IMG/VR virus record: IMGVR_UViG_3300032236_001859
Location: 124,001 to 188,000 of that record
Direction: 5' to 3' (one strand)
DNA: 64,000 nucleotides
Position numbers and translations under genes: made by a program. The notes beneath the pieces are model-generated. The model was not told the origin of the DNA, did not search any database, and was given only the letters and a program-made list of their open reading frames with translations. Shown here one piece after another: positions 1-64,000 of the stretch. Numbering within the stretch: the stretch's first letter is position 1; every line of letters begins with the position of its first letter.

Positions 1-1
1 C

Positions 2-604
2 AAAGATCGGGGAGACCCCATCGACTTCATAGAGTTCAACAGTGGCGTGATGCAAGAACTTGTCGGTGATCGCGGCGCCGTTGACTTGAAGCGAGGGGTA
101 AAAGCCGATGAGATCGTTGGCGGGCACCCCAGTATCCGTGTACTCGAAACCAAGGAGACACATGGACACCGTACTGGAGCCCAGGCGATTGTAGATCTGG
201 GTGAGGTCGCGGTGGTCATCCCCGGTGATCGCATCGATTTGGTCTTCGCCACCACCGAAGACAAGTTTGTTGAGATCCCTGTTCTCCGCATTGGCGTCGT
301 CGTAGATCTCGACGAGCATGGCGTGTTCTTCATAGGGAGGGAACTTGACGGCAAAGGTACCCGCACCATTGGCACTCTCGTAGGCCGAGGCGACATCGAT
401 GCTGTAACAACGCAGGAGGACTTCAGGGGTGCAGACATCGTAACCCGTGATATCCAGGGCCTCACCGGTGAGCCCCCCAGGAATCAGTTTAAGGAGACGT
501 GCACGCACGGTGCCCACGGGGGCACTGGGGAGGACGCCAACACAGGGGTGCCCAGCATTCAGGGTACCCGCGGTGACATTGTTCACAAAGGATGGATATT
601 TCAC
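2..604 (-). CDS. Hypothetical protein, partial (runs off the left edge); probably virion structural
   Basis: Not in the ORF track. My manual translation from GTG at 604 (GGAG 7 nt upstream) gives an open frame MKYPSFVNNVTAGTLNAGHPC...ELYEVDGVSPIF to the window edge. The + strand ORF 47..610 is its shadow. Confidence 0.75.
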   Translation of the reverse strand, partial: MKYPSFVNNVTAGTLNAGHPCVGVLPSAPVGTVRARLLKLIPGGLTGEALDITGYDVCTPEVLLRCYSIDVASAYESANGAGTFAVKFPPYEEHAMLVEIYDDANAENRDLNKLVFGGGEDQIDAITGDDHRDLTQIYNRLGSSTVSMCLLGFEYTDTGVPANDLIGFYPSLQVNGAAITDKFLHHATVELYEVDGVSPIF

Positions 605-655
605 GTGTAATCTCCGATGCTGGAAATCTTGGGATTAGATGGGGGCTGACAATGC

Positions 656-1582
656 CTACCAGGCCCAGAGCGTGGTCAGCGGGTTGAGATGAATGATGAC
701 TTCACCGGCGTCACGCAGTGCGCTCGGGTTGGCTTCTCGCGTGATCTCAATGGTGAATCCCCTGGATTCCTTGTCACCGTCTTCGTCGTCAACAATGGGC
801 ATCCAGTTCGGGATCGAGTTCACTGGGGTGGCCCCAGGAAAATAGGTCCATCTCGATTTTTCATAGGCGCTGCCACGTGGGCCGCCTACTGTATCCACAC
901 GTGTCACCGTGTAGGGGTGATAGGGGTTGCAGTAGGCATCATAGATCACGGAGGCCCCCGCGGGGTGATAGCCCGCAGTGGTCCCGAATCGAGATCTCAC
1001 GACCTGGATCTGATGCCCGGATACCGCGATAACCTTCACGGCTTCATAGCCCACAACGGCGTAGTTTCCAATGATAAACAGCCCGTTCACTGGTGCCGTA
1101 AAGTTGAACACGGTATCTGAGGGTAGAATAGTTCCGGAGAGAATACGATTTCCCAACGGGGCGGCGTGGAGGACCCCAATGGAACGATGGTTGGTTTCAT
1201 CCCCGGGGCGCCGGTAGTGAATGTTAAGTTGACGGACAACATCAGAGATTCGAGTCGGCATCCGTGGCCAGACATCAACGGGATATGCGGGGTCACTCCC
1301 AGTATTGATGTCCGAGTATCCCCAGGATCTGGAATCGTCATCCCACTTCATCATGGCCAGTGAAATCGTCTCCGCACCCAGGGGTTGCGGGAAGCATGCC
1401 GCAGGGATCGAGATGTCGTGTGAAATGTTGACATCGGCGCCAATGGCGTCACGGAAGCCCTCGGGGAGCACGATATCAAGGGTTCCGCAATACTGCACTT
1501 CAGGGGGCTCCGTGAGGGGAAGGCCAGCAAATGTGGCGTTATCGGTAAGCGGGAGGGCTCCGGGTATAATGTTCATGGCCAT
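656..1582 (-). CDS. Hypothetical structural protein (tail/baseplate-like)
   Basis: 308-aa beta-rich ORF coupled to its neighbour; contains VVRSRFGTTAGYHPAG, similar to the RG..GT.A..H..G motif of phage baseplate/tail proteins. Confidence 0.6.
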   Translation of the reverse strand: MAMNIIPGALPLTDNATFAGLPLTEPPEVQYCGTLDIVLPEGFRDAIGADVNISHDISIPAACFPQPLGAETISLAMMKWDDDSRSWGYSDINTGSDPAYPVDVWPRMPTRISDVVRQLNIHYRRPGDETNHRSIGVLHAAPLGNRILSGTILPSDTVFNFTAPVNGLFIIGNYAVVGYEAVKVIAVSGHQIQVVRSRFGTTAGYHPAGASVIYDAYCNPYHPYTVTRVDTVGGPRGSAYEKSRWTYFPGATPVNSIPNWMPIVDDEDGDKESRGFTIEITREANPSALRDAGEVIIHLNPLTTLWAW

Positions 1583-1583
1583 G

Positions 1584-2345
1584 TCAGGGCCCCATGTTCA
1601 GCACGCGGGTCACCGACACCAGGGTTTCAGAAAGAGGCGTGGAATCCACGGGTGCCCAGGCATAGGTCAGGGTGAGCACGGCACCATCACGAATCCTCGT
1701 GATCTGCTTGGTGTGGACCATCCCACTTGGCAGCCAGGTATAGGAAATAACGAATAGTGTTGCCGTCTTAGTGGAATCCGAGTAATGCGTCTTCGTGAGG
1801 AGATCACCGGTGACGGCATCCCAGGTGTACTCAGTATAATAGGCCTGGTTGTCAACCTCGAACTCGATCTCTAACCCGATTTGATCGCAGCAATCACCGC
1901 TTGGTGTGGGCCCCGGACCCCCAGAGGTCGCCCCCGGAGAGTAAGTCAGGACGCCCTTAATAGCCGTGATCTCACGAGGAGTCTGGGAATCGAAAACCCC
2001 AATGAGTCTCCATTCGAGATCAATGGGGTTCAGGGTGTCCAGGATATCAAATGCAGGGCTACCGCCATGGACCTGATAGGGGATGCGACCAGCGTTGGGG
2101 TTCTCAAGCGCCCATGTCGCCGCACCGGGGACATAGTTGACACTCAGGATCAAGGCACCCTTTTCAGTGAAAATGCCGAGGCGAGGGTAGGGTGCCCGGA
2201 GAACCAGGGGTTCGGAGTCATACTCGAGGACCAAGCGTACACTGAGGTCGTCTGCGGAGTCCAGTATCAATGGGGGCTGGGGCCGCAGGGGCACCAGCGT
2301 GGTCAACGCGGACTTCAAGTCGAGGCGGAGCTCAGAGATTAACAT
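1584..2345 (-). CDS. Hypothetical structural protein
   Basis: 253-aa ORF with GGAG SD; C-terminal beta-strand block (YYTEYTWDAVTGDLLTKTHY...LTLTYAW) typical of virion proteins. Confidence 0.6.
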   Translation of the reverse strand: MLISELRLDLKSALTTLVPLRPQPPLILDSADDLSVRLVLEYDSEPLVLRAPYPRLGIFTEKGALILSVNYVPGAATWALENPNAGRIPYQVHGGSPAFDILDTLNPIDLEWRLIGVFDSQTPREITAIKGVLTYSPGATSGGPGPTPSGDCCDQIGLEIEFEVDNQAYYTEYTWDAVTGDLLTKTHYSDSTKTATLFVISYTWLPSGMVHTKQITRIRDGAVLTLTYAWAPVDSTPLSETLVSVTRVLNMGP

Positions 2346-2372
2346 GAATAGTCTCCAGCGCCGAGACAGAGA

Positions 2373-2846
2373 TCAGGGCACCTGAACGAGGTCTTCCCGG
2401 GGTTCCCTGACATCTTCAGTGATTTCGAGATCTGCGCCAGAGGTGGGCTCCGCCGCGGCGATGTCACCCTGTGGGGTCAACGCGAGCTCGATACCCTGGA
2501 TGCGTGCCAGGTTGGCGTAGAAGTTAAGGTTGACCTGGAGGGGGTGAATAACCCCGGGTTCCGGGATCCTGCCATTCTTCTCGGCACGAATCACGGAATC
2601 CCGGATGTCGGCCTGACAGCGCCTGAGGTGACGGAGGAGGAACTCCTTGGTGTCCCCGGCTTCAAAGAAGAGATCAAGGGCACCACGCTGGATGTCCTGG
2701 CGCTGCGACATCGTCCGTATATTGCAGCGGTGGTCACCAACGAAGTGGTAGACCCCGGGTCCCAGGGTGCGATTGGGTTTAATCCACGTAAGTATAACAC
2801 GCGGATATTTAACTACAACAATGGTGTGGGCGATGGACGTGTTCAT
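2373..2846 (-). CDS. Hypothetical protein
   Basis: 157-aa ORF whose start overlaps the upstream stop (ATGA). Confidence 0.65.
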   Translation of the reverse strand: MNTSIAHTIVVVKYPRVILTWIKPNRTLGPGVYHFVGDHRCNIRTMSQRQDIQRGALDLFFEAGDTKEFLLRHLRRCQADIRDSVIRAEKNGRIPEPGVIHPLQVNLNFYANLARIQGIELALTPQGDIAAAEPTSGADLEITEDVREPREDLVQVP

Positions 2847-3172
2847 TTGGCGGACTTCTTCGCAGTCTTGTGACGACTCGCCAACTTGGTCAGCGCGATG
2901 TCACCATCGAGACGGCCTGGGCGGGGTGCCGCTGCCTTGAACTGTGCTGCTGTTTTTTCCAGGAATTTATTTACGATTCCCGCTTTCTTCTCATTTTTGA
3001 CAGCTTTGGGATTGCCCAGCGCAGGGGTGATCTTGCCCTTAGCGTTGGTATCGGGCTGGGTAGGCTGCTCGGGCGGCGGGGGCGCATTGGTGCCACTCCG
3101 GGGTTTAACAGGGGTGTCGGTGTGGGCTGCGATTTTCTGTGCAGCCTTGAATAAGAGTTCACGGGGTTTCAT
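2843..3172 (-). CDS. Small basic K-x-A-motif protein (putative head internal protein)
   Basis: Start moved to MKPRELL (ATG 3172, GGAG SD, ATGA overlap). Contains FKAAQKIAAH, EKTAAQFKAAA and TKLASRHKTAKKSAK. Confidence 0.7.
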   Translation of the reverse strand: MKPRELLFKAAQKIAAHTDTPVKPRSGTNAPPPPEQPTQPDTNAKGKITPALGNPKAVKNEKKAGIVNKFLEKTAAQFKAAAPRPGRLDGDIALTKLASRHKTAKKSAK

Positions 3173-4182
3173 GGGTGCTCCGATGCGATAGGATAGTCCC
3201 GCGATGGTGGCGGACAAGTCTGGGGGGCCGGGGTGTCCTGGAGGGTCCACGTTATCTTCCCGAGATCATAGCACCTCTTGTAGCCCAGGGATGCTGCCAT
3301 CTCGAACTCAGTGGATCCAGGGTCCTGACCCCCGAGTTCCGAGATTAGGTCTCGGCGTTGTTTGGACGACTTCGCAAACCATTCACCACCCCGCCAGTAC
3401 CGATAGTCAGGTTTCGGGGTCTCGGTATCCCTGGTAAACCCGAGAGTGGCATAAACGGCACCCCCGGGCGCATAGCGTTCATCAGAGTAACTGATGACAA
3501 ACCCAGGGTGTTCCTTGCGAAACGCGGAGAGAAGTCGCGAGGCCCCTCCGGGGACAACCACCGAGGATGCGAATCTCTGGAGGAGCCATCCACCGCTGGC
3601 TCCTCTGCATGCCTCAGAATGGGTGAACGCCATTATGGCGACGACCCCATGCTCGGGGTGTGTGAGCGCATAGTTGTACTTGGCGTTCGCCTTGCCTTGA
3701 AGGTGGTAGGTTTCATAGAAGGCGTCGGCCTCAGCCTTGGGGACCTCGATGACCTCGCATTGTCGTGCACCCACCTTGACGAGGGATTCCCCGAGGCGGT
3801 AGCGGAGGATGTGCTTTAGTGCTGTCCCCCTGACCTCATCCTTCCAGAGCATGAGGGTGCGGTATCCCATGTACCTGAGATGCGTACTCTGGCGCAGTAG
3901 CCACTTCGTCGCCGTGGCATGTTTGCAGTCGTAAGTCTTCTGGATGGCATCAACATTCCAGACCTCGGGGTCAACACTGACCACTGCGAGGTCCTTTGCC
4001 AGTGCGATGACTTCGGGGTAGTAAGGCAACTGGATGGGAGACGGTGGCTCCTCGACGTGCATGGCCTTCCATGTCGAGGGTCCCGAGATCCCATACCGTT
4101 TACCAATCTTGACCACGGGTTCTCCGAGGAGTGCGTAGGCCTGCATCTCAAGAAATCGATTGGTGGGGGTTGTACGGCTCAT
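3169..4182 (-). CDS. Hef-like homing-endonuclease-family protein with N-terminal HTH-like segments and a C-terminal Mom/GNAT-like domain
   Basis: VGARQCEVIEV...FYETYHLQG...VAIMAF...LLQRFAS..VPGGASRLL...ISYSDERY...VYATLGF...PDYRY...CYDLGKITW matches the conserved C-terminal region of phage Hef-like proteins. Confidence 0.65.
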   Translation of the reverse strand: MSRTTPTNRFLEMQAYALLGEPVVKIGKRYGISGPSTWKAMHVEEPPSPIQLPYYPEVIALAKDLAVVSVDPEVWNVDAIQKTYDCKHATATKWLLRQSTHLRYMGYRTLMLWKDEVRGTALKHILRYRLGESLVKVGARQCEVIEVPKAEADAFYETYHLQGKANAKYNYALTHPEHGVVAIMAFTHSEACRGASGGWLLQRFASSVVVPGGASRLLSAFRKEHPGFVISYSDERYAPGGAVYATLGFTRDTETPKPDYRYWRGGEWFAKSSKQRRDLISELGGQDPGSTEFEMAASLGYKRCYDLGKITWTLQDTPAPQTCPPPSRDYPIASEHP

Positions 4183-5018
4183 GGGGTGGCTCCGAGGTAG
4201 ATAATCGCGGCGTCAATGATATCTGGGCTGTTACGGAACTTTCCAACTGCGATGTTACATGCAAAGCAGAGAAGCCCGCGCACGTTTCCTGTGGTGTGAC
4301 AGTGGTCAATGTTGGGTGCCTTCCGTCGGTGCTCCCCAAAGGGGGCACCGCAGCAATGACATGCGTTAGAACACAGCCCCAATAACCACGTGTACTGATC
4401 TGGGTAGATGTTGTAGACCCTGACTCTTCGCTGCTTTAAGTCATCCCCAACTATCCCCACATGAGTGGTCACTGGTATCGACACCTCACGTAGAAGATAG
4501 CTCTTGATCTGCTGTAGACGTGTCGCGGAGTCATCAGAAAACCCGAGACCACTATTGCAGAACTCACAGATCACCCCACGCACATGCCCAGTGATATGGC
4601 AGTGATCTATGAACCTCTTGGAAGTCTCAAATGACGTCTTGCAAATCGCGCAGCTAGGCACGACATGCAGCTCCCGATATCTTTCAGGTGAGATATCGTA
4701 TTCTTTGCAAGTTTTACGTTCACATGCACATTTCTTACATACGGTAGATCTTGGTCGTCTGCATCGTGGGTTTGTGTTCGCATTGAACTCCTCAATAGGT
4801 AGTTTCTGTTTACACCTAGAGCAGCAAAGATGTGTCTCTGCCCCTGTGTACTTGGGGGGTGCACCAGTGCGGCCACGCCTTGCTACCCCGTGTTTTCGGC
4901 AGTGATAACAGATGGCAGCTTCATCTACTCCCATGCGGTTTGCTATACTCATCATTTTTTCGCCATCTCGGTAGCTCTTCAAGATATCTACTACTTGCGC
5001 ATCGCTTAGCTTGCTCAT
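4179..5018 (-). CDS. Free-standing endonuclease with HTH, Zn finger and two tandem endonuclease VII (His-Me finger) domains
   Basis: Two copies of CxxC...IDHCHxTGxVRGxxCxxCN...YL (IDHCHITGHVRGVICEFCN; IDHCHTTGNVRGLLCFACN); N-terminal HTH; visibly lower GC than the flanks. Confidence 0.85.
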   Translation of the reverse strand: MSKLSDAQVVDILKSYRDGEKMMSIANRMGVDEAAICYHCRKHGVARRGRTGAPPKYTGAETHLCCSRCKQKLPIEEFNANTNPRCRRPRSTVCKKCACERKTCKEYDISPERYRELHVVPSCAICKTSFETSKRFIDHCHITGHVRGVICEFCNSGLGFSDDSATRLQQIKSYLLREVSIPVTTHVGIVGDDLKQRRVRVYNIYPDQYTWLLGLCSNACHCCGAPFGEHRRKAPNIDHCHTTGNVRGLLCFACNIAVGKFRNSPDIIDAAIIYLGATP

Positions 5019-5025
5019 GTAAGTA

Positions 5026-5078
5026 CCATATTAGCTTTTAGGAATATGCAATAGATTCACTATCCCCAAAGCTAATGG
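5026..5078 (-). promoter_or_regulatory. Stem-loop ending 7 nt upstream of the endonuclease start codon
   Basis: Minus strand CCATTAGCTTT (5078-5068) pairs with AAAGCTAA-TA-TGG (5038-5026), an 11-bp stem with a 2-nt bulge. Confidence 0.45.
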
Positions 5079-5090
5079 CCGCGTTGCATA

Positions 5091-5128
5091 CCAAAGAGAA
5101 CCCCATGGTCTGAACAGACCATGGGGTT
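5091..5128 (-). terminator. Intrinsic terminator after the major capsid gene (possibly bidirectional)
   Basis: Perfect 13-bp stem AACCCCATGGTCT/AGACCATGGGGTT with a 4-nt loop; pyrimidine tail CTCTTT on minus, T-run on plus. Confidence 0.8.
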
Positions 5129-5153
5129 TTGTAATACATTGAAACGCTACAGG

Positions 5154-6092
5154 TTACGCAGTAGCGATAGTTACCAATGCAACCGCTGCTGGATTGGCAA
5201 TCGTTGCCCCTCGCTCGGCATATGCGAAAAATTCGAGGTTGTATGCCCTTTTATCGACATACATTGTGGTGTCTTCAAGAACGTACGATTTTCCAAGGAA
5301 CTCTGGGGAAGCAAAGACCCAGAAGGAGCTCTCAGCCACAAGCTCGGTTTTGTTTGTCACTACCCAATTACAACCAATCAGCTTCTTCTGTTGGAAGCCA
5401 TCGACCAACATGTCTTGCGACAGGTCGCCACCGGCTTCGTCACGGGTGAACTTACTGACGTCATGGATGGTGATGTTGTTGACCAGGATGGTCACGCCGT
5501 CCAAGTGAGCGAAAGTACGTGGCAGGATCTTTTTGATCTCGAACAACGAGTTACGGGTGATGCCCGCGGGATCAACGATCTTGACGTTTTGGACGATGCC
5601 GGTTTCAGGAACGATACCGCCCTGAGGTCCGACGATGGCTTGACAAGCCGACAGCATCTTGCGGTCGAACTCGAAATCCATGTCGAGGATGGCGTTGTCC
5701 GAGATGACCTGGCGGATGTCCATACCGTAGGTACGGAGTTCCGAGGTATCCTTCGTGAACTTATGGGTCACGATACGATCGAAGTAGACCGGGTAACGGT
5801 CACCACGGAAGTAGTATTGGATGGGCTGCTGACCCAGGGGGATCGTGATGGCAGCGGGTGAGTTGGGTTCGCGTTCGACCAGCTTGACGTTCTTGTCATT
5901 GCTGAGTTGTGGGGTGAGTTCGTCATCCCCAATCTTGATCGCTGGCAGAATCTTCTCGAAGAACGAGGATTCACGGATGCGAACGCGGGTGAAGTCGGTC
6001 ACCATATCCGCTGCGGCTTTGATATGGCCCTTTTCGAGCATACCGAAGAATGCAGCATTGGACTGGGCCGCGGACAGCTTTTTCTGACTCAT
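5154..6092 (-). CDS. Major capsid protein (HK97 fold)
   Basis: 312 aa; strong SD (AAGGA) with an A/C-rich leader; followed by a terminator; sits directly downstream of protease, scaffold and decoration genes. Segments such as RIRESSFFEKILP and FDRIVTHKFTKDTSEL..Y.MDIRQVISDN resemble jumbo-phage MCPs. Confidence 0.8.
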   Translation of the reverse strand: MSQKKLSAAQSNAAFFGMLEKGHIKAAADMVTDFTRVRIRESSFFEKILPAIKIGDDELTPQLSNDKNVKLVEREPNSPAAITIPLGQQPIQYYFRGDRYPVYFDRIVTHKFTKDTSELRTYGMDIRQVISDNAILDMDFEFDRKMLSACQAIVGPQGGIVPETGIVQNVKIVDPAGITRNSLFEIKKILPRTFAHLDGVTILVNNITIHDVSKFTRDEAGGDLSQDMLVDGFQQKKLIGCNWVVTNKTELVAESSFWVFASPEFLGKSYVLEDTTMYVDKRAYNLEFFAYAERGATIANPAAVALVTIATA

Positions 6093-6134
6093 GGTCTCAA
6101 TTCCTTGTTGGTTTGTGGTTGGAGGCTACCGAGC

Positions 6135-6746
6135 TCACAGGCTGGCAGGCAGGGTGTTTCCGGCGCGGAGGAGTTCCAGGACGGGGTAGAACGCCAGGGT
6201 GGCGTAACCATCGGGTCCAGTGAACTTGCCGGCGGGGGCGACGCGACCGATGATGATATCGGTGGCAGGAGTCGCGAGGTCACGGATAACACCGGCGTTG
6301 GCGTTACCAGCGGCAACCACAGTCAAGGGTTGGCCAGGAGCATAGGTCTTCGAGGAGTCGAAAGCAGTGGTACTGAGTTCGACGGCCGATTTCCATGCGA
6401 TGGTGCCGAAGCGGGCTTCACCAGCATAGGGCATGGCGTAGCCATTGCCGCCGCTGATGTTCGAGCGGGTTTGGGCATTCAGGGCGCCGCTGAGCAGACC
6501 GTCGCGGACGACGTCTGGAGCATTGTTGGCATCGGTGCCGGAGACCGCGAACAGCGGGAGCTGGTTCAGGGCATCAGCGGCGTCGAGGCCAGCGCGGAGC
6601 TTGCCGGTGAGGGGAGAGATGGAGCAGACAGAACCTGCGTCGATGAGGACGCCGGCGCCGATTTGACCAGAGAAGTCGACCAAGGTGTTGCGGTCGCCTT
6701 TACGGACTTCGAGCTTCTTGCCACCCATACTGGTTGGGATACTCAT
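6135..6746 (-). CDS. Capsid decoration / cement protein
   Basis: 203-aa Gly/Ala-rich beta protein immediately upstream of the MCP; YAPGQPLTV...IIGRV pattern typical of decoration proteins. Confidence 0.55.
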   Translation of the reverse strand: MSIPTSMGGKKLEVRKGDRNTLVDFSGQIGAGVLIDAGSVCSISPLTGKLRAGLDAADALNQLPLFAVSGTDANNAPDVVRDGLLSGALNAQTRSNISGGNGYAMPYAGEARFGTIAWKSAVELSTTAFDSSKTYAPGQPLTVVAAGNANAGVIRDLATPATDIIIGRVAPAGKFTGPDGYATLAFYPVLELLRAGNTLPASL

Positions 6747-6808
6747 GGTTAATCTTCCTTTGGTGAAGACGTGTGAAGGGGACTGTTGTCCCGGTTATTC
6801 AGACAGGT

Positions 6809-7246
6809 TCAGTTGCCTGAGGGGATGTGCTGACGGGCATGACGATCCCAGACCGCGTCCGAAGACTCGACTTGGGCTTCAGGATCCGCGACGACGCTGG
6901 CCATCTTCGGGGCACGGCTGGCGACTTCAGCAAACTTTTGCAATGCCGTGACAGCCTTGGAGTGATCCATGACTTCATTGGCAAAGGCTTCTGCGCGTTC
7001 GGGACTCGAGATCATGCCGGTTTGCAACAGGGTTGCAGCGGCGCGCTTGGCGAGTCCACGCAGATTTGCCTGCTTGGCCTGGTCGGCTTCGCTGGCAGTC
7101 TTTTGGGTTTTCTGCGCCGAGGAGACCTGGGCTTTCAGGGCTTCGATTTCACCGGCTTGTTTTTGGATGACACCCTGGGCTTGTTCCAGGGAGGATGCGA
7201 GACCATCGAGAGTGCTCGCAACTTTCTTGAGCTCATTGCCAGTCAT
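6809..7246 (-). CDS. Coiled-coil head assembly/scaffold-associated protein
   Basis: Start moved to MTGNELKKVAS (ATG 7246, 5 nt after the upstream stop). Heptad helix; motifs KKVAS, QKTAS, AKRAA. Confidence 0.6.
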   Translation of the reverse strand: MTGNELKKVASTLDGLASSLEQAQGVIQKQAGEIEALKAQVSSAQKTQKTASEADQAKQANLRGLAKRAAATLLQTGMISSPERAEAFANEVMDHSKAVTALQKFAEVASRAPKMASVVADPEAQVESSDAVWDRHARQHIPSGN

Positions 7247-7250
7247 GGGA

Positions 7251-8777
7251 TCAGGCTTTCTTGTTGGTGGAGGTTTGCGCGATTTGGATAGCAGCGGCTT
7301 TCTTGAAGATTGCAGCGCTGACACGAGCCTTGTAACTCGCGACTTTGTCCATCGCGGGCACCGGAGCGGCTTGGAGCTGCTGCAGGGCCTGGGGGTCGAG
7401 TCCCATTTCCTGGAGGACTTGCAGCAGGGCTGCTTGTTCTTCAGGGGTCTTGGCTTCGAGGCCAGCCAGGGGATCACCACTCATGGGTTCACCAGTGGGG
7501 GCGGCACCGGGGATCACAGGGGCCGCAGGAGCGACTCCAGCAGCACCGGCTTCTTCACCACCAGGGAGATGTTCGGCGTGTTCTTGGGCAGGGGTCTCGC
7601 CTTGCTCATGCTTGGACGACTCGCCTTCTTTCTCGGCGTCTTCCTGCTTCTTGCCTTCAGAGCCCTCGTGAGCTTTGCCTTCACCGGCCTCATGCTTCGC
7701 GGCTTCTTCGAGTTCCTGAGCAGTCTTGATGGCCAGATTGAATCCAAAGGCGTGCGCGGCCTTGTGCAGGGTGCGCAGCTTCTGGGGGTAATCGGGATGA
7801 CCAGGACCAACATCCAGGGCAGCAACTTTCATGGCCTGGAGGTCTTCGGGGGCGGGTTCACCACCGGCGTCGCCGCCAGGGGGAAGTGCACCAGCGGGAC
7901 CGGCACCACCAGCGGCGTCGGCAGGGGGAGCGCCAGCACCGGCGGCATCAGCGGGGGGAGCCCCTGCGTCAGCACCGGGTTGGGCGCCGTCTTGGCCACC
8001 CATCTGTTCACTCAAGGCTTGGAGTTCTTGGAGGTCTTCAGGGGACAATGCACCGCTACGGGCGGCTTCCTGAAGGATCTGTTCGGCTTGGGCGTCATCG
8101 ATCTCACCATTTTGGAGAGCAGCCATGAGCTCTTGGGCTCCGGCTTGTGCAGCACCTTGTTCGCCACCAGGGATGGCGGCAGCACCTGCGGCTGCATCTC
8201 CGCCGCCTGCGGCTTCCATCGCCTTTTTAGCGATGTATGCGCTCATGCCGGTCAGGGGCTTGGCGGCTTCAGGCTGACCGTTTGATTTTCCCAGGATACT
8301 GGCGACCTTCTGTTGGGCGGCTTCCGCATTGGCATCAACCGGCAGCTTTTCGGCGGCCGACTTCAACCACGCAGACATCTTGCGTCCAGTCGAGATGAGT
8401 TCACCAGCGGACTTCGAGAGTTCGCTCTGGGGTACGGGACCATTGTCGGCTTCACCTTTGACTTCGAGGTCGGCACCTTTGCCGCCTTCTTGGCCATCAG
8501 TGGACACCGCGGTGGCACCCTCTGTGGAGGCTTCAACACTTGCACCGGGCTTATTGGCCACGGCGCCGCCGTCAACTTTGGCCTCGGTATGCTTACCGGC
8601 CTCTTCGACGTTCTTGTTGTAGTGTTCACCTTTTTTCACGGCTTCAGTGCCGTTATCGCTGTCCAGGGGATCAGCGGGGCTCGCGGATTTGGCGAGGCCT
8701 TCGGTGGGGACTTCGGAGGCGCGTTTGATCATGAGGTCTAAATCCTCCATGATCGTGCGCTGTGTCTTTTGAGTCAT
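7251..8777 (-). CDS. Scaffold-like head protein (acidic, low-complexity, many K-x-A sites)
   Basis: 508 aa between protease and MCP; AAGGAAG SD; Ala/Gly/Pro/Glu-rich; IKRAS, AKSAS, SKSAG, LKSAA, QKVAS, MKVAA, IKTAQ, DKVAS, KKAAA. Confidence 0.6.
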   Translation of the reverse strand: MTQKTQRTIMEDLDLMIKRASEVPTEGLAKSASPADPLDSDNGTEAVKKGEHYNKNVEEAGKHTEAKVDGGAVANKPGASVEASTEGATAVSTDGQEGGKGADLEVKGEADNGPVPQSELSKSAGELISTGRKMSAWLKSAAEKLPVDANAEAAQQKVASILGKSNGQPEAAKPLTGMSAYIAKKAMEAAGGGDAAAGAAAIPGGEQGAAQAGAQELMAALQNGEIDDAQAEQILQEAARSGALSPEDLQELQALSEQMGGQDGAQPGADAGAPPADAAGAGAPPADAAGGAGPAGALPPGGDAGGEPAPEDLQAMKVAALDVGPGHPDYPQKLRTLHKAAHAFGFNLAIKTAQELEEAAKHEAGEGKAHEGSEGKKQEDAEKEGESSKHEQGETPAQEHAEHLPGGEEAGAAGVAPAAPVIPGAAPTGEPMSGDPLAGLEAKTPEEQAALLQVLQEMGLDPQALQQLQAAPVPAMDKVASYKARVSAAIFKKAAAIQIAQTSTNKKA

Positions 8778-8779
8778 AG

Positions 8780-10180
8780 CTACTTCCTTGGTGACAAGGG
8801 TGATGGTAACGGGGTTGCGCGCCTCGACAAGACCATGCCCTGAACGAGGGCTCCGAGCGTGGCTTCATCTGCGTTGTTATTGGGATGCACGGCGAAAGCT
8901 ACTTTGTAGTGGAGATAGAGGTCAGCAAGACCCCTACTCGCCGTGACATCAGGAGCACGACCAGCACCGGCCAACTTCACATTCGGCTGACCGGAGATTG
9001 TGGCATGGAGAACCCGTCTGGCCGGGTGGGCTCCGCGCATCGATGTCGCGTAATCCAGGGATCCCACGACATCGTCCTCAAGACGAATCGGGGTCGTGGA
9101 TTCGACGCCATCTAAAGAGTTGATTTCAACCGCTGATTTCAGGAGACCATGAAAACCTTGTTTAACAGCGAGATCATGGGCGAGTCGGACATCTGGGGAG
9201 ATCGATGCCATGGGGATGTCGACCACGAAGTCAGCGAAGTCCCGGATACCGAGGACGCATCCACGCTTGTGGAGCCAGTTCAGCATCGCGGGGGCCCCAT
9301 GGGCCTCGAATGCCTTCTTGATCTCCTTGCGAGTCTCGAGATCGAGATCACAGGGTTCTGGCCCAATATCGGCGAGCTGGGCGAGACCACCAATGCGCTT
9401 CTCAATGGTGGCCAGGCGCATCATCATCGCATACTTCGAGGAGTTCAGCTTCCGCATCGAGGTCTGTAGGGCGATCTCGAAGCCAGGGACTCCTGGGCGC
9501 TCCAGGGCAACCTTCCGCAAAGTATAACCAATGCGGTCAGCGGGTTTCCATACCGTGGATTGATCCATGTAGTACGGATTCGGATTCTTCATGTAAACTT
9601 TTTGACCATCCTTGGTGACCTCACCAAGCATGTGCTTGATGTGCTCACAGTGGTCCTTGGCCTCGGGTGCCTTGTGGTCACACACCGAGCAGACGTCATA
9701 GGCCTGCATGGATCCCATGGACACCGGGACATCCTTGCCCTCTTCGAGAGCCTGGACTTCATCTGCGTTCTTCTCGTTGTCGAGTGCTGATATCAACTCG
9801 ATGCGAGACATGGGTCCATTGTGACCCGTGAACAAGATGTCGCCCGTTTTCTTATCGGGGTCATCGTTGTCATGGTTCTTGAAGACATGCCCATGCGTCT
9901 TAAATCTGGTATGACAAGTCTTGTTGTCTTTTTCGCTGAAGCCATCGTTATTGCGGTTGTCGCCATAGCGTTCTTCATCACCAACCGCGATGGTATGTAT
10001 GATGGTCTTGCCAGGGATAGGCTTCATCTCGGCGAGTTCCTTCTGGAACAGGAGACCGCCGGCCTCCTTCGCCGTCTTCATGAACAGCTCTTTATCGAAC
10101 CCACGACTCGAGAATCTCACCAGGGTCACCTCAGGTGCCTGGAAATCATAGGTGTGTGGGGAAAGGATCTTGGCGATCAT
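8780..10180 (-). CDS. Prohead maturation protease (assemblin/HK97-like Ser protease) with Cys/His Zn-finger insertion
   Basis: Start moved to MIAKILS (10180). GHVFKNH, RIELI, VSMGS...YDVCSVCDH...CEHIK, MDQSTVWKPADRIG pattern of phage prohead proteases; located directly upstream of scaffold and MCP. Confidence 0.75.
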   Translation of the reverse strand: MIAKILSPHTYDFQAPEVTLVRFSSRGFDKELFMKTAKEAGGLLFQKELAEMKPIPGKTIIHTIAVGDEERYGDNRNNDGFSEKDNKTCHTRFKTHGHVFKNHDNDDPDKKTGDILFTGHNGPMSRIELISALDNEKNADEVQALEEGKDVPVSMGSMQAYDVCSVCDHKAPEAKDHCEHIKHMLGEVTKDGQKVYMKNPNPYYMDQSTVWKPADRIGYTLRKVALERPGVPGFEIALQTSMRKLNSSKYAMMMRLATIEKRIGGLAQLADIGPEPCDLDLETRKEIKKAFEAHGAPAMLNWLHKRGCVLGIRDFADFVVDIPMASISPDVRLAHDLAVKQGFHGLLKSAVEINSLDGVESTTPIRLEDDVVGSLDYATSMRGAHPARRVLHATISGQPNVKLAGAGRAPDVTASRGLADLYLHYKVAFAVHPNNNADEATLGALVQGMVLSRRATPLPSPLSPRK

Positions 10181-10182
10181 GA

Positions 10183-11184
10183 TCAGTGCCCTGTAGCCAT
10201 GTTGACGACGCCGTTGGCCGCAGTACCCGCACCCCACCCAATTCCTGCGTGGATGAGCGCATTGCCAATCCCCTTACTAGGAAGTGTGCTGCGCGCCTTG
10301 CCCAGGTTCTCTGCGTAATTGCGGAGGTTAATCGCCTTGGCGTGCTCCAGTGGCAGATTCGTCACGGGGTCCAGCCCATAACCTTTACCGAGCTGCTGTT
10401 GCAGACGCCCCGAGATCTCCAGTGCCCTGGTGTGTTCCGGGGTCAAGATCTTCTGGTTATGCCCACTGTTAAACATCAGAGTTCTGGCTTCATCTGCTTT
10501 ATCTTGAACAACCCCTGCATTACGCTCGAAGTTGGATTGCTCACCCTTTGCCTTGAACTGAAGTGGATCTTTTAGCCATGACCACGCCGTTGGACTGGTT
10601 ATTGGCTTAGCATTACCGCCACCCTTGAGGACGTCGCCCTCAGAGCTCAACTCGGCGAGAACATTCTTGGGATTCACGGCGGCATCACGTACATGGAGCT
10701 GGACGGCCTTGGAGGCCTCCTCGGGGGTCATCCCGGGAACCCCAGTGTTTCCAAGATTCCTGGCAAGGGTGTCGGCGTGAGCGCCACCCTTGGTGATCTC
10801 GTCGACAACCCCACTCGTGGACTGTTGCCGGTAGGCGTCGCCAAACGGTAGATTCTTGCGGGTTACCGGGGCCAACGCGGCGGCACCGGCACCGAGACCA
10901 GTTAGAGTCCCAGGAGCCATCCCGGTGTACTTGTCAGTGAACTTGTCGACGGGCCCCCTGTTATCACCACCAATGCGTGATCCCAGGTAATCCCCGATTT
11001 CCTTGCGGTACAGATATGCGGCGCCGAGACCAGCGGCAAGGGTGCCACTGGCAAGGGCCAGTGACAACCATTCCTTGGCACCCCAGCCCTTGTCGTCTTC
11101 CTCGTCCTCGGCGTCATCGGAGACCGGGTACACGGCTTCAGCGGCCTGCTTAGCAAAGGCGTCGTGGTCGGCATGGGTTACCAT
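10183..11184 (-). CDS. K-x-A-motif protein with predicted membrane helices (putative internal/ejection protein)
   Basis: FAKQAAEA near the N-terminus, then WLSLALASGTLAAGLGAAYLY; C-terminal glycine-zipper ALIHAGIGWGAGTAA. Confidence 0.6.
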   Translation of the reverse strand: MVTHADHDAFAKQAAEAVYPVSDDAEDEEDDKGWGAKEWLSLALASGTLAAGLGAAYLYRKEIGDYLGSRIGGDNRGPVDKFTDKYTGMAPGTLTGLGAGAAALAPVTRKNLPFGDAYRQQSTSGVVDEITKGGAHADTLARNLGNTGVPGMTPEEASKAVQLHVRDAAVNPKNVLAELSSEGDVLKGGGNAKPITSPTAWSWLKDPLQFKAKGEQSNFERNAGVVQDKADEARTLMFNSGHNQKILTPEHTRALEISGRLQQQLGKGYGLDPVTNLPLEHAKAINLRNYAENLGKARSTLPSKGIGNALIHAGIGWGAGTAANGVVNMATGH

Positions 11185-11187
11185 GTT

Positions 11188-12687
11188 TCAGCCCTTCGCG
11201 TGGTGTTTCTGGAGTCGCATCATAACATCGGTGTCGAGGTCGCCACCACTGGCGAGCTGATCCTTGACCAGACGTCGAATCATCGAGGAGTCCGCATCAG
11301 GGTTCGTTGCCATAACAGCGTTAAAGGCTTTTACAGTTTCAGGAATCGGGCGCTGAGAAATATAGGGGTCATCCATCAGGGATGCCAGGGAGACCGCTGC
11401 ACCCGTGTTCTTGACGCGTTGCTGCCCACCGGAGCTCAAAGGCGATTTTGCGGAGACCCCGTAGTCATGTGAGGAGCCGCCATCACGGTTGCCCAGGGCA
11501 CCCCCGACGACGTCTTCAATCTTCTCACCACCCATGGCATCCTCGGGAAGCGAGGTCGCGGTGTCCGACAAATTCTTGACGTAGCCACCTGCATCCTCAG
11601 CGATCTTTGCGATCCGGGGGCCGGCTTCGGCGAGTCTGCGGTCGACTTCATTCTTGGCGGCGAGACAATGCGAGGCGTGCTTCCACAAAGTCTCCAGCGT
11701 CGAGACTGAGTCCACAAGCTCTTTCTCACGTGGGCTGCATGTCGCGATGACATCACTGGCGATCTTCATCGCGGGGGTCGCCCTGTGGTGCCCACGCTTC
11801 TCGAGGCTTCCGGTTACCCAGATGACATCGAGAGTGGCGGGGTCGACTCCAGCGCGCTTCGCCAGGGTCTCCACACGGGAGAACGCCGGGGAATCCACGC
11901 GGGAGAAGGATTCCACGATTCGAGCAAGTTTGACAAAGGCGGCATCACGGTGTTCGGAGAACTTGGTTCTCGCGGTCTCCGCGGCCACCTTCAAGTTCTG
12001 GAGTTTGATAAAAGGGTTGTCGGCGAGGCGTGAGCAATCGATGCCGTGGAGCCTGGAGTCCAGGGCTTCACGGATCCGCGAGGCTTCCATGCCGAAATCA
12101 GCGTTGACCCGGAATCCATCGATATCACAGGCCACCTTGAGGCGACCACGTTGCATGGCCATGGGGTCCACACCAAAGGCTTCACGAGCCGTCTTGATGA
12201 GTTCGGCATCCTCGGCTTCGGCGTCGGCATCACTGACTGCATCTTTGAAGTCGTCTTCTTCCTCATAGGAGGCATCGACGTCTTCGGGATCCGCTTTGCC
12301 TTCGGATTCCGCAGCAGTTTTCTTGGCACCCGGCAACTTGTTCGGGGATTCGACATCAGGGTAATCCCCTGGCTTCGTCCCATTCGCCGGCTTCTTGTTC
12401 TCGGCGTCGGGTTCCGGGAAGAGTTCCTGGGTGACCTCATCAGCGTTGGTCAGCGGAAAGGGATCCGCTTTGGCCTCGGCTTCCGAGTTCGCGAGATGGC
12501 TCAGGGTTCTTGAGTTGTTGACGGCATGGCTGACCAAGGCGACCTCTTTTGCATTGAGGTCGAACTCTTGAGCAACTTTGCGGAGCGCTGCGTTGGGAGC
12601 TGCACCATCATTCATGCCGTCGACACAGGCCTCAGCGGCCTTGATTAAGGTGGCGTGACGCCGGGGTCCCATGAGTTCAAGGCTCAT
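11188..12687 (-). CDS. K-x-A-rich helical virion protein
   Basis: 499 aa; IKAAE, RKVAQ, KKTAA, IKTAR, LKVAC, LKVAA, MKIAS, AKIAE. Confidence 0.6.
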   Translation of the reverse strand: MSLELMGPRRHATLIKAAEACVDGMNDGAAPNAALRKVAQEFDLNAKEVALVSHAVNNSRTLSHLANSEAEAKADPFPLTNADEVTQELFPEPDAENKKPANGTKPGDYPDVESPNKLPGAKKTAAESEGKADPEDVDASYEEEDDFKDAVSDADAEAEDAELIKTAREAFGVDPMAMQRGRLKVACDIDGFRVNADFGMEASRIREALDSRLHGIDCSRLADNPFIKLQNLKVAAETARTKFSEHRDAAFVKLARIVESFSRVDSPAFSRVETLAKRAGVDPATLDVIWVTGSLEKRGHHRATPAMKIASDVIATCSPREKELVDSVSTLETLWKHASHCLAAKNEVDRRLAEAGPRIAKIAEDAGGYVKNLSDTATSLPEDAMGGEKIEDVVGGALGNRDGGSSHDYGVSAKSPLSSGGQQRVKNTGAAVSLASLMDDPYISQRPIPETVKAFNAVMATNPDADSSMIRRLVKDQLASGGDLDTDVMMRLQKHHAKG

Positions 12688-13616
12688 ACAGTTTGCTCCT
12701 CGAGCACCGTGGCATCCACGGTGCGAATCATTTCGTGAACACGGGCCTCCCGAGCCGGGAGTTTTTTGTTGGCTTCCAATGAAGGATTCGCCACTGAGAA
12801 CGGAATTTCTTGCAGGAACGTCATGACGGCATCAGCATTGGAATCCCCGGTACCCGCGCCACCCAAGGCGTGGACAGCGCGATCCTTGATCATCATGAGC
12901 ACGGAACGCATGGTTTCCAGGCTGCGTTCATCCCCACGAGTCTTGCAGAACGAGGCGATCAGGGTCTGACGATACGCGATCTCTTCGATCTGGGATGCCA
13001 GGGCCTCTCTGAGCTCGCCACCCTTCAGGGTAGACTTGAGGGCTCCCTTGGGATCCGCATAGGTCTCCAGGATCTTGGATCCCAGGAGCCAACCAGCACG
13101 ATGGTGTTCACCGAGTCGGCTGGTGTTATTGATGTCGCGGATGAGACCAAGGATGTCCCCGAACAACAGGGTGCAGATCCATTCGGGTTTGTGCAGGATG
13201 TCACGGACATCGAAGAAGGTCTCCGCATAGGCATAGATGTCGCCTAGCTTGAGCCCCTTCTTGGCACCCTGACTCCACTTGGTCAGGATGTCTTCGACTT
13301 CGATGTCAGAACACAACAGGTAGGCCTCAAGGGAGGATCTCAACCCAGGGTGTTCCGTGAAAAGCGTGTAGGCGTTTTTAAGACATGAGTAGTCTTCGCC
13401 GACATCGATCTCACGATCTCTGAAAATCTTGAACTCGTAGGCCGAGGTCACCCCGTGGTCATTGATCTCTTCGAGGCGGGCACGCGCCGCGGTCTCCCGC
13501 ATCGCGGTGAGCTCGCAGACCTTGCCCCAGCGCCAGTCCGCGCGGAACAGGGCACTTCCATGGATATCATTGGAAGGCCCGTATTTCTTAGCGTAGATGT
13601 CGCCGATGAGCTTCAT
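12684..13616 (-). CDS. Hypothetical protein
   Basis: 310-aa ORF, ATGA-coupled to the downstream gene. Confidence 0.7.
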   Translation of the reverse strand: MKLIGDIYAKKYGPSNDIHGSALFRADWRWGKVCELTAMRETAARARLEEINDHGVTSAYEFKIFRDREIDVGEDYSCLKNAYTLFTEHPGLRSSLEAYLLCSDIEVEDILTKWSQGAKKGLKLGDIYAYAETFFDVRDILHKPEWICTLLFGDILGLIRDINNTSRLGEHHRAGWLLGSKILETYADPKGALKSTLKGGELREALASQIEEIAYRQTLIASFCKTRGDERSLETMRSVLMMIKDRAVHALGGAGTGDSNADAVMTFLQEIPFSVANPSLEANKKLPAREARVHEMIRTVDATVLEEQTV

Positions 13617-13619
13617 GGA

Positions 13620-13820
13620 TTACTTCTGAGCAGCCTGTGCAGCAGCGAAGGCGTCGAGGCGTTCATGTGCAGCCTTGGCGAGACCCTTGACTTGGTCATC
13701 ACTGAGTCCCATGCCACGCGCGGCTTCGTAGAAACCGAGGTCAACGGCGTTGGCGCCATCGACTTCGTCGGCGGCTGCCAGCTTTTTGAGGAGGACGTCT
13801 GAGGCAGACTTGGATAACAT
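13620..13820 (-). CDS. Small K-x-A-motif protein
   Basis: Start moved to MLSKSASDV (AAAGGA SD); 66 aa with SKSAS, KKLAA, AKAAH. Confidence 0.7.
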   Translation of the reverse strand: MLSKSASDVLLKKLAAADEVDGANAVDLGFYEAARGMGLSDDQVKGLAKAAHERLDAFAAAQAAQK

Positions 13821-13854
13821 GGTGGATTCCTTTTCTGGGAAATTGAAGACGGCC

Positions 13855-16107
13855 TTAGCCGTCCATGGTGGAGTTGATGCCGAGACCGTAGAACTCGGGG
13901 TCCCCGGAGAGCGTGCGCTTGCGGAGGAAGATGATGAGATCACCGAGGCCCTCGAACGAGGACTTCAGGTTGTCACCGAGTTCAACGCTGTCTTCCTTGC
14001 CGAACTTTTCCTGGAACTCGTCGTAGTGCCAGTGCATCAAGAACAAGATGCGACCGAGGCGATCCATACCAGCAACAATGGTGGGCAGGAAGCGTTCGAT
14101 CATTTCGACAGGGGCATGAGTCTTGGTCAGGCTACCGAGGACAGCGGAATCGAAGACTTCTTTTTGACCCGTCTTCGCGGCTTGGTCGATGGCCTGGAAG
14201 GGGTCACCGCCACCTTCGTTCTCGGCGTCGCCGTGACCAAAGGGGGAGAAGTATTGGTATTGCTGGCGGTTGTCGGGGGTCTGGGAGGTCCGCGCCTGGG
14301 TTTCCCAGGGCACCTTGGTGGTATGGAAGCTGGACATCACTCCACCTTCGGAGGTGTCATTGATGTCCGGGAACGCCATCATGTTCTCAGACGCCGCTTG
14401 CTTCACCAACCAGTTCTGCGGGGCACGGAGGGCGTGGCGAAGCATGCTGCGGGTGTCGGATTCCGAGCACCCATGTTTCTTCATGAGATAACTGATCGCA
14501 GCTGTCTTCCCGAAGTAGTGGCTACCAAAATCATCCTTGATGTTGATGCCGGTTTCATCAGTCCAGACTTTAACAGCACTGGCCTGCTTCTTGAGGACTT
14601 CGATGATGGTGTTGTGGTCACCGAAGTCAGAGGCCTCGAGATGTTTCTCGAGACGGGTCTTCTCCCGGTTCTCCCAATCCAACTTGGCGTCGTCTTCACG
14701 GTTACCGTAGACCACAGCGGTGTAATACTTCGAGTTCACGTACAGCGTCGAGTTCGTTTTCTTGAGATCACGGTTTCCGGCTTCGGAGACAATGACCTGA
14801 TCGCAGTCGTGTTCACCAATGTAACCCAAGGGGCGGTTGATGGCGAAGACTCCACGATCCTTGTGGGCAAAACGCTCGGGGATCGAGCGGAGATCCCAGG
14901 TGGAACCCCCGTGGGTCTTATAGGTCGTGATGCCGTCATCACTGACCGCGGTGAAGACATCCAGGGGAGCCGAGGTCTTCACACCATCTTTGGCGACGAA
15001 GATGACTTGATCACCGGGGCGCACCTTGTTGGCGGCAACGCTGACCTTCTCGAGTTCCTTGGCAAAATCGGTTTCAGTGTACTGCCGCAGTGTTGAGATC
15101 GCACCAACTGCGGTGATACAAGTTTTCTCATCAGAGCACCGGATCACGAAAACCCTGCCGTTATCCGATGACATCGGGATCACAAGTGTGGGTTCCACGG
15201 AACCATTGGCGTAGAGGACATCGTAGAGTCCACCACCAGTAGGCGACGTCAGCTGCTGCTTGGTCTGGGTCGAGTACACAATGGACTTCGACATCTCAGG
15301 ACGCTTGTCGACAACTGCGACGTCACCTTCGAGGATCTGCTTGCGTTGGGCATCAGTGAGTTCATCGACGCCTTCTTGATCAATGGTCGAAATCACAGTG
15401 ATGGGCTCACCCTTTTGTTCCGCGGCGAGTTTAACAACACCGGGGACCCCGAAGGCGAGATCGGGGTAGAACTTACGAACCGCATTGGCGAGTTTAACAT
15501 GCCCTGCGGTCTTCGGGTTCACAATGGTATCCATGAACATCGAGGCGACATCGTGGCCCAGGGCTTCGATACCACTGGGGAGATCCACGGCACCCGCGAT
15601 CTTGCGGATATGTGTGATCTTGTGGATGGGAACCACAGGGCAGTCACCGGCGGCCTTGCGGGCCGCGGCACGCTTGGACAAACTGCTGCCGCCACCATCG
15701 CCATCATAAATACCAGCGGGCAATGTGCGGAGACGGTTGTAATCTGGGGTGCGTACACCACGTTGGACCCGGTTGCGTTTATCGGCTTCACCGAGAACAG
15801 TGGGGCGGCGATTGATGATGGAATTAACCCAGTCTTCACTCAAGGGCACGAAGAGATCTGAGTTCACGGAATAAATGGAGTCGAGTCCCTTGATCTCCCC
15901 GTTGAGGAAGAACACGGGGCTGTAATGCCAGTCGCCACCGATCTCAAAAGCGAACATGCCAACTGCACGACCGCCATCTTCATCGGCATCAATGAGTTGA
16001 AACCCGACGAGATAGTCGAGGAGAACCGGTGACTTATCACGGAGTCTGGCGTTGGCGAGGTCAGAGAACGTCTGCTCCAGCGCGGACTCAGAGGTATCTT
16101 GCGGCAT
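13855..16107 (-). CDS. Large head-region protein with clustered K-x-A sites
   Basis: 750 aa; AGGAG SD; SKRAAARKAAG, RKIAG, VKLAN, VKLAA, KKQAS, GKTAA, VKQAAS. Confidence 0.7.
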   Translation of the reverse strand: MPQDTSESALEQTFSDLANARLRDKSPVLLDYLVGFQLIDADEDGGRAVGMFAFEIGGDWHYSPVFFLNGEIKGLDSIYSVNSDLFVPLSEDWVNSIINRRPTVLGEADKRNRVQRGVRTPDYNRLRTLPAGIYDGDGGGSSLSKRAAARKAAGDCPVVPIHKITHIRKIAGAVDLPSGIEALGHDVASMFMDTIVNPKTAGHVKLANAVRKFYPDLAFGVPGVVKLAAEQKGEPITVISTIDQEGVDELTDAQRKQILEGDVAVVDKRPEMSKSIVYSTQTKQQLTSPTGGGLYDVLYANGSVEPTLVIPMSSDNGRVFVIRCSDEKTCITAVGAISTLRQYTETDFAKELEKVSVAANKVRPGDQVIFVAKDGVKTSAPLDVFTAVSDDGITTYKTHGGSTWDLRSIPERFAHKDRGVFAINRPLGYIGEHDCDQVIVSEAGNRDLKKTNSTLYVNSKYYTAVVYGNREDDAKLDWENREKTRLEKHLEASDFGDHNTIIEVLKKQASAVKVWTDETGINIKDDFGSHYFGKTAAISYLMKKHGCSESDTRSMLRHALRAPQNWLVKQAASENMMAFPDINDTSEGGVMSSFHTTKVPWETQARTSQTPDNRQQYQYFSPFGHGDAENEGGGDPFQAIDQAAKTGQKEVFDSAVLGSLTKTHAPVEMIERFLPTIVAGMDRLGRILFLMHWHYDEFQEKFGKEDSVELGDNLKSSFEGLGDLIIFLRKRTLSGDPEFYGLGINSTMDG

Positions 16108-16136
16108 CTGGTGGACTCCTAGCGGTGCATCAAAGA

Positions 16137-18041
16137 TTAGCGAGGGGATCGCGGAGGGGAAGTCGGTAGCGGCGGCGTGCCATAAGCCCCAGTGGTCTTC
16201 AGGGTATCACCGAAACCGGTGGCCTTGGCAAGGGCGGGGACATAGCTGGTTGAGTTGGGATCGGATACCCTGGAGCGGTGCACGCTGTCAAGGAACCCTG
16301 ACGAGGTATAGAAACCGGAGAGCCTGGTCTGCCAGTCATTGTCATTGTAGACCCCCATGACCCCACGTTGCATCACGGGCTGGAAGTCGGGGTCATCATC
16401 ATGGGCATCGACATCCTTGATCCCCCACTTCTGGAGATCGGCGGATACCTTCTTGGTCACCCGGGTCCCCGGGGTGTAGTGAAGCACGGGCTCCTCGAGA
16501 TACTTCCCAACCGCCGAGTTCGGGGCTACCCGCTTGGTACCCGCTCTGGCCTTGTAGGCCCCGGCTACCGAGTTGTAGGAGGCAACATCATCGACGACGT
16601 GTTCCCCGATACCATTGGGGTTGGTGACCTTGACCCAGTTGAGTAAGCCGGCGACCACGGTTTCGATGTTCCTGCGATGGGTCTTGATGCCGTGGTTGGT
16701 CAGGGCCTCCTGCAGCATCTCAGCATACCTGCGGCGAGCCTCGCCGATACCGCGAAGCCTGACGAGCTGCTCGGGATGCGGGGCACCATCAGAGATGTCA
16801 TCCCCGGCTTCCAGGGTATCCCCTGGTTTCACCACGGGTTCGATTTCGGGGTGGAGATAGTAATCACGATCCCCCACGGTGACGAACTTGCCGCCCTGGG
16901 GGGCCCCGCGGATCCCCTTGACGACACCATCGACCTCGGCGAGTGGACCCGCCTCTGGGAATGTTTCTGGTGATTCTATAACACGGTTGAGATACTCAAA
17001 ACCCATGCGGAGATTCCGCTTCCCACCAATGACCCCGCTTTTGTGCTTTTCGTTTAAGGTGGCCTGGGATAGAGGGGCTCCAACACTCTGCGCAGCCGAG
17101 ATCCCAATGGGATCCCCGACATTGCTGAGTTCGGTGCGATCCCGACGACCCGCGGCGACACGGGAGACACCGCCGTCCTCAGAGGGCTCCGTCATCGGAC
17201 TGTGGACCAAGATGTCTTCGATGCCATCCTCAGATAACGATTCGAGGATATCCGCGGTGATGCGATCGCCGGCCTTGTGAGCCCCGGCATCCTTGGCGAG
17301 CACAGCACCGATGTTGTCGGCATCGCTGACCTTGGTAGGTAACCCCACGGGTAACCGGGTCATCGGGGGAGTATCTTTGTTGACGACGATGCGATGTGCG
17401 GCATTCGCCAACTTTTTTGACAAAAATCCGGCATCAGCTGTTGACATTTTTACCGCAATCATTCCGCGACGTTGCCCATAGGTCCCCGCCCAGTATTCCA
17501 CGGGATCCAAGCCCTCGCTGAGACTGTGGAGAATGGGAATCGGTACGATTTCATTGCGGTGGTCATTGACCAACCCGGAGGCCCCTCGGATCGCGTTGTA
17601 ATCCGACATCTTGCCGCGAGCACCAGATTTGACCTGGAACCAGTACGGGTTGTTCTCGGCTTCACCGGATTCCTTGAGGGCCTCCTGCATCTTCTCGACC
17701 ATGGGAAACATGACATCAGTGATGGCTTGCTTCTTCGCATCGGGGTCGAGGTCTGAGGTCTCAATGGCCATGACCCTGGAGCGAGCCCGCTGGATCAGCT
17801 TTTTCTCTTTGTCTGTTTTCTTGAGCCCGCTGAGACTGACACTGACGCCCTCGGTGAACGCGGCATCCCTGCCGACATCGTTCATCGTTTTCAGGACTTC
17901 CTTGTAACGCTCGGGGTACTTCTCGGCGACATGCCTAAGAATTGGCATCAGCTCTTTTTTGTCGATGGCTTTACCCCGGATCTGCATATCCGGTGGCAAG
18001 CTGTCATTGAGCAAAAGGGTGCCGACGGTGGTGGGATCCAT
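16137..18041 (-). CDS. rpoC: DNA-directed RNA polymerase beta' subunit, C-terminal half (bridge helix, trigger loop)
   Basis: KSGARG (cf. SGARG), GLDPVEYWAGTYGQRRGMIAVKMSTADAGFLSKKL (bridge helix, cf. GL...[30 protein letters not shown]), GDPIGISAAQSVGAPLSQATLNEKHKSG (trigger loop, cf. [28 protein letters not shown]). Confidence 0.93.
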   Translation of the reverse strand: MDPTTVGTLLLNDSLPPDMQIRGKAIDKKELMPILRHVAEKYPERYKEVLKTMNDVGRDAAFTEGVSVSLSGLKKTDKEKKLIQRARSRVMAIETSDLDPDAKKQAITDVMFPMVEKMQEALKESGEAENNPYWFQVKSGARGKMSDYNAIRGASGLVNDHRNEIVPIPILHSLSEGLDPVEYWAGTYGQRRGMIAVKMSTADAGFLSKKLANAAHRIVVNKDTPPMTRLPVGLPTKVSDADNIGAVLAKDAGAHKAGDRITADILESLSEDGIEDILVHSPMTEPSEDGGVSRVAAGRRDRTELSNVGDPIGISAAQSVGAPLSQATLNEKHKSGVIGGKRNLRMGFEYLNRVIESPETFPEAGPLAEVDGVVKGIRGAPQGGKFVTVGDRDYYLHPEIEPVVKPGDTLEAGDDISDGAPHPEQLVRLRGIGEARRRYAEMLQEALTNHGIKTHRRNIETVVAGLLNWVKVTNPNGIGEHVVDDVASYNSVAGAYKARAGTKRVAPNSAVGKYLEEPVLHYTPGTRVTKKVSADLQKWGIKDVDAHDDDPDFQPVMQRGVMGVYNDNDWQTRLSGFYTSSGFLDSVHRSRVSDPNSTSYVPALAKATGFGDTLKTTGAYGTPPLPTSPPRSPR

Positions 18042-19096
18042 TATGCAACTACCCTGCCATGCGGCATTTTAACCCTATTATTCTCACCGTCCTCACTATC
18101 CCCCTCCTCTGCATCATCTGCAACCGTAAGCGACTTGTACACTAGATATGCAAGAAGACTCGCTGCCCCTACTCCAGCTACACCCACCCCAACGGTGCCG
18201 AGTATATCATTTAGCGTACGCTGAGCTCCTAACGACTTCGGCGCTGGTAATGACCCTGAGCCTAATCCAGAGTCACCTTCAGTCACACTAGATGGGTTTG
18301 TATCTGTCTTAATTAGATTCTGATCTTTATTTTTATCCCCATCTTCTATGTGCCCCAGTATCTGTTGTACTCGTTTGTTGTTCGCTTCCATTCGTTCACG
18401 TATTTGCTCGTTCTGATAGTTATCATACTGCGCACCAACTCCGTTTACTTTTTCGGATTTCAACCAGTCACGGTAGGACTTTGCTAGTGATGTATCCCCT
18501 CGAAGATCACCCATGAATGTCTTAACTGCATCTTCGCGCTGTGCTGGTGTCATATCGGGCTTGAACTGCGGCCCATATTTCGAGATGTGGTCATATATCC
18601 AAGGTGCCCCTGCTGAGCCATTCGGGGGCCTGTCACCATTCGATAATGAGTATGCAGTCTCAGCCACCACCGCTGGAACCTCGGCCTCCATGGTTTCGGT
18701 AGGCATGCGCTCATTGTAGTGCGCCAACTCGTGCATGAGAACGTCATTCTGCGCGCTTTTACCATCTGGTGTGTGCAGCTCAATTTGATGTTCAGACGGA
18801 TACGCATCTGGGCGCAGCCAGTTACGCAAGCTCCATTTCTGGTTTGAATTACCTACGGTGCCTATGGACTGCGTAACATTGGCCTTCCCAGTGTATGGTA
18901 CCTGAACGCTGTCAGGTTTCTTATCAGGCCAATCAGCTGATCGAGTAAATGGTGGAGTAACAACTTTACGGCCCTTTATTATATCATCTCCTGGGATAAC
19001 ATCCCTGCCACCAGTGTAAATCATTTCCGCAGTTCGCTCCAATGTCGCAGCAACCTTAGAGCACAAGAAATGAAGGGCCTGGGCGGGAGTCAACAT
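18041..19096 (-). CDS. Putative zinc metallopeptidase (HExxH) with C-terminal membrane anchor
   Basis: VLMHELAHYNE...EAE at 18719-18733; N-terminal SKVAA; C-terminal hydrophobic ILGTVGVGVAGVGAASLLAYLVY plus acidic tail; lower GC. Confidence 0.55.
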   Translation of the reverse strand: MLTPAQALHFLCSKVAATLERTAEMIYTGGRDVIPGDDIIKGRKVVTPPFTRSADWPDKKPDSVQVPYTGKANVTQSIGTVGNSNQKWSLRNWLRPDAYPSEHQIELHTPDGKSAQNDVLMHELAHYNERMPTETMEAEVPAVVAETAYSLSNGDRPPNGSAGAPWIYDHISKYGPQFKPDMTPAQREDAVKTFMGDLRGDTSLAKSYRDWLKSEKVNGVGAQYDNYQNEQIRERMEANNKRVQQILGHIEDGDKNKDQNLIKTDTNPSSVTEGDSGLGSGSLPAPKSLGAQRTLNDILGTVGVGVAGVGAASLLAYLVYKSLTVADDAEEGDSEDGENNRVKMPHGRVVA

Positions 19097-19314
19097 TATC
19101 GACCCCCGGTGCGGATGACCTCAACGGGGGTTGGCGTCAAACCAAGTTTGCGAACCGTGGATGAGAAATCTGACTTCGTGGCATCGGTATGTGCAACCAA
19201 TCCGTTTTCCTCATAGGACAACGCCAGGGGTTGTCCGAAGTCATCTGTAACAATGACCTCGGCAACGCTGATGTGGATCTGGCGTCCATCGGAGAGGCGG
19301 ATGCGGGCGCGCAT
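19096..19314 (-). CDS. Small hypothetical protein
   Basis: Start moved to MRARIRLSDG (GAGG SD, 1 nt after the upstream stop); 72 aa. Confidence 0.65.
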   Translation of the reverse strand: MRARIRLSDGRQIHISVAEVIVTDDFGQPLALSYEENGLVAHTDATKSDFSSTVRKLGLTPTPVEVIRTGGR

Positions 19315-19315
19315 G

Positions 19316-20233
19316 TTACCTCGATGCCAAAACTGGAGCAGTTGAACTCTGAGGGGCCACTGGGGTATCCGCGAGAACTGGGGCTGTTGCACTCACCGGA
19401 GGCTTTTCGCCATTAACGGTGACAACGCCCTGACCGGCAGCCGGGGTCTTCCCTTTGCCGTAGCCGAGGCCGGCGCGACGATCCATGCCAGGCATCGAGT
19501 ACACGGGTTCCTTCTTCGGAGCACTCGCAGCAGCCTTCGAGAACCCCAGACGAGCCAGGAGTTCCTTGGCCATCTTCACGGTGTTGCCACCGATTGCGCT
19601 GGGGTCGAGTTGGCCACCTAGGGAACCCATGGGGCCCCCACCACCTTGGGGTTGCCCGGAGACCGCACCAACAGTTGCGGCGGCGTCGGCATCTGACTTC
19701 TTGCCCTTGTTCTCTTGTTCCTTCTTCTTGCCTTCTTGTTCGAGATCGAACTCGGCCTGGGCTTGTTCTTTGGTACGCCCTTCGCCGATGGAGGCCATGG
19801 CGCGTTCAACGATGTCCATGACAACGTCGGCTTGGCCACGGGTCACGGCGTCATCAGGGGTTCCCTTGACGTCAGGGGTTCCTGGAGCCGTGGGGTCCGC
19901 ACCTGCGCTGGGGTCGCCACCTGCTGAGGGGTCTTCACCACCGATGGCACCGAGCATGTCGCCACCAGGGGGCATACCACCTGCGGCAGCGGGATCGCCA
20001 CCAGGAGGAGCTCCGGCAGCACTGGGATCACCACCACCAGGTGGCATGCCACCCATGGCAGAGGGATCGCCACCAGGAGGCATCGGAGGGGCCCCTGCAG
20101 CTGCGGGGTCACCCCCAGGAGGTGCACCGCCAGCTGCGGAGGGATCACTGCCCGGAGGTGGTGCTGCTACAAAGGCTCGCTTCTGTGCGAACTCGTTGAG
20201 GCCTCGTTGAAAAAGTCTTGCGGAGATATCCAT
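19316..20233 (-). CDS. Pro/Gly/Ala low-complexity K-x-A protein with PGGDP(S/A)A repeats
   Basis: QKRAF followed by about 6 GGDP(S/A)A units; VKMAK, SKAAAS. Confidence 0.7.
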   Translation of the reverse strand: MDISARLFQRGLNEFAQKRAFVAAPPPGSDPSAAGGAPPGGDPAAAGAPPMPPGGDPSAMGGMPPGGGDPSAAGAPPGGDPAAAGGMPPGGDMLGAIGGEDPSAGGDPSAGADPTAPGTPDVKGTPDDAVTRGQADVVMDIVERAMASIGEGRTKEQAQAEFDLEQEGKKKEQENKGKKSDADAAATVGAVSGQPQGGGGPMGSLGGQLDPSAIGGNTVKMAKELLARLGFSKAAASAPKKEPVYSMPGMDRRAGLGYGKGKTPAAGQGVVTVNGEKPPVSATAPVLADTPVAPQSSTAPVLASR

Positions 20234-20247
20234 GTTTCACCTTGGGG

Positions 20248-20276
20248 AGTCTAGTGTTACTTGACCACACCTTCAA
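20248..20276 (-). promoter_or_regulatory. Sigma70-like promoter
   Basis: Minus strand TTGAAG-17 nt-TAGACT in the 50-bp intergenic gap upstream of ATG 20233. Confidence 0.5.
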
Positions 20277-20283
20277 TCAAAGT

Positions 20284-21021
20284 TCATAGAAAAGCACTGG
20301 CACCTGGGGGAAGATTCTCAACAGGGGGCGGGGTTGTTGGCTTTGGTGCAGGCCTCACAGCATCACTGATTGCACCCATGCCTTCACGGATCTGGGGTAC
20401 TGCTTTGTCGACATGGGGACCGGCGACATAACCAGCGGCACCACCGGCGAGGGCGGCGAGCAGGGCGTTACGCCACTTATTCTTCTTACTCAGCAGAGCT
20501 GCACCCCCACCAGCCAAGGCTGCACCGGTAACAGCACCGATGTTCGCGGGATCCTTGTAGAACGGAGTCGCCGGAGCGGCATCTTGTGCGGTCTTTCGCC
20601 CAGCGCCTTGAATGGGTTGCAGCTTTGGCTTCACCACTGGAGTCGTCGCCGACTTCGGTGGGTTCTGTGCCTTGAAGAGTTGATTCCGGAAGTCTTCGTT
20701 GATGCCTTTGGTGTTGTCTTCGATAACAGCGGCCTTCTTGGCAATCGCGCTGGCACCAGCTCCGGAAAGAGCACCGAGACCTTCACGGATCTGGGGTACT
20801 GCTTTATCAACATGTGGTCCTGCGACATAACCAGCGGCACCGCCGGCGAGAGCTGCGAGAAGTGCATTACGCCACTTGTTCTTCTTACTCAACAGGGCAG
20901 CACCACTACCACCAATGGCAGCACCAGCGGCGGCTCCGATATTTGCGGGGTCTTGGTAAAACGGGACCTCAGCGGCGGCTACTTTGGTGAGGAGTGCGGC
21001 GAGAAGACGTGTGGACTGCAT
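20284..21021 (-). CDS. K-x-A protein with duplicated glycine-zipper membrane module
   Basis: Two near-identical units PFY(Q/K)DPANIGA..GAA..G.GAALLSKKNKWRNALLAALAGGAAGYVAGPHVDKAVPQIREG. Confidence 0.8.
   Translation of the reverse strand: MQSTRLLAALLTKVAAAEVPFYQDPANIGAAAGAAIGGSGAALLSKKNKWRNALLAALAGGAAGYVAGPHVDKAVPQIREGLGALSGAGASAIAKKAAVIEDNTKGINEDFRNQLFKAQNPPKSATTPVVKPKLQPIQGAGRKTAQDAAPATPFYKDPANIGAVTGAALAGGGAALLSKKNKWRNALLAALAGGAAGYVAGPHVDKAVPQIREGMGAISDAVRPAPKPTTPPPVENLPPGASAFL
20381..20565. repeat. 185-bp intragenic direct repeat, copy 1
   Basis: ccttcacggatctggggtactgcttt...aacgg; aligns without gaps to 20780..20964, with mostly synonymous differences. Confidence 0.9.
20780..20964. repeat. 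185-bp intragenic direct repeat, copy 2
   Basis: Second copy of the 20381..20565 unit. Confidence 0.9.
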
Positions 21022-21030
21022 GGAGTATTC

Positions 21031-24000
21031 CTACTTGTGGTTATGGGATGACAGGATAACAACTGGATCGGCGACACCAAGATCCCCCCTGAGGTAGGCC
21101 TTGTAGGCATCCTCCTTGGAGGCAAAGGTTCGCGTGGGCTTATCTTTCTTGACATTGGTGGCCAGGTAAAGCCCGGCGAGGTAGTCTTTATCAGGCTTCA
21201 AGTGAACATCGAAATCAGCGGGATGCCAGAGATTCTTCGAGGGCATCATCTTCTCGATGACATCTTGGACAGCGGAATGATGGGATGGCACATGAAGATT
21301 GATCTTGTCGCCATCGAAGTCGAGGTTCGCCCCGGGTTCGACGACCTGGGGGACCCCAATGTTGTTTCCCTTGGAGAGCACTGGCCAGGCCCCCACGTAA
21401 TTGTACCGCTGGAGTGCCGGGGCGCGATCCCAGTAAACCGGGCGTGCCTTCATCTCGGCCTGGAGTTCACGGAGCGCCGCTGGCTTCTGTTCCCGGACAG
21501 CCATGACGGCTTCACGCGCACTCCACCCTGATCTGACGAGGCGACGGATGACATAGGGGCGATACAGGGTCCACGCCATTTCCTTGGGGATCGAGACCTG
21601 ATCCATGTCGAGTTCGGGATCCGGGGTGGCCACCCCGCGCCCCACGGAATCCACGGCTTGACCGAGAACCTTGCGTTGGAAACGCGCAAACTTGGGGGAG
21701 TCGCCAACACCAATGGCGTTCTGGAGAAGTCCTTTGACGCCTTGTTCGACATGCTTGGGGTTGACAGGGGCACCGAGACCAGCCACGGCTTTGGCAGCCG
21801 CATACATGGCCCCGTATTCCTCACCGGCGTCACCAAAGGCCTTCTGGGCATCTGTGTAATTCTTCCCGGACTCCATGAGGTCGTGGTAGAGATAGTTGGC
21901 ATCGTGGATGATGTCCATCTTCCCCGCACGTATAACAGGTCTGAACTTCGGTGGTATAACGGGGATCTTGGAGATCATGAGATCACCGGGATCCACCCCT
22001 GCAGACTTCAAACCACTGAGATAGTTGAGGGCACGGACGTGGACATCACGGGATGACTTCGATCCCGTCTTGACCCCCTGGACGTGCATGGCGATTTCAC
22101 GGTCAACATTGATCCCCTTGAGAGCAGTCTCAATGGCTTCTGGTCCCGTTTTGTCACCAATCTTTTCCTGCCCGCTGAGAACATCGAGGAACTTCTGCTT
22201 GGTGAGCCCAAGGATCCTGATGATGGGTTCTTCCATAACTGGATTCGGGATCTTCTGGGGGAGCTCAATCCTGGTGAAGTGGCGTCCATCGGCACCACCA
22301 GTTTTGGCGAGATCGAAGAGGCCGCCATCCTTGGGCTGCATGGTCTCGAAGTCAAAAGTCTCCGAGCTGGAGACTGAATGCGGGGCCAGGGCGTCGGTGT
22401 CGGCATCCGTCATCGGGGCCAACTTCAGCCGGCCCTGGTTCTCGCGAACATTGACCCCAGCCCCCTTGAGGAGATCGAGGAAGTGACCATGGGCTCCAGA
22501 GGCCTCAGGCATCGCGGGATCCATCCCAAGTTTCACTGAACGCCAGTAGTCGTCATTACGCTGCCCCCTGATGAGCTTGGCGTCCTTGAGAACATTGGTG
22601 GCCCCAGCGCTGAGCAGGCATTGGACACCGAGAAGCGCGATCTTCTTGCTGCCCTCGGGGCCACCCTTGGCAGGGGAATCATCAGAGGTGTAACCCCCGG
22701 TATCACGTGCGGCGAGCCCGGACTCCGCGGTGTGGTGCAACCGCATGAGATGCTGGACCCCAGTGAAGATGCCCTTGATCTTATGACCAGTCTTGGGATC
22801 CGTGACATCGTCGAGTTCAGTGATCCCATTGACCTTGGCCTCATTCAGGGCGAAGTCACCGAGATCATCGTGATCAAAAGATTTGAGAACATACGGCTTC
22901 CCGGTTTTCCTGGCAACCTTACCCAGCAGGGTTTCAGCGAGCACCGAGGGGTTCGCACGAGAGATCACGCCCAAGGAGTTCACGATGATGTCCAGGGGCT
23001 TGCCATCCGGACCAATAGGCATCTCACCATCGGGTACGATCTGGGAGACCACACCCTTGTTGCCGTAACGTGCGGTGAGCTTGGATCCCTCAGTCATGGG
23101 CTCCACGCTGGAGATCATGACCTTGATCCCCTTGCGGGTTCTCACGACATCAGTGACCTGGCCGGGAGTCGAGTGATCCCAGGTCTGCGAGGCATCGGCG
23201 AATGCAGACCTCGCCGAGGGGGTAACAACCCCACCAGGTCTCGGGGTCTTCTTGCGCACCGCGAGGAGCACGGGATCCCCGGGCTGCACAATGGCACCCT
23301 CTTTGATCACTCCGTCATCATCAATACTCGAGATCTGCTCTGGTTTATACTTGCCTTGGAAGATCGAGGAGTAATCCGCTTTCTTCGTGGAATGAATGTG
23401 CTTGTCGAGTTCGAGCTCATGTTTGTAGGCATGCTGGGATGACAGTCGTCGAGCCGTGGACTCCGAGATCTTGAAGCCGTCTTCATAGGTGTGCCCGGAG
23501 CCCACCATGTAGCCCACGTTGAAGTTGGCCCCCATGGTGGCCTGACCCTTGTCATCAGTAAAGTTCGACTTCGCTAGGACATCACCTGGCTTGAAGGCGT
23601 CGCCTTCTCGGACCAATGGAGTGTTATGCAAACTTGTTTTACGCGCCAAGGGGTAGTTGTTATACAATTCGTGGCGCTCTTTTTTGCCACCGGCGTAGAC
23701 GACATCGATGTGGTCTGGTGTTACCGCAACAACACGGCCAGGGGCCTTGGCCTTCACGGCACCCATCCAGACCCCCATGGAATCATGTATTGAGTTACCA
23801 TCGGGGTTCGAGGCCTGGACTAAGGGGGCCTCAGGTGATTGTAATGGGAGGGCCTGTGACGTGTTATGAACTACTACACACGCACCACACATAAACACAT
23901 TATCTTCCATGTCCAAGTCATACACGTACGTATATTGTTTCACATCTAATTCTTCTATGGACTCTACACGATCCCACCACACATCCGAGTCTAACCACGC

Positions 24001-26886
24001 AATGCTGGCTGCGTCCTCCCCCAAAAGTGTGCGTACGCTTTCCCTTGTTAGCTGGTTACTGTAAATACGCTTGTACTCCCGGCTTCCTCTACGCGTGTGC
24101 GCCCGCAGACTAGCGTCGAGATTTGGCCACCTTGGGAACCAGTCCGCTGATTTTTTGCCAGACCATCTTGCAGCTCTTATCCTTAAATCCTTTCGTTCGC
24201 AGTGCAGTGTAGGGAGTCTACTTACATGTTCAGTGCGTACCTCAAAATAATGCTGAATAGCATGAGATCCACCTGGTCCAGTCATAACATGTGTAGCGCT
24301 TCTGTTGCACATTATACCCATCGTTGCGCATAGGTTTACAAAACCATCTATCAATTTACCGCTTCTGCTGCTACCGTTCACACGCACAGCATCTCGGCGA
24401 GGTTGCACCCCACCATCTCCAGCAAGGTACCCAGCTAGAAGTCCACGCCGAAACTCTAAAGGAGCAAAAAAGACCCAGCCAGGTAGCACCTTGTTGTAAG
24501 CCCCAGCACCGTAATCACTGCTAATAGCAGATGCGAATTGCGCCCAGCAAACATTGACTTTATCCATCTTGCCATCTACGCGACCACTAAGCACAGAAGC
24601 ATTTACTCCTATGTTTCGGAAGTATTCAAATAATTTATTCAGAACATCAGAATCACAGTTTGCGAAACTGACTGCTGATGCAAAAAACTTGTGTCCATCT
24701 CTGTGCGCATGCACTAAACTACCCTCTGCGATGTACATACCATGCACCCACCCAGTTTCGTAATTTAGTGGTAATGCCGCAGTTGGATACGCATTATGCT
24801 TTCTGCCTGCGGCTACTACCCAATCGGTGCGATCGCATCTGCTATCGGGAATCTTACCCACAATCGGTACTGGCACCCCTCTGGTGAGATCCTGTGTGTG
24901 TACCTTAGTAAGACCCCCATCTTCTCCAATAGTGACAAAGCTGTGATCATCAGTCGCATTTACATGACGCCCACTCTTCAATGTGACTTTTTTGATTCGC
25001 TTTACATTCAAATGCTTGTCTAAGGCCCGTACACGCCTCCATATCACTTTGGATGTGGTCTTATCGACCGACACAGCACAGTCCCCTTCAGCGTGCACGT
25101 AATCTTCAATTAGTCCGTAATAATGCTCGCCATTATCACGCCTAATCAAAACAGGAGTGTCTCCAGTTACTGACATCCTTGCACCCATCAGGGTTCGCTG
25201 CGACTTCGCACCTTGAGTCATCGGCACCATGTTGGTGAGCCGGGAGAACATCGAGGAACCATGGGGGAGTTCGTAGTCGACCTCTGTGGCAGGCTTCCAC
25301 TTGATGTCCTCACCATCGAGAACACGCACCATCGGGGGCAATGGCTTCCCGAGACCGTGCATACCCACTGACGCCGAGATCTCGGGATCATTGGCGATGT
25401 CATTCATGTCGACGACGTGATCCTCGTATTTACCGTTGGCCCCCATCAAGGGTACCTTGTAGAGTTCCCTCTTCGCCGCCTTCGCGAACTCACCTGGGAA
25501 TGCAATCGGCTTCTTGGAGGCCTGGAGTGCTGAAAGCGTGATATCCTCACCCTTACGGGAGCGGACCTTGAAATAGAGCCGACCATCGGATCCCTTGAGA
25601 GCACCATCGGTGACCCGCATGTCGACGCCGATGTTCTGACCTTCAGGTGCCCGGATGGGATCTATGATACCAAAGTAACTGGGTTGGACGCCACGTGCGG
25701 ATCGCGGTACGGCCTGATTGGAGGAGATTCCACCTTCACCAAGCCGTGTTATAGTCTGCCGGGCATCCATGATTTCCATGGGGTTGGTGTCTTCAACTGA
25801 AGCCATGAGCCCACTTTGGAAAACGCTGTCCACTGCTGGGTTCAGGAGTCCTGGGGATACGTTGCCGAGGTTGCCTTCACGTGTGGCCCGCCATAGCAGT
25901 TTTCTCATGGCGTCGCCGCCACGGCTCAGGCGCTCCTCGAAGAAGTCCTCGGGGCCATGAAAGCTCTGGAAGGCCTGGGAGTCCCGGACGTCATCGGGGA
26001 CCTCATCGCGACTCCGCTTCAACATCTTGGATGTCGCGTTCAACATGGTATCAATGTTGAAGTTCTTATATTTGGTGCCTAAAGTGGTCTCCGTGGTTTC
26101 CTCGTCGAGCTCGGCTCTTCCCAGGATCTCATGGAGTTTGTCTTTGAGGGCTTCGCTGGCGACTTCTTGGTCACCTCGGCGTCCCATCTTGGCTACAATC
26201 TTTCTGGCCTCCTGGGCGTCATGCCCACCCGGAGGTCTCCAGTTCAGCTTGAAGAGTTCGTCGCCCCATGCCGCCTTGATGGCGTCATCGGGGACCCCCA
26301 TCGATCGCAGCAAGGGGTACAGCCGGGTTCCACTCTGACCCACGTTTAATTTGAACACACCTGTTGAGGGCTCGAGCTGGAGATCGAAACCACGGCCACT
26401 ACCTGGCTTCGGATTCACCTGTGCCTTGACGTCCCCGTTCTGTTGCCGGAGCACGAAGACCCCGGGGCGCAGACGCTGCTGGTTCTTAGCCGCCCAGATG
26501 GTGCCACCGCGAACAAAGATGCCACGCGGGGTCAAATGGGGGACATGTGCAAGAGTTGTCTCGGTTTCATCGACGACTTGGCCGGATGCTTTATCGATGA
26601 GGCGGACGTTGCCCTTGATGGCGCGCTGCATGCTCTGCCGAGCCATCAACGCTTTCTTTTCATCACTGAGGCTAGGGTTGTAGTCCTGGGCATAATCAGG
26701 GTTCGAGATCTCGACCCGGTACTTCTCGTTCTCCACTGGCTTCAGGGCACGGACCCCACGCAGGGCATTGGAGTAGATGGCGTCGCGTTGTCCGCTGACG
26801 TCATCAAAGCTCCTATAGGTCACCGGAGGAACGGGACCAGGGCTCCCCGAGGGGGCATCAAATGCACCTTTGAGAGCACCCAGCAT
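21031..26886 (-). CDS. rpoB: DNA-directed RNA polymerase, beta subunit fused to N-terminal half of beta' (contains catalytic DFDGD), intein-containing
   Basis: Start moved to MLGALKG (26886, 1 nt after the upstream stop). Beta motifs: RTLMGARM/TSQALPL, HTYEDG, GSKLTARYGNKGVVS, LDIIVNSLGVISRAN, LMRLHH, ARDTGGY, GGPEGSKKIALL. Beta' motifs: ETFDFETMQPKDGGLFD, IPVIPPKFRP, VLGQAVDSVGRGVATP, DRAPALQR, NLDFDGD (21307-21327), GLYLAT. Confidence 0.95.
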   Translation of the reverse strand: MLGALKGAFDAPSGSPGPVPPVTYRSFDDVSGQRDAIYSNALRGVRALKPVENEKYRVEISNPDYAQDYNPSLSDEKKALMARQSMQRAIKGNVRLIDKASGQVVDETETTLAHVPHLTPRGIFVRGGTIWAAKNQQRLRPGVFVLRQQNGDVKAQVNPKPGSGRGFDLQLEPSTGVFKLNVGQSGTRLYPLLRSMGVPDDAIKAAWGDELFKLNWRPPGGHDAQEARKIVAKMGRRGDQEVASEALKDKLHEILGRAELDEETTETTLGTKYKNFNIDTMLNATSKMLKRSRDEVPDDVRDSQAFQSFHGPEDFFEERLSRGGDAMRKLLWRATREGNLGNVSPGLLNPAVDSVFQSGLMASVEDTNPMEIMDARQTITRLGEGGISSNQAVPRSARGVQPSYFGIIDPIRAPEGQNIGVDMRVTDGALKGSDGRLYFKVRSRKGEDITLSALQASKKPIAFPGEFAKAAKRELYKVPLMGANGKYEDHVVDMNDIANDPEISASVGMHGLGKPLPPMVRVLDGEDIKWKPATEVDYELPHGSSMFSRLTNMVPMTQGAKSQRTLMGARMSVTGDTPVLIRRDNGEHYYGLIEDYVHAEGDCAVSVDKTTSKVIWRRVRALDKHLNVKRIKKVTLKSGRHVNATDDHSFVTIGEDGGLTKVHTQDLTRGVPVPIVGKIPDSRCDRTDWVVAAGRKHNAYPTAALPLNYETGWVHGMYIAEGSLVHAHRDGHKFFASAVSFANCDSDVLNKLFEYFRNIGVNASVLSGRVDGKMDKVNVCWAQFASAISSDYGAGAYNKVLPGWVFFAPLEFRRGLLAGYLAGDGGVQPRRDAVRVNGSSRSGKLIDGFVNLCATMGIMCNRSATHVMTGPGGSHAIQHYFEVRTEHVSRLPTLHCERKDLRIRAARWSGKKSADWFPRWPNLDASLRAHTRRGSREYKRIYSNQLTRESVRTLLGEDAASIAWLDSDVWWDRVESIEELDVKQYTYVYDLDMEDNVFMCGACVVVHNTSQALPLQSPEAPLVQASNPDGNSIHDSMGVWMGAVKAKAPGRVVAVTPDHIDVVYAGGKKERHELYNNYPLARKTSLHNTPLVREGDAFKPGDVLAKSNFTDDKGQATMGANFNVGYMVGSGHTYEDGFKISESTARRLSSQHAYKHELELDKHIHSTKKADYSSIFQGKYKPEQISSIDDDGVIKEGAIVQPGDPVLLAVRKKTPRPGGVVTPSARSAFADASQTWDHSTPGQVTDVVRTRKGIKVMISSVEPMTEGSKLTARYGNKGVVSQIVPDGEMPIGPDGKPLDIIVNSLGVISRANPSVLAETLLGKVARKTGKPYVLKSFDHDDLGDFALNEAKVNGITELDDVTDPKTGHKIKGIFTGVQHLMRLHHTAESGLAARDTGGYTSDDSPAKGGPEGSKKIALLGVQCLLSAGATNVLKDAKLIRGQRNDDYWRSVKLGMDPAMPEASGAHGHFLDLLKGAGVNVRENQGRLKLAPMTDADTDALAPHSVSSSETFDFETMQPKDGGLFDLAKTGGADGRHFTRIELPQKIPNPVMEEPIIRILGLTKQKFLDVLSGQEKIGDKTGPEAIETALKGINVDREIAMHVQGVKTGSKSSRDVHVRALNYLSGLKSAGVDPGDLMISKIPVIPPKFRPVIRAGKMDIIHDANYLYHDLMESGKNYTDAQKAFGDAGEEYGAMYAAAKAVAGLGAPVNPKHVEQGVKGLLQNAIGVGDSPKFARFQRKVLGQAVDSVGRGVATPDPELDMDQVSIPKEMAWTLYRPYVIRRLVRSGWSAREAVMAVREQKPAALRELQAEMKARPVYWDRAPALQRYNYVGAWPVLSKGNNIGVPQVVEPGANLDFDGDKINLHVPSHHSAVQDVIEKMMPSKNLWHPADFDVHLKPDKDYLAGLYLATNVKKDKPTRTFASKEDAYKAYLRGDLGVADPVVILSSHNHK
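23863..25173 (-). mobile_element. Intein (437 aa) with LAGLIDADG homing endonuclease in RNAP beta
   Basis: Begins SVTGDTPVLI, has block B TDDH, LAGLIDADG blocks GWVHGMYIAEGS and GLLAGYLAGDGG, and ends YVYDLDMEDNVFMCGACVVVHN followed by Thr. Removal restores GARM-TSQALPL (cf. GANMQRQAVPL). Lower GC than the exteins. Confidence 0.93.
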
Positions 26887-26887
26887 A

Positions 26888-27658
26888 TCAGCCCACCGCC
26901 GCTGCTGGCTGCTTCCTGACCACGGGAACCATGACTGCGGTTGGCGTCTCGGCCCCAATGTTATTGAGATAGTCTCGCATCGCCTTGGCCTTGGCGCGAT
27001 ACTTGTTTTCGTCGCGATTCGCGTTGTAGGCCTTCATGGCCACCAGGGTGCCCGCGATGCCCAATGGGATACCAAGCGGCTTCAGGATTTCACCAATGGT
27101 GGAGGCGCCACGACTCACGATGGAGGGGACGACATCATCCAGCGCAGCCGCTGCTTTCGGAAACTGGACATGATCCCCGAACTCGGAGAGACCCACGTTT
27201 TCAATGTAGACATCAGCGGCGACTTTGAGCGCACGGGAGATCCCTTGATCCGCGGGATCCGATTCTCCATTGATCAAGGCCTGGACACGCCGACGACTCC
27301 GCTCCAACGATTTCTGGGCTTTCGCCTTACGCTTGGAGTCCAGAATCTTATCAGCCAGAGACCAGCCCCCAACAGTGGACAGGGTGCCAATTGTGCCCTG
27401 GATCGCGGTGTCGAGAACATTGTCCGCGGCTTGTTTAACTTTAACGCCCTTCTTACGCAGTTCCTCGGCTTCTTCTTCGCTGACATCCACGGGGACCTCA
27501 ACTGCTGAGCTCTCCACTGGGGGCAACTTGGCCGGAGCACGTGTACCGGACTTATTCGCGATGTCGTAGCCCCAACGGGCCAGACGAGCACCGACACCAA
27601 GACCGAGACCTGTAATCGCTGGAAACGCGACGTCACTATAGGTAAGATTTATGGCCAT
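26888..27658 (-). CDS. K-x-A protein with glycine-zipper/membrane helices
   Basis: ITGLGLGVGARLA, VKQAAD, PKAAAA, LGIPLGIAGTLVA. Confidence 0.65.
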   Translation of the reverse strand: MAINLTYSDVAFPAITGLGLGVGARLARWGYDIANKSGTRAPAKLPPVESSAVEVPVDVSEEEAEELRKKGVKVKQAADNVLDTAIQGTIGTLSTVGGWSLADKILDSKRKAKAQKSLERSRRRVQALINGESDPADQGISRALKVAADVYIENVGLSEFGDHVQFPKAAAALDDVVPSIVSRGASTIGEILKPLGIPLGIAGTLVAMKAYNANRDENKYRAKAKAMRDYLNNIGAETPTAVMVPVVRKQPAAAVG

Positions 27659-27667
27659 GACGGGATC

Positions 27668-28090
27668 CTATTGTTCCGGGGATACCTGGGGAGGGGCAAA
27701 CCTGCGTGGGGGCCTCGGGGCCCCGGGTAGCGCGTAGTCAAGCGTGGACCATCTCATGTAGGCCATGTACCGACCATGCTTCTCAGAGAAATCGACGCGG
27801 TGCTCGGAAAGCACTGAACTCCCCTCCGCGATCTCCTGCCAGACCTTGCGGTAGGTGTCGAGCTGATCTGGGTTGGCGAGATCGAATATGGCGACTTCAG
27901 CGGTATAGAACTCTTTGACTTGCTTGGAATCTGGATCCTTTGGGTGAATCAGGGGGACTTCGCCGGTGATGGGGACCTCGCGTTGGGCGGCGTGACGAAC
28001 CACTCGCATGCCCTGAGGCAGCGGTACCCGAGTACCCTGGAGCACGGAGCCCCCACGGATGACACCTGGTGATCCTGGGTTGGAATCCAT
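27668..28090 (-). CDS. Hypothetical protein
   Basis: 140-aa ORF, 1 nt from the upstream stop. Confidence 0.7.
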   Translation of the reverse strand: MDSNPGSPGVIRGGSVLQGTRVPLPQGMRVVRHAAQREVPITGEVPLIHPKDPDSKQVKEFYTAEVAIFDLANPDQLDTYRKVWQEIAEGSSVLSEHRVDFSEKHGRYMAYMRWSTLDYALPGAPRPPRRFAPPQVSPEQ

Positions 28091-28091
28091 T

Positions 28092-28820
28092 TCAGTACCT
28101 CATCGAGGGTTTGGAGGCATGACGCTTGGCAAGCACGGATGACAGAATCTTGTTGGTGTTCTGGGATCTCAGTTGATCCGCACGACGCTCCAGCAACCGC
28201 TTCTCCACCATGATGCGTTCAATGTCCTCATCGGTTTCGTCTTCACCGAAGATATGACCCATGGTGGTCCCCGCGGTGCCGTAGACCCCAGAGGATACCC
28301 CGGCGACCCCCTTGATGGGTGCCGTGATTAAACCTGGATCAACAAGAAACGACGCGGCTTCTTTGACATGCCCGGTCTTACAGAACCCGGGGTGATCGAT
28401 GAGCCCAGAGGCCCGGGCACCCTCGAGGTAGCCCAGCTGAACCGCATTGCGGACATCCCGCTCAATTGCGAGTTTGATGAGTTCTGCCGGCGTCATTTTA
28501 GCGGCCTCCGTTCCAGTCTTCATGTTGAGGAGAGTACCCAATCCGGCACCAAGAGTCTTCATCGTCGAAGCCGTGGAATCGCTGACCCCGAGCCACTTCG
28601 CTGCGATGGCGCCGATGCCGAGACCAACCCCGGCACCAATTGCACCCTGCATGACCTGAGTTGGAGTCACCCATGGTTTCGATGCCGGCTGCTGGGCAGC
28701 GGCGCGATCAATGATCTCAATGCTCTTGACCTTATCCCAAAGATTCAACGAGGGATCTGTGAACACCCTGTCCTTGGCGTCGCTCACCGCGATCATCGCT
28801 GCTGCGGATTCCATGGTCAT
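28092..28820 (-). CDS. K-x-A protein with glycine zipper
   Basis: GAIGAGVGLGIGAIAA, IKLAI, VKEAAS; C-terminal coiled coil. Confidence 0.65.
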   Translation of the reverse strand: MTMESAAAMIAVSDAKDRVFTDPSLNLWDKVKSIEIIDRAAAQQPASKPWVTPTQVMQGAIGAGVGLGIGAIAAKWLGVSDSTASTMKTLGAGLGTLLNMKTGTEAAKMTPAELIKLAIERDVRNAVQLGYLEGARASGLIDHPGFCKTGHVKEAASFLVDPGLITAPIKGVAGVSSGVYGTAGTTMGHIFGEDETDEDIERIMVEKRLLERRADQLRSQNTNKILSSVLAKRHASKPSMRY

Positions 28821-28822
28821 GG

Positions 28823-31800
28823 CTACATCCCCATCTTTGAGCTGGCCAGGTTTTTGGCGAGACCAATACTATCACCCCAGTTCGGCTCCGGTTTCCCGAT
28901 GCGACCCCCCGTCATGCCTGAGATCATCATCTCGAATTGGTTGTCGTTGAGATCCTTGAAAGCGGGATCCGCGGCTTGAACACGGGACTTCACGAAACTG
29001 GGGAGATAGTCATGTGCCATCTTGAGGTTGCCGAAGAACTTTGCGTTATCTGGGGCTTGCATCCACTGCTGCCATTTGCCTTCATTACTTGACGCGGCAC
29101 GCATGGCTCCGAGTCTCTGGCTGACCACCTTGGCGCGGTAGTCATCCATCTTCTTGGGATCCTTCTGGATCTCGGCGAGGAGGTTGGGGTCCTTCGGCGG
29201 CGGGATCTCGCCACCAGCGTTGTTCAGGGACTGATAGCGCTGGTAGGCGCCATAGGCACCACCACCGAGGACCAGGGCTCCCATGATGGCGCCGGCTTTG
29301 CCGCCCATGAGCATGAGCCCAAGCCCCACAGGGATCGCGGCGAGATCGAGGTTGTACTTCTGCGCCCAGTCCATGCCCTCTTGAGCCTTGGCCTTGGCTT
29401 GATCCCACACCGAGGGTTCTTCCTTCTTCACGGCATCAGGATTGTTTGGAGTCGTCTTCGCTGGTTCCGTGGTCTGTGCTGTCTGTGTGCGTTGCTTCGC
29501 CGCATTCGACTTCGCAACGGCGTCTGCCTTTTCCTGTTGAGTCAACGCAGGAGTCCCCGTGTTGCTCTCAGGGCCTGGAGGAGGGGTCTGTGGGGGTGTT
29601 TGTGGGGGTGTCTTAATGGAGTTCGTGTACGTCTTCGCCATGTCGCCTATGCCGGGGGTCTTCTGTGCCGGTGCTGGTGCTGGTGGCTGATCTGGATTCC
29701 CAATCAGATTATTAGCCCAATTCATGACACCTGTAACCGCAGGCTTGGCACCCTCTGTCAGGGCCTCGCCCATGGCAGCTGCGGCGAGTTTGCAGCCACG
29801 TGACCAAATGGCATCGGCACCGATCTTGTTCTGACCGGAAGCAGGGGGCATCGTCTTGGCAAGAGGTTTCACGGGCTGAATCTCCGTCGGCTTGACATTA
29901 GCGGGTTCTTTGGGAAGGGGAACCTCTGGAGTCTTCGCCGGGGTTGCACCTTTGGTCAGGTTTTTCTGATGGGCTTCATAGGCCTGCATGGCCTTGGCAC
30001 GATCCCCGCCGGCCTGTGCCAGCCAATACTCGGGGTGGTAACTTTGTTGTGAGGGATCCCCTGGGGCCACCATGGGAGCCACGTTGCCTCGGAAAGTCTC
30101 AGGGAACAGGCCACGATACTTCGCGGGGTTACCCTGGATATGCGAGACGACATCCTCACGTGTCACCGGGCGTGCGGCATCGCCTTCCCCAATGAATCGA
30201 GTCGGGAGTCCGTTGTCGCCAATGATGTAATCCGGGGTGGGTTCAAATGGATTCGCTGGAGCCCCTGCCTTGGCTTGATGCTGACGCCAGTAAGCCTCCA
30301 TGTTTTTATATGTGTCGGGGGACTTCGCTGCCCAGTGCTCGGGGTGCGCGGTTTGGTACCTCGAGATCCCGGAGAGATAGAGCCCTGGGTTGGTAAGTGG
30401 AGATTCGACTTGATACCCGCGACGTATGGCCTCTGGGCTCACCTGGGTGACCCGACCAGTGGTCTTATTGAAAGTCCACGCCGGGGTGTTGTCAGCACGA
30501 GGATCCCACTTCGAGGAATCAAACCCGTACTCCTGTGCCTTGAAGCCCTGAGGGGGCTCCTGGTCGCCGGCGAGATCATGGGCGTTACCCTTGGTGTCGA
30601 CGTAATACCTTCCCTGTGCAGTCGGGGGTTCAACTTTGTCGAACCCATACTTTTCACCCAGTTCCTGCAAGAGTTTCTGGGTCTGCGCGGGGTTCACGAA
30701 AGTGTTGTCTTTGAATCTCTCGATCATCCCGGGGCCACCACCGAGGTGATGACCACCCTGAGAACGCACGTCTTGGTTCAGCGTGTACAAGGAGGCATTG
30801 GCTCGTGTCAGCGGTGCCAGGATCTCTTTTGCAGCGTTCTCGGGGAGTCTTGATACCTTGGTGTTAAAGATGAGTTCAGCGTTGGGATCCTTGGGATCCA
30901 CGTTGAGACGCTGATACGCCGCTGCCTTCGCGGCTTCTCGGCGATCCTCGAGAACGATACGCTGATTCTTCAGGGAGTCGTTTCCAGTGGAATCGAAACC
31001 GTACCGAGAGTTCGTGGGATCCCCTGGACCCCCATAGGTCTTGCCGCCCCATGAATACTTTTCACTGGCGCGATCGCTTCCCCTGTACTCGATGAGGAGA
31101 TCCCCGAGCCCATTCTTCTTGAGATCATCGATGATCTCCTGCTTCCGGATCTCGCCACGCTGAAGCATCTTTGGCTTCATGACATCCGTGTAATCCGTGG
31201 TCTTCACCCGAGCTTTCGCCATGATCTGTTCGGGGCTCAGCCCAGTGGTCTCCGTGACCATCTTCGTGATCTCCGGGGATCCCAGCTCCTGGGTGTCCTG
31301 GGGGCGCAACAGGGTGCCCAGGATGCCCTGGACCCCTTTGTGAATCGCATGCGGGGAGTTCTGGGAGATATCGAAGCGCGGCTTCTCCCCGAACCCCATC
31401 CCAGTTGAGAACTCATTGATCTGTTGAGTCGCCGGGGCGAGAGTTGTTGATACCTGGGATAACGCTGATTTGAGTTCCTCGTGGGACTTCGCGGATTCCA
31501 TCGAATTGACAATGGAGTCAGTTTGGGATTTCCAGTAATCCTGGGCTCTCTGAGAAAGCTGGTCCTTGTACTCCGAGGGGAGATGTTGGTACAGCGGGCT
31601 AGTATCCAGGGCATCACGAACCGTGGTCCCCACGCGTTCATGGGTCGCCGCCACAGAGGTCCTCGCGATATCCCTGAGATCGCGATCCCCGAGGACATTA
31701 AAGAGCCCCTTGAGCTGGCCTGCAGATTTGTTCTGGCGATCCCATGTGGCGACATCGACTCCCGGAGGTGCATTGCCCTTTGGTTTCGATGTGCCGATTA

Positions 31801-34498
31801 CCGTGGAGATCAGGGAATCAAATGGATTCCCCTCCCCCTTTTCCAAACTGTCGACATCGATGACACCTGCTTTGAAAGGTTCGGCTTTCTCCTTCATGAT
31901 GTTAAACGCGCGATCACCAATTGTACTCGCCAACATCAATCTGAGGTCCGGTGGTAATCCGGCGAATATCGGGTTGTCTTTAACGGTACCATTCGCGAAC
32001 TCGATTGCGCCCTGCATGAGCTTGGCGTCGACCAGCATCTCGGCACCTTTTTTGTAACCGGCACCAACTGCGTTCAGCTTGCTTTCATCGCCACCTTGGT
32101 TGATGTATGCCGCCTTGCCCTGCCGAACCGCGAAGGCCTGGAGGGGGCTCAGGGTGGTCCCCCAGAACCCCATACCTTTGCCACCATTAGCGAACGTGTT
32201 CTGGGCGACCTCGGCGATCTTGGAGTCATCGTATGACGAGGACCCCGAAAGCATGCCGTAGCCCCATCTCCCGATATCCATCGTAGACGAGACGCCCTCC
32301 ATGATGATCGCACCGGCTGCGGTGTTCACGCTCAGAGCACGAACCCCCTTGAGGACTGAACCCAGTTTAACAGCTGCGGAGGCCCCTGTGGCCGCAGGCG
32401 CCCCGCCTGGGGTTGACGTGAGCACCCTGGCAGTGGACTTCATGCGATCGAGAACACTACCATATGCCTTGGATGCCGCTGCACCGGGATCTGCTACTGT
32501 TTTGGCAACACTGCTGCCGGCACGGGCTAGGGCACCACCAGCGGCCTTTGTGGCCTCAACGGGGTGGGCTACCGAGCTATAGATTTTACTGACTACCTTC
32601 AGTGGACTCGCCCCAGGTGGGGTCTGGGCCTGGACAGCGTTCTGTGTCGCCTTGTCGAGCCCCCGCCACCAGAGTTGCTGGGCACCAAAGTGCGCGGAGG
32701 TATCAATGGTCTGCTCCCCGATCTGGAGAGCCGAGCTCTTTATCCAATCAGCAACCGGGATGTCTTTGTTTGTGGGGTTGTTCCACCTGTTATAGCAGGC
32801 ACCGCCGACGCCGGCCAAAGTGGCCATGATGGGGAGCCCGGCGATGCTGCCATGCCGGGACATCAGCGCTGATGCCATGAGTCCCGTGTTCTGCGCCGTG
32901 TTTCCGAAGTTGTTGTGGTCCCTGAGTTCCCGGTAGAGGTCCGACCCCGGTTGGATCTTCTGATCCAGAATGGAGTTCACCCTGGCCTGGGCGGCATCCA
33001 CGGGTAACCCACGGACTTCTTGGAGTGCGTCTTGGATCTCTCGAAAATGGTTGTGATAGTTGATTACATTGGGATCACTCCCCACGATCTTCGCACCCTT
33101 TTTGTCGATGCGATTCGTGTTGAGATCCTGCGGCATAAAAGGAGCCGCCGCAGGAGTGCATGACCCAAGTTTCGGTAAGAACAATTCAACGGGGACGTCA
33201 AGCCAGTTCGATAGCGACGACGCGGTTTCCGCAGCAGGACGCGTCCCCGTGCTCACCATGTCGTAGTGGTCACGGACCCTTCGCAGGATATGATCGGCTT
33301 CGAGTCCCGCACGGATCCCGGATTCATTCTTAACACGGGTGAAAACGGATCTCGCGGCATCAACTGCTCGCTCCAGGAACTCTGGGCTCTTCTCGCTCCA
33401 TTGCTTGATCTCAGCGGGGTTCTCAGGGATCCCCATCTTCAGGAACTCTGTGGCCATGGCATGCGCGGGATTCAAGGGATCCCCAGCAGCAGCCTTCATA
33501 CCCGTGACGACATCCGCGATGAATCCAGCGCGAAGACTGGAACCGAGCTCACGGGATTCCGGGGAGTCCGGGTTCTCGACAAACGCGGCTAAGGCGGCCT
33601 CAGGGTTGATACCCTTCTTCGCGGTATCGACTCGATACGCCTTCAGGGCCTCGGCGAGATTGGAGGGCTTCCCGGTCCTCTCGGATTCCAGGATCGCAGC
33701 ATTCGCTGAGGTCAGGAGATCGGGTTTGCCATCCTCTGAGTTCAAGAGAACAGGGAGTCCAGTTTTCTTGTGGGCGTGGTAGCCCACGGCGAGATCGATG
33801 ATGTCATGGGAAGCCTTATCCGCGGAGGCCTTGTTCCAGAGATCCCCGGTGGCCCCGGTTTCGGCCTGCCATGATCTAATGATTTTATCCGTGGGGGCCC
33901 CTGCTGCCCTCCCATTTGCCCAGGCCTGTGCGGCGAAATAACGCTTGGCCATCCAGTCCTTGGCAGCGGCATCCGGGTTGGGTCCATCCAGTTTTGGGGG
34001 TGGTGCCCATCGGGAATCAAACTTGAAGTCGCCATCTTTGGCTTCGGCATCAGACGACAGCATGTCCACGTATTGATCTCGGACCCCTGGAGACAACGTC
34101 TTCGGGATCGAGGTGAGCTCAGGGGCCATCGTGGCGGCGCCAGCGTTGACCTGTTTGGTGAGCTCCTTCGAGGGAGTCTTTCCACCCGCAATGGTATCAA
34201 CGAGATCGCTGACCCCAGGGATTCGCATGGCACCAATTGAGGTCAGGGCTTCGCGGGCCTTATCGGGGTAGTTCTTGATCCAGAGATACCCCGCGGCACC
34301 GAGACCACCGATGGCTGCCAACCAGATCCAGGAGTCAGACTTCTCGTCATCCTCGTCGTCATCAGGGGCCCGTGAATGCGCGGCGAGTTTGCGTGTCTTC
34401 CCATGCCCAAAGAAATTGGGGGTGTTGTTGCGGAGTTCCTCAATGGGAAAATGAGCACGTCTGGCTTTGACGTGCTTGATTTCCTTCTTGGGCTTCAT
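28823..34498 (-). CDS. Very large (1891 aa) putative internal virion/ejection protein
   Basis: Coupled to the portal stop (ATGA). RKLAAH followed by a membrane helix WIWLAAIGGLGAAGYLW; CKLAAA precedes a Pro-rich linker and two C-terminal hydrophobic helices. Confidence 0.6.
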   Translation of the reverse strand: MKPKKEIKHVKARRAHFPIEELRNNTPNFFGHGKTRKLAAHSRAPDDDEDDEKSDSWIWLAAIGGLGAAGYLWIKNYPDKAREALTSIGAMRIPGVSDLVDTIAGGKTPSKELTKQVNAGAATMAPELTSIPKTLSPGVRDQYVDMLSSDAEAKDGDFKFDSRWAPPPKLDGPNPDAAAKDWMAKRYFAAQAWANGRAAGAPTDKIIRSWQAETGATGDLWNKASADKASHDIIDLAVGYHAHKKTGLPVLLNSEDGKPDLLTSANAAILESERTGKPSNLAEALKAYRVDTAKKGINPEAALAAFVENPDSPESRELGSSLRAGFIADVVTGMKAAAGDPLNPAHAMATEFLKMGIPENPAEIKQWSEKSPEFLERAVDAARSVFTRVKNESGIRAGLEADHILRRVRDHYDMVSTGTRPAAETASSLSNWLDVPVELFLPKLGSCTPAAAPFMPQDLNTNRIDKKGAKIVGSDPNVINYHNHFREIQDALQEVRGLPVDAAQARVNSILDQKIQPGSDLYRELRDHNNFGNTAQNTGLMASALMSRHGSIAGLPIMATLAGVGGACYNRWNNPTNKDIPVADWIKSSALQIGEQTIDTSAHFGAQQLWWRGLDKATQNAVQAQTPPGASPLKVVSKIYSSVAHPVEATKAAGGALARAGSSVAKTVADPGAAASKAYGSVLDRMKSTARVLTSTPGGAPAATGASAAVKLGSVLKGVRALSVNTAAGAIIMEGVSSTMDIGRWGYGMLSGSSSYDDSKIAEVAQNTFANGGKGMGFWGTTLSPLQAFAVRQGKAAYINQGGDESKLNAVGAGYKKGAEMLVDAKLMQGAIEFANGTVKDNPIFAGLPPDLRLMLASTIGDRAFNIMKEKAEPFKAGVIDVDSLEKGEGNPFDSLISTVIGTSKPKGNAPPGVDVATWDRQNKSAGQLKGLFNVLGDRDLRDIARTSVAATHERVGTTVRDALDTSPLYQHLPSEYKDQLSQRAQDYWKSQTDSIVNSMESAKSHEELKSALSQVSTTLAPATQQINEFSTGMGFGEKPRFDISQNSPHAIHKGVQGILGTLLRPQDTQELGSPEITKMVTETTGLSPEQIMAKARVKTTDYTDVMKPKMLQRGEIRKQEIIDDLKKNGLGDLLIEYRGSDRASEKYSWGGKTYGGPGDPTNSRYGFDSTGNDSLKNQRIVLEDRREAAKAAAYQRLNVDPKDPNAELIFNTKVSRLPENAAKEILAPLTRANASLYTLNQDVRSQGGHHLGGGPGMIERFKDNTFVNPAQTQKLLQELGEKYGFDKVEPPTAQGRYYVDTKGNAHDLAGDQEPPQGFKAQEYGFDSSKWDPRADNTPAWTFNKTTGRVTQVSPEAIRRGYQVESPLTNPGLYLSGISRYQTAHPEHWAAKSPDTYKNMEAYWRQHQAKAGAPANPFEPTPDYIIGDNGLPTRFIGEGDAARPVTREDVVSHIQGNPAKYRGLFPETFRGNVAPMVAPGDPSQQSYHPEYWLAQAGGDRAKAMQAYEAHQKNLTKGATPAKTPEVPLPKEPANVKPTEIQPVKPLAKTMPPASGQNKIGADAIWSRGCKLAAAAMGEALTEGAKPAVTGVMNWANNLIGNPDQPPAPAPAQKTPGIGDMAKTYTNSIKTPPQTPPQTPPPGPESNTGTPALTQQEKADAVAKSNAAKQRTQTAQTTEPAKTTPNNPDAVKKEEPSVWDQAKAKAQEGMDWAQKYNLDLAAIPVGLGLMLMGGKAGAIMGALVLGGGAYGAYQRYQSLNNAGGEIPPPKDPNLLAEIQKDPKKMDDYRAKVVSQRLGAMRAASSNEGKWQQWMQAPDNAKFFGNLKMAHDYLPSFVKSRVQAADPAFKDLNDNQFEMMISGMTGGRIGKPEPNWGDSIGLAKNLASSKMGM

Positions 34499-36375
34499 TG
34501 TGGGGCTCCGCCGCCACCGGGTGGCTGGCCTCCCTGACCACCTTGGAGAATCATCTGCTGGCCCTGTGATGACGCCTGCTGACGGACTTCATCCAGTTTG
34601 GCCTTGACGAGGCCGTGGAGATCTTTGTTGCCCTCGCGAAGAGCCTTGAGTTGTTGTTTGCGGTCGTACTCGGGCATCCCGGCGAGTTGCCCCGCGATCT
34701 GCTCGGCTTGGGCAGCCATGCCTCCAAGCGTGCTGGCATTGGCACCGCCGCCTGCGGGGATCCCACCCATTGGAGCACCGCCCATTGGGGTTCCCGGTGG
34801 AGGTGGTGCACCGGCACCGCCGCCTTGCTGCTGGGCGGCCTGCTGTTGTTGCAGCATCCCCGACGGGCTCTGGGCTCCGGCGAGGGCGCTGACAGCACCC
34901 ATCTCCTGATCCTTGGCTGCCTTGTCGTCCTGCTCTTTCTGGAGTTCCTGGATGAACTCTTGGTGCTTGAAGACCTTTCGGGCTTCATCACCGGCGAGGA
35001 CCCCAAGGGGTTCCAGGGCAGTCTGGGGACTGATCTGATTAGCAGCCATGAGCTGCATGAGGATATTCTTGCGTTCCTGGTCATCCGCGATGGTACTGCG
35101 TTGGATGCGGACATCGGTTTCCTCGAGACCAAAGTTACGTGCCGCAACTTTAACGATCCATTGTAGGATCGAGGTGTACATCGCGGGTACCGCTGACCAC
35201 GCGGATTCAAATAGCCGCAGGGCCATCGGAGCCGCCTGGGCAGTCAGAGTCATCTGGTGGTACTCAAGCGGAACATTGCACTGATTCAGGGATTCCTGTT
35301 GACGAAACTTTAACTTATCCGCGGGGAGGAGATCCTTGCCTTCACCACCCAGGAACTGGTAGTTCACGGGGTATGGGGCGGTGTGATACGACATGGGTTC
35401 GGCACGATGGGCATTGATGATGCGATTCATGCCGCCAACAAAGTTATCCATGCCATGTTGGATCATGGGGTCGTTCTGGTTCGCCATCGCCGGCGAAATC
35501 AAACGGAGACCCAAGGTGTAATCGGAAGCAATGGCTTGGTCGGCACGGTTCAGGATCTGCTGCAACCAGAATGTCCGGAAGTTGGAGATCGAGGCGGGTA
35601 CACCCCAGCCGCGAGTCCGCATCCCTGAGATCACGGGTTCGTCGACGTGATAGATCATGTCTTCGTCGAAGAGGAGACGCCCATTGACGGCAACGGCTTC
35701 GAGGACCTCGATGGGGGTGTCATCAATGAAGATGCGCGCCTTCGACATGATGTCTTGACGGAAATCGTTGGGGATCCGCCACCAGATATTCTTACGTTGC
35801 GACCAAAAGTTCTGGGCGATCTCGATCTCAAAGGGGGAGTAGCGGAGGACACGGATCCGAGAGATATCGGGGTCCTTGCGATCCCGGAGCACGAAGTCCT
35901 GAGTGTTCCCACACTGGGGGCATGGCTTCTTGCGAAGCCAGCGGACCCCTCGCTGAGAAGTCAAATCAATGGTGTAGTCGACATGCTTGATGGGCTGCTC
36001 GAAGTAACAATGCGGGCAGGACAGATTCCGTTTGAATGGTAAGTAGATCGATAGGAATACGTTGCCGTAGCACAGGAAGTCGGACCCCGCGGCTTTGAGT
36101 TCTCTCTGATAATTGAGGTGCTTCTGGAAGAGATCCTTGAACTCGGACTCCTCGTTCTCGGATAGCGCCGGGAATTGAACACTGGTGATGAAGTGGGCGA
36201 TCACACGTCCAAAAGCGGAACGATAGTTGCCATCGGTGAGCCAGAGGTACTGGGCCCACCACATGATGAGCTCATGGTTGGTGGGCATCACCGTGGAGGC
36301 ATAGTCGAGCCAGGGGACATGGAGCTGACGAACGGCTTGGCCGCGATCCCCACCATTGACATTGAGATTTGCCAT
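34495..36375 (-). CDS. Probable portal protein with Zn-ribbon insertion and Q/G/P-rich tail
   Basis: 626 aa at the upstream end of the head cluster. Alpha/beta pattern (WWAQYLWLTDGNYRSAFGRVIAHF...RWGVP-like RGWGVP...LRLISP) resembles portals; contains CPHC...CPQC. Confidence 0.6.
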   Translation of the reverse strand: MANLNVNGGDRGQAVRQLHVPWLDYASTVMPTNHELIMWWAQYLWLTDGNYRSAFGRVIAHFITSVQFPALSENEESEFKDLFQKHLNYQRELKAAGSDFLCYGNVFLSIYLPFKRNLSCPHCYFEQPIKHVDYTIDLTSQRGVRWLRKKPCPQCGNTQDFVLRDRKDPDISRIRVLRYSPFEIEIAQNFWSQRKNIWWRIPNDFRQDIMSKARIFIDDTPIEVLEAVAVNGRLLFDEDMIYHVDEPVISGMRTRGWGVPASISNFRTFWLQQILNRADQAIASDYTLGLRLISPAMANQNDPMIQHGMDNFVGGMNRIINAHRAEPMSYHTAPYPVNYQFLGGEGKDLLPADKLKFRQQESLNQCNVPLEYHQMTLTAQAAPMALRLFESAWSAVPAMYTSILQWIVKVAARNFGLEETDVRIQRSTIADDQERKNILMQLMAANQISPQTALEPLGVLAGDEARKVFKHQEFIQELQKEQDDKAAKDQEMGAVSALAGAQSPSGMLQQQQAAQQQGGGAGAPPPPGTPMGGAPMGGIPAGGGANASTLGGMAAQAEQIAGQLAGMPEYDRKQQLKALREGNKDLHGLVKAKLDEVRQQASSQGQQMILQGGQGGQPPGGGGAPQ

Positions 36376-36387
36376 GGAGTCAGAACC

Positions 36388-36585
36388 TTATCGTGGGCTC
36401 GGGTGATAATCGTGTAACAGTGTGGCCTGAGCACACAGGCGCTGGATGTTCTCGGCGGCGACCTCATCACTTATCCCGACAACGGCGAAAACACGGGAGT
36501 TCATGCGAATCGCGGTCTCGGCTCCGGCGTCTTCAGCGATCGCGGCGAGCACGGGCTCCGTAAAGGCGTCAGCGCAGTGTGGCAT
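36388..36585 (-). CDS. Small hypothetical protein
   Basis: Start MPHCADAF (GGGA upstream); 65 aa. Confidence 0.55.
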   Translation of the reverse strand: MPHCADAFTEPVLAAIAEDAGAETAIRMNSRVFAVVGISDEVAAENIQRLCAQATLLHDYHPSPR

Positions 36586-36648
36586 AGGAATCCCCAATTC
36601 AGGTAGCAGCGGTGTCCCAGCGTACCCCGAGGGGCAAACCGGACAAGA

Positions 36649-37530
36649 CTACTGGGCGTCAGGAACGATGACGAAAACAAAGTACAGCTTGTTGTCCTTC
36701 TCCGCTGACCACCCCCCGTAAATACACTGATACGAGTTCGCATCGATCTGGAGCTGCAAGGGGGCCTTGGCCCCCGCGGGGTTGGGTTCGTAGATGGTCT
36801 CGGCGTCGGCATCATAGATCAAAATGATGATGCTGGGGCTCAGGATGATGTCGTCGACCTGGGAGCGCACCTTGCTGCCATCCGCGGGCATGAAGACGAC
36901 ACGACGACGTGGGGGCTTCGGTGGGGGGACGTGAACCGCTGGGGCCACGGGGGCCGCACGGGGAACCCGCTCAGCCATCACTGGGGCTTCTTCAGCTGTC
37001 TTAACCGTAGGAGGCTTGGCACGGACTTCAGCAGCACCATCTACAGTCACTGACTTCATCGAGTTAATTCTCTGACCACCCGATGCGGTACCATCTGATG
37101 CGAATACCTTCGGCTTGAAACCTTCGGGATCAGCGGGGATCCCAAACTTATCAACATCAGCATTGGACTGAATCAGAATTGGTCGCTCGGAGAGCCCGAG
37201 GTCACGCGAGGACATCACTGCACCCTTGCCACGTTTCGCGGGGCCGTCCCCACGCTGGACTTCGACGGCACGGGGCTTCATGACCACGGTGGCCCCATCG
37301 GGGAGGCCATCCTGGTTAGCGGCGAGGAGAACCTCCTGTGCGGTGCCCTGGGGATTCGGGGACTGCAGGGTCACGATACCATCGGCATCAGCGCTCTCGG
37401 CCACCGATGGTGTCGAGGCCTGGCGATGATCGATGTGCTGGTCGAGATGGTACTCGACTCGCTCCAGGGGTTCTCGTGTGGTGGGTTGTGGGCTCAGGGA
37501 GTCCACGACACCGTCAAATTCTCCAGGCAT
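36649..37530 (-). CDS. Hypothetical protein
   Basis: 293 aa; AAGGA SD; disordered N-terminus and beta-rich C-terminal domain. Confidence 0.7.
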   Translation of the reverse strand: MPGEFDGVVDSLSPQPTTREPLERVEYHLDQHIDHRQASTPSVAESADADGIVTLQSPNPQGTAQEVLLAANQDGLPDGATVVMKPRAVEVQRGDGPAKRGKGAVMSSRDLGLSERPILIQSNADVDKFGIPADPEGFKPKVFASDGTASGGQRINSMKSVTVDGAAEVRAKPPTVKTAEEAPVMAERVPRAAPVAPAVHVPPPKPPRRRVVFMPADGSKVRSQVDDIILSPSIIILIYDADAETIYEPNPAGAKAPLQLQIDANSYQCIYGGWSAEKDNKLYFVFVIVPDAQ

Positions 37531-37564
37531 GAGTTATTCCTTATGCTGGAAGTCTCGACGGGGT

Positions 37565-38428
37565 TCACTGAGCGTCAAGCCCTGCGACATAGGCGTCCAG
37601 CTCGGGACCTGAGATATCAGTTTGTAACACACGATCCCAGAGCACACGTACTCCATGGAGATTCCGCTGCGCCGCCGGGGTTTCCCCCTCGATGTCGGCA
37701 TGTGGGATAAGGGAGTCGAGGAGCTCTGGGTTTGTCTCCTGCGTCGAGACTATCCAGTTGTGATTTCCTGCAGTGTTGGTATCAAAGGGATGCAGCAAGG
37801 TGTAATCGGCGAAGAACAGACTGCGAGGTGCGACCCCCGCGGTGCCGAGATCCTGAAGCAAAGTCTTCATGGGATCAATGTTGGGGCGCCCAATGATGTT
37901 GATCCAAATGTTCGGGGTAATCGCTGCGCATGCCTTGAAGAAGTCGACTTGATCTCCGGTGATCAGTGATTTACCATCATAGGCATCGTGAAGAATAAAG
38001 TCGTAGTGGTACCTATCACGTGGGCACCTCGCGATAAGGGGAATCAAGGCGAGGGCGTCCGCGGTGAAAACACGGAGCCGGCCGGATTCAATGGCGGCGT
38101 TGACCTCAGGGAACCCTTGCTTGCACAGGTGTACCGCGACAGGATCGATCTCGATGACGTCGAGGCGAACCCCGGGGAAATTGGCGAGTACCGCGATGGC
38201 GCCGGCACCACTACCCAGGCCGACCATGAGCCCCCTGCCATTGTGGTTCATTACCGCTGCGGCCAGCCATCCCGCGGTGTACGGAGACGCCGAGACCACC
38301 CCAGGCCCCCCGTGTTCAGATGGGGGCTCCAGAAATGAGGCGCCCTGGACCTGCCCATTGATTCGGAGCTGCCGGGCACCATGGACGTCGACGACATCGA
38401 CGACTCCGAACATGCCCTGAGCCATCAT
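37565..38428 (-). CDS. Spermidine synthase-like / class I SAM-dependent transferase
   Basis: LRINGQVQG, LMVGLGSGAG (motif I), LDVIEIDPVAV, FTADAL, YDFILHDAYDG. Confidence 0.75.
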   Translation of the reverse strand: MMAQGMFGVVDVVDVHGARQLRINGQVQGASFLEPPSEHGGPGVVSASPYTAGWLAAAVMNHNGRGLMVGLGSGAGAIAVLANFPGVRLDVIEIDPVAVHLCKQGFPEVNAAIESGRLRVFTADALALIPLIARCPRDRYHYDFILHDAYDGKSLITGDQVDFFKACAAITPNIWINIIGRPNIDPMKTLLQDLGTAGVAPRSLFFADYTLLHPFDTNTAGNHNWIVSTQETNPELLDSLIPHADIEGETPAAQRNLHGVRVLWDRVLQTDISGPELDAYVAGLDAQ

Positions 38429-39720
38429 GCCGGCTGGAGTTCGGGATGAGAGTGATCTGCAGGGGCATATCGTATGCGTGGCCCTGCACTGCGTGGTGCG
38501 CGTGGAGCCCGCGTAGGCGCTGGTGCTTCGTCTTCGTCAGACATCGACTTGTACAACAAATAGCCAAGCCCGAGTACGGCGGCACCCCCCGCGCTGTACT
38601 TCAGAATCTTCACGGCCTCTGGGGATGTGACGAAATCAGTTACCTTCTTGAAGGATTTGGAAATATCGTCGACCGACTTCGCAGTGTCTTTTACGCCGGA
38701 ACCCAAGTTGGTTACCGCGTCGGATGCCTTGTCAGCAGAGCTGGTAACTTTAGACACTGAACTATCGATATTCTTCAAAGTGGACCCAGCGTCCTGAGTC
38801 AAACTCTGGACACCTCCGAGGGCACCAGTCAATGCCTTCATCGCCGGAGTGGTTTCATTGGCAGCATTAGCCACAGCACCCGCGCCCTGTTCAACTGACT
38901 TCGCAGCACCAGCAGCGGATTGCCCGACCTCGTCCACATTCTTACGAAGAGACTTGACCCCCTCGGAGACATCCTGGCCGACCTGCTTAACTGTGCCAGT
39001 AGACGTATTGACTACATCCCGAACACCTTGATCAACTGCCGAAAGTAGACCTGGCTTTCCATCTTTGTCTTGTAGTTTCTCTTTTGTTGTCCCTGCGATG
39101 TCGTTCGCCTTGCCTAGTAAACCGGCACCATAACTTGCAGCCTCTACGCCTGCGGCAGCAGCACCTAACCCTAGTTTTTGCTTGACGACATCATTTATCC
39201 ACGTGTCCTGGCGGGCACGTGATGCCAGAGGCGACAAGACTGCGTGGGCAAGCTCTGGGTCTGCAGAGGAAACAGTTTCAACCCTATTAGTGGTGGGGGA
39301 GTGAAAACTGAACTCATGTGCACCTGTCTGTGGGTTTAACTTCCACAGTGGAGATCTTGATAAATCCATTTTGCCCTCAGCGGCATCTCGGAGATGCCGT
39401 TGCGCCAACCCAAAATCCTTACCACTCATCCCATGGCGAGTTGACTTGGTAGCCAGGGATCCCCCAAGGATCCCTGCTATTCCGGCTTCACTCCCGGCCC
39501 CGATTGGATCCTGCCCCGCAGCAGTAGCGCCTGCGTAGGTTGCACCGGCTACAGGTAACCCCACTAACAGCGGCGCCGGGGTCCTCCCCACCAATGCACG
39601 TGCACCGGTAAGTGCAGGTGATACCCCTGATGACAGCGCATCCATTGCTCCGATGAGCCCCCTGCGATCTGCGGCTACCTTTTTAGTCAGATAAAAAAGC
39701 ATGATCTGAGCTGGACTCAT
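38425..39720 (-). CDS. K-x-A protein with membrane helices and amphipathic helical repeats
   Basis: TKKVAAD at the N-terminus; glycine zippers; long SV/GV helical repeat region; C-terminal SAGGAAVLGLGYLLY. Confidence 0.65.
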   Translation of the reverse strand: MSPAQIMLFYLTKKVAADRRGLIGAMDALSSGVSPALTGARALVGRTPAPLLVGLPVAGATYAGATAAGQDPIGAGSEAGIAGILGGSLATKSTRHGMSGKDFGLAQRHLRDAAEGKMDLSRSPLWKLNPQTGAHEFSFHSPTTNRVETVSSADPELAHAVLSPLASRARQDTWINDVVKQKLGLGAAAAGVEAASYGAGLLGKANDIAGTTKEKLQDKDGKPGLLSAVDQGVRDVVNTSTGTVKQVGQDVSEGVKSLRKNVDEVGQSAAGAAKSVEQGAGAVANAANETTPAMKALTGALGGVQSLTQDAGSTLKNIDSSVSKVTSSADKASDAVTNLGSGVKDTAKSVDDISKSFKKVTDFVTSPEAVKILKYSAGGAAVLGLGYLLYKSMSDEDEAPAPTRAPRAPRSAGPRIRYAPADHSHPELQPA

Positions 39721-41804
39721 GACTGGGACTCCTGTGGAGGCATCGGTGCAGTCTGTGCGACTTCTTCTGGGTTCTGGATCTCCGGGGTCTCAGGCTTCGC
39801 CGCCTTCGACTTCCGGATCGCACGATGGATCACACGTGCCCTGGCACGATCAAGATTACGGAATGGCTTATTGATGGCTAGACCCATGGATCCGTAGACC
39901 TGTTTGAGGACTTGGTCATGGGGGAGCCACTCACCGGGGAAATCCGCGGGTGCCTCGCCTTCACCGAGATGAAAGGCGTAGTCGTAGCCGTGGTACCCAG
40001 GCTCCGCGACACCCTCATCAGGAAGAACGCGGACGTTGGATGAGTAAGGTGCAGGGGCCCCCTTACCCTCGGTGGGGAAATGAAACCGACGGTTGCTGTC
40101 ACGTCGGACCAATACTTTACCTTCGGGATCCAAATAGACGTACTCGGTCTTAGGAAGCAGCGCGGCAGCATCTGCCTGCTTCTTCAATGGCATCTCGGTG
40201 TGCGTGGCCAGTACGTCATCTCCGACCCCGCCTGTGAAAAACTCGGTCTCATCAAAGTAGGTGACCCCTGCGGCTTCAGCGGCACCCTCGTCATCGGGGG
40301 AGTTACCAACCATGCAGATCACGGGATCCAGAGAGAACGCTTCTTCGGCGTATTCGATCATCGCTGGAGACGGCTTCCGGCCGGCGTCGTCTTCATCGGT
40401 ACAGAACACGATGTCGTCGATCTCGGGGAGGAGCTCAAGGGTTTCATCATTGAAGTCGAGGACATCGGGGAGCGTGTTCGTCCCCATGACACTGCGGTTG
40501 GTTACCCCAACGATGCGGACCCCTGCAGCCTTAAACTTCTTGAGGAGTTCTTTGACCCCTGGTTTGATCTTCTGGGTGGCCTCGAGGCCGGCGTCGTCAT
40601 CCCATTCGGCGACAACGGTACCATCGAGGTCAACGAGGAGTCCTGGTGCCGACTCAGGCGTCTTGTCCTGGAACTTATGGGTTCTCATGGACCCCGAGAT
40701 CTCCGCGGCATGCTTCTCGGCGAGATTGTTGGTGTGCTTGGCCATCGTGAAGTCCCCGTTGGTTGGGGAATCCCCGCTGCGGAGGACAACCAGAACTCTG
40801 CCATCCGGGAATCTCCGGACTTCATCGAAGTAGTGGCCATGGGCGGCCTCGAGATCCTGGAGCGCCTTCACGAAGACCTTGGGGTCCTTGGGGGCATAGA
40901 TGCGACGAAGACTGTTACGGTACAGTGCCCAGCCGTGATGCTGCCGGGGCACACTGGCGAGTTTCTTACCCTTGAGCTCGGGATCCTTCTTCGCCATGTC
41001 CCTGGCGGCCTCGACGAGTTCGAGGCGGACCTCGTTGGCTCTCTTGGCCCAGTCGTTCTTAGCAATGAGTTCTTTGAGCCTGGTAATCAGCGTAGCAAAG
41101 GGGATCACATCGAAATCCTCCCGATCCGGGTGTGTGGTCCCCAGTTTGCCGTCATGGACCCCAGTGAAGAAATATGTGCGTTCGCCATCGAATGCGGAGT
41201 CATCCCAGAAGTCGTTGACCCCACTTGGCCAAATCGATTCTACGATCTCACGAGTCTCCGGAGAAATGATCTTGAGATCGGCTTCCTCGATGGCTTCCCG
41301 GATCGCGGCGAGTAACGGGGGTTCGCCGTCATCGATGCCGCCACCGGGGAACAGGATGTAGTCGCCCTTGTCGATGCCGACGACGCCATCCTTATCGAAG
41401 GCGATGAGTTCGGATCTCGGTCGCAGGAGTTGCGATGGGGAACCCTCGTGCTTATCGGGAGTGGGTTCGTTCTCAGCGGCTTTCTTGCCGAGACCCCTGG
41501 CGAAGCTGTGATCCCTGCGTTGTTTCGCCAAGGCGGCCTCATCAGGTTCGACATCCTTGGGTTTCGCCGGCAGCATCTTCTTCGCGTTGGTCCACACCTT
41601 CTCCGCAGGAGATGGGAGGTCGTGGTCCTCTGAGGTCCCCCTGCAGTCGCCACCACTGAACAGTTCAAGAAAGGTTTTGCCCTCGACCATGTGGGCATTG
41701 GTTGCCTTGACAGGATTCCCACCCGTTGGCGTCGCCACAGGTGTGTTGGTCACGGGGCGATCACTACCCCGCCCCGGAGATGGAATCTTGGTCTCCGCTC
41801 GCAT
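39717..41804 (-). CDS. Multidomain enzyme: NUDIX hydrolase + pterin-carbinolamine-dehydratase-like + HAD phosphatase + degenerate NUDIX-like domain
   Basis: Nudix box FPGGGIDDGEPPLLAAIREAIEEADL. PCD-like segment GWALYRNSLRRIY...LEAAHGHYFD...VLVVLRSG..PTNGDFTMAKHTNNL. HAD motifs LLVDLDGT, VTNRS, RKPSPAMI, MVGNSPDDEGAAEAAGV. Confidence 0.8.
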   Translation of the reverse strand: MRAETKIPSPGRGSDRPVTNTPVATPTGGNPVKATNAHMVEGKTFLELFSGGDCRGTSEDHDLPSPAEKVWTNAKKMLPAKPKDVEPDEAALAKQRRDHSFARGLGKKAAENEPTPDKHEGSPSQLLRPRSELIAFDKDGVVGIDKGDYILFPGGGIDDGEPPLLAAIREAIEEADLKIISPETREIVESIWPSGVNDFWDDSAFDGERTYFFTGVHDGKLGTTHPDREDFDVIPFATLITRLKELIAKNDWAKRANEVRLELVEAARDMAKKDPELKGKKLASVPRQHHGWALYRNSLRRIYAPKDPKVFVKALQDLEAAHGHYFDEVRRFPDGRVLVVLRSGDSPTNGDFTMAKHTNNLAEKHAAEISGSMRTHKFQDKTPESAPGLLVDLDGTVVAEWDDDAGLEATQKIKPGVKELLKKFKAAGVRIVGVTNRSVMGTNTLPDVLDFNDETLELLPEIDDIVFCTDEDDAGRKPSPAMIEYAEEAFSLDPVICMVGNSPDDEGAAEAAGVTYFDETEFFTGGVGDDVLATHTEMPLKKQADAAALLPKTEYVYLDPEGKVLVRRDSNRRFHFPTEGKGAPAPYSSNVRVLPDEGVAEPGYHGYDYAFHLGEGEAPADFPGEWLPHDQVLKQVYGSMGLAINKPFRNLDRARARVIHRAIRKSKAAKPETPEIQNPEEVAQTAPMPPQESQS

Positions 41805-42526
41805 CAGATACCTCCGAGATACCGGATCGCATAGGCTCCGAGTCTGCGGAGTTCAACTGCTGTCTTGGGAAGATTGGGGCCCATGCCATAGCTGGCACCA
41901 GTGGACTGGGTTGGCGGGCTACCGGGCTGACCACTGGCCGTGGATGTCATGGGCTGCGCCTGGGCGACACCCCCGGTGCCCGTGCCGGGGTTGGATCCCG
42001 GGATGCCACCGACTTGACCACCAGGTGGGATAATGGTCTTTGAGCGATGCTGGGGGTCCACGGCGAGATCACCAGGGCCCTGGTTCTGTTGAACCCCTAT
42101 GGCACCCGGTGCGGGTCGTGCGCTCACATTGGGAGTCGACGAGGCCCGGTTGGGGGGTTGTGGGACACCGCCAGCAACCGCCTTCTTCTCCAACTTCTCA
42201 GATTCCGTGTAATACCTGGGATTCTTGGCGAGATGATCGATCGAGAGTTCTTTCCGGGCCTCAAGATTGGGAGTGTGTTCACCCTCTTCCTTGATCCCCT
42301 TGGCGAGTTCCTTGACACTCAGCTTGCCATGCGGGGGTGTCGTGCCCCCAAGGATGGCAGCTGCATGCTTGCCGATGCCGAGCTCCCAGGACTCCTTCTT
42401 CCAGTTCTTGTGGTCACGCTTCTGCTTCGCGGCGGTTGCGTAAAACACGCGTTCGGCCTTTTCCTTACTGCCGTAGGTGTCTTCCATGGAGTTCAGAACT
42501 TTCTTGGCATCACCGACAATAGGCAT
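41804..42526 (-). CDS. DUF5661-like domain protein with K-x-A sites
   Basis: ELAKGIKEEGEHT....ARKELSIDHLAKNPRYYT matches my recollection of the DUF5661 consensus; flanked by GKHAA and EKKAV. Confidence 0.65.
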   Translation of the reverse strand: MPIVGDAKKVLNSMEDTYGSKEKAERVFYATAAKQKRDHKNWKKESWELGIGKHAAAILGGTTPPHGKLSVKELAKGIKEEGEHTPNLEARKELSIDHLAKNPRYYTESEKLEKKAVAGGVPQPPNRASSTPNVSARPAPGAIGVQQNQGPGDLAVDPQHRSKTIIPPGGQVGGIPGSNPGTGTGGVAQAQPMTSTASGQPGSPPTQSTGASYGMGPNLPKTAVELRRLGAYAIRYLGGI

Positions 42527-42557
42527 CTTGGGCTCCTGCGTGGACCACGCGATGAGA

Positions 42558-42968
42558 TCACATCATAACGGACAAAATGCTGAGGACACTGCCGGGGATC
42601 GCATTGACGTCGAGTTTGAGATCCTCTTCAGTCAACTTGGTGATCGCGACTTCAGTCTCGATGTCCAAGATGGTTTCACGTTCCGCGTTGTACTCAGCCA
42701 CTTTTTCCTGGGGGATCATTTTGTCAGTGGTGCCCTCTTTGGGCACCGCGTACTGACGGATTACAGCATCGATAGACTTCTCGACGACTTCGGCGAGGGG
42801 GCGTAAGACACTCAGGTTCTTGCCAATCTTGAAACGAGTCGAACCCGAGAACTCATAGTTCTTCAGGTAGACTTGAGTTTTACCCTCAACGGTAATAGGG
42901 GTCGGGACTCCATCGAGAGCAGTCAGGGCCTGACGGAGTTCGACGACTGCACGGTTGGTAAGTTTCAT
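42558..42968 (-). CDS. Hypothetical tail-fibre-associated protein
   Basis: 136-aa helical ORF with AAGAGGA SD, downstream of the fibre genes. Confidence 0.65.
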   Translation of the reverse strand: MKLTNRAVVELRQALTALDGVPTPITVEGKTQVYLKNYEFSGSTRFKIGKNLSVLRPLAEVVEKSIDAVIRQYAVPKEGTTDKMIPQEKVAEYNAERETILDIETEVAITKLTEEDLKLDVNAIPGSVLSILSVMM

Positions 42969-43058
42969 ACCGGGATCCTCTTTTCACGCGAGTGAGCTCG
43001 CGATCTGGGTGGGTGTTTAAGGCGCAGCAGGATTATGTCGCCGTGTTGATATGGGCAA

Positions 43059-43643
43059 CTAGCCCGTGGGGGCCATGAGGGCCATAAGAGCGTTGGCGAG
43101 CCTGTTGGCTTCGGTTTCGAGACGCGAGGCCTCTCCCTCGGCGACACGTAGGGCCTCCTCGGCAGCGGCGTGCTCGGGGTCATCGGGTAGACTCTCGAAG
43201 ACGCTGGTGAGTCGAACGACTTCCGCGGCAGCGGCACGGGAAGCCTCCGAAGCCGCCTTGAGGGCCTCCGCGGTATTCGCGAGGTCAGCCTTACGGGTCT
43301 CGCTGATATCACGGAGTTCCTGCATGTGGCGGGCCAGGCTGTAGATGTGGGTATGAATGGCCCCCACAGTTGTCATCCCAATGATTGAGTCATCGATCAG
43401 ACTTCTCAACTTCACGGGCTCATTGGGATCCGTGGGGACATGCACCAGTGGGGGGTAGTGGTTGCCAAGTGACTTCTCGACATACTCCCCTTTGACGAGG
43501 ACCAAGGCGACTTCTTCTTCGTGCATCGTCGCACTAGGCACTCCATCAACTGGGTTGCTATTATTGTTATGCCAGACCCGTCGGCGTGGCACCCCGGGCT
43601 CAGTGTTCGGGGCATAGTTGGGTACCTGATATGATGCTGGCAT
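43059..43643 (-). CDS. Hypothetical protein with C-terminal coiled coil
   Basis: 194 aa; AGGAAG SD; Ala/Glu heptads. Confidence 0.7.
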   Translation of the reverse strand: MPASYQVPNYAPNTEPGVPRRRVWHNNNSNPVDGVPSATMHEEEVALVLVKGEYVEKSLGNHYPPLVHVPTDPNEPVKLRSLIDDSIIGMTTVGAIHTHIYSLARHMQELRDISETRKADLANTAEALKAASEASRAAAAEVVRLTSVFESLPDDPEHAAAEEALRVAEGEASRLETEANRLANALMALMAPTG

Positions 43644-43668
43644 GGTATGCTCACTTCCTGTGTTCGGC

Positions 43669-46600
43669 TCATTGTGCAGTCAGGGTGACGTCGTTGCCGT
43701 CGCCCCCAACATACGAAATCGTGAAGTTCCGTACAGTGCCTGTGCTGGCAACGGTGGCTCCTTCGGGGAGCCCGTTGAATACGCCAGTTACTGGTCCCGC
43801 GGATTGTCTGTCAATGATCGTGAAGACCTTTCCGACCGCAGGGGAGTACCCCAACCGAATCGAAAGTGTGGCATTGTTGAGAACAACGCCATCTCCGGTA
43901 CTCGGGATCACGAGCTGATCATACTGGGTGCCCGCGGCATCCCCGTTGAGATCCAGGATCACCGTGGCGCCTGAGTTATTCAGATTCAAAGACTTCATGC
44001 TGAGTGCTGCAGTGGCCACGGGAGTCCCAGGACTCATGGTCCCAGAGGTCACGGTGACCACGGAGTTGAGGACCCCGGAACCCCCCAGCGTGGTCCCAGC
44101 ACCAACATTGAATGCTGCGAAGTCTGGCCTCACGCCTTCATCGTTGTCATTGTGGTTATACAGTAGAGTGCCCTCGACAAGGCTCCACGTAAATGATCCC
44201 CTTGCGGAAGTCCCATCGGTATGCGTGTAATCGGCCTCCGCGATGACCAGTGTACCCGCACCAACCTTGATCAGAGTCGTGGCTCCAGTTCTCTTGCGAA
44301 CCATGGTCAGACAACTCTGACCACCTGAGTCTCCCCATGTCGGGCAGAAGATGACCTCACGGGTTTCCGTACTCCCCAACACCATGGTATCCCCGGCGTG
44401 GCGAACAAACATCTTGAGGACCTGATTGTCGGTGTCTGCATTGGCGTGGATGTTGATGTCACCACCAAACATTCCTGCCAGGGTTTGTCCCGCTGCGTAT
44501 TTCGGTGACCCCAGGAGCGTGGCCAAGTTGCTGCCTGATCCGGCATCGCTGGATGCCCCGAGGACACCACCGATCTGCTTGTTCAATGTGGGGTCCGCGG
44601 TACCCAGTGATCCAATGAGGAAACTCTTGCCCTCTGGGATCTGATACGTGGTCCCTGCCCCTGAAGTCGCCGTGAGCAGGAACCCAAAATGTGCGGTGTG
44701 GTCAACTGTATCCGTGGCACGATGGACTGCGGAGATATACCCGGGACCCACGGCACCGGGGAGGAAGCTGTTGACTCCTGAGAAACGGATGAACCCAAGG
44801 GCGCCTTGCGTGGCTGTACCCACTGGGAGCACTGTGGGGTAGACGCCGAAAAGACCAAGGGTCAGACCCCCGTATCCATTGACCAGATTTTGCTTTAGAC
44901 TGGAAGTCCCATAGTTCGACGCTGCTGTGCCTCCAAAAGGAGCAGTTGGAATCCCTGACATCGAGTACGTGCCAGATAACACGAGTTCTGTGATCGCGTT
45001 ATCACCTGTGGCGTAGCCTTGAAATATCACACTACTGCTACCGACAAACATGCCTGATAGCGTTGCGCGGGTTCCACCTGATGTACTAAGCCCAGGTCCG
45101 AGACTCCAAACCGTGAGACCAAGTGGCCCAAGCAGTGAGAAATTATTGGGATACACGGAATCGGAAATCGACGCAGTATCCAGTAAGAGATTTCCCCCCT
45201 TACCTCCAGTGACAATGGGGCCGGTCCCCGCGGATGCCCCTTTTGCCAAGCGAAGATTGATAGCCCCAGCCTGTGCCCCAGACTCCTGTAGGGCGAATCC
45301 ACCACTCCACGCAGAGTTATCCCCACTAAGAATCAACAGGCTGTAGTCACCACCTTGACCATAAGAATTGACGTGTCTTATGGAACCTGCTCCACTTATG
45401 GTACCAGATAGTTCCACTCTTCCAGTCATATTAACTGGATTAACTGCTAAGGGGCCGTGGAGCGTTACGCTGCCCTGTATTACTGCACCGGTTCCCGCAG
45501 AGTTGGGTGTTCCGATATACCCCCCTGCAGCACCGACAACGATATTCGTATTGGAATAAATATCCAGTGCATGGCTGAAAAAGAGCACACCTCCCATTAG
45601 ATAGATTGTGCGGGGGGCAGTGAGACCCCCAAGACTACCACTGGCGCCTGCCGTCAAGGTTCCAGCAAGAATGTAAATATCCCCTATGGCGTTATTCGCG
45701 TTACTTAGGGTAACCGTGTTAGCCAAAAACTTAGTAAATGCGTAGCCGCCCGTGATCTGTGACGCGATGATAAAACTGTTCTGATGACTCCCCACTATTA
45801 GATCCAGTCCGTTGCCTGTTGTAAGTGCTCCGCCCGTGATGGCTACAACCCCGTTAATCGTACTAGCGATCATGCCACTGGTCACTGTCAAAGTTTTTCC
45901 AGTAGCGATTGTTATAGTCCCACTGCCCAGTGTGACTCGAAGAGAATTGATGGCGACATCATTAGCGATAGTCCCAGTAAGTGTTCCTGCTTTGATGTTT
46001 TGGCCTGCGGCCCATAGCGAGCAATCGTTTTGAGACGTGTAGGCCGGGGGTCCGAAGGTGCCCGATGCCGCGGCGATATAATCACCACCATCAACTCCAG
46101 GTACGAAGCCTTGGGTGGCCCCTATCAATAGGGCATTACCTCCGGCGCCTGAAACACTGCTGCCACCTGCAGTAGTGGGTGCGTTCGTAAAAGAAGGGAT
46201 AAACCCCGTATTCGTGAATTGGTTGACAACCCCACCAACTGCGCGAGTGTACCCAGCACCCCCTGCGGTTCCTGTAAATGCCAGATTGACTGATGATGCC
46301 TTTATGTTGCTTGAACTAATTGAACTAATCCCGGCCTGGATCGAAAGACTGTATAGGGTCTGGGAATGCGTGTATGCCCCGGCATCTGGGTAGGGGATGT
46401 TGAATGTGCCCCCGCCAGTGGTGCCCCCTAGAATCAGACGCGCCGATGGATTGATACGATTCGTGACGTTCCTATTGCTCGCCTCGTTATTGGGTATTGT
46501 CTCACCACAGTTCAGGGTGCCAGACCCCATGACCGTGATTGGAAGATTAGCGACTGTTATTCGCCCATAGTTAGCAGCTGTCCCAGGTAACCCTACAGTG

Positions 46601-49071
46601 GCCCCCAGGTTTATGAGTAGACTGGAAGTCCCTGTTAGGTCTCCTTGACTGGCGACACCATTGTTGGTTAAGAATAGGGTGGGGCCAGACACCGAACTGC
46701 CCATCAGTGAGTTCGTGGCGACACCTCGAACCACGGTGACCCCTGAGTAGTCCTGCGAGGCTGCGATGGCGAGAGCCCCAACTGCGGCCATAGCTGAAGT
46801 GGGTATCACTGCTCCAGTGGCGACATCTAACGGATTCGCCCCTGTGAGTGCGTTGACTCCTGAAAGCAACATCGCACCGCCGTTCAGGGAGAAAGGGGGT
46901 GCAAACTTGTAACCAACGGTGCTGTTATATGGCGTTATCGACCCCGCAAAGGTGATAGTGGTATTGTTCGCGGTCGCCATGAATCCAAGACGAACATCCT
47001 TATTGAGGCCGGCTGCACTGAGATCAATGTTACCTGTCTTGTTATCCAGTGCTAGGATTGATTCAGTCTGTGTCGTGAATCTTGCCAGAACGGCAGCAGT
47101 GAATAAAGCATTGCTACCAAACCCGAAAACAATTCCAGCTGGAACCGTAATTGGATTTGGGGTAGCCGTGTTCCCACCTGTATTGGAGCCATCTGAGCCC
47201 ATCGCTGCCAGGGAGTCGAATCGAAAGGCACCCCGACTGGATGTATCCAGTATGAATCCAGCATCAAATGCGATGTTGGATCCCGCGAGTGCAAAGCGAT
47301 TAAAATTAGCAGAAACCCCGACACGTAGGACCAGGGGTCCTGCACCTCCGACATCCTTGGAGATCGCACCACTGAATATCGTTTCAGAGTTCTGAGATGT
47401 ATAGCTGCCAAGGGCACCACCTTTGATGCCTATAACAAGTGGATCAGTGATTGTAGCAGCACCACTCCGGCTGGCCTGATCGCGGATTCCACCCCCATTG
47501 ATGAGAACACTGCCGCCTCCAAACATGCGGCCTGAAAGTGCATTAGTTAATCCGGTTACCCCGAAAACACCTGAGCTCAGGGTAATCCCGCCTGTGTACC
47601 CCGTTGCCGTGTACGCTGCATGGACCTCAGCAGAGGGGGACATCGCCACTGTGATGGCCTGTGCGGAGGCCCCTATGGTCCCCAGGTTACCCGCACCCCC
47701 ACTTGGATACAGTCCGTTGAGCCCCCCATTACCGGATCCCGCGATGACAAGATTGGCATTGAGAGTGAGCCCCCCTGTGTACGTGAATGCCCCACCACCG
47801 GTCTGATTAAATGCTAGGGTGCGTGGACTCCCATTGATGGAGCTCAGAGTTGTCGCACTTACGGTGGCGCTTACACCCTGACTACTGCTGCCACCAAACG
47901 CCATGGTGCCAGTTAGGGCTGGATACGGGCGCCCAAGTGCCATCCCATTACCAGGACTAAAAAATAAGGCACCTGCACTTGGCAGTGACAGACTCGCGAC
48001 TCCAATGAAATCACCACTTAGAGTGCTTGTTAGACCAGCTAGACTGTTGAATGCCCAAGATGCCCCAGTCTGTGCACCGCGAATACCAATGGTCCCGCCC
48101 GCATTGATCGTGATACTATTGGTAAGTATTAACGATGGATTGCTGGCGTTCAGTGATCCCCCGTAATTGACAACATAAGCACCGCTACCCATCGCGGTCT
48201 GAGTGTTTGCAGCGAGGTTACCACCAACATTGTTACCCGAGAACGTGATACCGTCACCTACGGTAATCGCGCCTGTGTTCGTTGCGGCGTCAACTGTGGA
48301 GCCCTGAGTAACGGTTCCGGGGCCACGGTATGTGATCACGTTACTACCCCACTGCATCGTGGCATCAAAGGCGACGTTGCTGAGGGCTGTTATGATCACA
48401 GGGGCCACAATGGACTGACCGGCTGCGAATGCTAAGGAGCCCGCCGGGGAGATGTCACCAAGGGTGCATGAGCCTTCAATGCGAATTGTTGCCGTGAATG
48501 TACGACCGTTGTTATCCCCCATGCTGAGGCGGCCATTCTTAATAGTGATAACCCCTGTACCAAATGAATTAGCATTCGTGGAGAACACCCAAGCAGTGTT
48601 CCCATCGATGATGAGTCCTCCGCTACCAACACTGGAGGCACTTGTGATCGACCATGGCCCCGATTTTACGGTGAGAGTGTTTGTAAAGCGTAGTGCGGTA
48701 CCCATGGAAACCGCGCCTGCTGTGCTGTTGTCCCACTGTGCCCCTGGCGCGATTTGTAGATTACCTGATGCAAAGGTGAGTGTGCCATTGCGTACCAATA
48801 GATTACGGACTGTCTGGAGGCCATTCACGGTTACCGTATAGGATCCAGTTGCATTGCTCCCCGCAGCGAACACGGCATCACTTCCCTGGATCCATGCCCG
48901 TGTGGCCAGGAGACCCGCGGGATCCGTGGTCCAATAACTATTGGTCCCCCATGTCCCCGTCGCAGTCGTCGAGTTCGTGGCGCCGACACTGGTACCATTG
49001 GCATCCCAATACAGCGTAATCGGTGCGTACCTGTAGGAGGGGTAACAGATATTACCGGAGCCGATTGACAT
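43669..49071 (-). CDS. 1800-aa beta-helical adhesin / tail-fibre-like protein with autotransporter-associated beta-strand repeats
   Basis: TLYWDANG...GTW...W..GSDAVF N-terminus; repeats such as FTKFLANTVTLSNANN...YILAGTL, IKVGAGTL and LGGSG...SPG; C-terminal YDQL...FTIID...GVFNGLPEG...FTISYVGGDGNDVTLT. Confidence 0.75.
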   Translation of the reverse strand: MSIGSGNICYPSYRYAPITLYWDANGTSVGATNSTTATGTWGTNSYWTTDPAGLLATRAWIQGSDAVFAAGSNATGSYTVTVNGLQTVRNLLVRNGTLTFASGNLQIAPGAQWDNSTAGAVSMGTALRFTNTLTVKSGPWSITSASSVGSGGLIIDGNTAWVFSTNANSFGTGVITIKNGRLSMGDNNGRTFTATIRIEGSCTLGDISPAGSLAFAAGQSIVAPVIITALSNVAFDATMQWGSNVITYRGPGTVTQGSTVDAATNTGAITVGDGITFSGNNVGGNLAANTQTAMGSGAYVVNYGGSLNASNPSLILTNSITINAGGTIGIRGAQTGASWAFNSLAGLTSTLSGDFIGVASLSLPSAGALFFSPGNGMALGRPYPALTGTMAFGGSSSQGVSATVSATTLSSINGSPRTLAFNQTGGGAFTYTGGLTLNANLVIAGSGNGGLNGLYPSGGAGNLGTIGASAQAITVAMSPSAEVHAAYTATGYTGGITLSSGVFGVTGLTNALSGRMFGGGSVLINGGGIRDQASRSGAATITDPLVIGIKGGALGSYTSQNSETIFSGAISKDVGGAGPLVLRVGVSANFNRFALAGSNIAFDAGFILDTSSRGAFRFDSLAAMGSDGSNTGGNTATPNPITVPAGIVFGFGSNALFTAAVLARFTTQTESILALDNKTGNIDLSAAGLNKDVRLGFMATANNTTITFAGSITPYNSTVGYKFAPPFSLNGGAMLLSGVNALTGANPLDVATGAVIPTSAMAAVGALAIAASQDYSGVTVVRGVATNSLMGSSVSGPTLFLTNNGVASQGDLTGTSSLLINLGATVGLPGTAANYGRITVANLPITVMGSGTLNCGETIPNNEASNRNVTNRINPSARLILGGTTGGGTFNIPYPDAGAYTHSQTLYSLSIQAGISSISSSNIKASSVNLAFTGTAGGAGYTRAVGGVVNQFTNTGFIPSFTNAPTTAGGSSVSGAGGNALLIGATQGFVPGVDGGDYIAAASGTFGPPAYTSQNDCSLWAAGQNIKAGTLTGTIANDVAINSLRVTLGSGTITIATGKTLTVTSGMIASTINGVVAITGGALTTGNGLDLIVGSHQNSFIIASQITGGYAFTKFLANTVTLSNANNAIGDIYILAGTLTAGASGSLGGLTAPRTIYLMGGVLFFSHALDIYSNTNIVVGAAGGYIGTPNSAGTGAVIQGSVTLHGPLAVNPVNMTGRVELSGTISGAGSIRHVNSYGQGGDYSLLILSGDNSAWSGGFALQESGAQAGAINLRLAKGASAGTGPIVTGGKGGNLLLDTASISDSVYPNNFSLLGPLGLTVWSLGPGLSTSGGTRATLSGMFVGSSSVIFQGYATGDNAITELVLSGTYSMSGIPTAPFGGTAASNYGTSSLKQNLVNGYGGLTLGLFGVYPTVLPVGTATQGALGFIRFSGVNSFLPGAVGPGYISAVHRATDTVDHTAHFGFLLTATSGAGTTYQIPEGKSFLIGSLGTADPTLNKQIGGVLGASSDAGSGSNLATLLGSPKYAAGQTLAGMFGGDINIHANADTDNQVLKMFVRHAGDTMVLGSTETREVIFCPTWGDSGGQSCLTMVRKRTGATTLIKVGAGTLVIAEADYTHTDGTSARGSFTWSLVEGTLLYNHNDNDEGVRPDFAAFNVGAGTTLGGSGVLNSVVTVTSGTMSPGTPVATAALSMKSLNLNNSGATVILDLNGDAAGTQYDQLVIPSTGDGVVLNNATLSIRLGYSPAVGKVFTIIDRQSAGPVTGVFNGLPEGATVASTGTVRNFTISYVGGDGNDVTLTAQ

Positions 49072-49072
49072 A

Positions 49073-52000
49073 TCAGGGCACCTTGGCGTTCAGCGACATC
49101 GGGATGGCATCCCAGGTGACGCCGCCATCGAGGGTAGTCATCCCAATGATGTCGACCCCGGAAGCCGTGAGCACAGCGGCGATACCGCCGGACCAACGTG
49201 TATTCGCTGGGAAGTTGAAAGTCTGGGAACCCCCGTTGGTGATGTGGAGGACAACCGTCTTGGAAACCCCCGATGCCGGGAGGTTCGAGAACGCCAGGGT
49301 CACCGCTCCGGTAACCGTCATGGTGATCCGCGTCGCGGTGAGACAGTTAATCGTGATTGTCCCAGCACCCGTGTTACCAATTGCATTCACGGGTTCGTTT
49401 ACGTTTTTGATAATGAGTGTGCCGCCAACGGAGACGTCTCCGCCGGCGTATATGGAGCCCAGGAGACCCATGCCACCCGCTGATGTAATGGACCCCGTCA
49501 ATGTGCTCACCGATGCGGCCGCCGACGTGACTATTAAGGCGCCTGCCCCTGGGGACGCCGAAAACGCACCACCGATTTGAAGACCACCATCACCCCAGAT
49601 ACGAACCTTCTCAGTGGTCAAGATGGTGCCGGGGGTTGTTGTCCAGAGGCCGATGCGGGTGCCCTGTGCGGCGTCTGTCCAGTTCTCAGCAGTGAAGATC
49701 GAGACGAACCCACGCGCCGCAGATGAGTAACCCGTGGCCCCGTAACCCCACGCTGAGAGGTTGGTGATTTCATCGCCAGCCTGGAGTGCACTGGGTGCGG
49801 TCAGGGTACCCCGACATGCGCGTCCCGCGAATACCGCGTAACCGCCGCCGATGCCCATGGCGACATCGGCGAGAACACGGGTGACCCCTGCGTTACCATT
49901 ACCATTGATGACCTGTGCGATTGTACCCGCAGGGGCCGCTGGTGCCGTGATCCCTGTAGCCAAGACTTTGAGGCCACCAAGGGTGCCCACACCCCCAGCA
50001 GTGAGTGCGCCACCGACGTTGAGAGCACCGCCGATGCCGACACCACCGGTGACCACAAGGGCGCCATTGGCCGCAGTGGTCGATACCGTGGTATCCCCGA
50101 AGCGGACGAGACCCAGACCAGTCTGAATCGCGTAATTGGTTTGACCGAAAGTGATGTCCTCGAGGAGGAGCCCATAGGCCGTGGTCAGGGTTCCCGCGGA
50201 ACCCCCGAGGGATCCATAGAACAATGCCGCAGTGGTACAGGTACCCCCCGCGGTGTCCATGTAGAACTCGGAGTCGATGCCATAGAACCCACTAAGGGTC
50301 CCCGCCGTCGTCGATACCGTGAGATCCGCACGATACCCGTAAATGACTCCGAAGTTATATCCCCCGTACAGACGCTGGGAAACCGTGTCGCCCATGTATC
50401 GCCCATTACGGGATACCGTGGGGGTAATGTTGACTTCAAGGTAGCGTGCCGTGCGGTCCACGGTGGCATTAGGGGCATATGAGATGACTTGCTTGATGCC
50501 ACCGACCATGTTGAGCGCGGAGACCCCAGTGGCCCCCACGGCAACCGAGGTATCCCCAAGGGTGACCAAACCGGTACCCGTGTAGATCGCATAGTTCGTG
50601 GTGGCCCCAGTGATACTGGGGAGATAGAGCCCGTATCCTGTGGTGATGGTGCCCGCGGTGTACGACCAGTTGCCTCTGAACAACGATGCGGCACCAACTG
50701 TGGACCCCGCACAGTTGAATGATAACGAGGTCCGGTACCCAATAATCGAGTTGACTGTGCCTGCTGTCTTCGTGTCAGTCAGCGTGGTGTTCTCACCCAC
50801 TGCGATACTGAAGTCCTCGGCTCCCGTGAGTGCAATGGAGTGGTACTGACTATAGAACGCCCCAATCGAGGAACTCAAGGGGTTCAGGGTCACACTGTCA
50901 TAGATACCGTAGACGGTCCCCGTGAGATGCCCCAGGGTGCCATACAGGGTACGAATGCTGCCAGTAAGATTCAGGGCACCTGGAGTCGTGCTATCCGTGG
51001 TCGCCGTGCTCGTCGAGTTCAGGGTGCCCGCAGCAAAGATGTCTCCACCGGCGCCGATACCCCCGGCGACCTTCAGCGCACCGGTGACCGCGCTAATTGA
51101 CGCCGTCGTATTCGCAATGGTGAGACCACCAGTGGCCAGTGTGCTATTGTATGAGAAATTGGTGGATCCCGTGAGGATGCCGTCACCACCTCCAAACCCG
51201 ACGAGACCTGTGGCCAGCGCTGCCGTGATCGTGCAACTGAGAACCCCAAGTGCGGAGAGGTTGAGCCCAGTCCCGATCGAGATCTCTTCAATCGCACCGG
51301 GATCCGCGGAGAACCTGCCAAGGACTCGGGCTGTATTCATGGTGAGCCCAGAAGACCCCACGGCCCCATTGAGGGCACCATCAGTGATCCCATAACCACT
51401 CAGGGTGGTGGGGAGATCCGAACCAATGTGATTCCAGCTCAACGAGGGAATATCGGTTTCGACTAGAGCTCGGAACGCAGGGACTGCAGAGGATCCCAGG
51501 GGATCACTGGGCCCCGCGAAGACAAGACCCGGGGACTGAACCGCCCATTCCGCGCTGAGATCCCCTAACGTGGTCACCGGGGAGAACGTGATGCTGAACT
51601 CAGGTGGCAACACGAGTCCAACGGAGGTCACCGTACCGGTACCCAGGATGGGCGCCCATGCCGAACCCGTGTAGTGGACATAGGAATGCGTGGCGCGGTT
51701 GAAGACAAAAACGCCTTCAGCTGCTGGGGTGAACACCCAGGCGCCGTCACGATATGCGGCTAAAGCATTGGGATGCCCGAACCAGGCCCCCGTGGGGAGT
51801 GTGCCCGTGATCCAGCGCTGTTCTGCACTCGGGGACCCTGGGGGTGTATTTGTGATGGCTTGAACGGGGCCACCCCAGAACCCATCAGCGATTCTGCGAT
51901 CGACGACCTGACGTGTGGTCAAATGGGCATCTGCGGTAGCCGCGATACCCGCGATATTGGCTACGAAGGGGTGGAGACCGTCGGTGGTGACAACGTCAGT

Positions 52001-52093
52001 CTCCAGCGTGCTCGTCGCGATAGGATTTGTTGCGGAGACTCGACGCAGCTGCCTGCCGTCAAAGAATACCGGCTTCTGAGGAGTGCTTGGCAT
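49073..52093 (-). CDS. Tail fibre protein with N-terminal DUF2793-like domain
   Basis: TPPGSPSAEQRWI...PTGAWFGHPNALA..RDGAWVFTPAAEG (DUF2793-like); three ST.TGAL.V.GG.GIGG repeats; common phage fibre C-terminal domain (TLAFSN...NFPANTRWSGG...GVDII...DGGVTW). Confidence 0.75.
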   Translation of the reverse strand: MPSTPQKPVFFDGRQLRRVSATNPIATSTLETDVVTTDGLHPFVANIAGIAATADAHLTTRQVVDRRIADGFWGGPVQAITNTPPGSPSAEQRWITGTLPTGAWFGHPNALAAYRDGAWVFTPAAEGVFVFNRATHSYVHYTGSAWAPILGTGTVTSVGLVLPPEFSITFSPVTTLGDLSAEWAVQSPGLVFAGPSDPLGSSAVPAFRALVETDIPSLSWNHIGSDLPTTLSGYGITDGALNGAVGSSGLTMNTARVLGRFSADPGAIEEISIGTGLNLSALGVLSCTITAALATGLVGFGGGDGILTGSTNFSYNSTLATGGLTIANTTASISAVTGALKVAGGIGAGGDIFAAGTLNSTSTATTDSTTPGALNLTGSIRTLYGTLGHLTGTVYGIYDSVTLNPLSSSIGAFYSQYHSIALTGAEDFSIAVGENTTLTDTKTAGTVNSIIGYRTSLSFNCAGSTVGAASLFRGNWSYTAGTITTGYGLYLPSITGATTNYAIYTGTGLVTLGDTSVAVGATGVSALNMVGGIKQVISYAPNATVDRTARYLEVNITPTVSRNGRYMGDTVSQRLYGGYNFGVIYGYRADLTVSTTAGTLSGFYGIDSEFYMDTAGGTCTTAALFYGSLGGSAGTLTTAYGLLLEDITFGQTNYAIQTGLGLVRFGDTTVSTTAANGALVVTGGVGIGGALNVGGALTAGGVGTLGGLKVLATGITAPAAPAGTIAQVINGNGNAGVTRVLADVAMGIGGGYAVFAGRACRGTLTAPSALQAGDEITNLSAWGYGATGYSSAARGFVSIFTAENWTDAAQGTRIGLWTTTPGTILTTEKVRIWGDGGLQIGGAFSASPGAGALIVTSAAASVSTLTGSITSAGGMGLLGSIYAGGDVSVGGTLIIKNVNEPVNAIGNTGAGTITINCLTATRITMTVTGAVTLAFSNLPASGVSKTVVLHITNGGSQTFNFPANTRWSGGIAAVLTASGVDIIGMTTLDGGVTWDAIPMSLNAKVP

Positions 52094-52563
52094 TATTCGT
52101 CCTCACTGCTGTCTCGGCTCAGGAACTTGTTAAGAAGATATGCGGAGCCCAGGCCAAGGCCGGCGCCAGCTGCGGTGCCCCCTGCGGCGATCCCAGTGGT
52201 CTCCATGGGGGTGCCTTCGCCATAACGAGCATGCCGTCTCGCGAGTTCACCACCGAGGCCGGCGCCGAGTTCAGTACCTGCACCACCGAGAACCCCCGTG
52301 ATCGCACCCTTCATGGTATCCCGAAGTCTGTCACCCTTCTTCGCAGTCAGGTACTTGTAGGCACCGAGGCCGAGGCCACCGATGAGAGCACCCTTCCATG
52401 GCATCCCCATGCCCAGGGATTCCGCGAGACCGACACCTGGTGTCGGGTTGGGGGTCGGGAGATCATAAACTGGTACGGGTGGGCGAGGTGGTTGTGCCAG
52501 CAGTGGAGTCGCCTCTGCGGCGACTTTAACAAGACTGGTGGCCAGGAAGACGTCAAGTGTCAT
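52093..52563 (-). CDS. Small K-x-A glycine-zipper membrane protein
   Basis: LVKVAAE; GALIGGLGLGAY; GAITGVLGGAG; GGTAAGAGLGLGSAY. Confidence 0.7.
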   Translation of the reverse strand: MTLDVFLATSLVKVAAEATPLLAQPPRPPVPVYDLPTPNPTPGVGLAESLGMGMPWKGALIGGLGLGAYKYLTAKKGDRLRDTMKGAITGVLGGAGTELGAGLGGELARRHARYGEGTPMETTGIAAGGTAAGAGLGLGSAYLLNKFLSRDSSEDE

Positions 52564-53297
52564 AGTATGACCGCCATGCTGAAGTCGACGAGGGCACTGG
52601 TCTCAGTCAGCGCTCTGCACAGGGGAACCGCGACTTCCGCGGCGACCCCAACAGCATCTGGGTTGAGAACCCAACGCCCCGAGATATTGGAGAGATAGTA
52701 AACACGGTTCGGGATCAATGCGGAGACCCCGGTGAGATAACTGACCTCGCCTGATGTCAACTCGATGACATGCCCAGGAAGGATAACACCGAAGTCATCT
52801 ACTGGGGGATTCGGGGCTCCGGGGACCGTGGAACTCAGGAGCCCCAGGGGTTCATAGAGACCGCCGGCGATGGAACCCGCACCAGCGGTGGCTAACCCAA
52901 CTTTACCTGTGCTTGATGTCCGCATCGCGGAACCCTTGCGCAGCGCGATTGAAGCCGGGATGCCAGTGAACTGGGATCCCGCACTACTTCCACTTCCACC
53001 GGTATAGTTGTAGGTGACACCCCCGGTGTGATACCGCAGGGATACCACACCACCGTTGTCCAGGATCCAGAAGTCGCCTTCTTGAGGAGACGCGGGATCA
53101 CTGAGGAACCGTGGGATAACCATGCGGCCGTCACCACGAACCCCGTGCTTGACTATGCCTTGGTTTTCCCATTGATCCAACATGGAGGCATCGGGAACCA
53201 CGGTCTCCGTGTTCACTGATGCCGCGGGGCCCACGCCGGGGCGCAGAATCCTGCGCTCCCCATTGCCGGGGTTATTGACTGAGCGAATGTTCCCCAT
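52560..53297 (-). CDS. Structural protein (head-fibre/cement-like C-terminal domain)
   Basis: ATG 53297 preferred over TTG 53318. DPASPQEGDFW motif and a C-terminal LRKG...GKVGLA...LIPNRVYYLS..G domain resembling capsid cement/fibre folds. Confidence 0.55.
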   Translation of the reverse strand: MGNIRSVNNPGNGERRILRPGVGPAASVNTETVVPDASMLDQWENQGIVKHGVRGDGRMVIPRFLSDPASPQEGDFWILDNGGVVSLRYHTGGVTYNYTGGSGSSAGSQFTGIPASIALRKGSAMRTSSTGKVGLATAGAGSIAGGLYEPLGLLSSTVPGAPNPPVDDFGVILPGHVIELTSGEVSYLTGVSALIPNRVYYLSNISGRWVLNPDAVGVAAEVAVPLCRALTETSALVDFSMAVIL

Positions 53298-53368
53298 GTG
53301 CGCAGCGTAAGGCTTCAAGTCGACGAGGAAAGCCTATGCCCGCGCCCTGAACAGTCTCGACGTCGAGA

Positions 53369-53614
53369 CTATCCGGGGTCTTCAACTGAAATCGCTGACA
53401 GGGGATCCGGAGACAGGGCCTCCATCGACCATCCCGTGAGCCCCGACATCTTACGCAGTAAATCGATCGTGGGGGTCCGACGACTCGACTCGATGAGGCT
53501 GAGGTAGGAATCACTGACCCCAAGAGCGGCGGCCATGCGGTCCTGGGCCAGACCACATTCGAGGCGGGCCTGCTTCCAGGCCTCTCCGAGATTACGGGGC
53601 TGTGGCTTGTTCAT
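53369..53614 (-). CDS. XRE-family (Cro/CI) helix-turn-helix regulator
   Basis: LGEAWKQARLECGLAQDRMAAALGVSDSYLSLIESSRRTPTIDLLRKMS is a classic HTH_3 pattern. Confidence 0.92.
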   Translation of the reverse strand: MNKPQPRNLGEAWKQARLECGLAQDRMAAALGVSDSYLSLIESSRRTPTIDLLRKMSGLTGWSMEALSPDPLSAISVEDPG

Positions 53615-54390
53615 TGGAGCTTTCCTGACGCGAAGTCACGAATGACCTGCTTCGCCATGGGTAAGAAGTTCTGTACTGGGGTGCCCTCGGCGATGTCCAC
53701 TATGGCCGCGGCGAGTTGAATCAGGCTGGGGGACTTCAGCACCTGTGGTTCCCATGGTGTCATCACCTGTGGGGCCGTGAACTCAGTGGGTGCCGGGGGG
53801 AGATGATCGCCGACCTGGGGGAACGCAGGGGTCTGTACCAGGGGTACCGCGCTCAGGGGTTGGTTGGTGTTGGCCTGCCCTGGGGTGAACGCAGCACTGG
53901 CCCTGCAGGGATCAGTCACGCTGGGGCCAGGTGAAGTCATACCGTGGGCCACGCCTTGACCACCATCGACACTGTGGGCTTGTTCCGGGGGATTCATGAA
54001 GCCATGCTTATTGGTCCCCGCGGCTTCAGCGGCTGCCAGGGTCTCCGCAACCGTGGGGGCCGCCATGGGCGGTTTCGCCACGTTCTGGTGTGCTGGGCTC
54101 ACCTGGACCACGGACTCCCCTGCAGCGGCGTGTACCGCGGCCTGGATCTCGGCAACACGGTTGGGGTTGGCTTCCAGTGTGGTCTCAGGTGTGAAGTCAG
54201 GACCGTAGGCATTGGTGAGCATGCAGTCCCTGCGCTCCCCCACGATGCCAGGGATCCAGCGCCTGGCCTGCCCAAACATTGGGATACCCTTGGTGCACTT
54301 CATGACCACCAGCATCCCAAAGGGATCAATGGCGGCATGTGTGCACCCCGGAAAGTATCGTTCGAGTTGTTCCCAGTTATAGGATGACAT
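53611..54390 (-). CDS. Hypothetical protein (largely disordered, Pro/Ala-rich)
   Basis: 259 aa, ATGA-coupled to the XRE gene. Confidence 0.7.
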   Translation of the reverse strand: MSSYNWEQLERYFPGCTHAAIDPFGMLVVMKCTKGIPMFGQARRWIPGIVGERRDCMLTNAYGPDFTPETTLEANPNRVAEIQAAVHAAAGESVVQVSPAHQNVAKPPMAAPTVAETLAAAEAAGTNKHGFMNPPEQAHSVDGGQGVAHGMTSPGPSVTDPCRASAAFTPGQANTNQPLSAVPLVQTPAFPQVGDHLPPAPTEFTAPQVMTPWEPQVLKSPSLIQLAAAIVDIAEGTPVQNFLPMAKQVIRDFASGKLQ

Positions 54391-54396
54391 TGCATG

Positions 54397-54422
54397 CCCT
54401 CATGGCGTACAGCCTATGAGGG
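54397..54422 (-). promoter_or_regulatory. Hairpin that pairs the Shine-Dalgarno of ORF 53611..54390
   Basis: CCCTCAT-a-GGC-tgtac-GCC-ATGAGGG; the 3' arm holds GAGG and ends 6 nt before ATG. Confidence 0.45.
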
Positions 54423-54451
54423 TTGACTCTCTGTAAAGAGACGAAACGCAT

Positions 54452-54483
54452 CGAGGTCACGTCCCCTAGGAGACGTGACCTCG
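54452..54483 (-). terminator. Strong hairpin downstream of ORF 54504..54983 (terminator-like, weak U-tract)
   Basis: Perfect 12-bp inverted repeat CGAGGTCACGTC/GACGTGACCTCG with an 8-nt loop. Confidence 0.5.
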
Positions 54484-54503
54484 GTTCATGCACTCACCTG
54501 AGT

Positions 54504-54983
54504 TCAGGGAATGAAGGCGATGGCTTCGACGGCGACATCCCAACCCACGGTTTCCGCGGCGGCGCCGGTAACCTTGAGCTTGAGGACGTTGGTGTCGTTG
54601 AGCAAGGCAACCACGTAGGCGGCTTCACCGATGTGGTCAACCGCAGTGGGGGAGCCGGATTCCAGCAGGGTAACAGTGGCGCCGACGACCTTGACGAGGT
54701 AACGACGGATCTCAGCGGCGACTTTGGCGCCGTCGGATTTACGGGCCACAGCTTTGACTTCGATCAAGCTGACGCTGCCATCGGCGAAGATGCCAACGGG
54801 GAGGCGTTGGTCACCGTTCTGGAAGAGCTCGGTGGCCGTGGCATTGGTGGTGGTGCCGAGGAAGTTGAATTTCTCAACATTGCGGTTTTCCAGGGAGCGC
54901 TTGGTCTTGGCGCGGCCTGTACTGCGTTCGCGGGAATCCACGGGAAGGCGGAGAGCGCCGGCTTCATTGATACCTTTGGTCAT
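54504..54983 (-). CDS. Hypothetical beta-sandwich protein (probably structural)
   Basis: 159 aa; AGGAG SD. Confidence 0.7.
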   Translation of the reverse strand: MTKGINEAGALRLPVDSRERSTGRAKTKRSLENRNVEKFNFLGTTTNATATELFQNGDQRLPVGIFADGSVSLIEVKAVARKSDGAKVAAEIRRYLVKVVGATVTLLESGSPTAVDHIGEAAYVVALLNDTNVLKLKVTGAAAETVGWDVAVEAIAFIP

Positions 54984-55073
54984 GGGAAATCTCCTAGAAG
55001 AGTTGACGGGGACGTCGGTGAAGCCCCCAGCGTAAGCGAGATATCAAGTTGTGGAAGAGGTCATGGTGTCGCC

Positions 55074-55106
55074 AATAAAAAGGGCTCCCAGGTTTCCCTG
55101 GGAGCC
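55074..55106 (-). terminator. Intrinsic terminator downstream of the RNR gene
   Basis: 10-bp stem GGCTCCCAGG/CCTGGGAGCC, GAAA tetraloop, followed by CTTTTTATT. Confidence 0.88.
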
Positions 55107-55226
55107 ACCTCGGCACTGTTAAGCGCCACACCAATCATCTTCGTCGTCTGTTGAATCACCCACCCCTGAGGATTTCAGACGACTCTGAGAATCTACCAGG
55201 GGTTGGGAATCCGCCAAGGCCTCCGA

Positions 55227-58200
55227 TCAGGCGTGCTGTAAGGTGCAGGCTCCACCGGCACATGCCATCTCGGGTTGCGCCCCCTTGGTACCATCGGTTT
55301 CCTCAACCATCAGGGAGTAATCGACATCGCGCCAGTTCCGGGATAGACGTTCCCAGAGATGGAGATTGTTGACTTCCTTGAGGCAATACGTCATCCGCTT
55401 CAGAGCAGCGACACGATCTGCATCGGGGGTAGATGTGGTCAGCAACGCTGGGTACTGGAAGTAATTTGTGGCGAACTGTACGGCCCTGCGGACCCAATCC
55501 TTCTTGAGTTCGTGGACATGCTCGTAGGCCTCACGGATGGCATCGGGTAGCGCGTTGGGATCCGCGGGATACGGAACTCCGTTGGCAAGAATCGAGGCTT
55601 CACCGAGCCCCATCACGGTATCGCATGCCAACCAGAGGTTGTTACCGAAGGCGTGGAGCCCATCGACGATGAGACCAGATGCAAAGAAGGCACCGCGGCC
55701 ATAGCGCTCCAGGATTTCACTCTCGGTACGGACCTCACAGAACGGGGCCTGGGGATAATCGAGATCCCCTGAGGTCCCCAGGATACTGACTCCCGTGAAG
55801 GACTCCCGGTGCTCGTAGATGTAACGTGCGGCGTCTTCCTCTTGGTTCTGACGAATCGTGATCGTGTTGGAGACATTGTGGTGCAGCCAGGGCTTCACAG
55901 CACGCTCGGGCACACTGCCAGCTGCAACCCAGTTGTCCTGGGTGAGCTTGACGTACTCGAGCTGCTTGAGCCCATTGACCTCACGCCGCGTCAGGGCTTC
56001 ATCGGAGGCCTCGATGCAGAACGTGATCACCGCGGTGTTCCCGTTGGGTTCCCACACCGAGCGTTCAACGGCATCGGGGTTGTGAACCTTGAAGTATTGG
56101 AAGGGGGCCTCGTTGACGTTGGCCTGGGCTCTGCGGAAGTACCGCTTGGCGTGTTGAGCATGGATCCCACTCGATGTCCCGAGAAGGCATGACGTTGATC
56201 CCGCGGGTTTAACACAGGTCGCCCGTGCCGTGGGCCGGATACCCAGCCGGGGTGCCAGATCAGCGTTGACATCGAGGATGAGCTTGGCGAGGTCACGCTG
56301 CCGCTGGGGATCAAAGGACTGCGAGGGGTTGTCCATCATCCCAGTCATGGAGACCCCGAGGAGGGCCTCACGTTTCGCGATACACTCGCTGACATTACCG
56401 AGGTAGTCGAACTTGGTATAGCCGGCCTGGAGAGTGCCCAGGATCGCCGCTGCGGTGCACGCACGTCCCCAGTCCTTATCGGTACGGCAGGCCTTGGCGT
56501 TGACTTCACAGAGATTACAAAAGCTCCACCCTGAGATCTCTACGTTTGCATATTCAACGACTTCTACGGAATGTTCCCCGTTGATCTCATCGAGATCTTT
56601 GTAGGAAATCGCTGGGTACATCCCGGTCTCCACGCAGTTCGAGACACTATGACCTCCTGTCCAGTAAGTGTGACTCTCATTGTCAACTGTGATATCATAC
56701 ACCTCCATATCACCAAGCGAAGTAACTGATCGAATAGCATAGGTATCCTGCGTGCGCCCTGAAATCCGTATGTCGCATGCAGCTGATAAGCGAGATACCT
56801 TGCTAGAGTGGATAAACCCTATCAGTTTTGCGAACTTACAACGGTCGACGCTGATATTGATGTCGTAGCTTTCTTTGCACTCATACACCCCATTACTAAA
56901 CTCGACGTCGTGCGCCCTGTTAGTAGTGAAATAGCTGCGAATACCGAGAGATGACAACGCAGTCTGTACATCATCTCGCAAACCAGGGCTACACGTCTTC
57001 AGCGTAACTCTATTAGCAACGACACTTCCATTTGCAGAGTACAGCCCACGTAAAACAGAACACAGGATATCCTGCCCAGATTGTAAAAACCGCTGTGGGA
57101 TCCTACGCGATGGGATGGTTGGCATGTCTTCTTGGGTGAGCAACGAGAAGTCTTGAACTTTGAACAGCCTGGTGCTCCCACCGTAACCCTCCCTGGATAC
57201 CCATGGCATACAGTTGAAAATCTCCTGATCGCCCGCACCTATGTTGAGGAGTAGACCTCCCCCAGCCTTGTGCCACGTGCCATCGCCAAGCAACAACCCA
57301 ACCATAATGTTTGCATCGTTATGCACAGGGGCTTCGCCGACATCCGCTGTAAGCACGTCTATAGATTCTGCCAACCCAACCTCGACCTTCTCCCCATGCT
57401 GCTCCACCCGATGATTAGCCGTACCTACAAATACACCTGCAGACGTGCGGTATTCCGATACCGGCTTTATTCCAGTGCTCCATTTCCTCAAAACACGAGT
57501 CCAGCCCTCGCGGCTCCAAATCACGCTACCTACATCGATATCTGCAAAAGTGCGCAAACCATCGGGGGTAAGAACAGTAGCACAGGCGGGTTGACAGGGG
57601 TTCACCATGAGCTCGGAGCTATCCGACCACACGAACCCGGGCTCCCCGTACTGGCGGCGTGCCAGCATGAAGATGTCATGGAAGGCTTCCCAAGTAGTCT
57701 CACCCCGGATCAACATCGCCGAGTTATTAGAACGCGCCCGCTGGGGGTTGTCCTGCATCCAGTTCCCAGTCTTCGCGTTCATCATTTCGGGGTCATCAAC
57801 ACTGAACAAGCAAATCGTGGCGCTACGACGAACCCCACCGGCGAGGACGGCATCCGAGGCGTGCATGATGATGTCGTAGACATCGATGGGGCGGAGGTGG
57901 CAGTCTTCACCATGGCACCGGGTCAACGCGGTATCAAGGACCCCACGAATCTTTTCCAGGGATGCCGAGAGAGGCCCAGGCCCTGGAGCCTTGCCTGCAC
58001 CCGTGCTCAGACTCGAGCCCTGGTTACGGATGCGCGAGTAATCAAAGCTGACATGGCTGCCGACATAATCGGAGAAGAACCCGGGGTGCTGGAAGGACAC
58101 CTTGGCATCATTGCCTGGTGCGGTTTCTTCGGCGAACTCTTGCATCCCGACACCCAGGCATCCATAGGAGGCCAGGAGAACACCGAGGGCATCAGCCCAG

Positions 58201-58637
58201 CCTTCAACACTGTCGGCAACCGTGAACACCTTGATCTGGTGTTTATCCACCGCGATTAACTTGGGCAGCTTGGCGACGTGGTGGCGTTGCACCGAGAACC
58301 CGGTGCCGCAACCACAGAGCAGAAGATATAGGCATTCCTGGAAGAACCGGGGGCGATCCGCATAGGATCCCGAACAATTGAACGCTCTGGCCTCTTTCCT
58401 CAAGATAGGGGAACCACCGAATTGAAGTGCTCTCTGGGAGCCCAGGACCAGGCCATCTTTCATGGCTTCCAGACAGAAACTCAACTCGGCTTCGATATCA
58501 AACCCTTTATATTTCGTGCGGTGCATTTCGATGACGCGTTCAAAACTCTCACTTGGTATTTCGCGTCGATTCAGTTCAGGTAAAAATCGTCCATAAGACG
58601 CCGCGAACTTGTATGCTGCTAGTGATTGCGTGGTCAT
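55227..58637 (-). CDS. nrdJ: Class II (adenosylcobalamin-dependent) ribonucleotide reductase, monomeric RTPR-like, intein-containing
   Basis: Start moved to MTTQSL (GGAG SD). GSQRALQFGG, FNCS, LLLCGCGTGFSV, LAGGVRRSA, NPQRARSNNS, GEPG, NP|CVE, FCNLCEVN, TCVKPAGSTS, HNVSNT; C-terminal redox pair ACAGGAC. Confidence 0.88.
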   Translation of the reverse strand: MTTQSLAAYKFAASYGRFLPELNRREIPSESFERVIEMHRTKYKGFDIEAELSFCLEAMKDGLVLGSQRALQFGGSPILRKEARAFNCSGSYADRPRFFQECLYLLLCGCGTGFSVQRHHVAKLPKLIAVDKHQIKVFTVADSVEGWADALGVLLASYGCLGVGMQEFAEETAPGNDAKVSFQHPGFFSDYVGSHVSFDYSRIRNQGSSLSTGAGKAPGPGPLSASLEKIRGVLDTALTRCHGEDCHLRPIDVYDIIMHASDAVLAGGVRRSATICLFSVDDPEMMNAKTGNWMQDNPQRARSNNSAMLIRGETTWEAFHDIFMLARRQYGEPGFVWSDSSELMVNPCQPACATVLTPDGLRTFADIDVGSVIWSREGWTRVLRKWSTGIKPVSEYRTSAGVFVGTANHRVEQHGEKVEVGLAESIDVLTADVGEAPVHNDANIMVGLLLGDGTWHKAGGGLLLNIGAGDQEIFNCMPWVSREGYGGSTRLFKVQDFSLLTQEDMPTIPSRRIPQRFLQSGQDILCSVLRGLYSANGSVVANRVTLKTCSPGLRDDVQTALSSLGIRSYFTTNRAHDVEFSNGVYECKESYDINISVDRCKFAKLIGFIHSSKVSRLSAACDIRISGRTQDTYAIRSVTSLGDMEVYDITVDNESHTYWTGGHSVSNCVETGMYPAISYKDLDEINGEHSVEVVEYANVEISGWSFCNLCEVNAKACRTDKDWGRACTAAAILGTLQAGYTKFDYLGNVSECIAKREALLGVSMTGMMDNPSQSFDPQRQRDLAKLILDVNADLAPRLGIRPTARATCVKPAGSTSCLLGTSSGIHAQHAKRYFRRAQANVNEAPFQYFKVHNPDAVERSVWEPNGNTAVITFCIEASDEALTRREVNGLKQLEYVKLTQDNWVAAGSVPERAVKPWLHHNVSNTITIRQNQEEDAARYIYEHRESFTGVSILGTSGDLDYPQAPFCEVRTESEILERYGRGAFFASGLIVDGLHAFGNNLWLACDTVMGLGEASILANGVPYPADPNALPDAIREAYEHVHELKKDWVRRAVQFATNYFQYPALLTTSTPDADRVAALKRMTYCLKEVNNLHLWERLSRNWRDVDYSLMVEETDGTKGAQPEMACAGGACTLQHA
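56637..57596 (-). mobile_element. Intein (320 aa) with LAGLIDADG endonuclease in RNR
   Basis: Begins CQPACATVLTPDG, has block B GTANH, LAGLIDADG blocks VGLLLGDG and LRGLYSANG, and ends VYDITVDNESHTYWTGGHSVSN followed by Cys. Removal restores VNP-CVE. Confidence 0.93.
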
Positions 58638-58724
58638 ATAACACTCCATGTAGTCGTTGGTTTTTGTGTCACAGGGGTTACATCCTGTGGGGGTTTACTC
58701 TCAGTCAAGTCCGTTGGTGTCCGC

Positions 58725-59009
58725 CTAGGTGCGACGCCGGGTGGGTTGAGTTGCCGCGCGTTCTGTTTCCAGAATGGCTACGCGTGTTTTCAAGTCTTCC
58801 ACTGAATTGAGCAGATCAACACAGAGATCAAGGAAGGGTGCAGTCTCCTTGAGTTTCTTTTTAATCGGAGTAGACGTCGACGGTGCACCCGGAGCCCGGG
58901 TTGCCGGAGTCTTCCTGGCACCGACGCCGCTACTGGCGACCATGCGATCGGTGTGTGGTTTGTACTCCGTGGGCTTCCGCCGCGGAGTCTGACTAATCTT
59001 TTTTTTCAT
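58725..59009 (-). CDS. Small basic protein with C-terminal coiled coil
   Basis: 94 aa; K/R/P-rich N-terminus; LLNSVEDLKTRVAILE. Confidence 0.65.
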   Translation of the reverse strand: MKKKISQTPRRKPTEYKPHTDRMVASSGVGARKTPATRAPGAPSTSTPIKKKLKETAPFLDLCVDLLNSVEDLKTRVAILETERAATQPTRRRT

Positions 59010-59012
59010 TGA

Positions 59013-59207
59013 TCACCCGACGGCGGCCAGCGCAGCAGTAAAGGCTACTCGCGGGAATCTCACCGTGGCGGCATCGAGGCCTCGAAAGCGCACATTCACA
59101 AAGTTGGAATCGTCTGCGGGGGCGTACCAAGTGATCTTAGTTAGATCATAGGCGGGGCCGTTGGCCCCATTGGGATACCAGATTTGTGGGGATGTGACAA
59201 GCGCCAT
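59013..59207 (-). CDS. Small protein, copy of a repeated ~55-aa domain
   Basis: 64 aa; AAGG SD; GPAYDL...VNVRFR...VRFPRVAFTAAL. Confidence 0.7.
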   Translation of the reverse strand: MALVTSPQIWYPNGANGPAYDLTKITWYAPADDSNFVNVRFRGLDAATVRFPRVAFTAALAAVG

Positions 59208-59279
59208 ATAATTACCTTGATATTATCGGGGTCAAAGATGGCTGGATTCTGGCAGGGCTTCCCGGGGTGCAAGTCGGGC

Positions 59280-59474
59280 TCAGAACCCTGACCCCGCAGC
59301 GGCATCCCTTGCCGCTGCCCAGGCCACGGCATCAAAGGTGACCAGGACATTTGGTTGTGAGGCAAATCTGACTACGACTTTGTCGGTGCCATACGGCATC
59401 CACATAATGGCTTCTCGCACGTTATACGTGGAACCACCGACAACAGGGGTAAAGAAATTATCTGTGAAAGCCAT
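59280..59474 (-). CDS. Small protein, copy of a repeated ~55-aa domain
   Basis: 64 aa; TAATG overlap with the upstream gene; GGSTYNV...VVVRFA...VTFDAVAWAAAR. Confidence 0.7.
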   Translation of the reverse strand: MAFTDNFFTPVVGGSTYNVREAIMWMPYGTDKVVVRFASQPNVLVTFDAVAWAAARDAAAGSGF

Positions 59475-62400
59475 TATGACCTCGACTTCGACGCCTGCAT
59501 GGCGGTCTCAAAGGCGTTGAGATCAAACCCGACGTTGACATCTGCGGCATCGGCGAAGCGAACCAGCGCAGGGGTACTCCGGTTCCATGTCGCCACCCAA
59601 TCCAAGTTATAGTACACGCTACCACCACCGGGATTCCACCAGGGCATCCCAGATGGCAGCGCGGCCAGGAAAGTTGCACGCGCAATACGAATAGGCGGAT
59701 TCACTGCACACTGGGGGTCTTCCGCCATCGCAGAGGACGCCATCCAGACATCAACATAACCCAGGGCGGGGTAGTCGACATAGCGCTGAACAAAGATAAC
59801 ATTGAGTGTGGTCTGCCCCACGATTAGATCTGGCAACGCCGCAGCGATCGCTGGGCTTCCAAGTAAAGTAGGGCTACTTGATCTCGAGAAATCCCATTGG
59901 GTCAAGAAAGCGCTGCGACTCAGCGTTATAGGCGAATATGGGCTTCCGAAGAAAATCGCAGTAATGGTTTGTGTGTCATCTTTGAACGAGACAACCCAAC
60001 GGAGATCATAGACGGCACCACCACTGGTCTGGAGTTCGTGTGGGCTCCCAAAGATCACGTTGTGGTTGTCGCCTTTGTCCTTGATGCCACTACGCGCATA
60101 CACCGGGCTACCCGTGCTTGCATCACACCAGGCCACACCGAGTGAAGAATTACCCTTGATATAACTACTCGAGCTCGCACCAGACCTACTTACCAGATTC
60201 CACACACTCGCAGGCTGGAGATCTACACCTTCAATCTTGATCTGCCCGCCCCGCAAGGTGGCCCCTGCGAGATGCAGCAGTGCCGCCGATGTCAGGGTGA
60301 GCGCACCGTAGGCGTCGAGAACCCCGGCATTGAGGTCCACACTGGATCCCGCAAGCGCCGTGAAGGCCCCCGTGGTCAAGACGACATCATTGTATAGATC
60401 GAGAATCGTGCCGGCGCCAGAAACCAGAATGGAAGGGAATGCAGCGGGGAGCCCGCCGCTGACTTGAAACTGCTGGCGGACCCCACCAGTGAAATCAACT
60501 CTGGGGACCCCATTGGAGACCACGGTGACGTTAGCCCCAATTACGAGCTTCCCAGTGAACTTTGCTAGGGATACGCCTACACCAGTGTTGGGTGCAGCCG
60601 CGATGCCCCAGCGAGTTGTGCCCCCGGTACGCCCCAGGGTGACATCGCCATAAGTGATATCGACGACATCCGCGTTTCCGACTGGGTAATCAAATAAGTA
60701 ATCGCTACCAGCTCCGGCGACATACGTGTACGTGAAACTGGAGATATTGGCGACGACTCCTCCACGTGCCTGGATCTGAATGACTTTGTTGCCTGATGTC
60801 CGCTTGGCAATGAGACCTGCGATATTCACGGTGCCGGGACCAACGAACTGACAGTCAAGGTTCGCTGCGGAACCCGTGGATTCAACGGTGAGTCCACCTG
60901 CTAAGTTGACGCTCCCATTAAACGTGAGTCTGCATAGATTTGTCCATATACCCTTGAGAGTCATGGGCGCCGTGAAGACGTGGCCAGAAGGCACGGAATA
61001 AAGCGTGTTTCCGCTGGGCCCCTCTCGGAACTCAATTGGGCACGTGAACACAACTGCAGTGGGTGCCGGCAACGGAGTCGACTTCAGGGTGTCAAGGATC
61101 AATGTGGATGCCCCGGCTATCGTACTCGAATCACCCGATATTAACGTGGGATAGCTCGAGCCTCCACCGAGTAATCGTAGATTACCTGAGGCCAGCGTGA
61201 GTGTGACATTGGTACCCAAGGTAATACTAAGAAGATTCGTACCGGGGCCTGCCACTGTGATGGTCATCAGCTTCTCGGTACCGCCCATATTTAACACTGT
61301 GGAGTAGTTACATACCAACCGAGATGGGATCTTTTGAGAATCCGTAGCACTGAAGACTACTGTGGCCCCCACACAATCCACAGTCAGGATACCACCCCAG
61401 CTATTACTGACATCGGTCGCAGTAAACTTGGAAAGATCAAACGTGTAGTTGTCTCTGCGTAGTGTGACGTTCTGACTGGCGAGATTCAGGGTCAACCCAG
61501 TTTCAACAACCGTAAGTGTGAATGCCCAGACGAGCGCAGAATCAACGCGGAGACCGAGAACCTTGGAGCCCAGGGTGAGGTCTCCGGTACCGGTAGGGGA
61601 ATCGCCGCCGATGGCGAAGTAGTGGTTTGTGTTCAGACCGCTGGCCGTGAGCCCACCAGCAAACGTGTTGGCCCCGGTGACATGGAATCCATTGGCGGTA
61701 GCCAATGTGTTCGCAGTGGGCTGGGATACGCAAGACAGCCCTGCGGAGTACCCGATCTCGCTGCCAATGATGCCCGACAAGTTGACCCGGCATCCCGCAC
61801 TGATCGACATGATTCTGAACGTGCGAGTCCCCGCACCATTGAGCAGAGTTGTCGCACCGGTGAAATTCACCGTGCTCTGACCATTGACGTAGAGGTCAAC
61901 TGTACCCCCGACTTCAATGGCACCACTGAACGTGAAATTCGTATTGACCCCAGCCGGCATCGAGAGCGTGGAGGTCGTGTTCCCGATACCCAGGGCCATA
62001 TTGGTGGCAAAGGTTCGAGTGGTCCCCGCAGTGATATACCAGTTGAAATAGGAGCCCTCGTAGAGGGACATCTTTCCGGTTCCAAATGAATGTGTGGTCG
62101 TCGCCCCGGAATAACTCAGAGAGAGCTGGACCCCTGCTGCGACTATCGTGTTCCGGTGAGCCGGGAACGTCGTCGAGCTCGAATGGGTGTAGGTACCACC
62201 GTTGACATAGATGTCGTAGTTTCCAGTGACACTGCCTGTCGTGGTCAAGAACCCCGAACTCGTATTATCGATCGTAAAGTTTGTCTTGAGACGTAGCGGC
62301 GCCGAGATCGTAACAGTGTTTGAACCCGAGACCTGGTAGTAGCGTGAGATCGAGAGGTTACCCCCATTCGATGTCGCCAGGGTCTTCCCACCACTGGAGT

Positions 62401-62842
62401 CACTGGTGATAGTCAGGATCGTGGTATCCGCGTAAAACGTGAATACCTTGGTACCCGAGTTGGTGATATGAAGAGTGGTAATGACTTGTTCTGCGAAATT
62501 ATAGGTCGCCGTGGATTCGATGACCCAGCGCCCCGTGGCACCATTTAAGGTCATCTCGTTGGAGAGCGCCAGCGCGGTGACCCCTGAAGCCATGACAGCG
62601 AAATCAAATGTGGCCAGACTGAGGGTGCCCGTGTAGCCCGTGAACACAGCGGTATTCACGGTGAGGTTCGCACTCAACGTGCACGCCGCGTTGTGACCAG
62701 TACCACTGCCATCAAAACGGATGTCGTCGGCGGCTAGAGACCCCGCGGCAGCCGCAGTGGTCCCCCCGATGTCCGTGGTGTAGTTCTGACGCTTATTCGC
62801 GTCGGAGTCACCGACTTTGTTGTGCCAGTAAAGAGTGGCCAT
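59474..62842 (-). CDS. 1122-aa beta-helical fibre/adhesin-like protein with two C-terminal copies of the ~55-aa domain
   Basis: Begins MATLYW; T/S/G-rich beta-strand repeats including VTGANTFAGGLT; C-terminal GGAVYDL... and GGSVYYNL...VRFA...VGFDLNAF. Confidence 0.7.
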   Translation of the reverse strand: MATLYWHNKVGDSDANKRQNYTTDIGGTTAAAAGSLAADDIRFDGSGTGHNAACTLSANLTVNTAVFTGYTGTLSLATFDFAVMASGVTALALSNEMTLNGATGRWVIESTATYNFAEQVITTLHITNSGTKVFTFYADTTILTITSDSSGGKTLATSNGGNLSISRYYQVSGSNTVTISAPLRLKTNFTIDNTSSGFLTTTGSVTGNYDIYVNGGTYTHSSSTTFPAHRNTIVAAGVQLSLSYSGATTTHSFGTGKMSLYEGSYFNWYITAGTTRTFATNMALGIGNTTSTLSMPAGVNTNFTFSGAIEVGGTVDLYVNGQSTVNFTGATTLLNGAGTRTFRIMSISAGCRVNLSGIIGSEIGYSAGLSCVSQPTANTLATANGFHVTGANTFAGGLTASGLNTNHYFAIGGDSPTGTGDLTLGSKVLGLRVDSALVWAFTLTVVETGLTLNLASQNVTLRRDNYTFDLSKFTATDVSNSWGGILTVDCVGATVVFSATDSQKIPSRLVCNYSTVLNMGGTEKLMTITVAGPGTNLLSITLGTNVTLTLASGNLRLLGGGSSYPTLISGDSSTIAGASTLILDTLKSTPLPAPTAVVFTCPIEFREGPSGNTLYSVPSGHVFTAPMTLKGIWTNLCRLTFNGSVNLAGGLTVESTGSAANLDCQFVGPGTVNIAGLIAKRTSGNKVIQIQARGGVVANISSFTYTYVAGAGSDYLFDYPVGNADVVDITYGDVTLGRTGGTTRWGIAAAPNTGVGVSLAKFTGKLVIGANVTVVSNGVPRVDFTGGVRQQFQVSGGLPAAFPSILVSGAGTILDLYNDVVLTTGAFTALAGSSVDLNAGVLDAYGALTLTSAALLHLAGATLRGGQIKIEGVDLQPASVWNLVSRSGASSSSYIKGNSSLGVAWCDASTGSPVYARSGIKDKGDNHNVIFGSPHELQTSGGAVYDLRWVVSFKDDTQTITAIFFGSPYSPITLSRSAFLTQWDFSRSSSPTLLGSPAIAAALPDLIVGQTTLNVIFVQRYVDYPALGYVDVWMASSAMAEDPQCAVNPPIRIARATFLAALPSGMPWWNPGGGSVYYNLDWVATWNRSTPALVRFADAADVNVGFDLNAFETAMQASKSRS

Positions 62843-62852
62843 TGTGCTGGCC

Positions 62853-63479
62853 TCAGAACTTGATCAGACCGGTATGGTACCCGTAGGACTTCGAGGTGTA
62901 GTCTCCAAAGCAGCAGAGATGGAAGGCGGTGAGACTATCGAGGGCATCGGTCCAATCCGACTTCAGCCGCCCGGTTACATCCTCGGTGCCCCCAGATGGA
63001 ATGCTTTGGATCCAGGACAACAACTTGATGTTGATCTCGGAGCTCAGGTAATAGGCGTCCTGGCTCAAGGTGACCACTGCGCGTGCAATGGAAAGGGCTT
63101 GGGAATTGATCTCATTGGCTGGTGTTGAATTACCGGCATCCATCCAAACCGCGCATGTCGTGGCTACTGCTGACTTCGAGGTCTTGGGATCCACTGCTGC
63201 AATGGTGGGTGCGGAATCATTGTTGACGGAATAGAGACGCCAGAGATCGGTGCCCAACTTGTACCATTGATCCACGGTGCGGCCGTCGCCACGCCAGTTC
63301 TCATAACGCGCCGGGCGCACCCCAGGGGCGACACCAAGCGCGGGAGTCATGTCGGCAAGCCAGACATCACGGAATACTCGCCCGATCTGGGCAAGCTCTT
63401 TCTGCAAGCGTAGGATATTGCGCGTGGTGTCCTGAATGCGGGATTCGGTTTCGCGTACCCGTGTTTCGATGATTGACAT
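62853..63479 (-). CDS. Hypothetical protein with N-terminal coiled coil
   Basis: 208 aa; AGGAG SD. Confidence 0.7.
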   Translation of the reverse strand: MSIIETRVRETESRIQDTTRNILRLQKELAQIGRVFRDVWLADMTPALGVAPGVRPARYENWRGDGRTVDQWYKLGTDLWRLYSVNNDSAPTIAAVDPKTSKSAVATTCAVWMDAGNSTPANEINSQALSIARAVVTLSQDAYYLSSEINIKLLSWIQSIPSGGTEDVTGRLKSDWTDALDSLTAFHLCCFGDYTSKSYGYHTGLIKF

Positions 63480-63535
63480 AATTGCGCTCCTATCGAGTCG
63501 AGAGCTTATGACCCCCTGGGCTTCAGCAAGGCCGC

Positions 63536-63988
63536 CTACTTGGTCAGCGCGGTGTCCACGAGGGCATCCATCAGGGAATCCCAGTCGGGGTACTTGATCA
63601 GGCTGGGTTCAATGCTGGGGCCTCCAGCGGTCAATGAGGACGCGGGATCCAGGGAGGCCATGAGATCGAGGCGGACACCCCTGACGTACTCGGCGAGGAA
63701 ATCGTATTTGTCGACGAGCTCGGCTTCGGCCTGGGCGAGTTCCCCGACGGCATACCAGGCGTGTCTGGCGTAACCCAGCCTGGCCTCGACGAGGAGGGCG
63801 CGTGCACTGCCGACGTGCTTGCGCGCACAGTCCAGGCATGTCGGCCTATTGGCGAGCTCAGACTTGATCTGCTCGATTCCAGCATCGAAGTCGACGGGGG
63901 CTGGCTTGACGCCGAACTCGACCTCCATGGTACGCGTGCGAAGCAGTGGGGTCGAGTCCTTGGTGGTGTCTGGATCGGTTTGCGACAT
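63536..63988 (-). CDS. Hypothetical protein with CxxC..KH motif
   Basis: 150 aa; AGGAG SD; CLDCARKH...GYARH suggests metal binding. Confidence 0.7.
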   Translation of the reverse strand: MSQTDPDTTKDSTPLLRTRTMEVEFGVKPAPVDFDAGIEQIKSELANRPTCLDCARKHVGSARALLVEARLGYARHAWYAVGELAQAEAELVDKYDFLAEYVRGVRLDLMASLDPASSLTAGGPSIEPSLIKYPDWDSLMDALVDTALTK

Positions 63989-64000
63989 GGGTGGGCTCCT

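What the first reader, a model, noticed from the sequence alone, without database searches (positions are those of the whole stretch)
2843..52563. Genome-wide K-x-A-(A/S) signature in head-region proteins: a putative prohead-protease processing code for a large virion cargo
Seen: about 20 proteins carry repeated [hydrophobic/K]-K-x-A-[A/S/other small] motifs (KVAA, KTAA, KQAA, KLAS, KSAS, KIAS, KRAS, KKAA). They cluster near N-termini (SKVAA 18041 ORF, TKVAA 20284, KKVAA 38425, VKVAA 52093, AKQAA 10183, RKLAA 28823) and between domains, and include HIKAAAD at about residue 24 of the MCP. By eye they are sparse in the tail fibres, RNR, XRE and spermidine synthase. Established: prohead proteases cut short motifs in many head proteins (T4 gp21 at L/I-x-E, phiKZ-type at S/A/G-x-E), and herpes assemblin cuts after Ala (x-x-A|S). 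Inference: this phage uses a Lys-x-Ala specificity, and the motif marks which proteins are packaged and matured, including membrane-active and enzymatic cargo.
Basis: partly seen in the sequence, partly recalled or inferred. Interest (0 to 1): 0.85.

Follow-up and report, generated by a model that had tools for sequence, protein, structure and literature searches.

The report
Conserved Lys-x-Ala tag on phage head proteins
An uncultured ~216-kb phage and its relatives carry a short, strongly conserved Lys-x-Ala-(Ala/Ser) tag in their capsid-assembly proteins, most likely the cutting or docking signal of the phage's own capsid-maturation protease; this specificity has not been described before and can be tested in two cultured relatives.

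Summary
The pattern is real and not a composition artefact. K-x-A-[AS] occurs 53 times against 22 expected. K.AA is the most enriched of all 8000 gapped tripeptides. The excess survives shuffling within 10-residue windows, is specific (R.A[AS], K.G[AS], K.S[AS] and [SAG].E are flat), and is coded by 47 different 12-mers, so it is a peptide signal. Eleven ORFs carry it within their first 25 residues (1.4 expected).

It recurs at 3-5x in six diverged relatives, Salmonella phage Arash, Vibrio phage D69 and Bacillus phage G, but not in Rhodococcus phage E3. Motif K and A are about twice as conserved as other K and A. The protease has two invariant K-x-A sites in low-confidence linkers flanking its catalytic core. 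The capsid protein keeps K25 and A27 in about 86% of 132 family representatives, just before the confident HK97 fold.

Best reading: a recognition code of the prohead protease, with short N-terminal propeptides. No cleavage has been shown and the cut position is unknown.

The "marks all packaged cargo" claim is not supported. Enrichment is 3.4x next to the protease but only 1.6-1.7x around the portal, and the virion RNA polymerase subunits have no conserved site.

The parts
8780..10180 (-). Prohead (capsid maturation) protease homologue, 466 aa. The catalytic core is about residues 55-216, with invariant H103 and S154 and a Cys cluster C164/C167/C178. A helical C-terminal domain follows.
   Evidence: phrog_18299 'head maturation protease' at E 5.5e-7. 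tblastn hits to annotated prohead proteases of Rhodococcus phage E3 and Gordonia phages, to phage G gp19 and to Arash gp222. 34-sequence alignment A1. AF2 pLDDT 83; best meaningful Foldseek hits are T4 gp21 5jbl_B (prob 0.66, TMt 0.51) and HSV-1 protease 8bq1.
10067..10078 (-). Protease site 1, K35-T-A37-K. K is invariant in 34/34 homologues and A in 33/34, inside an otherwise variable N-terminal segment. Candidate N-terminal autoprocessing site.
   Evidence: The AF2 block for residues 31-40 has mean pLDDT 60.
9503..9514 (-). Protease site 2, K223-V-A225-L. K and A are invariant in 34/34, directly after the catalytic core. Candidate C-terminal autoprocessing site.
   Evidence: Residues 217-230 have pLDDT below 50 in the AF2 model.
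8894..8905 (-). Protease C-terminal 'Y-x-x-Y-K-V-A-F' element (K426 in 32/34, Y425 in 34/34), in a confident helix. It resembles the leader 'ALARFK[VL]A' of small ORFs in the distant relative L009.
5154..6092 (-). Major capsid protein, HK97 fold, 312 aa. Site K25-A-A27-A lies at 6009-6020. A cut after A27 would leave 285 aa.
   Evidence: AF2 pLDDT 92.3, with residues 1-30 at only 57-69. Foldseek hit to D3 9ous_A at 4e-12 and to HK97 1ohg. K25 is kept in 114/132 and A27 in 115/132 family representatives while neighbouring positions vary.
7251..8777 (-). Ala-rich scaffold-like protein, 508 aa (20.9% Ala), with eight K.A[AS] matches (two of them overlap): residues 18, 30, 139, 157, 317, 478, 492/493.
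   Evidence: 8 against 2.0 expected. Sites are retained in 3-5 of 5 orthologues while the flanks diverge.
6809..7246 (-). 145-aa helical protein (start corrected to ATG 7246). N-terminal 'ELKKVAST' plus three internal sites.
   Evidence: The orthologue N-termini read IKKAAE, LKQAAE, LKQAAD, IKTAAD and LKKAAD.
10183..11184 (-). 333-aa protein: N-terminal AFAKQAAEA (site 11140-11151), then an acidic stretch, then a hydrophobic segment.
   Evidence: Orthologues start MSFAK[AQL]AA[ED].
11188..12687 (-). 499-aa head-module protein with conserved sites at residues 16, 123, 233, 308 and 336.
   Evidence: 4 K.A[AS] against 1.0 expected. Conservation shown.
13620..13823 (-). 67-aa protein (start corrected) with two N-terminal sites, KSAS at residue 5 and KLAA at residue 14.
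   Evidence: Orthologues keep K[VIL]AA[AV][DE].
13855..16107 (-). 750-aa head-module protein with 5 sites (residues 145, 226, 507, 534, 569).
   Evidence: 5 against 0.49 expected. Sites 226, 507 and 569 are kept in 5/5 orthologues.
18041..19096 (-). 351-aa protein with a hydrophobic leader ending ...LCSKVAAT (site 19046-19057) and a C-terminal TM-like segment at 297-320.
   Evidence: The positional orthologue in L004 starts ...LLLCAVLRKSAAIV.
20284..21021 (-). 245-aa glycine-zipper protein with leader ...LLTKVAAAE (site 20974-20985).
   Evidence: Weak Pfam Gly-zipper hits.
38425..39720 (-). 431-aa protein with leader MSPAQIMLFYLTKKVAAD (site 39670-39681) and coiled, tape-measure-like repeats.
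   Evidence: Homologue P0097 is only 34% identical overall but keeps the leader...IMLFYLTRKVAAS.
52093..52563 (-). 156-aa protein upstream of a tail-fibre-like gene, with leader ...SLVKVAAEA (site 52516-52527).
   Evidence: Conservation in relatives was not tested.
2843..3172 (-). 109-aa Lys/Ala-rich protein (start corrected) with 4 sites, the first at residue 13.
   Evidence: 4 against 0.54 expected. Positional counterparts in L004-L007 start ...LRKSAY...LQKKSAAG...LAKRASE and ...LTKTAAN.
39717..41804 (-). 695-aa NUDIX + HAD hydrolase with sites at residues 107, 281 and 364, that is, before and between the two enzyme domains.
   Evidence: Pfam NUDIX at 151-239 and HAD at 394-513. 3 against 0.71 expected. 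Orthologues in L014-L016 have 3 sites each.
26888..27658 (-). 256-aa protein with 3 sites (residues 75, 145, 168).
   Evidence: 3 against 0.59 expected.
21031..26886 (-). Virion-type multisubunit RNA polymerase beta/beta'-N fusion carrying an intein. Listed as a counter-example: it is not enriched and has no conserved N-terminal site.
   Evidence: Pfam Rpb2_6, Rpb1_2, Intein_splicing and LAGLIDADG. 1 site against 1.7 expected. The relatives' N-termini (MADFLD.. and similar) lack K.A.

Best explanation
K-x-A-[A/S], in extended form L-x-K-x-A-[A/S]-[E/D], is the short linear signal by which the phage's own prohead protease (8780-10180, assemblin/T4-gp21-like) recognises head-assembly proteins.

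Proposed sequence of events (inferred, not shown):
1. The protease, the scaffold-like proteins, the capsid protein and a set of small or membrane-active internal proteins co-assemble into the prohead.
2. The protease frees its catalytic core by cutting at its own K35 and K223 linker sites.
3. It removes about 27 residues from the capsid protein.
4. It chops the scaffold and core proteins at their many internal sites so that the fragments can leave.
5. It trims 5-25-residue N-terminal leaders from internal proteins. These leaders may double as capsid-targeting sequences, as in T4.

The most likely scissile bond is after the invariant Ala (K-x-A|A/S, assemblin-like). A cut after the acidic residue at +4 is the main alternative.
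For: 1. Statistics. The motif is the top-ranked enriched pattern, robust to local shuffles and residue-specific. It is coded by 47 of 49 distinct 12-mers.
2. Replication. It is 3-5x enriched in the protease-flanking genes of L004-L009, in Arash (28 against 10.9), in Vibrio phage D69 (30 against 9.9) and in phage G at 30% GC (21 against 5.1). It is absent from Rhodococcus phage E3 (3 against 4.2).
3. Selection. Motif K is conserved at 0.71 against 0.36 for other K (p=1e-5). Motif A is conserved at 0.76 against 0.42 (p=2e-6). 33 orthologous K-x-A columns sit in variable flanks.
4. Protease. K35/A37 and K223/A225 are invariant and lie in low-pLDDT linkers on either side of the catalytic core. This is the arrangement of autoprocessing sites reported for phiKZ gp175 and SPN3US gp245 (PMC5694885).
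5. Capsid protein. K25 and A27 are kept in about 86% of 132 representatives at 28-77% identity. They sit at the border between the low-confidence N-terminus and the confident HK97 fold. The product after a cut would be 285 aa, about the length of the HK97 mature-head chains that the model matches (280-282 residues).
6. Scaffold. The scaffold-like protein has multiple conserved sites.
7. Leaders. They are 5-25 aa long, similar to the T4 and SPN3US targeting propeptides (PMC5694885). The leader is conserved where the rest of the protein has diverged to 34% identity.
8. Host range. The phages infect very different hosts (Salmonella, Vibrio, Lysinibacillus), which argues for a phage-encoded rather than a host-encoded reader of the motif.
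Against: There is no experimental cleavage data for any member. The Arash virion proteomics reports up to 100% coverage for several motif-rich proteins and gives no peptide-level data.

The protease assignment rests on weak profile and fold matches: Foldseek E 0.37, no Pfam hit and no PDB sequence hit.

Some conserved K-x-A sites lie in confident helices (protease K249 and K426), where cutting is less likely.

The relatives are phylogenetically related, so the replicates are not fully independent.

The acidic residue at +4 (E 3.2x) and the K/E i,i+4 spacing would also fit a helix-stabilising or docking role.
Confidence: 0.6

Rival explanations
1. The motif is a docking or targeting peptide that is not cut. 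On this reading it is a short amphipathic element (L at -2, K, A, A, E) that binds the scaffold, the capsid interior or the protease C-terminal domain and so recruits proteins into the prohead, like encapsulin cargo-loading peptides.
For: The motif has a strong N-terminal bias. It has an amphipathic pattern with L at -2 and E at +4. The protease C-terminal helix carries a related conserved 'YKVAF' element that resembles the leaders of L009 small ORFs. Some leaders place K at residue 3-5, leaving almost no propeptide.
Against: The motif is also present in the capsid protein itself, in the two disordered linkers that flank the protease core, and many times inside scaffold-like proteins. That is the typical distribution of cleavage sites, not of a single cargo tag. 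The two readings are not mutually exclusive, since the T4 targeting sequence is both tag and propeptide.
Confidence: 0.2
2. The motif marks a Glu/Asp-type cleavage site of the T4/phiKZ kind. On this reading the real determinant is A-[AS]-[ED] with the cut after the acidic residue, and the upstream Lys is only an extended subsite.
For: After K.A, E at +4 is 3.2x enriched and D 1.6x. K.A[AS][DE] occurs 15 times against 2.3 expected. All characterised relatives of this protease fold in giant phages cut after Glu (PMC5694885).
Against: A.E and [SAG].E are not enriched on their own (85 against 82; 178 against 188). The acidic residue is present at only about 30% of sites and is not conserved at the two invariant protease sites or in many leaders such as KVAATL, KSAAIV and KTAANR. 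In the 67-aa protein family it shifts by one residue (K-x-A-A-A-D), while K and A stay fixed.
Confidence: 0.12
3. There is no specific function. The pattern is a by-product of Ala/Lys-rich helical or low-complexity head proteins, or of hidden paralogy.
For: Several motif-rich proteins are 14-22% Ala and helical. Related helix-like patterns (EA.K, KK.A) are also somewhat enriched.
Against: The enrichment survives shuffles within 10-residue windows. R.A[AS], E.A[AS], K.G[AS] and K.S[AS] are flat. There is no enrichment in the Ala-rich Rhodococcus phage E3 head module or in the window's other ORFs. Motif residues are about twice as conserved as other K and A. All-against-all BLAST finds no paralogy among the motif-bearing proteins. 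The motif is equally enriched in phage G at 30% GC.
Confidence: 0.05
4. A host protease reads the motif, for example signal peptidase I at A-x-A, and the hydrophobic leaders are secretion signals.
For: Four leaders (18041, 20284, 38425, 52093) have a short hydrophobic run followed by V-A-A or A-A-A, and their proteins have TM-like or glycine-zipper segments.
Against: The hydrophobic runs are only 6-8 residues and mostly lack a basic n-region (read directly from the sequences). Most motif sites have no hydrophobic stretch at all: the capsid protein, the scaffold-like protein, the protease linkers and the 145-aa and 333-aa proteins. The motif is shared by phages of Gram-negative and Gram-positive hosts.
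Confidence: 0.03

Closest known systems
T4 prohead protease gp21 with capsid-targeting sequences (CTS) on internal proteins
   Same: A phage-encoded protease of the assemblin-like fold sits in the head module. Short N-terminal leaders of 10-20 aa end in the protease site. The scaffold or core is cut at many sites. The protease processes itself. T4 gp21 (5jbl) is the best meaningful Foldseek hit.
   Different: T4 cuts after Glu in (L/I)-x-E (PMC5694885). Here the conserved residues are Lys and Ala two positions apart, and [LI].E is only marginally enriched (103 against 82). The protease is twice as long, with a Cys cluster and a large helical C-terminal domain. Cleavage has not been shown.
phiKZ gp175 / 201phi2-1 / SPN3US gp245 prohead proteases (S/A/G-x-E or A-x-E code) in giant phages with virion RNA polymerase
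   Same: These are giant phages with a packaged multisubunit RNA polymerase and many internal head proteins. The protease autocleaves C-terminal to its catalytic domain. A short motif is shared by many head proteins, and paralogues share identical leaders (PMC5694885).
   Different: The motif differs: [SAG].E and A.E are not enriched, and Lys is essential. The capsid protein is a minimal 312-aa HK97 fold rather than a large phiKZ-type protein. The RNA polymerase is encoded as a large beta/beta' fusion. The only sequence relatives among cultured phages are Arash, Vibrio D69-like phages and phage G.
Herpesvirus assemblin (maturational protease), consensus (V/L/I)-x-A|S
   Same: Ala at the presumed P1 position and Ala/Ser at P1'. 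The protease fold class is related: HSV-1 protease 8bq1 is among the top Foldseek hits. Release and maturation sites flank the catalytic domain and scaffold.
   Different: Here P3 would be Lys rather than a branched hydrophobic residue. The similarity of specificity rests on my recollection of the herpesvirus consensus, and the scissile bond here is unknown. The sequence relationship is undetectable.
Encapsulin cargo-loading peptides
   Same: A short conserved terminal peptide on otherwise unrelated proteins, associated with an HK97-fold shell.
   Different: Encapsulin peptides are usually C-terminal, are not cleaved, and do not occur in the shell protein or at multiple internal sites.

Membership tests
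Prohead / capsid maturation protease (assemblin-like fold; T4 gp21, HK97 gp4, phiKZ gp175 class) | Gene lies in the head-assembly module, adjacent to the scaffold and capsid protein genes | tested here: met
   The order protease, scaffold-like protein, 145-aa protein, 203-aa protein, capsid protein is conserved in the window and in L004-L008, Arash and D69.
Prohead / capsid maturation protease (assemblin-like fold; T4 gp21, HK97 gp4, phiKZ gp175 class) | Sequence or profile similarity to known prohead proteases | tested here: met
   phrog_18299 'head maturation protease' at E 5.5e-7. tblastn hits to Rhodococcus phage E3 gp77 'prohead protease' (5e-7) and to Gordonia 'capsid maturation protease' genes. 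There is no Pfam hit and no PDB sequence hit, so the match is weak.
Prohead / capsid maturation protease (assemblin-like fold; T4 gp21, HK97 gp4, phiKZ gp175 class) | Assemblin-like fold of the catalytic domain | tested here: inconclusive
   A Foldseek search with the full-length model gave T4 gp21 5jbl_B at prob 0.66, TMt 0.51 and E 0.37, and HSV-1 protease 8bq1 at E 0.68. The catalytic domain alone was not searched.
Prohead / capsid maturation protease (assemblin-like fold; T4 gp21, HK97 gp4, phiKZ gp175 class) | Conserved catalytic His followed by Ser | tested here: met
   H103 and S154 are invariant in 34 homologues at 26-57% identity. Their assignment as the catalytic pair is inferred, not verified structurally.
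Prohead / capsid maturation protease (assemblin-like fold; T4 gp21, HK97 gp4, phiKZ gp175 class) | Proteolytic activity on head proteins and on itself | not testable with these tools
   Needs expression and mass spectrometry.
Glu-specific giant-phage cleavage code (T4 L/I-x-E; phiKZ/SPN3US S/A/G-x-E) | Glu at P1 of a three-residue motif shared by the processed head proteins | tested here: inconclusive
   [SAG].E occurs 178 times against 188 expected, A.E 85 against 82, and [LI].E 103 against 82 (p=0.007). E is 3.2x enriched at +4 after K.A but is absent from most invariant sites. The sequence data favour K-x-A as the determinant, but the scissile bond cannot be read from sequence.
T4-type capsid-targeting sequence | N-terminal leader of about 10-20 aa ending in the protease motif, on several unrelated internal proteins | tested here: met
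   11 ORFs have the motif in residues 5-25. The leaders are conserved in orthologues. There is no paralogy outside the leader.
T4-type capsid-targeting sequence | The leader is necessary and sufficient for packaging into the prohead and is removed on maturation | not testable with these tools
   Needs fusion-protein packaging experiments.
Sec signal peptide / signal peptidase I site | Basic n-region, hydrophobic core of at least 10 residues, then A-x-A | tested here: not met
   The hydrophobic runs are 6-8 residues in the four hydrophobic leaders and absent from the other sites (read directly from the sequences).
HK97-fold major capsid protein with a removable N-terminal propeptide | HK97 fold | tested here: met
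   AF2 pLDDT 92.3. Foldseek hits to D3 (4e-12) and to HK97 heads (3.5e-11 and weaker), all at prob 1.00.
HK97-fold major capsid protein with a removable N-terminal propeptide | The N-terminal segment is cleaved in the mature head | not testable with these tools
   Indirect evidence only: residues 1-30 have low confidence, K25 and A27 are conserved in about 86% of the family, and most distant homologues align only from residue 20-25 onward.

The most novel reading that the evidence does not exclude
A large, almost entirely uncultured lineage of 160-500-kb phages uses a previously undescribed Lys-x-Ala|(Ala/Ser) specificity class of prohead protease. The lineage includes the window's clade, Salmonella phage Arash, Vibrio D69-like phages and Bacillus phage G. 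Very short N-terminal L-x-K-x-A leaders would serve as a combined capsid-targeting and cleavage tag. If so, part of the internal virion proteome of these phages could be predicted from sequence alone, and foreign proteins could be directed into their capsids.
Probability: 0.45. Interest if true: 0.65.

Novelty: new variant of a known kind. Interest (0 to 1): 0.55.

Why it matters
Prohead-protease cleavage codes are known experimentally for only a few phage groups, and in giant phages all known ones cut after Glu. A different code that can be read from sequence, shared by hundreds of uncultured jumbo-phage genomes, would do three things. It would let annotators recognise scaffold, core and propeptide-bearing internal proteins in genomes where about 80% of genes have no annotation. 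It would give exact mass predictions for mature capsid proteins. It would link the assemblin-type Ala|Ser specificity of herpesviruses to a tailed-phage lineage. It is directly testable, because two cultured phages (Arash and G) show the same signal and already have virion mass-spectrometry data sets that could be searched again.

Tried and rejected
- Megablast of 20 kb against INPHARED found no match. Relatives had to be found through proteins.
- Pfam and PDB sequence or profile searches with the protease returned nothing useful.
- The Foldseek search with the whole 466-aa model is diluted by the helical C-terminal domain, so the protease hits are only suggestive.
- The Arash paper (PMC10585845) was read for cleavage evidence. 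It has only protein-level coverage, 116 'virion' proteins, and a supplement that is a feature table.
- The phage G multi-omics paper (PMC12484599) has no processing data. The phage G cryo-EM paper PMC7316594 is not held.
- Two full-text searches for prohead-protease cleavage motifs found only Glu-type motifs. This is a limited search, not proof that the specificity is new.
- A DNA-word explanation was rejected: 47 distinct 12-mers with mixed codons.
- A paralogy explanation was rejected.
- An N-terminal K-x-A on the large RNA polymerase (corrected start, 'MLGALKGAFD') was considered and dropped, because relatives lack it.
- The site at residue 14 of the ribonucleotide reductase (55227-58649) is treated as possibly chance, since one such hit among 16 non-head ORFs is unremarkable.
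- The homologue search for ORF 38425 returned only 2 proteins, because low-complexity words swamped the candidate list.

Full report
**What the window is.**
The 64-kb window is almost entirely minus-strand coding, 57% GC and has no tRNA genes. It is part of IMG/VR contig IMGVR_UViG_3300032236_001859, which is 216 kb.

It encodes:
- an HK97-fold capsid protein, 5154-6092 (AF2 pLDDT 92; Foldseek to D3 and HK97 at about 1e-11);
- a prohead-protease homologue, 8780-10180;
- an Ala-rich scaffold-like protein, 7251-8777;
- a portal, 34495-36375;
- a multisubunit RNA polymerase, split into a beta/beta'-N fusion with an intein (21031-26886) and a beta'-C part (16137-18041);
- a NUDIX+HAD enzyme, 39717-41804;
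- Lys-poor tail-fibre-like giants, and a ribonucleotide reductase with an intein.

There is no DNA-level match in INPHARED. By protein, the only cultured relatives are Salmonella phage Arash, Vibrio phages D69/D181/D148 and, for the protease core only, Bacillus phage G and actinophages. Homologue searches show a large uncultured clade on contigs of 160-215 kb: 95 protease hits, more than 200 portal hits and 778 capsid-protein hits.

Yes.

| Test | Observed | Expected |
|---|---|---|
| K.A[AS], per-protein shuffles | 53 | 22.1 (sd 4.5) |
| K.A[AS], shuffles inside 10-50-residue windows | 49 | about 21.5 |
| K.AA in a blind scan of all a.bc patterns (ranks first) | 37 | 14.1 |
| L.K.A, head-region ORFs | 32 | 7.2 |
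| K.A[AS][DE], head-region ORFs | 15 | 2.3 |

The local-shuffle result means local Ala/Lys richness does not explain the excess.

The signal is residue-specific. R.A[AS], E.A[AS], K.G[AS], K.S[AS], A.E and the phiKZ-type [SAG].E all sit at expectation.

The 49 sites are coded by 47 different 12-mers with mixed Lys and Ala codons, so the signal is in the peptide and not in the DNA. All-against-all BLAST finds no paralogy that could inflate the count.

Eleven ORFs have the motif within their first 25 residues, typically at residue 12-14, against 1.4 expected. Three of these rely on start codons that I corrected from orthologue comparison (6809-7246, 13620-13823, 2843-3172).

**Where the enrichment is.**
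It is graded.

| Region | Observed | Expected | Note |
|---|---|---|---|
| 2843-21021, around the protease | 33 | 9.6 | 3.4x |
| 21031-42526, RNA polymerase to beyond the portal | 15 | 8.9 | p=0.035 |
| Remaining 16 ORFs | 5 | 3.3 | not significant |

The tail-fibre-like proteins have only 1-2% Lys, so their 'sparseness' carries little information.

**Replication and conservation.**

| Source | Observed | Expected |
|---|---|---|
| Six protease-centred loci, protease 39-58% identical (L004-L009) | 27-44 | 8-11.5 |
| Arash head module (concentrated in gp220, gp222 protease, gp223, gp225) | 28 | 10.9 |
| Vibrio phage D69 | 30 | 9.9 |
| Bacillus phage G, 30% GC (K.AS among its top patterns) | 21 | 5.1 |
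| Rhodococcus phage E3 (protease core about equally distant) | 3 | 4.2 |
| Three portal-centred loci (L014-L016), pooled | 30 | 19.0 (p=0.01) |

Phage G also has recurrent 'MKRLI.K.A' N-termini.

In orthologue alignments, Lys of the motif is conserved at 0.71 against 0.36 for other Lys (p=1e-5). The Ala is conserved at 0.76 against 0.42 (p=2e-6). Thirty-three K-x-A columns are kept while their flanks vary.

The pooled logo over 756 K.A sites is L(-2)-x-K-[V/Q/I]-A-[A/S]-[E/D].

**The three most telling cases.**
1. The protease. In 34 homologues at 26-57% identity, K35 and A37 are invariant within a variable N-terminal stretch. K223 and A225 are invariant immediately after the catalytic core. 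In the AF2 model both lie in low-confidence segments: the block for residues 31-40 averages pLDDT 60, and residues 217-230 are below 50. Autocleavage just C-terminal to the catalytic domain is what was found for phiKZ gp175 and SPN3US gp245 (PMC5694885).
2. The capsid protein. Among 132 representatives clustered at 50% identity (28-77% identical to the query), K25 is kept in 114 and A27 in 115, while positions 24, 26 and 28 vary. Many distant homologues align only from residue 20-25 onward. Residues 1-30 are the only low-confidence part of the model. A cut after A27 leaves 285 residues, about the length of the mature HK97 chains that the model matches (280-282 residues).
3. The scaffold-like protein. 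It has eight K.A[AS] matches at seven positions, most retained in all orthologues between diverging low-complexity linkers.

In addition, the leader of ORF 38425 is nearly unchanged in a homologue that is otherwise only 34% identical.

**Mechanism proposed.**
The simplest account is that K-x-A-[A/S] is the recognition signal of the phage's prohead protease. The protease would free itself at its two linker sites, trim the capsid protein, fragment the scaffold and core proteins, and remove short N-terminal leaders from internal proteins. Several of those internal proteins have glycine-zipper or TM-like segments. The leaders may also target proteins into the prohead, as in T4.

What is shown: the motif exists, it is under selection, and it sits where processing sites are expected. 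What is inferred: that it is cut, by this protease, and at which bond.

I favour a cut after the invariant Ala. K and A are the fixed residues, the next residue is small at most sites, and the acidic residue at +4 is present in only about 30% of sites and can shift by one position. A cut after that acidic residue, which would make the site an A-x-E site with an extended Lys subsite, cannot be excluded.

**Rivals.**
- An uncleaved docking motif (0.2). It is compatible with the N-terminal bias and the amphipathic pattern. It explains poorly the sites in the capsid protein, the protease linkers and the scaffold interior.
- A Glu-type cleavage site (0.12), discussed above.
- A compositional or helical by-product (0.05). 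The controls above contradict it.
- Host signal peptidase (0.03). It fails on leader anatomy and on host diversity.

The idea that the motif marks which proteins are packaged is not supported as stated.
- The RNA polymerase subunits are the most abundant non-capsid proteins in Arash virions. Here they are not enriched.
- Their N-termini in relatives have no K-x-A.
- The 1891-aa protein is at expectation (4 against 3.3).
- Portal-side enrichment is modest.

The NUDIX+HAD enzyme does carry three sites placed before and between its domains, and its orthologues also have three each. Some enzymatic cargo may therefore be processed.

**Novelty.**
Two full-text searches found only Glu-type motifs for giant-phage proteases, and none of the papers on Arash or phage G discusses processing. 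Within that limited search, a Lys-x-Ala code appears undescribed. Conceptually it is a new variant of a known kind of system: prohead-protease maturation with targeting propeptides. It is directly testable in Arash and phage G.

Noticed in passing
window 21031-26886 (-), 55227-58649 (-); relatives P0048, P0050, P0058, P0065, P0081, P0302; L005 1001-4015: Inteins are common in this clade's core genes. The RNA polymerase beta/beta' fusion has an intein with a LAGLIDADG domain (residues about 616-1032 of the long ORF), and the ribonucleotide reductase has a LAGLIDADG domain. In relatives the protease, the portal (about 950-aa versions) and the beta'-C subunit carry intein or LAGLIDADG domains.
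   Followed up: partly
window 3169-4182 (-) and 4179-5018 (-): Two homing-endonuclease-like genes (HNH, and a double endonuclease VII) sit next to the capsid protein gene. Endonuclease VII genes occur at different places in L005, L006 and L008, which suggests mobile insertions in the head module.
   Followed up: no
window 8780-10180 (-), residues 162-181: The protease catalytic domain contains an invariant D162, C164, C167, C178 cluster ('DVCSxCGHKAPTxxDHCxHI') that looks like a zinc knuckle. This is unusual for prohead proteases, and its role is unknown.
   Followed up: no
L009 1229-1669, 1678-1878, 17095-17409, 17620-17985, 17982-18716: In the most distant relative, five small ORFs share an N-terminal 'A-L-A-R-[FY]-K-[VL]-A-[DNW]' element at residues 12-35. 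It resembles the conserved 'Y-x-x-Y-K-V-A-F' near the C-terminus of the protease.
   Followed up: partly
L012 (Bacillus phage G) 9813-10079, 13931-14245, 26094-26609, 7400-7807, 10212-12158: Several phage G head-region proteins start 'MKRLI.K..' (gp13 and gp38 continue to K-x-A; gp17 does not). gp9 has 'LSKVAAA' at residue 20. The portal gp14 has 'AKQAAS' at residue 17.
   Followed up: partly
window 13620-13823 (residues 18-53), 28092-28820 (residues 118-151), 39717-41804 (residues 243-287): A weakly similar module of about 35 residues ('..NAV.LG[FY].E[AG]AR..GL.D..') is shared by three otherwise unrelated proteins and is followed by a K-x-A site in each. It may be a small interaction domain.
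   Followed up: no
window 26886, 13823, 3172, 7246, 10180: The mechanical ORF starts are too long for five genes. Orthologue comparison and gene packing place the real starts at these coordinates. For example, the RNA polymerase ATG at 26886 lies one base after the upstream stop.
   Followed up: yes
window 38425-39720 (-) against P0097: This leader-bearing protein is only 34% identical to its counterpart on a 72,854-bp contig, apparently the one (L002) whose protease is 97% identical. It is therefore a hypervariable gene within an otherwise near-identical head module.
   Followed up: no
window 43669-49071, 49073-52093, 59474-62842 (-): The three giant Lys-poor (0.9-2% K) proteins are mutual distant paralogues by BLAST (E about 1e-11). 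They have tail-fibre-like termini.
   Followed up: no
window 19316-20233 (-) and orthologues in L004, L006, L007: A Pro/Gly/Ala-rich protein has a conserved N-terminal 'RL[FLV][KQ]R[AG]...K-x-A-F-[VI]-P' element. This shows that the residue after K-x-A can be Phe, as in the protease C-terminus.
   Followed up: no

What the first reader, a model, noticed from the sequence alone, without database searches (positions are those of the whole stretch)
16137..26886. RNA polymerase with non-canonical partition: beta+beta'N fused (both catalytic barrels in one chain) and beta'C separate, embedded in the head cluster
Seen: one ORF runs from beta motifs through GHFLDLLKGAGVNVRE directly into the beta' start (LKLAPMTD...ETFDFETMQPKDGGLFD, junction near 22440) and ends just after NLDFDGD...GLYLAT. 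A second ORF resumes exactly at the next beta' segment (TTVGTLL) with bridge helix and trigger loop. Four unrelated genes lie between. No alpha, omega or sigma gene is in the window. Established: bacterial RNAP is beta/beta'; phiKZ/AR9 enzymes split each subunit into two; some phage RNAPs are single-chain. This break point differs from both. Inference: the location among K-x-A genes suggests a virion-packaged RNAP.
Basis: partly seen in the sequence, partly recalled or inferred. Interest (0 to 1): 0.75.

Follow-up and report, generated by a model that had tools for sequence, protein, structure and literature searches.

The report
Two-chain phage RNA polymerase, beta fused
A 216-kb uncultured phage encodes a bacterial-type RNA polymerase in two chains (whole beta fused to the first half of beta-prime, plus the second half of beta-prime); this layout is real, is shared by hundreds of related phages, and has apparently not been pointed out before.

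Summary
The minus-strand ORF 21031..26886 encodes a complete RpoB homologue that runs without a linker into the N-terminal half of RpoC (Mg site NLDFDGD). ORF 16137..18041 encodes the rest of RpoC (bridge helix, trigger loop).

It is not an assembly error:
- A second assembly has zero differences, and a lake-water relative is continuous across the junction.
- All 80 fetched IMG/VR loci and all 120 best database homologues keep the same fusion and the same stop.

It is precisely absent from close relatives.

- The beta-prime break lies within about 15 residues of the cyanobacterial site, which a review says the phiKZ/AR9 enzymes share. Only the unsplit, fused beta is unusual.
- Two of the four intervening genes are conserved across the clade.
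- A sigma-70-family gene lies outside the window.
- The genome has a single RNAP set and no alpha or omega.

Isolated phages (Salmonella phage Arash; Vibrio phages D181, D148, D69) share the layout. In Arash both chains and the sigma are abundant in virion mass spectrometry, which supports packaging. I found no paper that describes this partition. Verdict: a new variant of a known kind, moderately interesting.

The parts
21031..26886 (-). Gene for chain A: complete beta fused to beta-prime N-terminal half. Precursor 1951 aa; 1514 aa after intein removal.
   Evidence: Pfam Rpb2_3, Rpb2_6, Rpb1_1, Rpb1_2. Alignment to RpoB/RpoC. Start confirmed by P0003.
22432..26886 (-). Beta portion (includes the intein). 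Ends ...GAGVNVRENQG, equivalent to the RpoB C-terminus. GNKG catalytic-loop motif at 23053..23070.
   Evidence: RpoB aligned to 1336/1342. Motif coordinates.
23863..25173 (-). Class-1 intein with LAGLIDADG homing endonuclease, 437 aa. Ser1, block B TDDHSF, C-terminal HN, +1 Thr. Inserted in the GANMQRQAVP-equivalent motif (E. coli beta M685|Q686).
   Evidence: Pfam PF14890 and PF14528. The intein-less allele P0003 reads GARM-H-SQALPL. A relative's contig lacks exactly a net 1311 nt here. Coordinates.
21031..22431 (-). Beta-prime N-terminal half. N-terminal Zn ribbon deleted; clamp helices present; DPBB-A with NLDFDGD (21307..21327). Ends about 45 aa after GLYLAT.
   Evidence: RpoC 160-515 aligned. 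Junction alignment across the family.
20284..21021 (-). 245-aa ORF with a weak glycine-zipper match. Lineage-specific insert between the RNAP genes.
   Evidence: Sub-threshold Pfam Gly-zipper hits. Found only in the two closest relatives.
19316..20233 (-). Protein X, 305 aa. Low-complexity Gly/Pro/Asp-rich repeats (GGxPPxGDP...). Conserved position directly after chain A in 38 of the 39 relatives examined.
   Evidence: jackhmmer over gap ORFs (composition bias is possible). Alignment.
19096..19314 (-). Protein Y, 72 aa, small globular beta-rich protein. Conserved upstream of beta-prime-C in relatives (directly upstream in most). Function unknown.
   Evidence: 38 of the 39 relatives examined. 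Start set by the alignment. AF2 pLDDT 92.8. No PDB fold match.
18041..19096 (-). 351-aa ORF with no family match. Lineage-specific insert, absent from the 96%-identical relative L010. TAATG overlaps on both sides.
16137..18041 (-). Gene for chain B: beta-prime C-terminal half, 634 aa. Bridge helix 17397..17498, trigger loop 17031..17117.
   Evidence: Pfam Rpb1_5. PDB beta-prime hits at E 6.5e-41; residue 21 aligns to residue 3-10 of cyanobacterial RpoC2. Coordinates.
13855..16107 (-). Protein Z, 750 aa. Conserved gene immediately downstream of beta-prime-C. Homologue of Arash gp218, which was detected in virions.
   Evidence: Found in 60 of 80 loci. Arash gp218 match. No Pfam, PHROG, Atlas or fold match.
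34495..36375 (-). Portal protein; upstream anchor of the head module.
   Evidence: Arash gp204 E 4e-56. Weak phrog_64 and PF05133 hits.
8780..10237 (-). Candidate head maturation protease (related to Arash gp222).
   Evidence: Weak phrog_18299 hit. Arash match.
5154..6092 (-). Major capsid protein homologue.
   Evidence: Arash gp226 E 2e-23.

Best explanation
This is the only RNA polymerase of a complete 216-kb tailed phage. It is a bacterial-type (two double-psi-beta-barrel) enzyme built from two polypeptides.

Chain A is translated as a 1951-aa precursor. A LAGLIDADG intein must excise itself from a conserved beta motif to give a 1514-aa protein. That protein contains all of beta covalently joined, without a linker, to the N-terminal half of beta-prime (clamp helices and the Mg-binding NLDFDGD barrel).

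Chain B (634 aa) supplies the bridge helix, the trigger loop and the C-terminal clamp part of beta-prime. Chain A therefore holds both barrels but needs chain B for a working active centre.

No alpha or omega is encoded. I infer that the covalent beta to beta-prime link replaces the alpha-dimer assembly platform.

The genes lie in the late head operon between portal and capsid genes. By analogy with the homologous proteins of Salmonella phage Arash, the enzyme is most likely packaged in the capsid and injected with the DNA to start transcription independently of the host. A sigma-70-family factor encoded elsewhere in the genome, and co-conserved in relatives, probably gives it promoter specificity. 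Substitutions in the rifampicin pocket predict drug insensitivity.

Shown: the architecture, its conservation, the intein, catalytic motifs, the single RNAP set and the sigma homologue. Inferred: packaging, early transcription, use of the sigma factor, rifampicin insensitivity and the assembly role of the fusion.
For: Architecture and motifs:
- Domain content and alignment to RpoB/RpoC and PDB chains.

The sequence is real:
- Independent contigs agree.
- 176 IMG/VR loci encode a relative. In 80 of 80 fetched loci one frame crosses the junction and stops at the same place. In 67 of them beta-prime-C is a separate ORF downstream on the same strand.
- 120 of 120 best homologues cross the junction in a single alignment.
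- The beta-prime-C N-terminus is conserved in the best 150 representatives.

Intein:
- Pfam matches, all splicing residues present, and an intein-less allele in relatives.

Single RNAP set, no alpha or omega:
-.

Head-module synteny with Arash:
- Portal, chain A, chain B, gp218 homologue, protease-like gene, major capsid protein.

Virion evidence from Arash:
- gp206 gave 3516 spectra (the most of any protein), gp216 1210, and sigma gp10 467 (PMC10585845).

Sigma factor:
- Homologue of Arash gp10 at G000:C1 about 88.5-89.6 kb.
- Present in 3 of 3 near-complete relatives searched.
- Its profile matches SigA, RpoS and RpoD regions 2-4 at E 5e-9.
- The complex model places it on the clamp-helix region of chain A: score 0.67, best of 3 controls 0.00. 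That mark was reached by 51 of 78 solved complexes and 2 of 108 mismatched pairs.

Rifampicin pocket:
- Q513A, D516E, H526A, R529T, S531T, I572D.
Against: - There are no virion or expression data for this phage itself.
- The Arash particle proteome also lists primase, helicases and ribonucleotide reductases. Its authors say abundant non-structural proteins may have been carried over.
- The sigma factor could instead serve the host polymerase. The complex score may reflect memory of the many solved sigma/beta-prime structures.
- With a single RNAP set, it is open who transcribes middle and late genes.
- Intein splicing, the assembly role of the fusion and rifampicin insensitivity are all untested.
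Confidence: 0.75

Rival explanations
1. The enzyme is real but is not packaged. It is made during infection and transcribes middle or late genes inside the cell, while host RNAP (possibly with the phage sigma) transcribes the early genes.
For: The genome has only one RNAP set, unlike phiKZ-type phages with separate virion and non-virion enzymes. The Arash particle proteome includes many replication enzymes, so carry-over is possible. Sigma-encoding large phages commonly redirect host RNAP (PMC7824862).
Against: The genes sit inside a co-oriented, tightly packed head operon whose order is conserved from this phage to Arash at 25-32% identity. Arash gp206 had the highest spectral count of all proteins, above the major capsid protein.
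Confidence: 0.2
2. The fusion exists only in the precursor. The prohead protease (or another protease) cuts at or near the beta/beta-prime junction, so the mature enzyme has separate beta, beta-prime-N and beta-prime-C chains, as in other split phage RNAPs.
For: A K-L-A tripeptide lies exactly at the junction (aa 1488-1490). K-x-A is enriched in several neighbouring head-module proteins. Head-internal proteins of large phages are often processed (general knowledge).
Against: K-x-A is not enriched in either RNAP chain (z 1.2 and -0.4). The junction K-L-A is not conserved in the family, where the consensus is ...GxxxQLxPMTD. No cleavage motif is established for this phage.
Confidence: 0.08
3. 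The fused ORF is an assembly or frameshift artefact, or a decaying gene.
For: None found.
Against: A second assembly has zero differences. Another study's contig is continuous over the junction. The same frame is present in 80 of 80 loci and 120 of 120 homologues down to 34% identity. Catalytic residues are invariant in the family alignment.
Confidence: 0.01

Closest known systems
Salmonella phage Arash gp206/gp216 (OQ632216; PMC10585845); Vibrio phages D181, D148, D69
   Same: Same partition: beta plus beta-prime-N in one gene and beta-prime-C in a separate gene. Same head-module position next to the portal. A sigma homologue is present (Arash gp10). Identity is 25-32%.
   Different: Arash has no intein. 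D181 carries a group I intron with a homing endonuclease at the same hot spot instead of an intein. A different set of genes lies between the two chains. Arash gp206/gp216 were annotated as plain 'beta' and 'beta-prime'; the D181 ORFs are annotated 'hypothetical protein'.
phiKZ/AR9-type jumbo-phage multisubunit RNAPs (virion and non-virion)
   Same: Phage-encoded beta/beta-prime-like enzyme without alpha or omega. Beta-prime is split after the first barrel at the site also used by cyanobacteria (PMC7598289). One form is packaged in virions.
   Different: Here beta is unsplit and fused to beta-prime-N. There is one RNAP set, not two. A sigma-70-family factor is present. The sequence is much closer to bacterial RNAP (about 243-252 bits) than to PBS1 (73 bits).
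Naturally fused beta/beta-prime of Helicobacter and Wolbachia (recalled from general knowledge, not tested here)
   Same: The beta C-terminus is joined head-to-tail to the beta-prime N-terminus.
   Different: Those enzymes keep beta-prime whole and still use alpha and omega.
Cyanobacterial/plastid RpoC1 (gamma) / RpoC2 split
   Same: The beta-prime break lies within about 12-18 residues of the same place: P0002 residue 21 aligns to RpoC2 residue 3-10.
   Different: Beta is a separate subunit there, and alpha and omega are present.
mReC metagenomic phages (Weinheimer & Aylward 2020) and YerA41-like phages
   Same: Caudoviricetes with RNAP close enough to cellular beta/beta-prime for Pfam/COG detection.
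   Different: Those have separate, adjacent, unsplit genes: beta about 1011 aa with beta-prime about 904 aa, and beta-prime 1090 aa with beta 925 aa in vB_Yru_GN1.
crAss-like gp66 / YonO / P23-45 single-chain two-barrel RNAPs
   Same: Both barrels are in one polypeptide, and some are virion-packaged.
   Different: According to the introduction of PMC7481178, those are highly diverged from cellular beta/beta-prime. Here standard Pfam beta and beta-prime domains score strongly, and the bridge helix and trigger loop sit on a second chain.

Membership tests
Multisubunit (beta/beta-prime, two-DPBB) RNA polymerase | Beta barrel domain (Rpb2_6) with the GNKG lysine loop | tested here: met
   PF00562 E 3.3e-38. 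RYGNKG at 23053..23070.
Multisubunit (beta/beta-prime, two-DPBB) RNA polymerase | Beta-prime barrel with the NADFDGD Mg-binding triad | tested here: met
   NLDFDGD is present. The three Asp are invariant in the family alignment.
Multisubunit (beta/beta-prime, two-DPBB) RNA polymerase | Bridge helix and trigger loop | tested here: met
   P0002 residues 182-215 and 309-337 align to E. coli beta-prime 714-940, including the trigger-loop His.
Canonical bacterial core (alpha2, beta, beta-prime, omega) | Alpha and omega subunits encoded | tested here: not met
   No PF01000, PF01193 or PF01192 match in the complete genome at E<=1; all 14 control genomes matched.
phiKZ/AR9-type jumbo-phage RNAP | Beta-prime split after DPBB-A | tested here: met
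   The break is within about 15 aa of the cyanobacterial break. Equivalence with phiKZ/AR9 is taken from PMC7598289 and was not aligned here.
phiKZ/AR9-type jumbo-phage RNAP | Beta split into two or three polypeptides | tested here: not met
   Beta is one continuous reading frame, fused to beta-prime-N.
phiKZ/AR9-type jumbo-phage RNAP | Two paralogous sets (virion and non-virion) | tested here: not met
   The 216-kb genome has a single locus each for PF00562 and PF00623.
phiKZ/AR9-type jumbo-phage RNAP | No sigma factor | tested here: not met
   A sigma-70-family homologue is present and co-conserved.
Virion-packaged RNAP | Protein present in purified particles and injected | not testable with these tools
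   Indirect only: Arash homologues are abundant in particle mass spectrometry, and the genes lie in the head operon.
Class-1 intein with LAGLIDADG endonuclease | N-terminal Ser/Cys, block B TxxH, C-terminal HN, +1 Ser/Thr/Cys, two LAGLIDADG motifs, precise absence in alleles | tested here: met
   S572, TDDHSF, HN|T1009, GMYIAEGS and LAGYLAGDGG. PF14890 and PF14528. Intein-less alleles exist. Splicing activity was not tested.
mReC lineage (Weinheimer & Aylward 2020) | Separate full-length beta and beta-prime genes (each >=800 aa) | tested here: not met
   The supplement lists adjacent genes of about 1011 and about 904 aa. Here the layout is a fused 1514-aa chain plus a 634-aa chain.
Sigma-70 family (for the out-of-window partner) | Regions 2-4 in order | tested here: inconclusive
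   Single-sequence Pfam hits are sub-threshold. The profile of four homologues matches SigA, RpoS and RpoD 414-598 at E 5e-9 to 1e-6.

The most novel reading that the evidence does not exclude
This clade represents a third, so far uncharacterised lineage of virion-packaged, bacterial-type RNA polymerases. It would be a minimal two-polypeptide core (beta fused to beta-prime-N, plus beta-prime-C) that assembles without alpha or omega. It would use a co-packaged phage sigma-70-family factor, and as the only polymerase of the phage it would run the whole transcription programme independently of the host.
Probability: 0.35. Interest if true: 0.75.

Novelty: new variant of a known kind. Interest (0 to 1): 0.6.

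Why it matters
Phage multisubunit RNAPs inform how the cellular enzyme can be cut, fused and assembled without its alpha-dimer platform. They are also central to host-independent infection strategies.

This lineage offers a natural two-chain, alpha- and omega-less core that is much closer to bacterial RNAP than the phiKZ enzymes and that still appears to use a sigma factor. That makes it a tractable system for asking three questions:
- What is the minimal assembly requirement of the enzyme?
- How is a large RNAP packaged and injected?
- How does one enzyme serve early and late transcription?

It has cultured members (Arash on Salmonella, and the D181-type phages isolated from a seawater and oyster mix), so experiments are possible now.

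The genes are also a dense landing site for inteins and introns: 47 of the 120 closest homologues carry at least one intein-sized insertion, at ten or more sites. This is useful for studying how homing elements target conserved active-site motifs.

Tried and rejected
- **Near-identical DNA search in isolated phages:** no match.
- **PHROGs and Pfam on the four intervening genes and their neighbours:** essentially nothing.
- **Protein X as an alpha-like platform:** rejected. It is a low-complexity Gly/Pro/Asp repeat protein.
- **Protein Y as an omega-like subunit:** not supported. The confident AF2 model (pLDDT 92.8) is a five-strand plus one-helix fold with no PDB match (best E 0.75).
- **Protein Z:** no Atlas lead. 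The AF2 model is only pLDDT 59.6 and has no fold match. The idea that the long beta-prime-C relatives are beta-prime-C fused to Z was tested and rejected (0 of 149). Of six such relatives scanned, one extension carries NUDIX plus SNF2 helicase domains, one carries two DUF domains, and four have no Pfam match.
- **X and Y profiles against Arash and D181 ORFs:** no hits.
- **Vibrio phage D181 as a three-chain variant split within beta:** rejected. The apparent split is a group I intron.
- **Group I introns in the window:** none.
- **A conserved protease site at the junction:** not supported.
- **Matching IMG/VR contig names to the mReC list:** not possible because the naming schemes differ. Only the gene sizes could be compared.
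- **Alignment sent for folding:** It was re-sent without that row.
- **Phylogeny with phiKZ-type enzymes:** not attempted, because there were too few outgroup sequences in hand and long-branch problems are known (PMC7598289).
Full report
**Source and layout.** The window is bases 124001-188000 of a complete 216,043-bp IMG/VR virus record with direct terminal repeats. All substantial ORFs in the region are on the minus strand.

**The two RNAP genes.** The long ORF 21031..26958 starts at a TTG. Its true start is the ATG at 26886, because the 95%-identical metagenomic homologue P0003 begins there.
- Pfam finds, in order: Rpb2 domain 3, an intein splicing domain with a LAGLIDADG endonuclease, Rpb2 domain 6 (E 3e-38), Rpb1 domain 1 and Rpb1 domain 2.
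- ORF 16137..18041 carries Rpb1 domain 5.
- PDB sequence searches give bacterial beta and beta-prime chains for the first protein and beta-prime chains for the second, at E 1e-35 to 1e-41.

**Mapping on Salmonella RpoB/RpoC (fetched).**
- Beta aligns up to residue 1336 of 1342 (...GAGVNVRENQG).
- The next residues (RLKLAPMTD...ETFDFETMQPKDGGLFD) correspond to RpoC from about residue 15-20. There is therefore no linker. The junction codons are at 22431/22432.
- The beta-prime N-terminal zinc ribbon is deleted.
- RpoC 160-515, including the clamp helices and the Mg-binding motif (here NLDFDGD, 21307..21327), follows. The chain ends about 45 residues after GLYLAT.
- The second protein begins MDPTTVG, equivalent to E. 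coli beta-prime about residue 569. It contains the bridge helix (17397..17498) and the trigger loop with its histidine (17031..17117).
- Both catalytic barrels are thus on chain A. The mobile elements of the active centre are on chain B.

Residues 572-1008 of the precursor (23863..25173) form a class-1 intein. It has Ser1, block B TDDHSF, two LAGLIDADG motifs, C-terminal His-Asn and a +1 Thr. It is inserted in the motif equivalent to E. coli beta GANMQRQAVP, between M685 and Q686.
- P0003 lacks it and reads GARM-H-SQALPL.
- A 23,960-bp contig of a roughly 93%-identical phage from a lake-water metagenome of another study skips 1351 nt and has 40 nt in their place. The net loss is 1311 nt, exactly the intein.
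- The mature chain A is therefore 1514 aa.

**Not an artefact.**
- A 180,558-bp Logan contig from the probable source sample covers 21031-26958 with no difference. The lake-water contig is continuous across the junction.
- A search of 5.8 billion proteins gave 683 hits at E<=1e-10. All 120 listed hits carry both beta and beta-prime Pfam domains. All 120 cross the junction in a single alignment.
- IMG/VR holds 176 loci that encode a relative.
- In all 80 fetched loci (34-96% identity) one open frame crosses the junction and stops at the same position.
- In the 67 loci that reach far enough, beta-prime-C is a separate ORF downstream on the same strand, 0.8-7.3 kb away.
- The best 150 representatives of the beta-prime-C family all start at the same residue.
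- The partition is therefore an ancient, selected feature of a large clade of phages. Many of them are 170-226 kb. They come from lake water, other freshwater, sediment, soil and wetland samples.

**Genes between the two chains.** These are not all unrelated.
- In most relatives the gap holds just two genes. One is a protein of about 240 aa and the other about 75-80 aa. Profile searches link them to window ORFs 19316..20233 (X) and 19096..19314 (Y) in 38 of the 39 relatives examined.
- X is a low-complexity Gly/Pro/Asp repeat protein, so part of its signal may be compositional.
- Y folds confidently (pLDDT 92.8) into a small beta-rich domain with no PDB match.
- The 245-aa and 351-aa ORFs are lineage-specific insertions.
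- A 750-aa protein immediately downstream (Z, 13855..16107) is conserved in 60 of 80 loci. It matches Arash gp218. Its fold could not be identified.
- TAATG overlaps show a tightly packed operon.

**Genomic context.**
- The cluster is syntenic with Salmonella phage Arash: portal (gp204), chain A (gp206), chain B (gp216), gp218, a protease-like gene (gp222) and the major capsid protein (gp226). Identity is 25-32%.
- The genome has only one locus each for the beta and beta-prime barrel domains.
- It has no match to alpha or omega families.
- Outside the window, at about 88.5-89.6 kb of the genome, lies a homologue of Arash gp10, annotated as a sigma factor.
- That homologue is present in 3 of 3 near-complete relatives searched.
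- A profile of four members matches SigA, RpoS and RpoD regions 2-4 at E 5e-9 to 1e-6.
- A complex model places the protein on residues 1675-1742 of P0001. This is the region aligned to the beta-prime clamp helices. The score was 0.67 and the best of 3 controls was 0.00. That mark was reached by 51 of 78 solved complexes and 2 of 108 mismatched pairs. Because many sigma/beta-prime complexes are solved, the pass may reflect likeness rather than proof, and it cannot tell phage RNAP from host RNAP as the partner.

**Virion packaging.**
- The Arash paper reports gp206 as the most detected protein in particles (3516 spectra). It also lists gp216 (1210 spectra), sigma gp10 (467) and gp218 (1149).
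- The authors note that abundant non-structural proteins may have been carried over (PMC10585845).
- Together with the conserved head-operon position, I take packaging and injection as the most likely reading. It is not shown for this phage.

**Comparison with known systems.**
- The beta-prime break is not new. P0002 residue 21 aligns to residue 3-10 of cyanobacterial RpoC2. The review PMC7598289 states that phiKZ/AR9 virion and non-virion RNAPs share that site.
- What is new relative to phiKZ-type enzymes is an unsplit beta fused to beta-prime-N, a single enzyme set and a sigma homologue.
- In tblastn the enzyme is far closer to bacterial RNAP (about 243-252 bits) than to YerA41-type (89 bits) or PBS1 (73 bits) enzymes.
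- mReC contigs list separate adjacent beta (about 1011 aa) and beta-prime (about 904 aa) genes. YerA41-like phages have beta-prime of 1090 aa plus beta of 925 aa.
- Reviews up to 2026 and targeted searches did not mention this partition. Arash gp206 and gp216 were annotated simply as beta and beta-prime.

**Mobile elements in the family.**
- 47 of the 120 closest chain A homologues carry one to three intein-sized insertions at ten or more sites. These include residue 572 and the DFDGD motif.
- Many beta-prime-C relatives carry inserts near residues 195-208 or 329.
- Vibrio phage D181 looks as if beta were split at the very site of the intein here. Rfam finds a group I intron (100.7 bits) plus a homing endonuclease gene there, so its mRNA should restore the same fused chain.

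**Predictions.** Rifampicin-pocket positions are substituted: Q513A, D516E, H526A, R529T, S531T and I572D. The enzyme should therefore be insensitive to the drug. This is inference only.

**Verdict.** The feature is a new variant of phage multisubunit RNAP. It is widespread, has cultured representatives and is apparently unremarked in the literature searched.

Noticed in passing
window 55227..58649 (-): A 1140-aa ORF with a LAGLIDADG_3 domain (E 2.7e-8) and a faint ribonucleotide-reductase barrel hit. It is probably a second intein-bearing gene in the window.
   Followed up: no
L091 (Vibrio phage D181, OZ196140) 5832-6112 and 6126-6743: A group I intron (RF00028, 100.7 bits) followed by a homing endonuclease gene interrupts the fused RNAP gene. 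The site is the same conserved motif where the window has its intein. The record annotates two separate hypothetical proteins.
   Followed up: yes
Chain A family, P0003-P0122; beta-prime-C family, P0123-P0271: Both families are intein hot spots. 47 of 120 chain A homologues have 1-3 insertions of 340-540 aa at ten or more sites. Several beta-prime-C relatives have inserts at about residue 200 or 329. One beta-prime-C relative (P0176) is fused to NUDIX plus SNF2-helicase domains.
   Followed up: partly
window 19316..20233 (-): Protein X consists largely of degenerate repeats such as GGMPPGGDPSAA, rich in Gly, Pro and Asp. It is probably disordered, and it is conserved in position after chain A across the clade.
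   Followed up: partly
window 2843..3250, 7251..8777, 8780..10237, 11188..12687, 13855..16107 (-): The tripeptide K-x-A occurs 2-4 standard deviations more often than in shuffled sequences in these head-module proteins. It is not enriched in either RNAP chain. It may be a maturation-protease motif, but this is unproven.
   Followed up: partly
window 28823..34498 and 43669..49071 (-): Two giant ORFs (1891 and 1800 aa) have no Pfam or PHROG match. The first lies between the portal and the RNAP genes and is only 34% identical in a relative whose RNAP is 94% identical.
   Followed up: no
window 39717..41804 and 49073..52093 (-): A 695-aa ORF has weak HAD-hydrolase and phosphoheptose-isomerase-like PHROG hits. 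A 1006-aa ORF has a DUF2793 domain (E 8.6e-13).
   Followed up: no
G000:C1 about 88546-89610 (-), outside the window (L090 1483..2547): A sigma-70-family gene that is homologous to Arash gp10 and lies next to a homologue of the Arash structural protein gp13. It therefore also sits in a structural block.
   Followed up: yes

What the first reader, a model, noticed from the sequence alone, without database searches (positions are those of the whole stretch)
39717..41804. Enzyme polyprotein NUDIX | PCD-like+HAD | NUDIX-like with K-x-A sites exactly at the domain junctions
Seen: KKAA (41475-41486) precedes the NUDIX domain, KKLAS (40953-40967) separates NUDIX from the PCD-like/HAD block, and KKQAD (40170-40184) separates HAD from a last degenerate NUDIX-like domain. 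The PCD-like His motif is altered (HGHYFD versus HHPD). Established: NUDIX enzymes hydrolyse ADP-ribose, NAD-caps, Ap4A or (p)ppGpp-type molecules; DxDGT HADs (GmhB/PNKP-like) remove phosphates, including RNA 3'-phosphates. Inference: a packaged, protease-released nucleotide-sanitising toolkit injected with the genome, which could neutralise nucleotide-signal immunity or repair RNA ends before phage genes are expressed. I know of no described equivalent. With the protease and RNAP, this is the best candidate for a novel system here.
Basis: partly seen in the sequence, partly recalled or inferred. Interest (0 to 1): 0.8.

Follow-up and report, generated by a model that had tools for sequence, protein, structure and literature searches.

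The report
Phage multi-enzyme polyprotein with cleavage linkers
An uncultured 216-kb soil/freshwater phage encodes, next to its portal gene, one protein made of four folded enzyme-type domains, and the conserved Lys-x-Ala motif in each linker is the same motif that is over-represented in the phage's head-assembly proteins, so the protein is probably cut into separate enzymes by the head protease, though nothing has been shown at the bench.

Summary
ORF 39717-41804(-) is a 695-aa protein with five parts:
- an N-terminal conserved peptide;
- an intact NUDIX domain, whose nearest structure is E. coli RppH;
- a PCD/DCoH-like fold that lacks the catalytic His set;
- an intact HAD-IIIA phosphatase;
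- a NUDIX fold without a Nudix box.

K and A are invariant or nearly so across homologues down to 33% identity, while x varies. K-x-A-D precedes the last domain in 63 of 65 family clusters.

In an unbiased scan of all 400 X.Y motifs, K.A ranks first in the proteins around the head-maturation protease gene (46 observed, 19 expected). Other window proteins show no excess. The same enrichment surrounds the protease homologue of the distant cultured phage Arash.

Relatives at the same locus shuffle modules between K-x-A sites. These include LigD 3'-phosphoesterase plus ligase, extra NUDIX, DUF5661 and C39 peptidase.

Cleavage, packaging and substrates remain inferred. The concept is not unprecedented: polyvalent proteins, predicted virion-packaged Nudix, T4 and SPN3US head proteins. 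I rate it a new variant of a known kind.

The parts
39717..41804 (-). Whole 695-aa ORF (stop codon included). Its start overlaps the stop of the upstream 240-aa ORF by 1 nt, and its stop overlaps the start of the downstream 431-aa ORF by 4 nt (ATGA).
41478..41804 (-). Residues 1-109: N-terminal module predicted to be disordered. It carries the family-wide motif TGGNPxK[AS][ST]NA...ERFSxG. This is a candidate propeptide or targeting segment (inference). In larger relatives the same motif lies internally, always upstream of the NUDIX domain.
41475..41486 (-). Junction 1: K107-K-A-A110, in the linker 100-118 (pLDDT below 50). A K-x-A lies 5-25 residues before the NUDIX start (anchor motif RxR[SAG]E) in 21 of the 22 family members with that anchor. 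In the 22nd (P0018) the script's anchor fell outside the NUDIX domain.
40956..41477 (-). Residues 110-283: NUDIX hydrolase domain with an intact Nudix box (G155, E161, R169, E170, E173, E174). Its nearest solved structure is E. coli RppH.
40956..40964 (-). Junction 2: K281-L-A283, in the linker 279-294. K281 and A283 are invariant in 15 homologues.
40707..40955 (-). Residues 284-366: domain with a PCD/DCoH-like fold. Only one His of the catalytic set is kept (G-H323).
40707..40715 (-). It reads K-[HT]-A in all homologues that have the PCD-like domain.
40173..40706 (-). Residues 367-544: HAD-IIIA phosphatase with all four motifs present (D392xD394GT396; T435-N; K477; G500...D505).
40173..40181 (-). 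Junction 4: K542-Q-A544, followed by invariant D545, in the linker 538-545. K-x-A occupies this place in 63 of 65 family clusters, 58 of them as K-x-A-D. In the 24 members mapped individually it lies 30 residues before the RRFxFP motif in 23 and 27 residues before it in one.
39720..40172 (-). Residues 545-695: NUDIX fold without a Nudix-box helix, followed by a basic C-terminal helix and tail. This is the hallmark module of the family.
8780..10237 (-). Head-maturation protease candidate, the presumed enzyme acting on K-x-A. It has invariant H109, H122 and S173. Its own conserved sites, K242-V-A244 and K268-x-A270, lie just after the catalytic part.
7251..8777 (-). Acidic, Ala-rich, scaffold-like protein with 14 K.A sites (7.7 expected).
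11188..12687 (-). Head-module protein with 13 K.A sites (4.8 expected). Weakly similar to Arash gp220, which is itself K.A-rich.
13855..16107 (-). 750-aa structural protein, homologous to the Arash virion protein gp218, with a cluster of six K.A sites at residues 145-226.
5154..6092 (-). Major capsid protein (26% identity to Arash gp226). Its N-terminal K25-A-A27 lies near Arash K27-E-A29.
41804..42526 (-). Upstream 240-aa ORF. Its DUF5661 module is flanked by K53-H-A and K114-K-A. The same module is embedded between K-x-A sites in the polyprotein of relative L009.
34495..36375 (-). Portal protein, three genes downstream. The order polyprotein, then a 287-aa SpeE-like ORF, then portal is kept in nearly all relatives; L006 shows a different 247-aa ORF in that slot.

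Best explanation
The gene encodes a precursor of several small proteins that belongs to the virion (head) module of a jumbo phage that also encodes a multisubunit RNA polymerase in that module.

Shown:
- Four folded domains are joined by disordered linkers.
- Each linker carries a conserved K-x-A.
- K-x-A is specifically over-represented in the proteins encoded around the head-maturation protease gene, both here and in a distant cultured relative.
- The NUDIX and HAD domains keep all catalytic residues. The PCD-like and C-terminal NUDIX-like domains do not.

Inferred:
- During head maturation the prohead protease cuts at K-x-A, probably after the Ala.
- This would remove or separate an N-terminal targeting segment of about 12 kDa.
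- It would release a 19-kDa NUDIX pyrophosphohydrolase, a 9.5-kDa PCD-like module, a 19-kDa HAD-IIIA phosphatase and a 17-kDa pseudo-NUDIX module.
- The pieces travel with the DNA into the cell and act before phage genes are expressed.

Most likely chemistry (inference from the families):
- removal of pyrophosphate or cap-like groups from 5' ends of RNA, or from dinucleotide or ADP-ribose-type nucleotides, by the NUDIX domain;
- removal of a monophosphate, such as a 3'-phosphate or a sugar or nucleotide phosphate, by the HAD domain;
- ligand or partner binding by the two inactive folds.
For: Architecture and catalytic residues.

Pseudo-NUDIX identity: (pLDDT 89.6; only NUDIX folds returned; best match RppH, E = 3e-4).

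Linker and motif coincidence.

Conservation. The x position varies (T, V, Q, K, E, L) while K and A are fixed. That pattern matches the known P3-x-P1 prohead-protease motifs, A-x-E in SPN3US (PMC10052503).

Motif is a property of the head module:
- Per-ORF shuffles give protease 10 observed vs 3.3 expected, 11188-12687 13 vs 4.8, 7251-8777 14 vs 7.7, 13855-16107 9 vs 3.5.
- K.A ranks first of 400 motifs in that set (z = 6.2). Other proteins show 54 observed vs 51 expected.
- In Arash, gp220, gp222, gp223 and gp225 are enriched, and control motifs are not.
- The capsid protein N-termini of both phages carry a K-x-A at residues 25-29.

Protease identity:
- PHROG head maturation protease hit.
- Homologues are annotated as prohead or capsid maturation protease in Rhodococcus phage E3, Gordonia phages and phage G.
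- Invariant His, His and Ser, and a conserved K-V-A right after the catalytic part.

Structural context:
- Translational coupling and a position next to the portal.
- Arash packages its RNA polymerase in virions, by mass spectrometry (PMC10585845).

Module shuffling between K-x-A sites in relatives.
Against: - There is no proteomic, biochemical or structural evidence that any K-x-A is cut, or that the protein is in virions.
- Arash, the only cultured relative, has no detectable homologue of this protein.
- In SPN3US the identified prohead-protease cuts remove N-terminal propeptides (the only other cut is the protease's own C-terminal propeptide); none separates folded enzyme domains. A true polyprotein would therefore depart from the best-studied precedent.
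- Invariant D545 and the nearness of K-x-A-D to the first strand of the last domain could reflect a structural or functional role rather than a cleavage site.
- Family counts come from related sequences, so they overstate independence.
- The substrate cannot be read from sequence. The protein scores far below the RppH, GmhB and HisB family cutoffs.
Confidence: 0.55

Rival explanations
1. The protein works as one intact multidomain enzyme, a polyvalent protein that is never cut. The K-x-A residues would be conserved for another reason, such as a hinge, helix cap or docking motif for a common partner like a scaffold or portal protein.
For: Polyvalent proteins with 2-15 domains are proposed to be delivered whole in some systems (PMC5512222). 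D545 is invariant next to the motif. No cleavage has been observed.
Against: The motif lies in segments with pLDDT below 50, not in folded parts. Its middle residue is free to vary. It is repeated 10-14 times in scaffold-like proteins and in the protease itself, which is the signature of prohead-protease substrates. Modules are exchanged as units bounded by K-x-A.
Confidence: 0.15
2. The protein is a cytoplasmic, non-virion phage enzyme for nucleotide or cofactor metabolism or RNA turnover, made late in infection. It would be processed, if at all, outside the capsid, and it would not be injected.
For: T4 NudE and most phage NUDIX and HAD genes are not known virion components (general knowledge; PMC9503650). 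No homologue was found among Arash virion proteins. The SpeE-like gene next door looks metabolic.
Against: The gene is overlapped and translationally coupled inside the block running from tail fibre to portal. Its position next to the portal is conserved in all relatives. It shares the motif that marks head-module proteins. Some relatives fuse it to Gly-zipper or transmembrane-like segments and to DUF5661 modules.
Confidence: 0.15
3. The protein is packaged and cut as proposed, but its role is the one the reader favoured: destroying nucleotide immune signals or NAD-derived molecules (Thoeris, CBASS or (p)ppGpp type), not acting on nucleic-acid ends.
For: Virion-packaged Nudix domains have been proposed to counter NAD-derived signals (PMC9503650). 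ADP-ribose pyrophosphatases appear among the structural matches.
Against: - The best structural matches of both NUDIX-fold domains are RppH bound to RNA.
- The HAD scores at or near the PNK 3'-phosphatase cutoff: 21.9 and 22.2 bits against 22, with five family members matching.
- One relative adds LigD 3'-phosphoesterase plus an ATP-dependent ligase in the same precursor.
- None of this is decisive.
Confidence: 0.2
4. The cuts are made by a protease other than the head-maturation protease. Candidates are a host protease after injection, or a peptidase module carried in the precursor of some relatives.
For: Two family clusters carry Peptidase_C39 modules. L008 and P0013 carry a 'HELxE' module. 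Polyvalent proteins are proposed to self-process through a metallopeptidase.
Against: The window protein has no peptidase module. The motif enrichment centres on the head-protease gene and includes that protease's own C-terminal part.
Confidence: 0.08

Closest known systems
Phage polyvalent proteins (Iyer, Burroughs, Anand, de Souza, Aravind 2017; PMC5512222)
   Same: Several unrelated effector or enzyme domains sit in one polypeptide, encoded among late or virion genes. They are proposed to be injected with the DNA and processed into separate units. Domain shuffling between relatives is extensive.
   Different: - The described class relies on an in-built zincin-like metallopeptidase, and ADP-ribosyltransferases are its commonest enzymatic domains.
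- Here there is no peptidase module, and the linkers carry the motif of the head protease.
- The domain set is different: NUDIX, PCD-like, HAD-IIIA, pseudo-NUDIX.
Head proteins processed by the prohead protease in T4 (Alt, internal proteins; L/I-x-E) and in phiKZ-like phages such as SPN3US (A-x-E; PMC10052503)
   Same: A three-residue motif with a free middle position is repeated in scaffold-like proteins and in the protease itself. The substrates are packaged with the DNA, together with a virion RNA polymerase.
   Different: - The motif here is basic-x-small (K-x-A), not x-x-Glu.
- The SPN3US substrates lose N-terminal propeptides, and the protease loses a C-terminal one.
- Here four sites lie between folded domains, which would make a true polyprotein of enzymes.
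Virion-associated Nudix domains predicted in phages (Iyer et al. 2022; PMC9503650)
   Same: A NUDIX domain is encoded with, or fused to, head-morphogenesis proteins and is proposed to be injected.
   Different: - Those cases are fusions to MuF, portal or the capsid peptidase, or T4 NudE-like genes.
- This family is separate. It pairs an active NUDIX with a pseudo-NUDIX and uses K-x-A linkers.
E. coli RppH (RNA pyrophosphohydrolase)
   Same: It is the best structural match of both NUDIX-fold domains (TM 0.65 and 0.5). The first domain has an intact Nudix box.
   Different: Sequence similarity is far below the family cutoff (17.5 bits against 118), so this is a resemblance in fold and not orthology. 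Substrate untested.
HAD-IIIA phosphatases (HisB-N, GmhB, polynucleotide kinase 3'-phosphatase)
   Same: Capless HAD with DxDGT, T-N, RKP and G-x4-D motifs. TIGR01662 scores above its cutoff. Structural matches are 2o2x and HisB-N.
   Different: It scores below the cutoffs of every named enzyme family. The PNK3P score is at the threshold (21.9 against 22).
Salmonella phage Arash (PMC10585845)
   Same: It is the closest cultured relative of the phage backbone: portal, RNAP beta', protease, capsid protein and gp218 are homologous at 25-33% identity. It shows the same K-x-A enrichment around the protease gene, and its RNA polymerase is found in virions by mass spectrometry.
   Different: No homologue of the NUDIX-HAD precursor was detected.

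Membership tests
NUDIX hydrolase superfamily (first domain, residues 110-283) | Nudix box GX5EX7REUXEEXGU with catalytic R-E...E-E | tested here: met
   G155-x5-E161-x7-R169-E170-A-I-E173-E174-A-D-L. R169, E170, E173 and E174 are invariant in 15 homologues. The only deviation is Gly to Asp at position 176.
NUDIX hydrolase superfamily (first domain, residues 110-283) | Profile score above the curated cutoff, and a NUDIX fold | tested here: met
   PF00293 scores 34.4 bits against a cutoff of 21.1. Foldseek matches RppH with a target TM-score of 0.65, E = 2e-6.
RppH (RNA pyrophosphohydrolase) equivalog | Score above the NCBIfam PRK00714 cutoff | tested here: not met
   17.5 bits against a cutoff of 118. 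The resemblance is in fold only.
HAD-IIIA phosphatase | TIGR01662 above its cutoff, and HAD motifs I-IV | tested here: met
   47.1 bits against 44.6. D392, D394, T396, T435, N436, K477, G500 and D505 are invariant.
Polynucleotide kinase 3'-phosphatase (PF08645) | Score above the Pfam gathering cutoff | tested here: inconclusive
   21.9 bits against 22 for the window protein, and 22.2 for the 94%-identical P0001. Five of 71 family clusters match, best E = 7e-7.
GmhB / HisB-N histidinol phosphatase | Score above the equivalog cutoff | tested here: not met
   GmhB PRK08942 36.6 against 178; GmhB_yaeD TIGR00213 19.7 against 149.6; hisB_Nterm 23 against 140; Histidinol-ppas 40.9 against 84.
Pterin-4a-carbinolamine dehydratase / DCoH | Profile match over the whole domain | tested here: inconclusive
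   No Pfam hit on the window protein at E up to 1. The family profile matches PDB 3jst at E = 0.0076 over 78 of 98 positions, with further DCoH chains at E of 0.5-1. Pterin_4a scores 23.1 bits against a cutoff of 26 on P0004. Two of 71 clusters match.
Pterin-4a-carbinolamine dehydratase / DCoH | Catalytic His-His-Pro and the third His | tested here: not met
   The H-H-P position reads G-H323-x. The later T-H position reads R/K-[ST].
NUDIX superfamily (C-terminal domain, residues 545-695) | NUDIX fold | tested here: met
   The model has pLDDT 89.6. All 14 PDB matches with E below 0.001 are RppH, and lower ranks are mostly other NUDIX folds, including the MutY C-terminal domain. TM-score is about 0.5.
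NUDIX superfamily (C-terminal domain, residues 545-695) | Nudix box helix with REx2EE | tested here: not met
   The model has no helix between strands 23-28 and 66-74. The alignment has no REx2EE. No Pfam NUDIX hit covers this region.
Phage polyvalent proteins | Two or more unrelated effector domains in one polypeptide in a virion or late-gene context | tested here: met
   Four folded domains. The gene lies between the tail-fibre-like and portal genes.
Phage polyvalent proteins | In-built metallopeptidase for self-processing | tested here: not met
   No peptidase family is found on the window protein.
Substrates of a prohead (head-maturation) protease | A short recognition motif shared with the scaffold, capsid protein and the protease itself | tested here: met
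   K.A is the top motif of 400 in the head-module set, and the other window proteins show no excess. The same holds in Arash. The motif is conserved in the protease and the capsid protein.
Substrates of a prohead (head-maturation) protease | Observed cleavage and presence of the products in virions | not testable with these tools
   The phage is uncultured and no proteome is at hand.

The most novel reading that the evidence does not exclude
A lineage of RNA-polymerase-encoding jumbo phages uses its capsid protease, with a previously undescribed Lys-x-Ala specificity, as a true polyprotein processor. The protease would cut a modular, rapidly shuffled precursor into individual active enzymes inside the head: an RppH-like NUDIX with a pseudo-NUDIX partner, a HAD 3'-phosphatase-like enzyme, and in relatives a 3'-phosphoesterase and a ligase. 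These would then be injected as an end-healing or decapping kit that acts on RNA or DNA ends at the very start of infection.
Probability: 0.3. Interest if true: 0.8.

Novelty: new variant of a known kind. Interest (0 to 1): 0.62.

Why it matters
If K-x-A is cut, three things follow.

- **A new protease specificity.** This would be a basic-x-small motif that can be read directly from sequence, unlike the x-x-Glu rule of T4 and phiKZ-like phages. It would allow head-protein processing to be predicted across a whole uncultured jumbo-phage lineage and in the cultured phage Arash.
- **A phage polyprotein of enzymes.** Processing by the capsid protease would produce several separate folded enzymes from one precursor. 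That strategy is familiar from animal RNA viruses and is little documented in tailed phages.
- **A defined enzyme kit.** The set of small, separable enzymes (NUDIX, HAD, and in relatives 3'-phosphoesterase and ligase) is presumably needed in the first minutes of infection. The question of what injected proteins do becomes testable with simple substrates.

If it is not cut, the protein is still a well-delimited new family: 77 clusters among 1.84 billion representatives, pairing an active and an inactive NUDIX fold.

Tried and rejected
- **Phage database searches.** tblastn and megablast of the gene and its 10-kb surroundings against 50,697 phage records found only one weak HAD match in a 595-kb uncultured phage. 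There is no annotated close relative.
- **Profile search in Arash.** Profiles of the whole family, the C-terminal domain and the PCD-like domain were searched against the Arash structural region. Nothing significant turned up.
- **Protease against PDB.** A sequence search of the protease against PDB sequences gave no meaningful match. Its identity rests on the PHROG hit and on annotated phage homologues.
- **C-terminal domain against PDB sequences.** The profile gave only a spurious cytochrome f match. The fold search was needed.
- **C-terminal domain against viral structures.** The fold search against BFVD found nothing at E of 0.001 or below.
- **ESM Atlas on the N-terminal 110 residues.** Best score was 0.60, to disordered N-termini of secreted effectors. 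That is below the level at which shuffled sequences score, so I discarded it.
- **N-terminal motif elsewhere in the window.** The TGGNP motif is not shared with other window ORFs, so there is no evidence for a common targeting peptide in these 64 kb.
- **Neighbour homology.** The 431-aa downstream ORF is not homologous to the Gly-rich N-terminal extension of P0011-type relatives.
- **Distant protease loci.** A single-sequence query for distant protease loci in IMG/VR returned only near-identical contigs.
- **Literature on cleavage motifs.** Searches for a described K-x-A prohead-protease motif, or for phage G cleavage sites, found none. This is absence in the searched library only.

Full report
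**What is there**

The ORF 39717-41804 on the minus strand is real and encodes 695 aa. Its start overlaps the stop of the upstream 240-aa ORF by one base, with a GGAGG eight bases upstream of the ATG. Its stop overlaps the start of the downstream 431-aa ORF by ATGA, and that ORF overlaps the next one in the same way. The gene is therefore one link in a translationally coupled chain.

The window comes from a 216-kb IMG/VR contig, so this is a jumbo phage. Near-identical sequence occurs in soil, wetland, lake and freshwater-sediment metagenomes.

**Surroundings**

All of the following lie on the minus strand.
- A portal protein at 34495-36375. It is 27% identical to the portal of Salmonella phage Arash.
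- A tail-fibre-like DUF2793 protein at 49073-52093.
- A fused RNA polymerase beta/beta' gene with an intein, and a beta' C-terminal gene.
- A head-maturation protease candidate at 8780-10237 (phrog_18299). Its tblastn matches are annotated as prohead or capsid maturation protease in Rhodococcus phage E3, Gordonia phages and Bacillus phage G gp19.
- The major capsid protein at 5154-6092.

The nearest cultured phage is Arash, at only 25-33% protein identity for backbone genes. Mass spectrometry of Arash virions found the RNA polymerase subunits among the most abundant proteins (PMC10585845). The gene under study therefore sits in a virion module of a phage type that packages enzymes.

**Domain anatomy**

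- **NUDIX and HAD by sequence.** Pfam gives NUDIX (151-239) and HAD (394-513) above their cutoffs. NCBIfam places the HAD in subfamily IIIA, also above cutoff.
- **Catalytic residues.** The Nudix box is intact, and R169, E170, E173 and E174 are invariant. HAD motifs I-IV are all invariant.
- **Structure model.** An AlphaFold2 model built on 15 homologues shows four confident folded blocks separated by stretches with pLDDT below 50 at 100-118, 279-294, 367-370 and 538-545. Residues 1-95 are also disordered.
- **Fold search of the full model.** Foldseek against the PDB matches the first block to E. coli RppH (target TM-score 0.65). It matches the HAD block to 2o2x and HisB-N.
- **PCD-like block (284-366).** The family profile matches a pterin-4a-carbinolamine dehydratase structure over nearly its whole length, at a weak E-value (0.0076). 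Pfam Pterin_4a appears just below cutoff on homologue P0004. Two of 71 family clusters match it at E of 0.001 or below. Only one of the catalytic histidines is kept. I call it a PCD-like fold that is not a dehydratase.
- **C-terminal block (545-695).** Modelled alone it reaches pLDDT 89.6. In the PDB it finds essentially only NUDIX folds, best RppH, and also the inactive MutY C-terminal domain. It has no Nudix-box helix and no REx2EE, so it is a pseudo-NUDIX.

**The junction motif**

The fourth linker, between the PCD-like and HAD blocks, is directly preceded by K364-H-A366.

Taken alone, nine K.A against 4.7 expected is weak (P = 0.026). Conservation makes the case.
- In the alignment of 15 homologues at 33-94% identity, K281, A283, K542, A544 and D545 are invariant although the residues around them are not.
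- Across 24 family members the K-x-A sites keep fixed distances to domain anchors. The script placed a K-x-A about 110-117 residues after the Nudix box in 21 of the 22 members with a NUDIX domain. The exception, L009, was a mis-anchored pattern; by eye it has K-R-A at residue 1048 just past the domain. A K-x-A lies 5-25 residues before the NUDIX start in 21 of the 22 members with that anchor. One lies exactly 30 residues before the RRFxFP motif of the last domain in 23 of 24, and 27 residues before it in the other.
- A full HMMER scan of 1.84 billion cluster representatives with the C-terminal domain profile found a small, sharply bounded family of 77 clusters. Of the 65 with enough upstream sequence, 63 have K-x-A at that place and 58 have K-x-A-D. 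The two exceptions read K-x-G-D.
- The middle residue is T, V, Q, K, E or L.

A fixed first and third position with a free middle one is the form of the known prohead-protease motifs: L/I-x-E in T4 and A-x-E in SPN3US.

**Is K-x-A a property of the head module?**

- **Per-ORF shuffles.** Clear excess appears in the protease itself (10 observed, 3.3 expected) and in three neighbours: 11188-12687 (13 vs 4.8), 7251-8777 (14 vs 7.7) and 13855-16107 (9 vs 3.5). The polymerase, portal, fibre-like, reductase and giant ORFs show none.
- **Unbiased motif scan.** To avoid picking the motif in advance, I scored all 400 X.Y pairs. K.A ranks first in the head-module set (46 vs 19.1, z = 6.2) and first in the polyprotein family. 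It sits at expectation in the other window proteins (54 vs 51.1).
- **Arash.** K.A is enriched in gp220, gp222 (the protease homologue), gp223 and gp225. K.S, K.G, R.A and E.A are not.
- **Capsid proteins.** Both carry a K-x-A at residues 25-29 of the N-terminus.
- **The protease family.** In an alignment of 20 sequences, K242-V-A244 directly after the catalytic part is invariant. K268 is invariant and A270 nearly so. H109, H122 and S173 are also invariant. This fits removal of a C-terminal segment by self-cleavage, as described for SPN3US gp245.

I conclude that K-x-A is very probably the recognition motif of this lineage's head protease. That is an inference from pattern. No cut has been observed.

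**Relatives and module shuffling**

The gene always lies just upstream of the portal. Nearly all relatives also have a 260-290-aa SpeE-like ORF between the two; L006 shows a different 247-aa ORF there. The content of the polyprotein gene changes from relative to relative.
- L007: 512 aa, with the N-terminal motif, NUDIX and pseudo-NUDIX.
- L011: 1002 aa.
- L008: 1395 aa.
- L009: 1491 aa, with LigD 3'-phosphoesterase, ATP-dependent ligase, the N-terminal motif now internal, a Cys-rich module, NUDIX, DUF5661 and pseudo-NUDIX.
- P0004 and P0005: a second NUDIX.

Among 71 clusters, 55 have a Pfam NUDIX, 18 a HAD, 12 DUF5661, 5 PNK 3'-phosphatase, 2 Peptidase_C39 and 1 LigD-PE plus ligase. Many junctions between recognisable modules in these larger proteins carry a K-x-A.

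The DUF5661 module is a separate gene in this window (the 240-aa ORF, flanked by K-H-A and K-K-A). In L009 it is embedded between K-x-A sites. The unit of evolution is therefore the module between two K-x-A sites, as expected if the modules function after being separated.

**How it most likely works**

Shown: the architecture, the catalytic competence of two domains at the residue level, the conserved motif in each linker, and the specific association of the motif with head-assembly proteins.

Inferred:
- The precursor enters the prohead, perhaps through its conserved disordered N-terminal segment.
- The protease cuts at the four sites. If the cut follows the Ala, the fragments are about 11.7, 19.4, 9.5, 19.1 and 16.8 kDa.
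- The pieces are ejected with the DNA.

On chemistry, the universal core is an active NUDIX plus a pseudo-NUDIX, and both are most like RppH in fold. The HAD is the capless IIIA type that includes polynucleotide 3'-phosphatases, and it scores at the PNK3P threshold. One relative adds a 3'-phosphoesterase and a ligase. I therefore rank action on nucleic-acid ends (5' pyrophosphate or cap removal, 3' dephosphorylation) above hydrolysis of immune signal nucleotides. The preference is mild, and no substrate can be assigned from sequence.

**Comparison with what is known**

The general idea is not new.
- Polyvalent proteins are multi-domain, virion-associated and thought to be processed into units after or before injection (PMC5512222).
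- Nudix domains fused to head proteins have been proposed to be packaged (PMC9503650).
- T4 and the phiKZ-like phages cut many head proteins at a three-residue motif (PMC10052503).

Three things differ here.
- The motif is K-x-A.
- The predicted cuts lie between folded enzyme domains, not only at an N-terminal propeptide.
- The precursor has no in-built peptidase.

The domain set and the NUDIX/pseudo-NUDIX pairing define a small family confined to this phage lineage. I found no paper describing this motif or this family in the searched library. That does not prove none exists.

**Verdict**

- Observation: confirmed.
- Interpretation: partly supported.
- Novelty: new variant of a known kind.
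- Confidence in the processed, packaged precursor model: about 0.55.

The main weakness is the complete lack of protein-level evidence. The quickest test is to re-search the existing Arash virion spectra for peptides that start after K-x-A.

Noticed in passing
window 21031-26958 (-) and 55227-58649 (-): The RNA polymerase beta/beta' fusion ORF (1975 aa) carries an intein with a LAGLIDADG domain. The ribonucleotide-reductase-like ORF (1140 aa) also carries a LAGLIDADG insert.
   Followed up: no
window 37565-38428 (-): A 287-aa ORF weakly similar to polyamine aminopropyltransferase (SpeE-like methyltransferase fold) is conserved between the polyprotein gene and the portal in nearly all relatives; L006 shows a different 247-aa ORF in that slot. 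It is translationally coupled to the upstream gene. Its role in a structural module is unexplained.
   Followed up: partly
window 28823-34498 (-) and 43669-49071 (-): Two giant ORFs (1891 and 1800 aa) in the structural region match no Pfam or PHROG family. Neither is enriched in K.A.
   Followed up: no
window 7251-8777, 11188-12687, 13855-16107, 6809-7480 (-): These scaffold-like or internal head proteins have 7-14 K-x-A sites each, mostly K-x-A-[SAGE]. The GTG start called for 6809-7480 overlaps the previous ORF and is probably too far upstream.
   Followed up: partly
L009:7412-11887 (+) and L010: The polyprotein of this relative contains a LigD 3'-phosphoesterase domain and an ATP-dependent DNA/RNA ligase domain ahead of the NUDIX module, plus a Cys-rich module that resembles HIPIP.
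   Followed up: partly
L008:8735-12922 (+) and P0013: A module with a conserved 'HELxE' string follows a Gly-rich, membrane-like N-terminal extension. No Pfam family was found. Two other family clusters carry Peptidase_C39.
   Followed up: no
L004:15238-18093 and L009:13499-16369 (+): The portal ORFs of these relatives are 951-956 aa instead of about 620, with the extra sequence before residue 102 of the window portal. This may be an insert or an intein.
   Followed up: no
window 5154-6092 (-): The major capsid protein has K25-A-A27 near its N-terminus, close to K27-E-A29 in Arash gp226. This suggests removal of a short propeptide of about 27 residues.
   Followed up: partly
window 8780-10237 (-): The called GTG start of the protease ORF is probably about 25-35 codons too far upstream, because the homologues begin at 'MI.K' (residue 25 of the call). 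The family also has invariant C183, C186 and C197 and nearly invariant H199, which suggests a metal site.
   Followed up: partly
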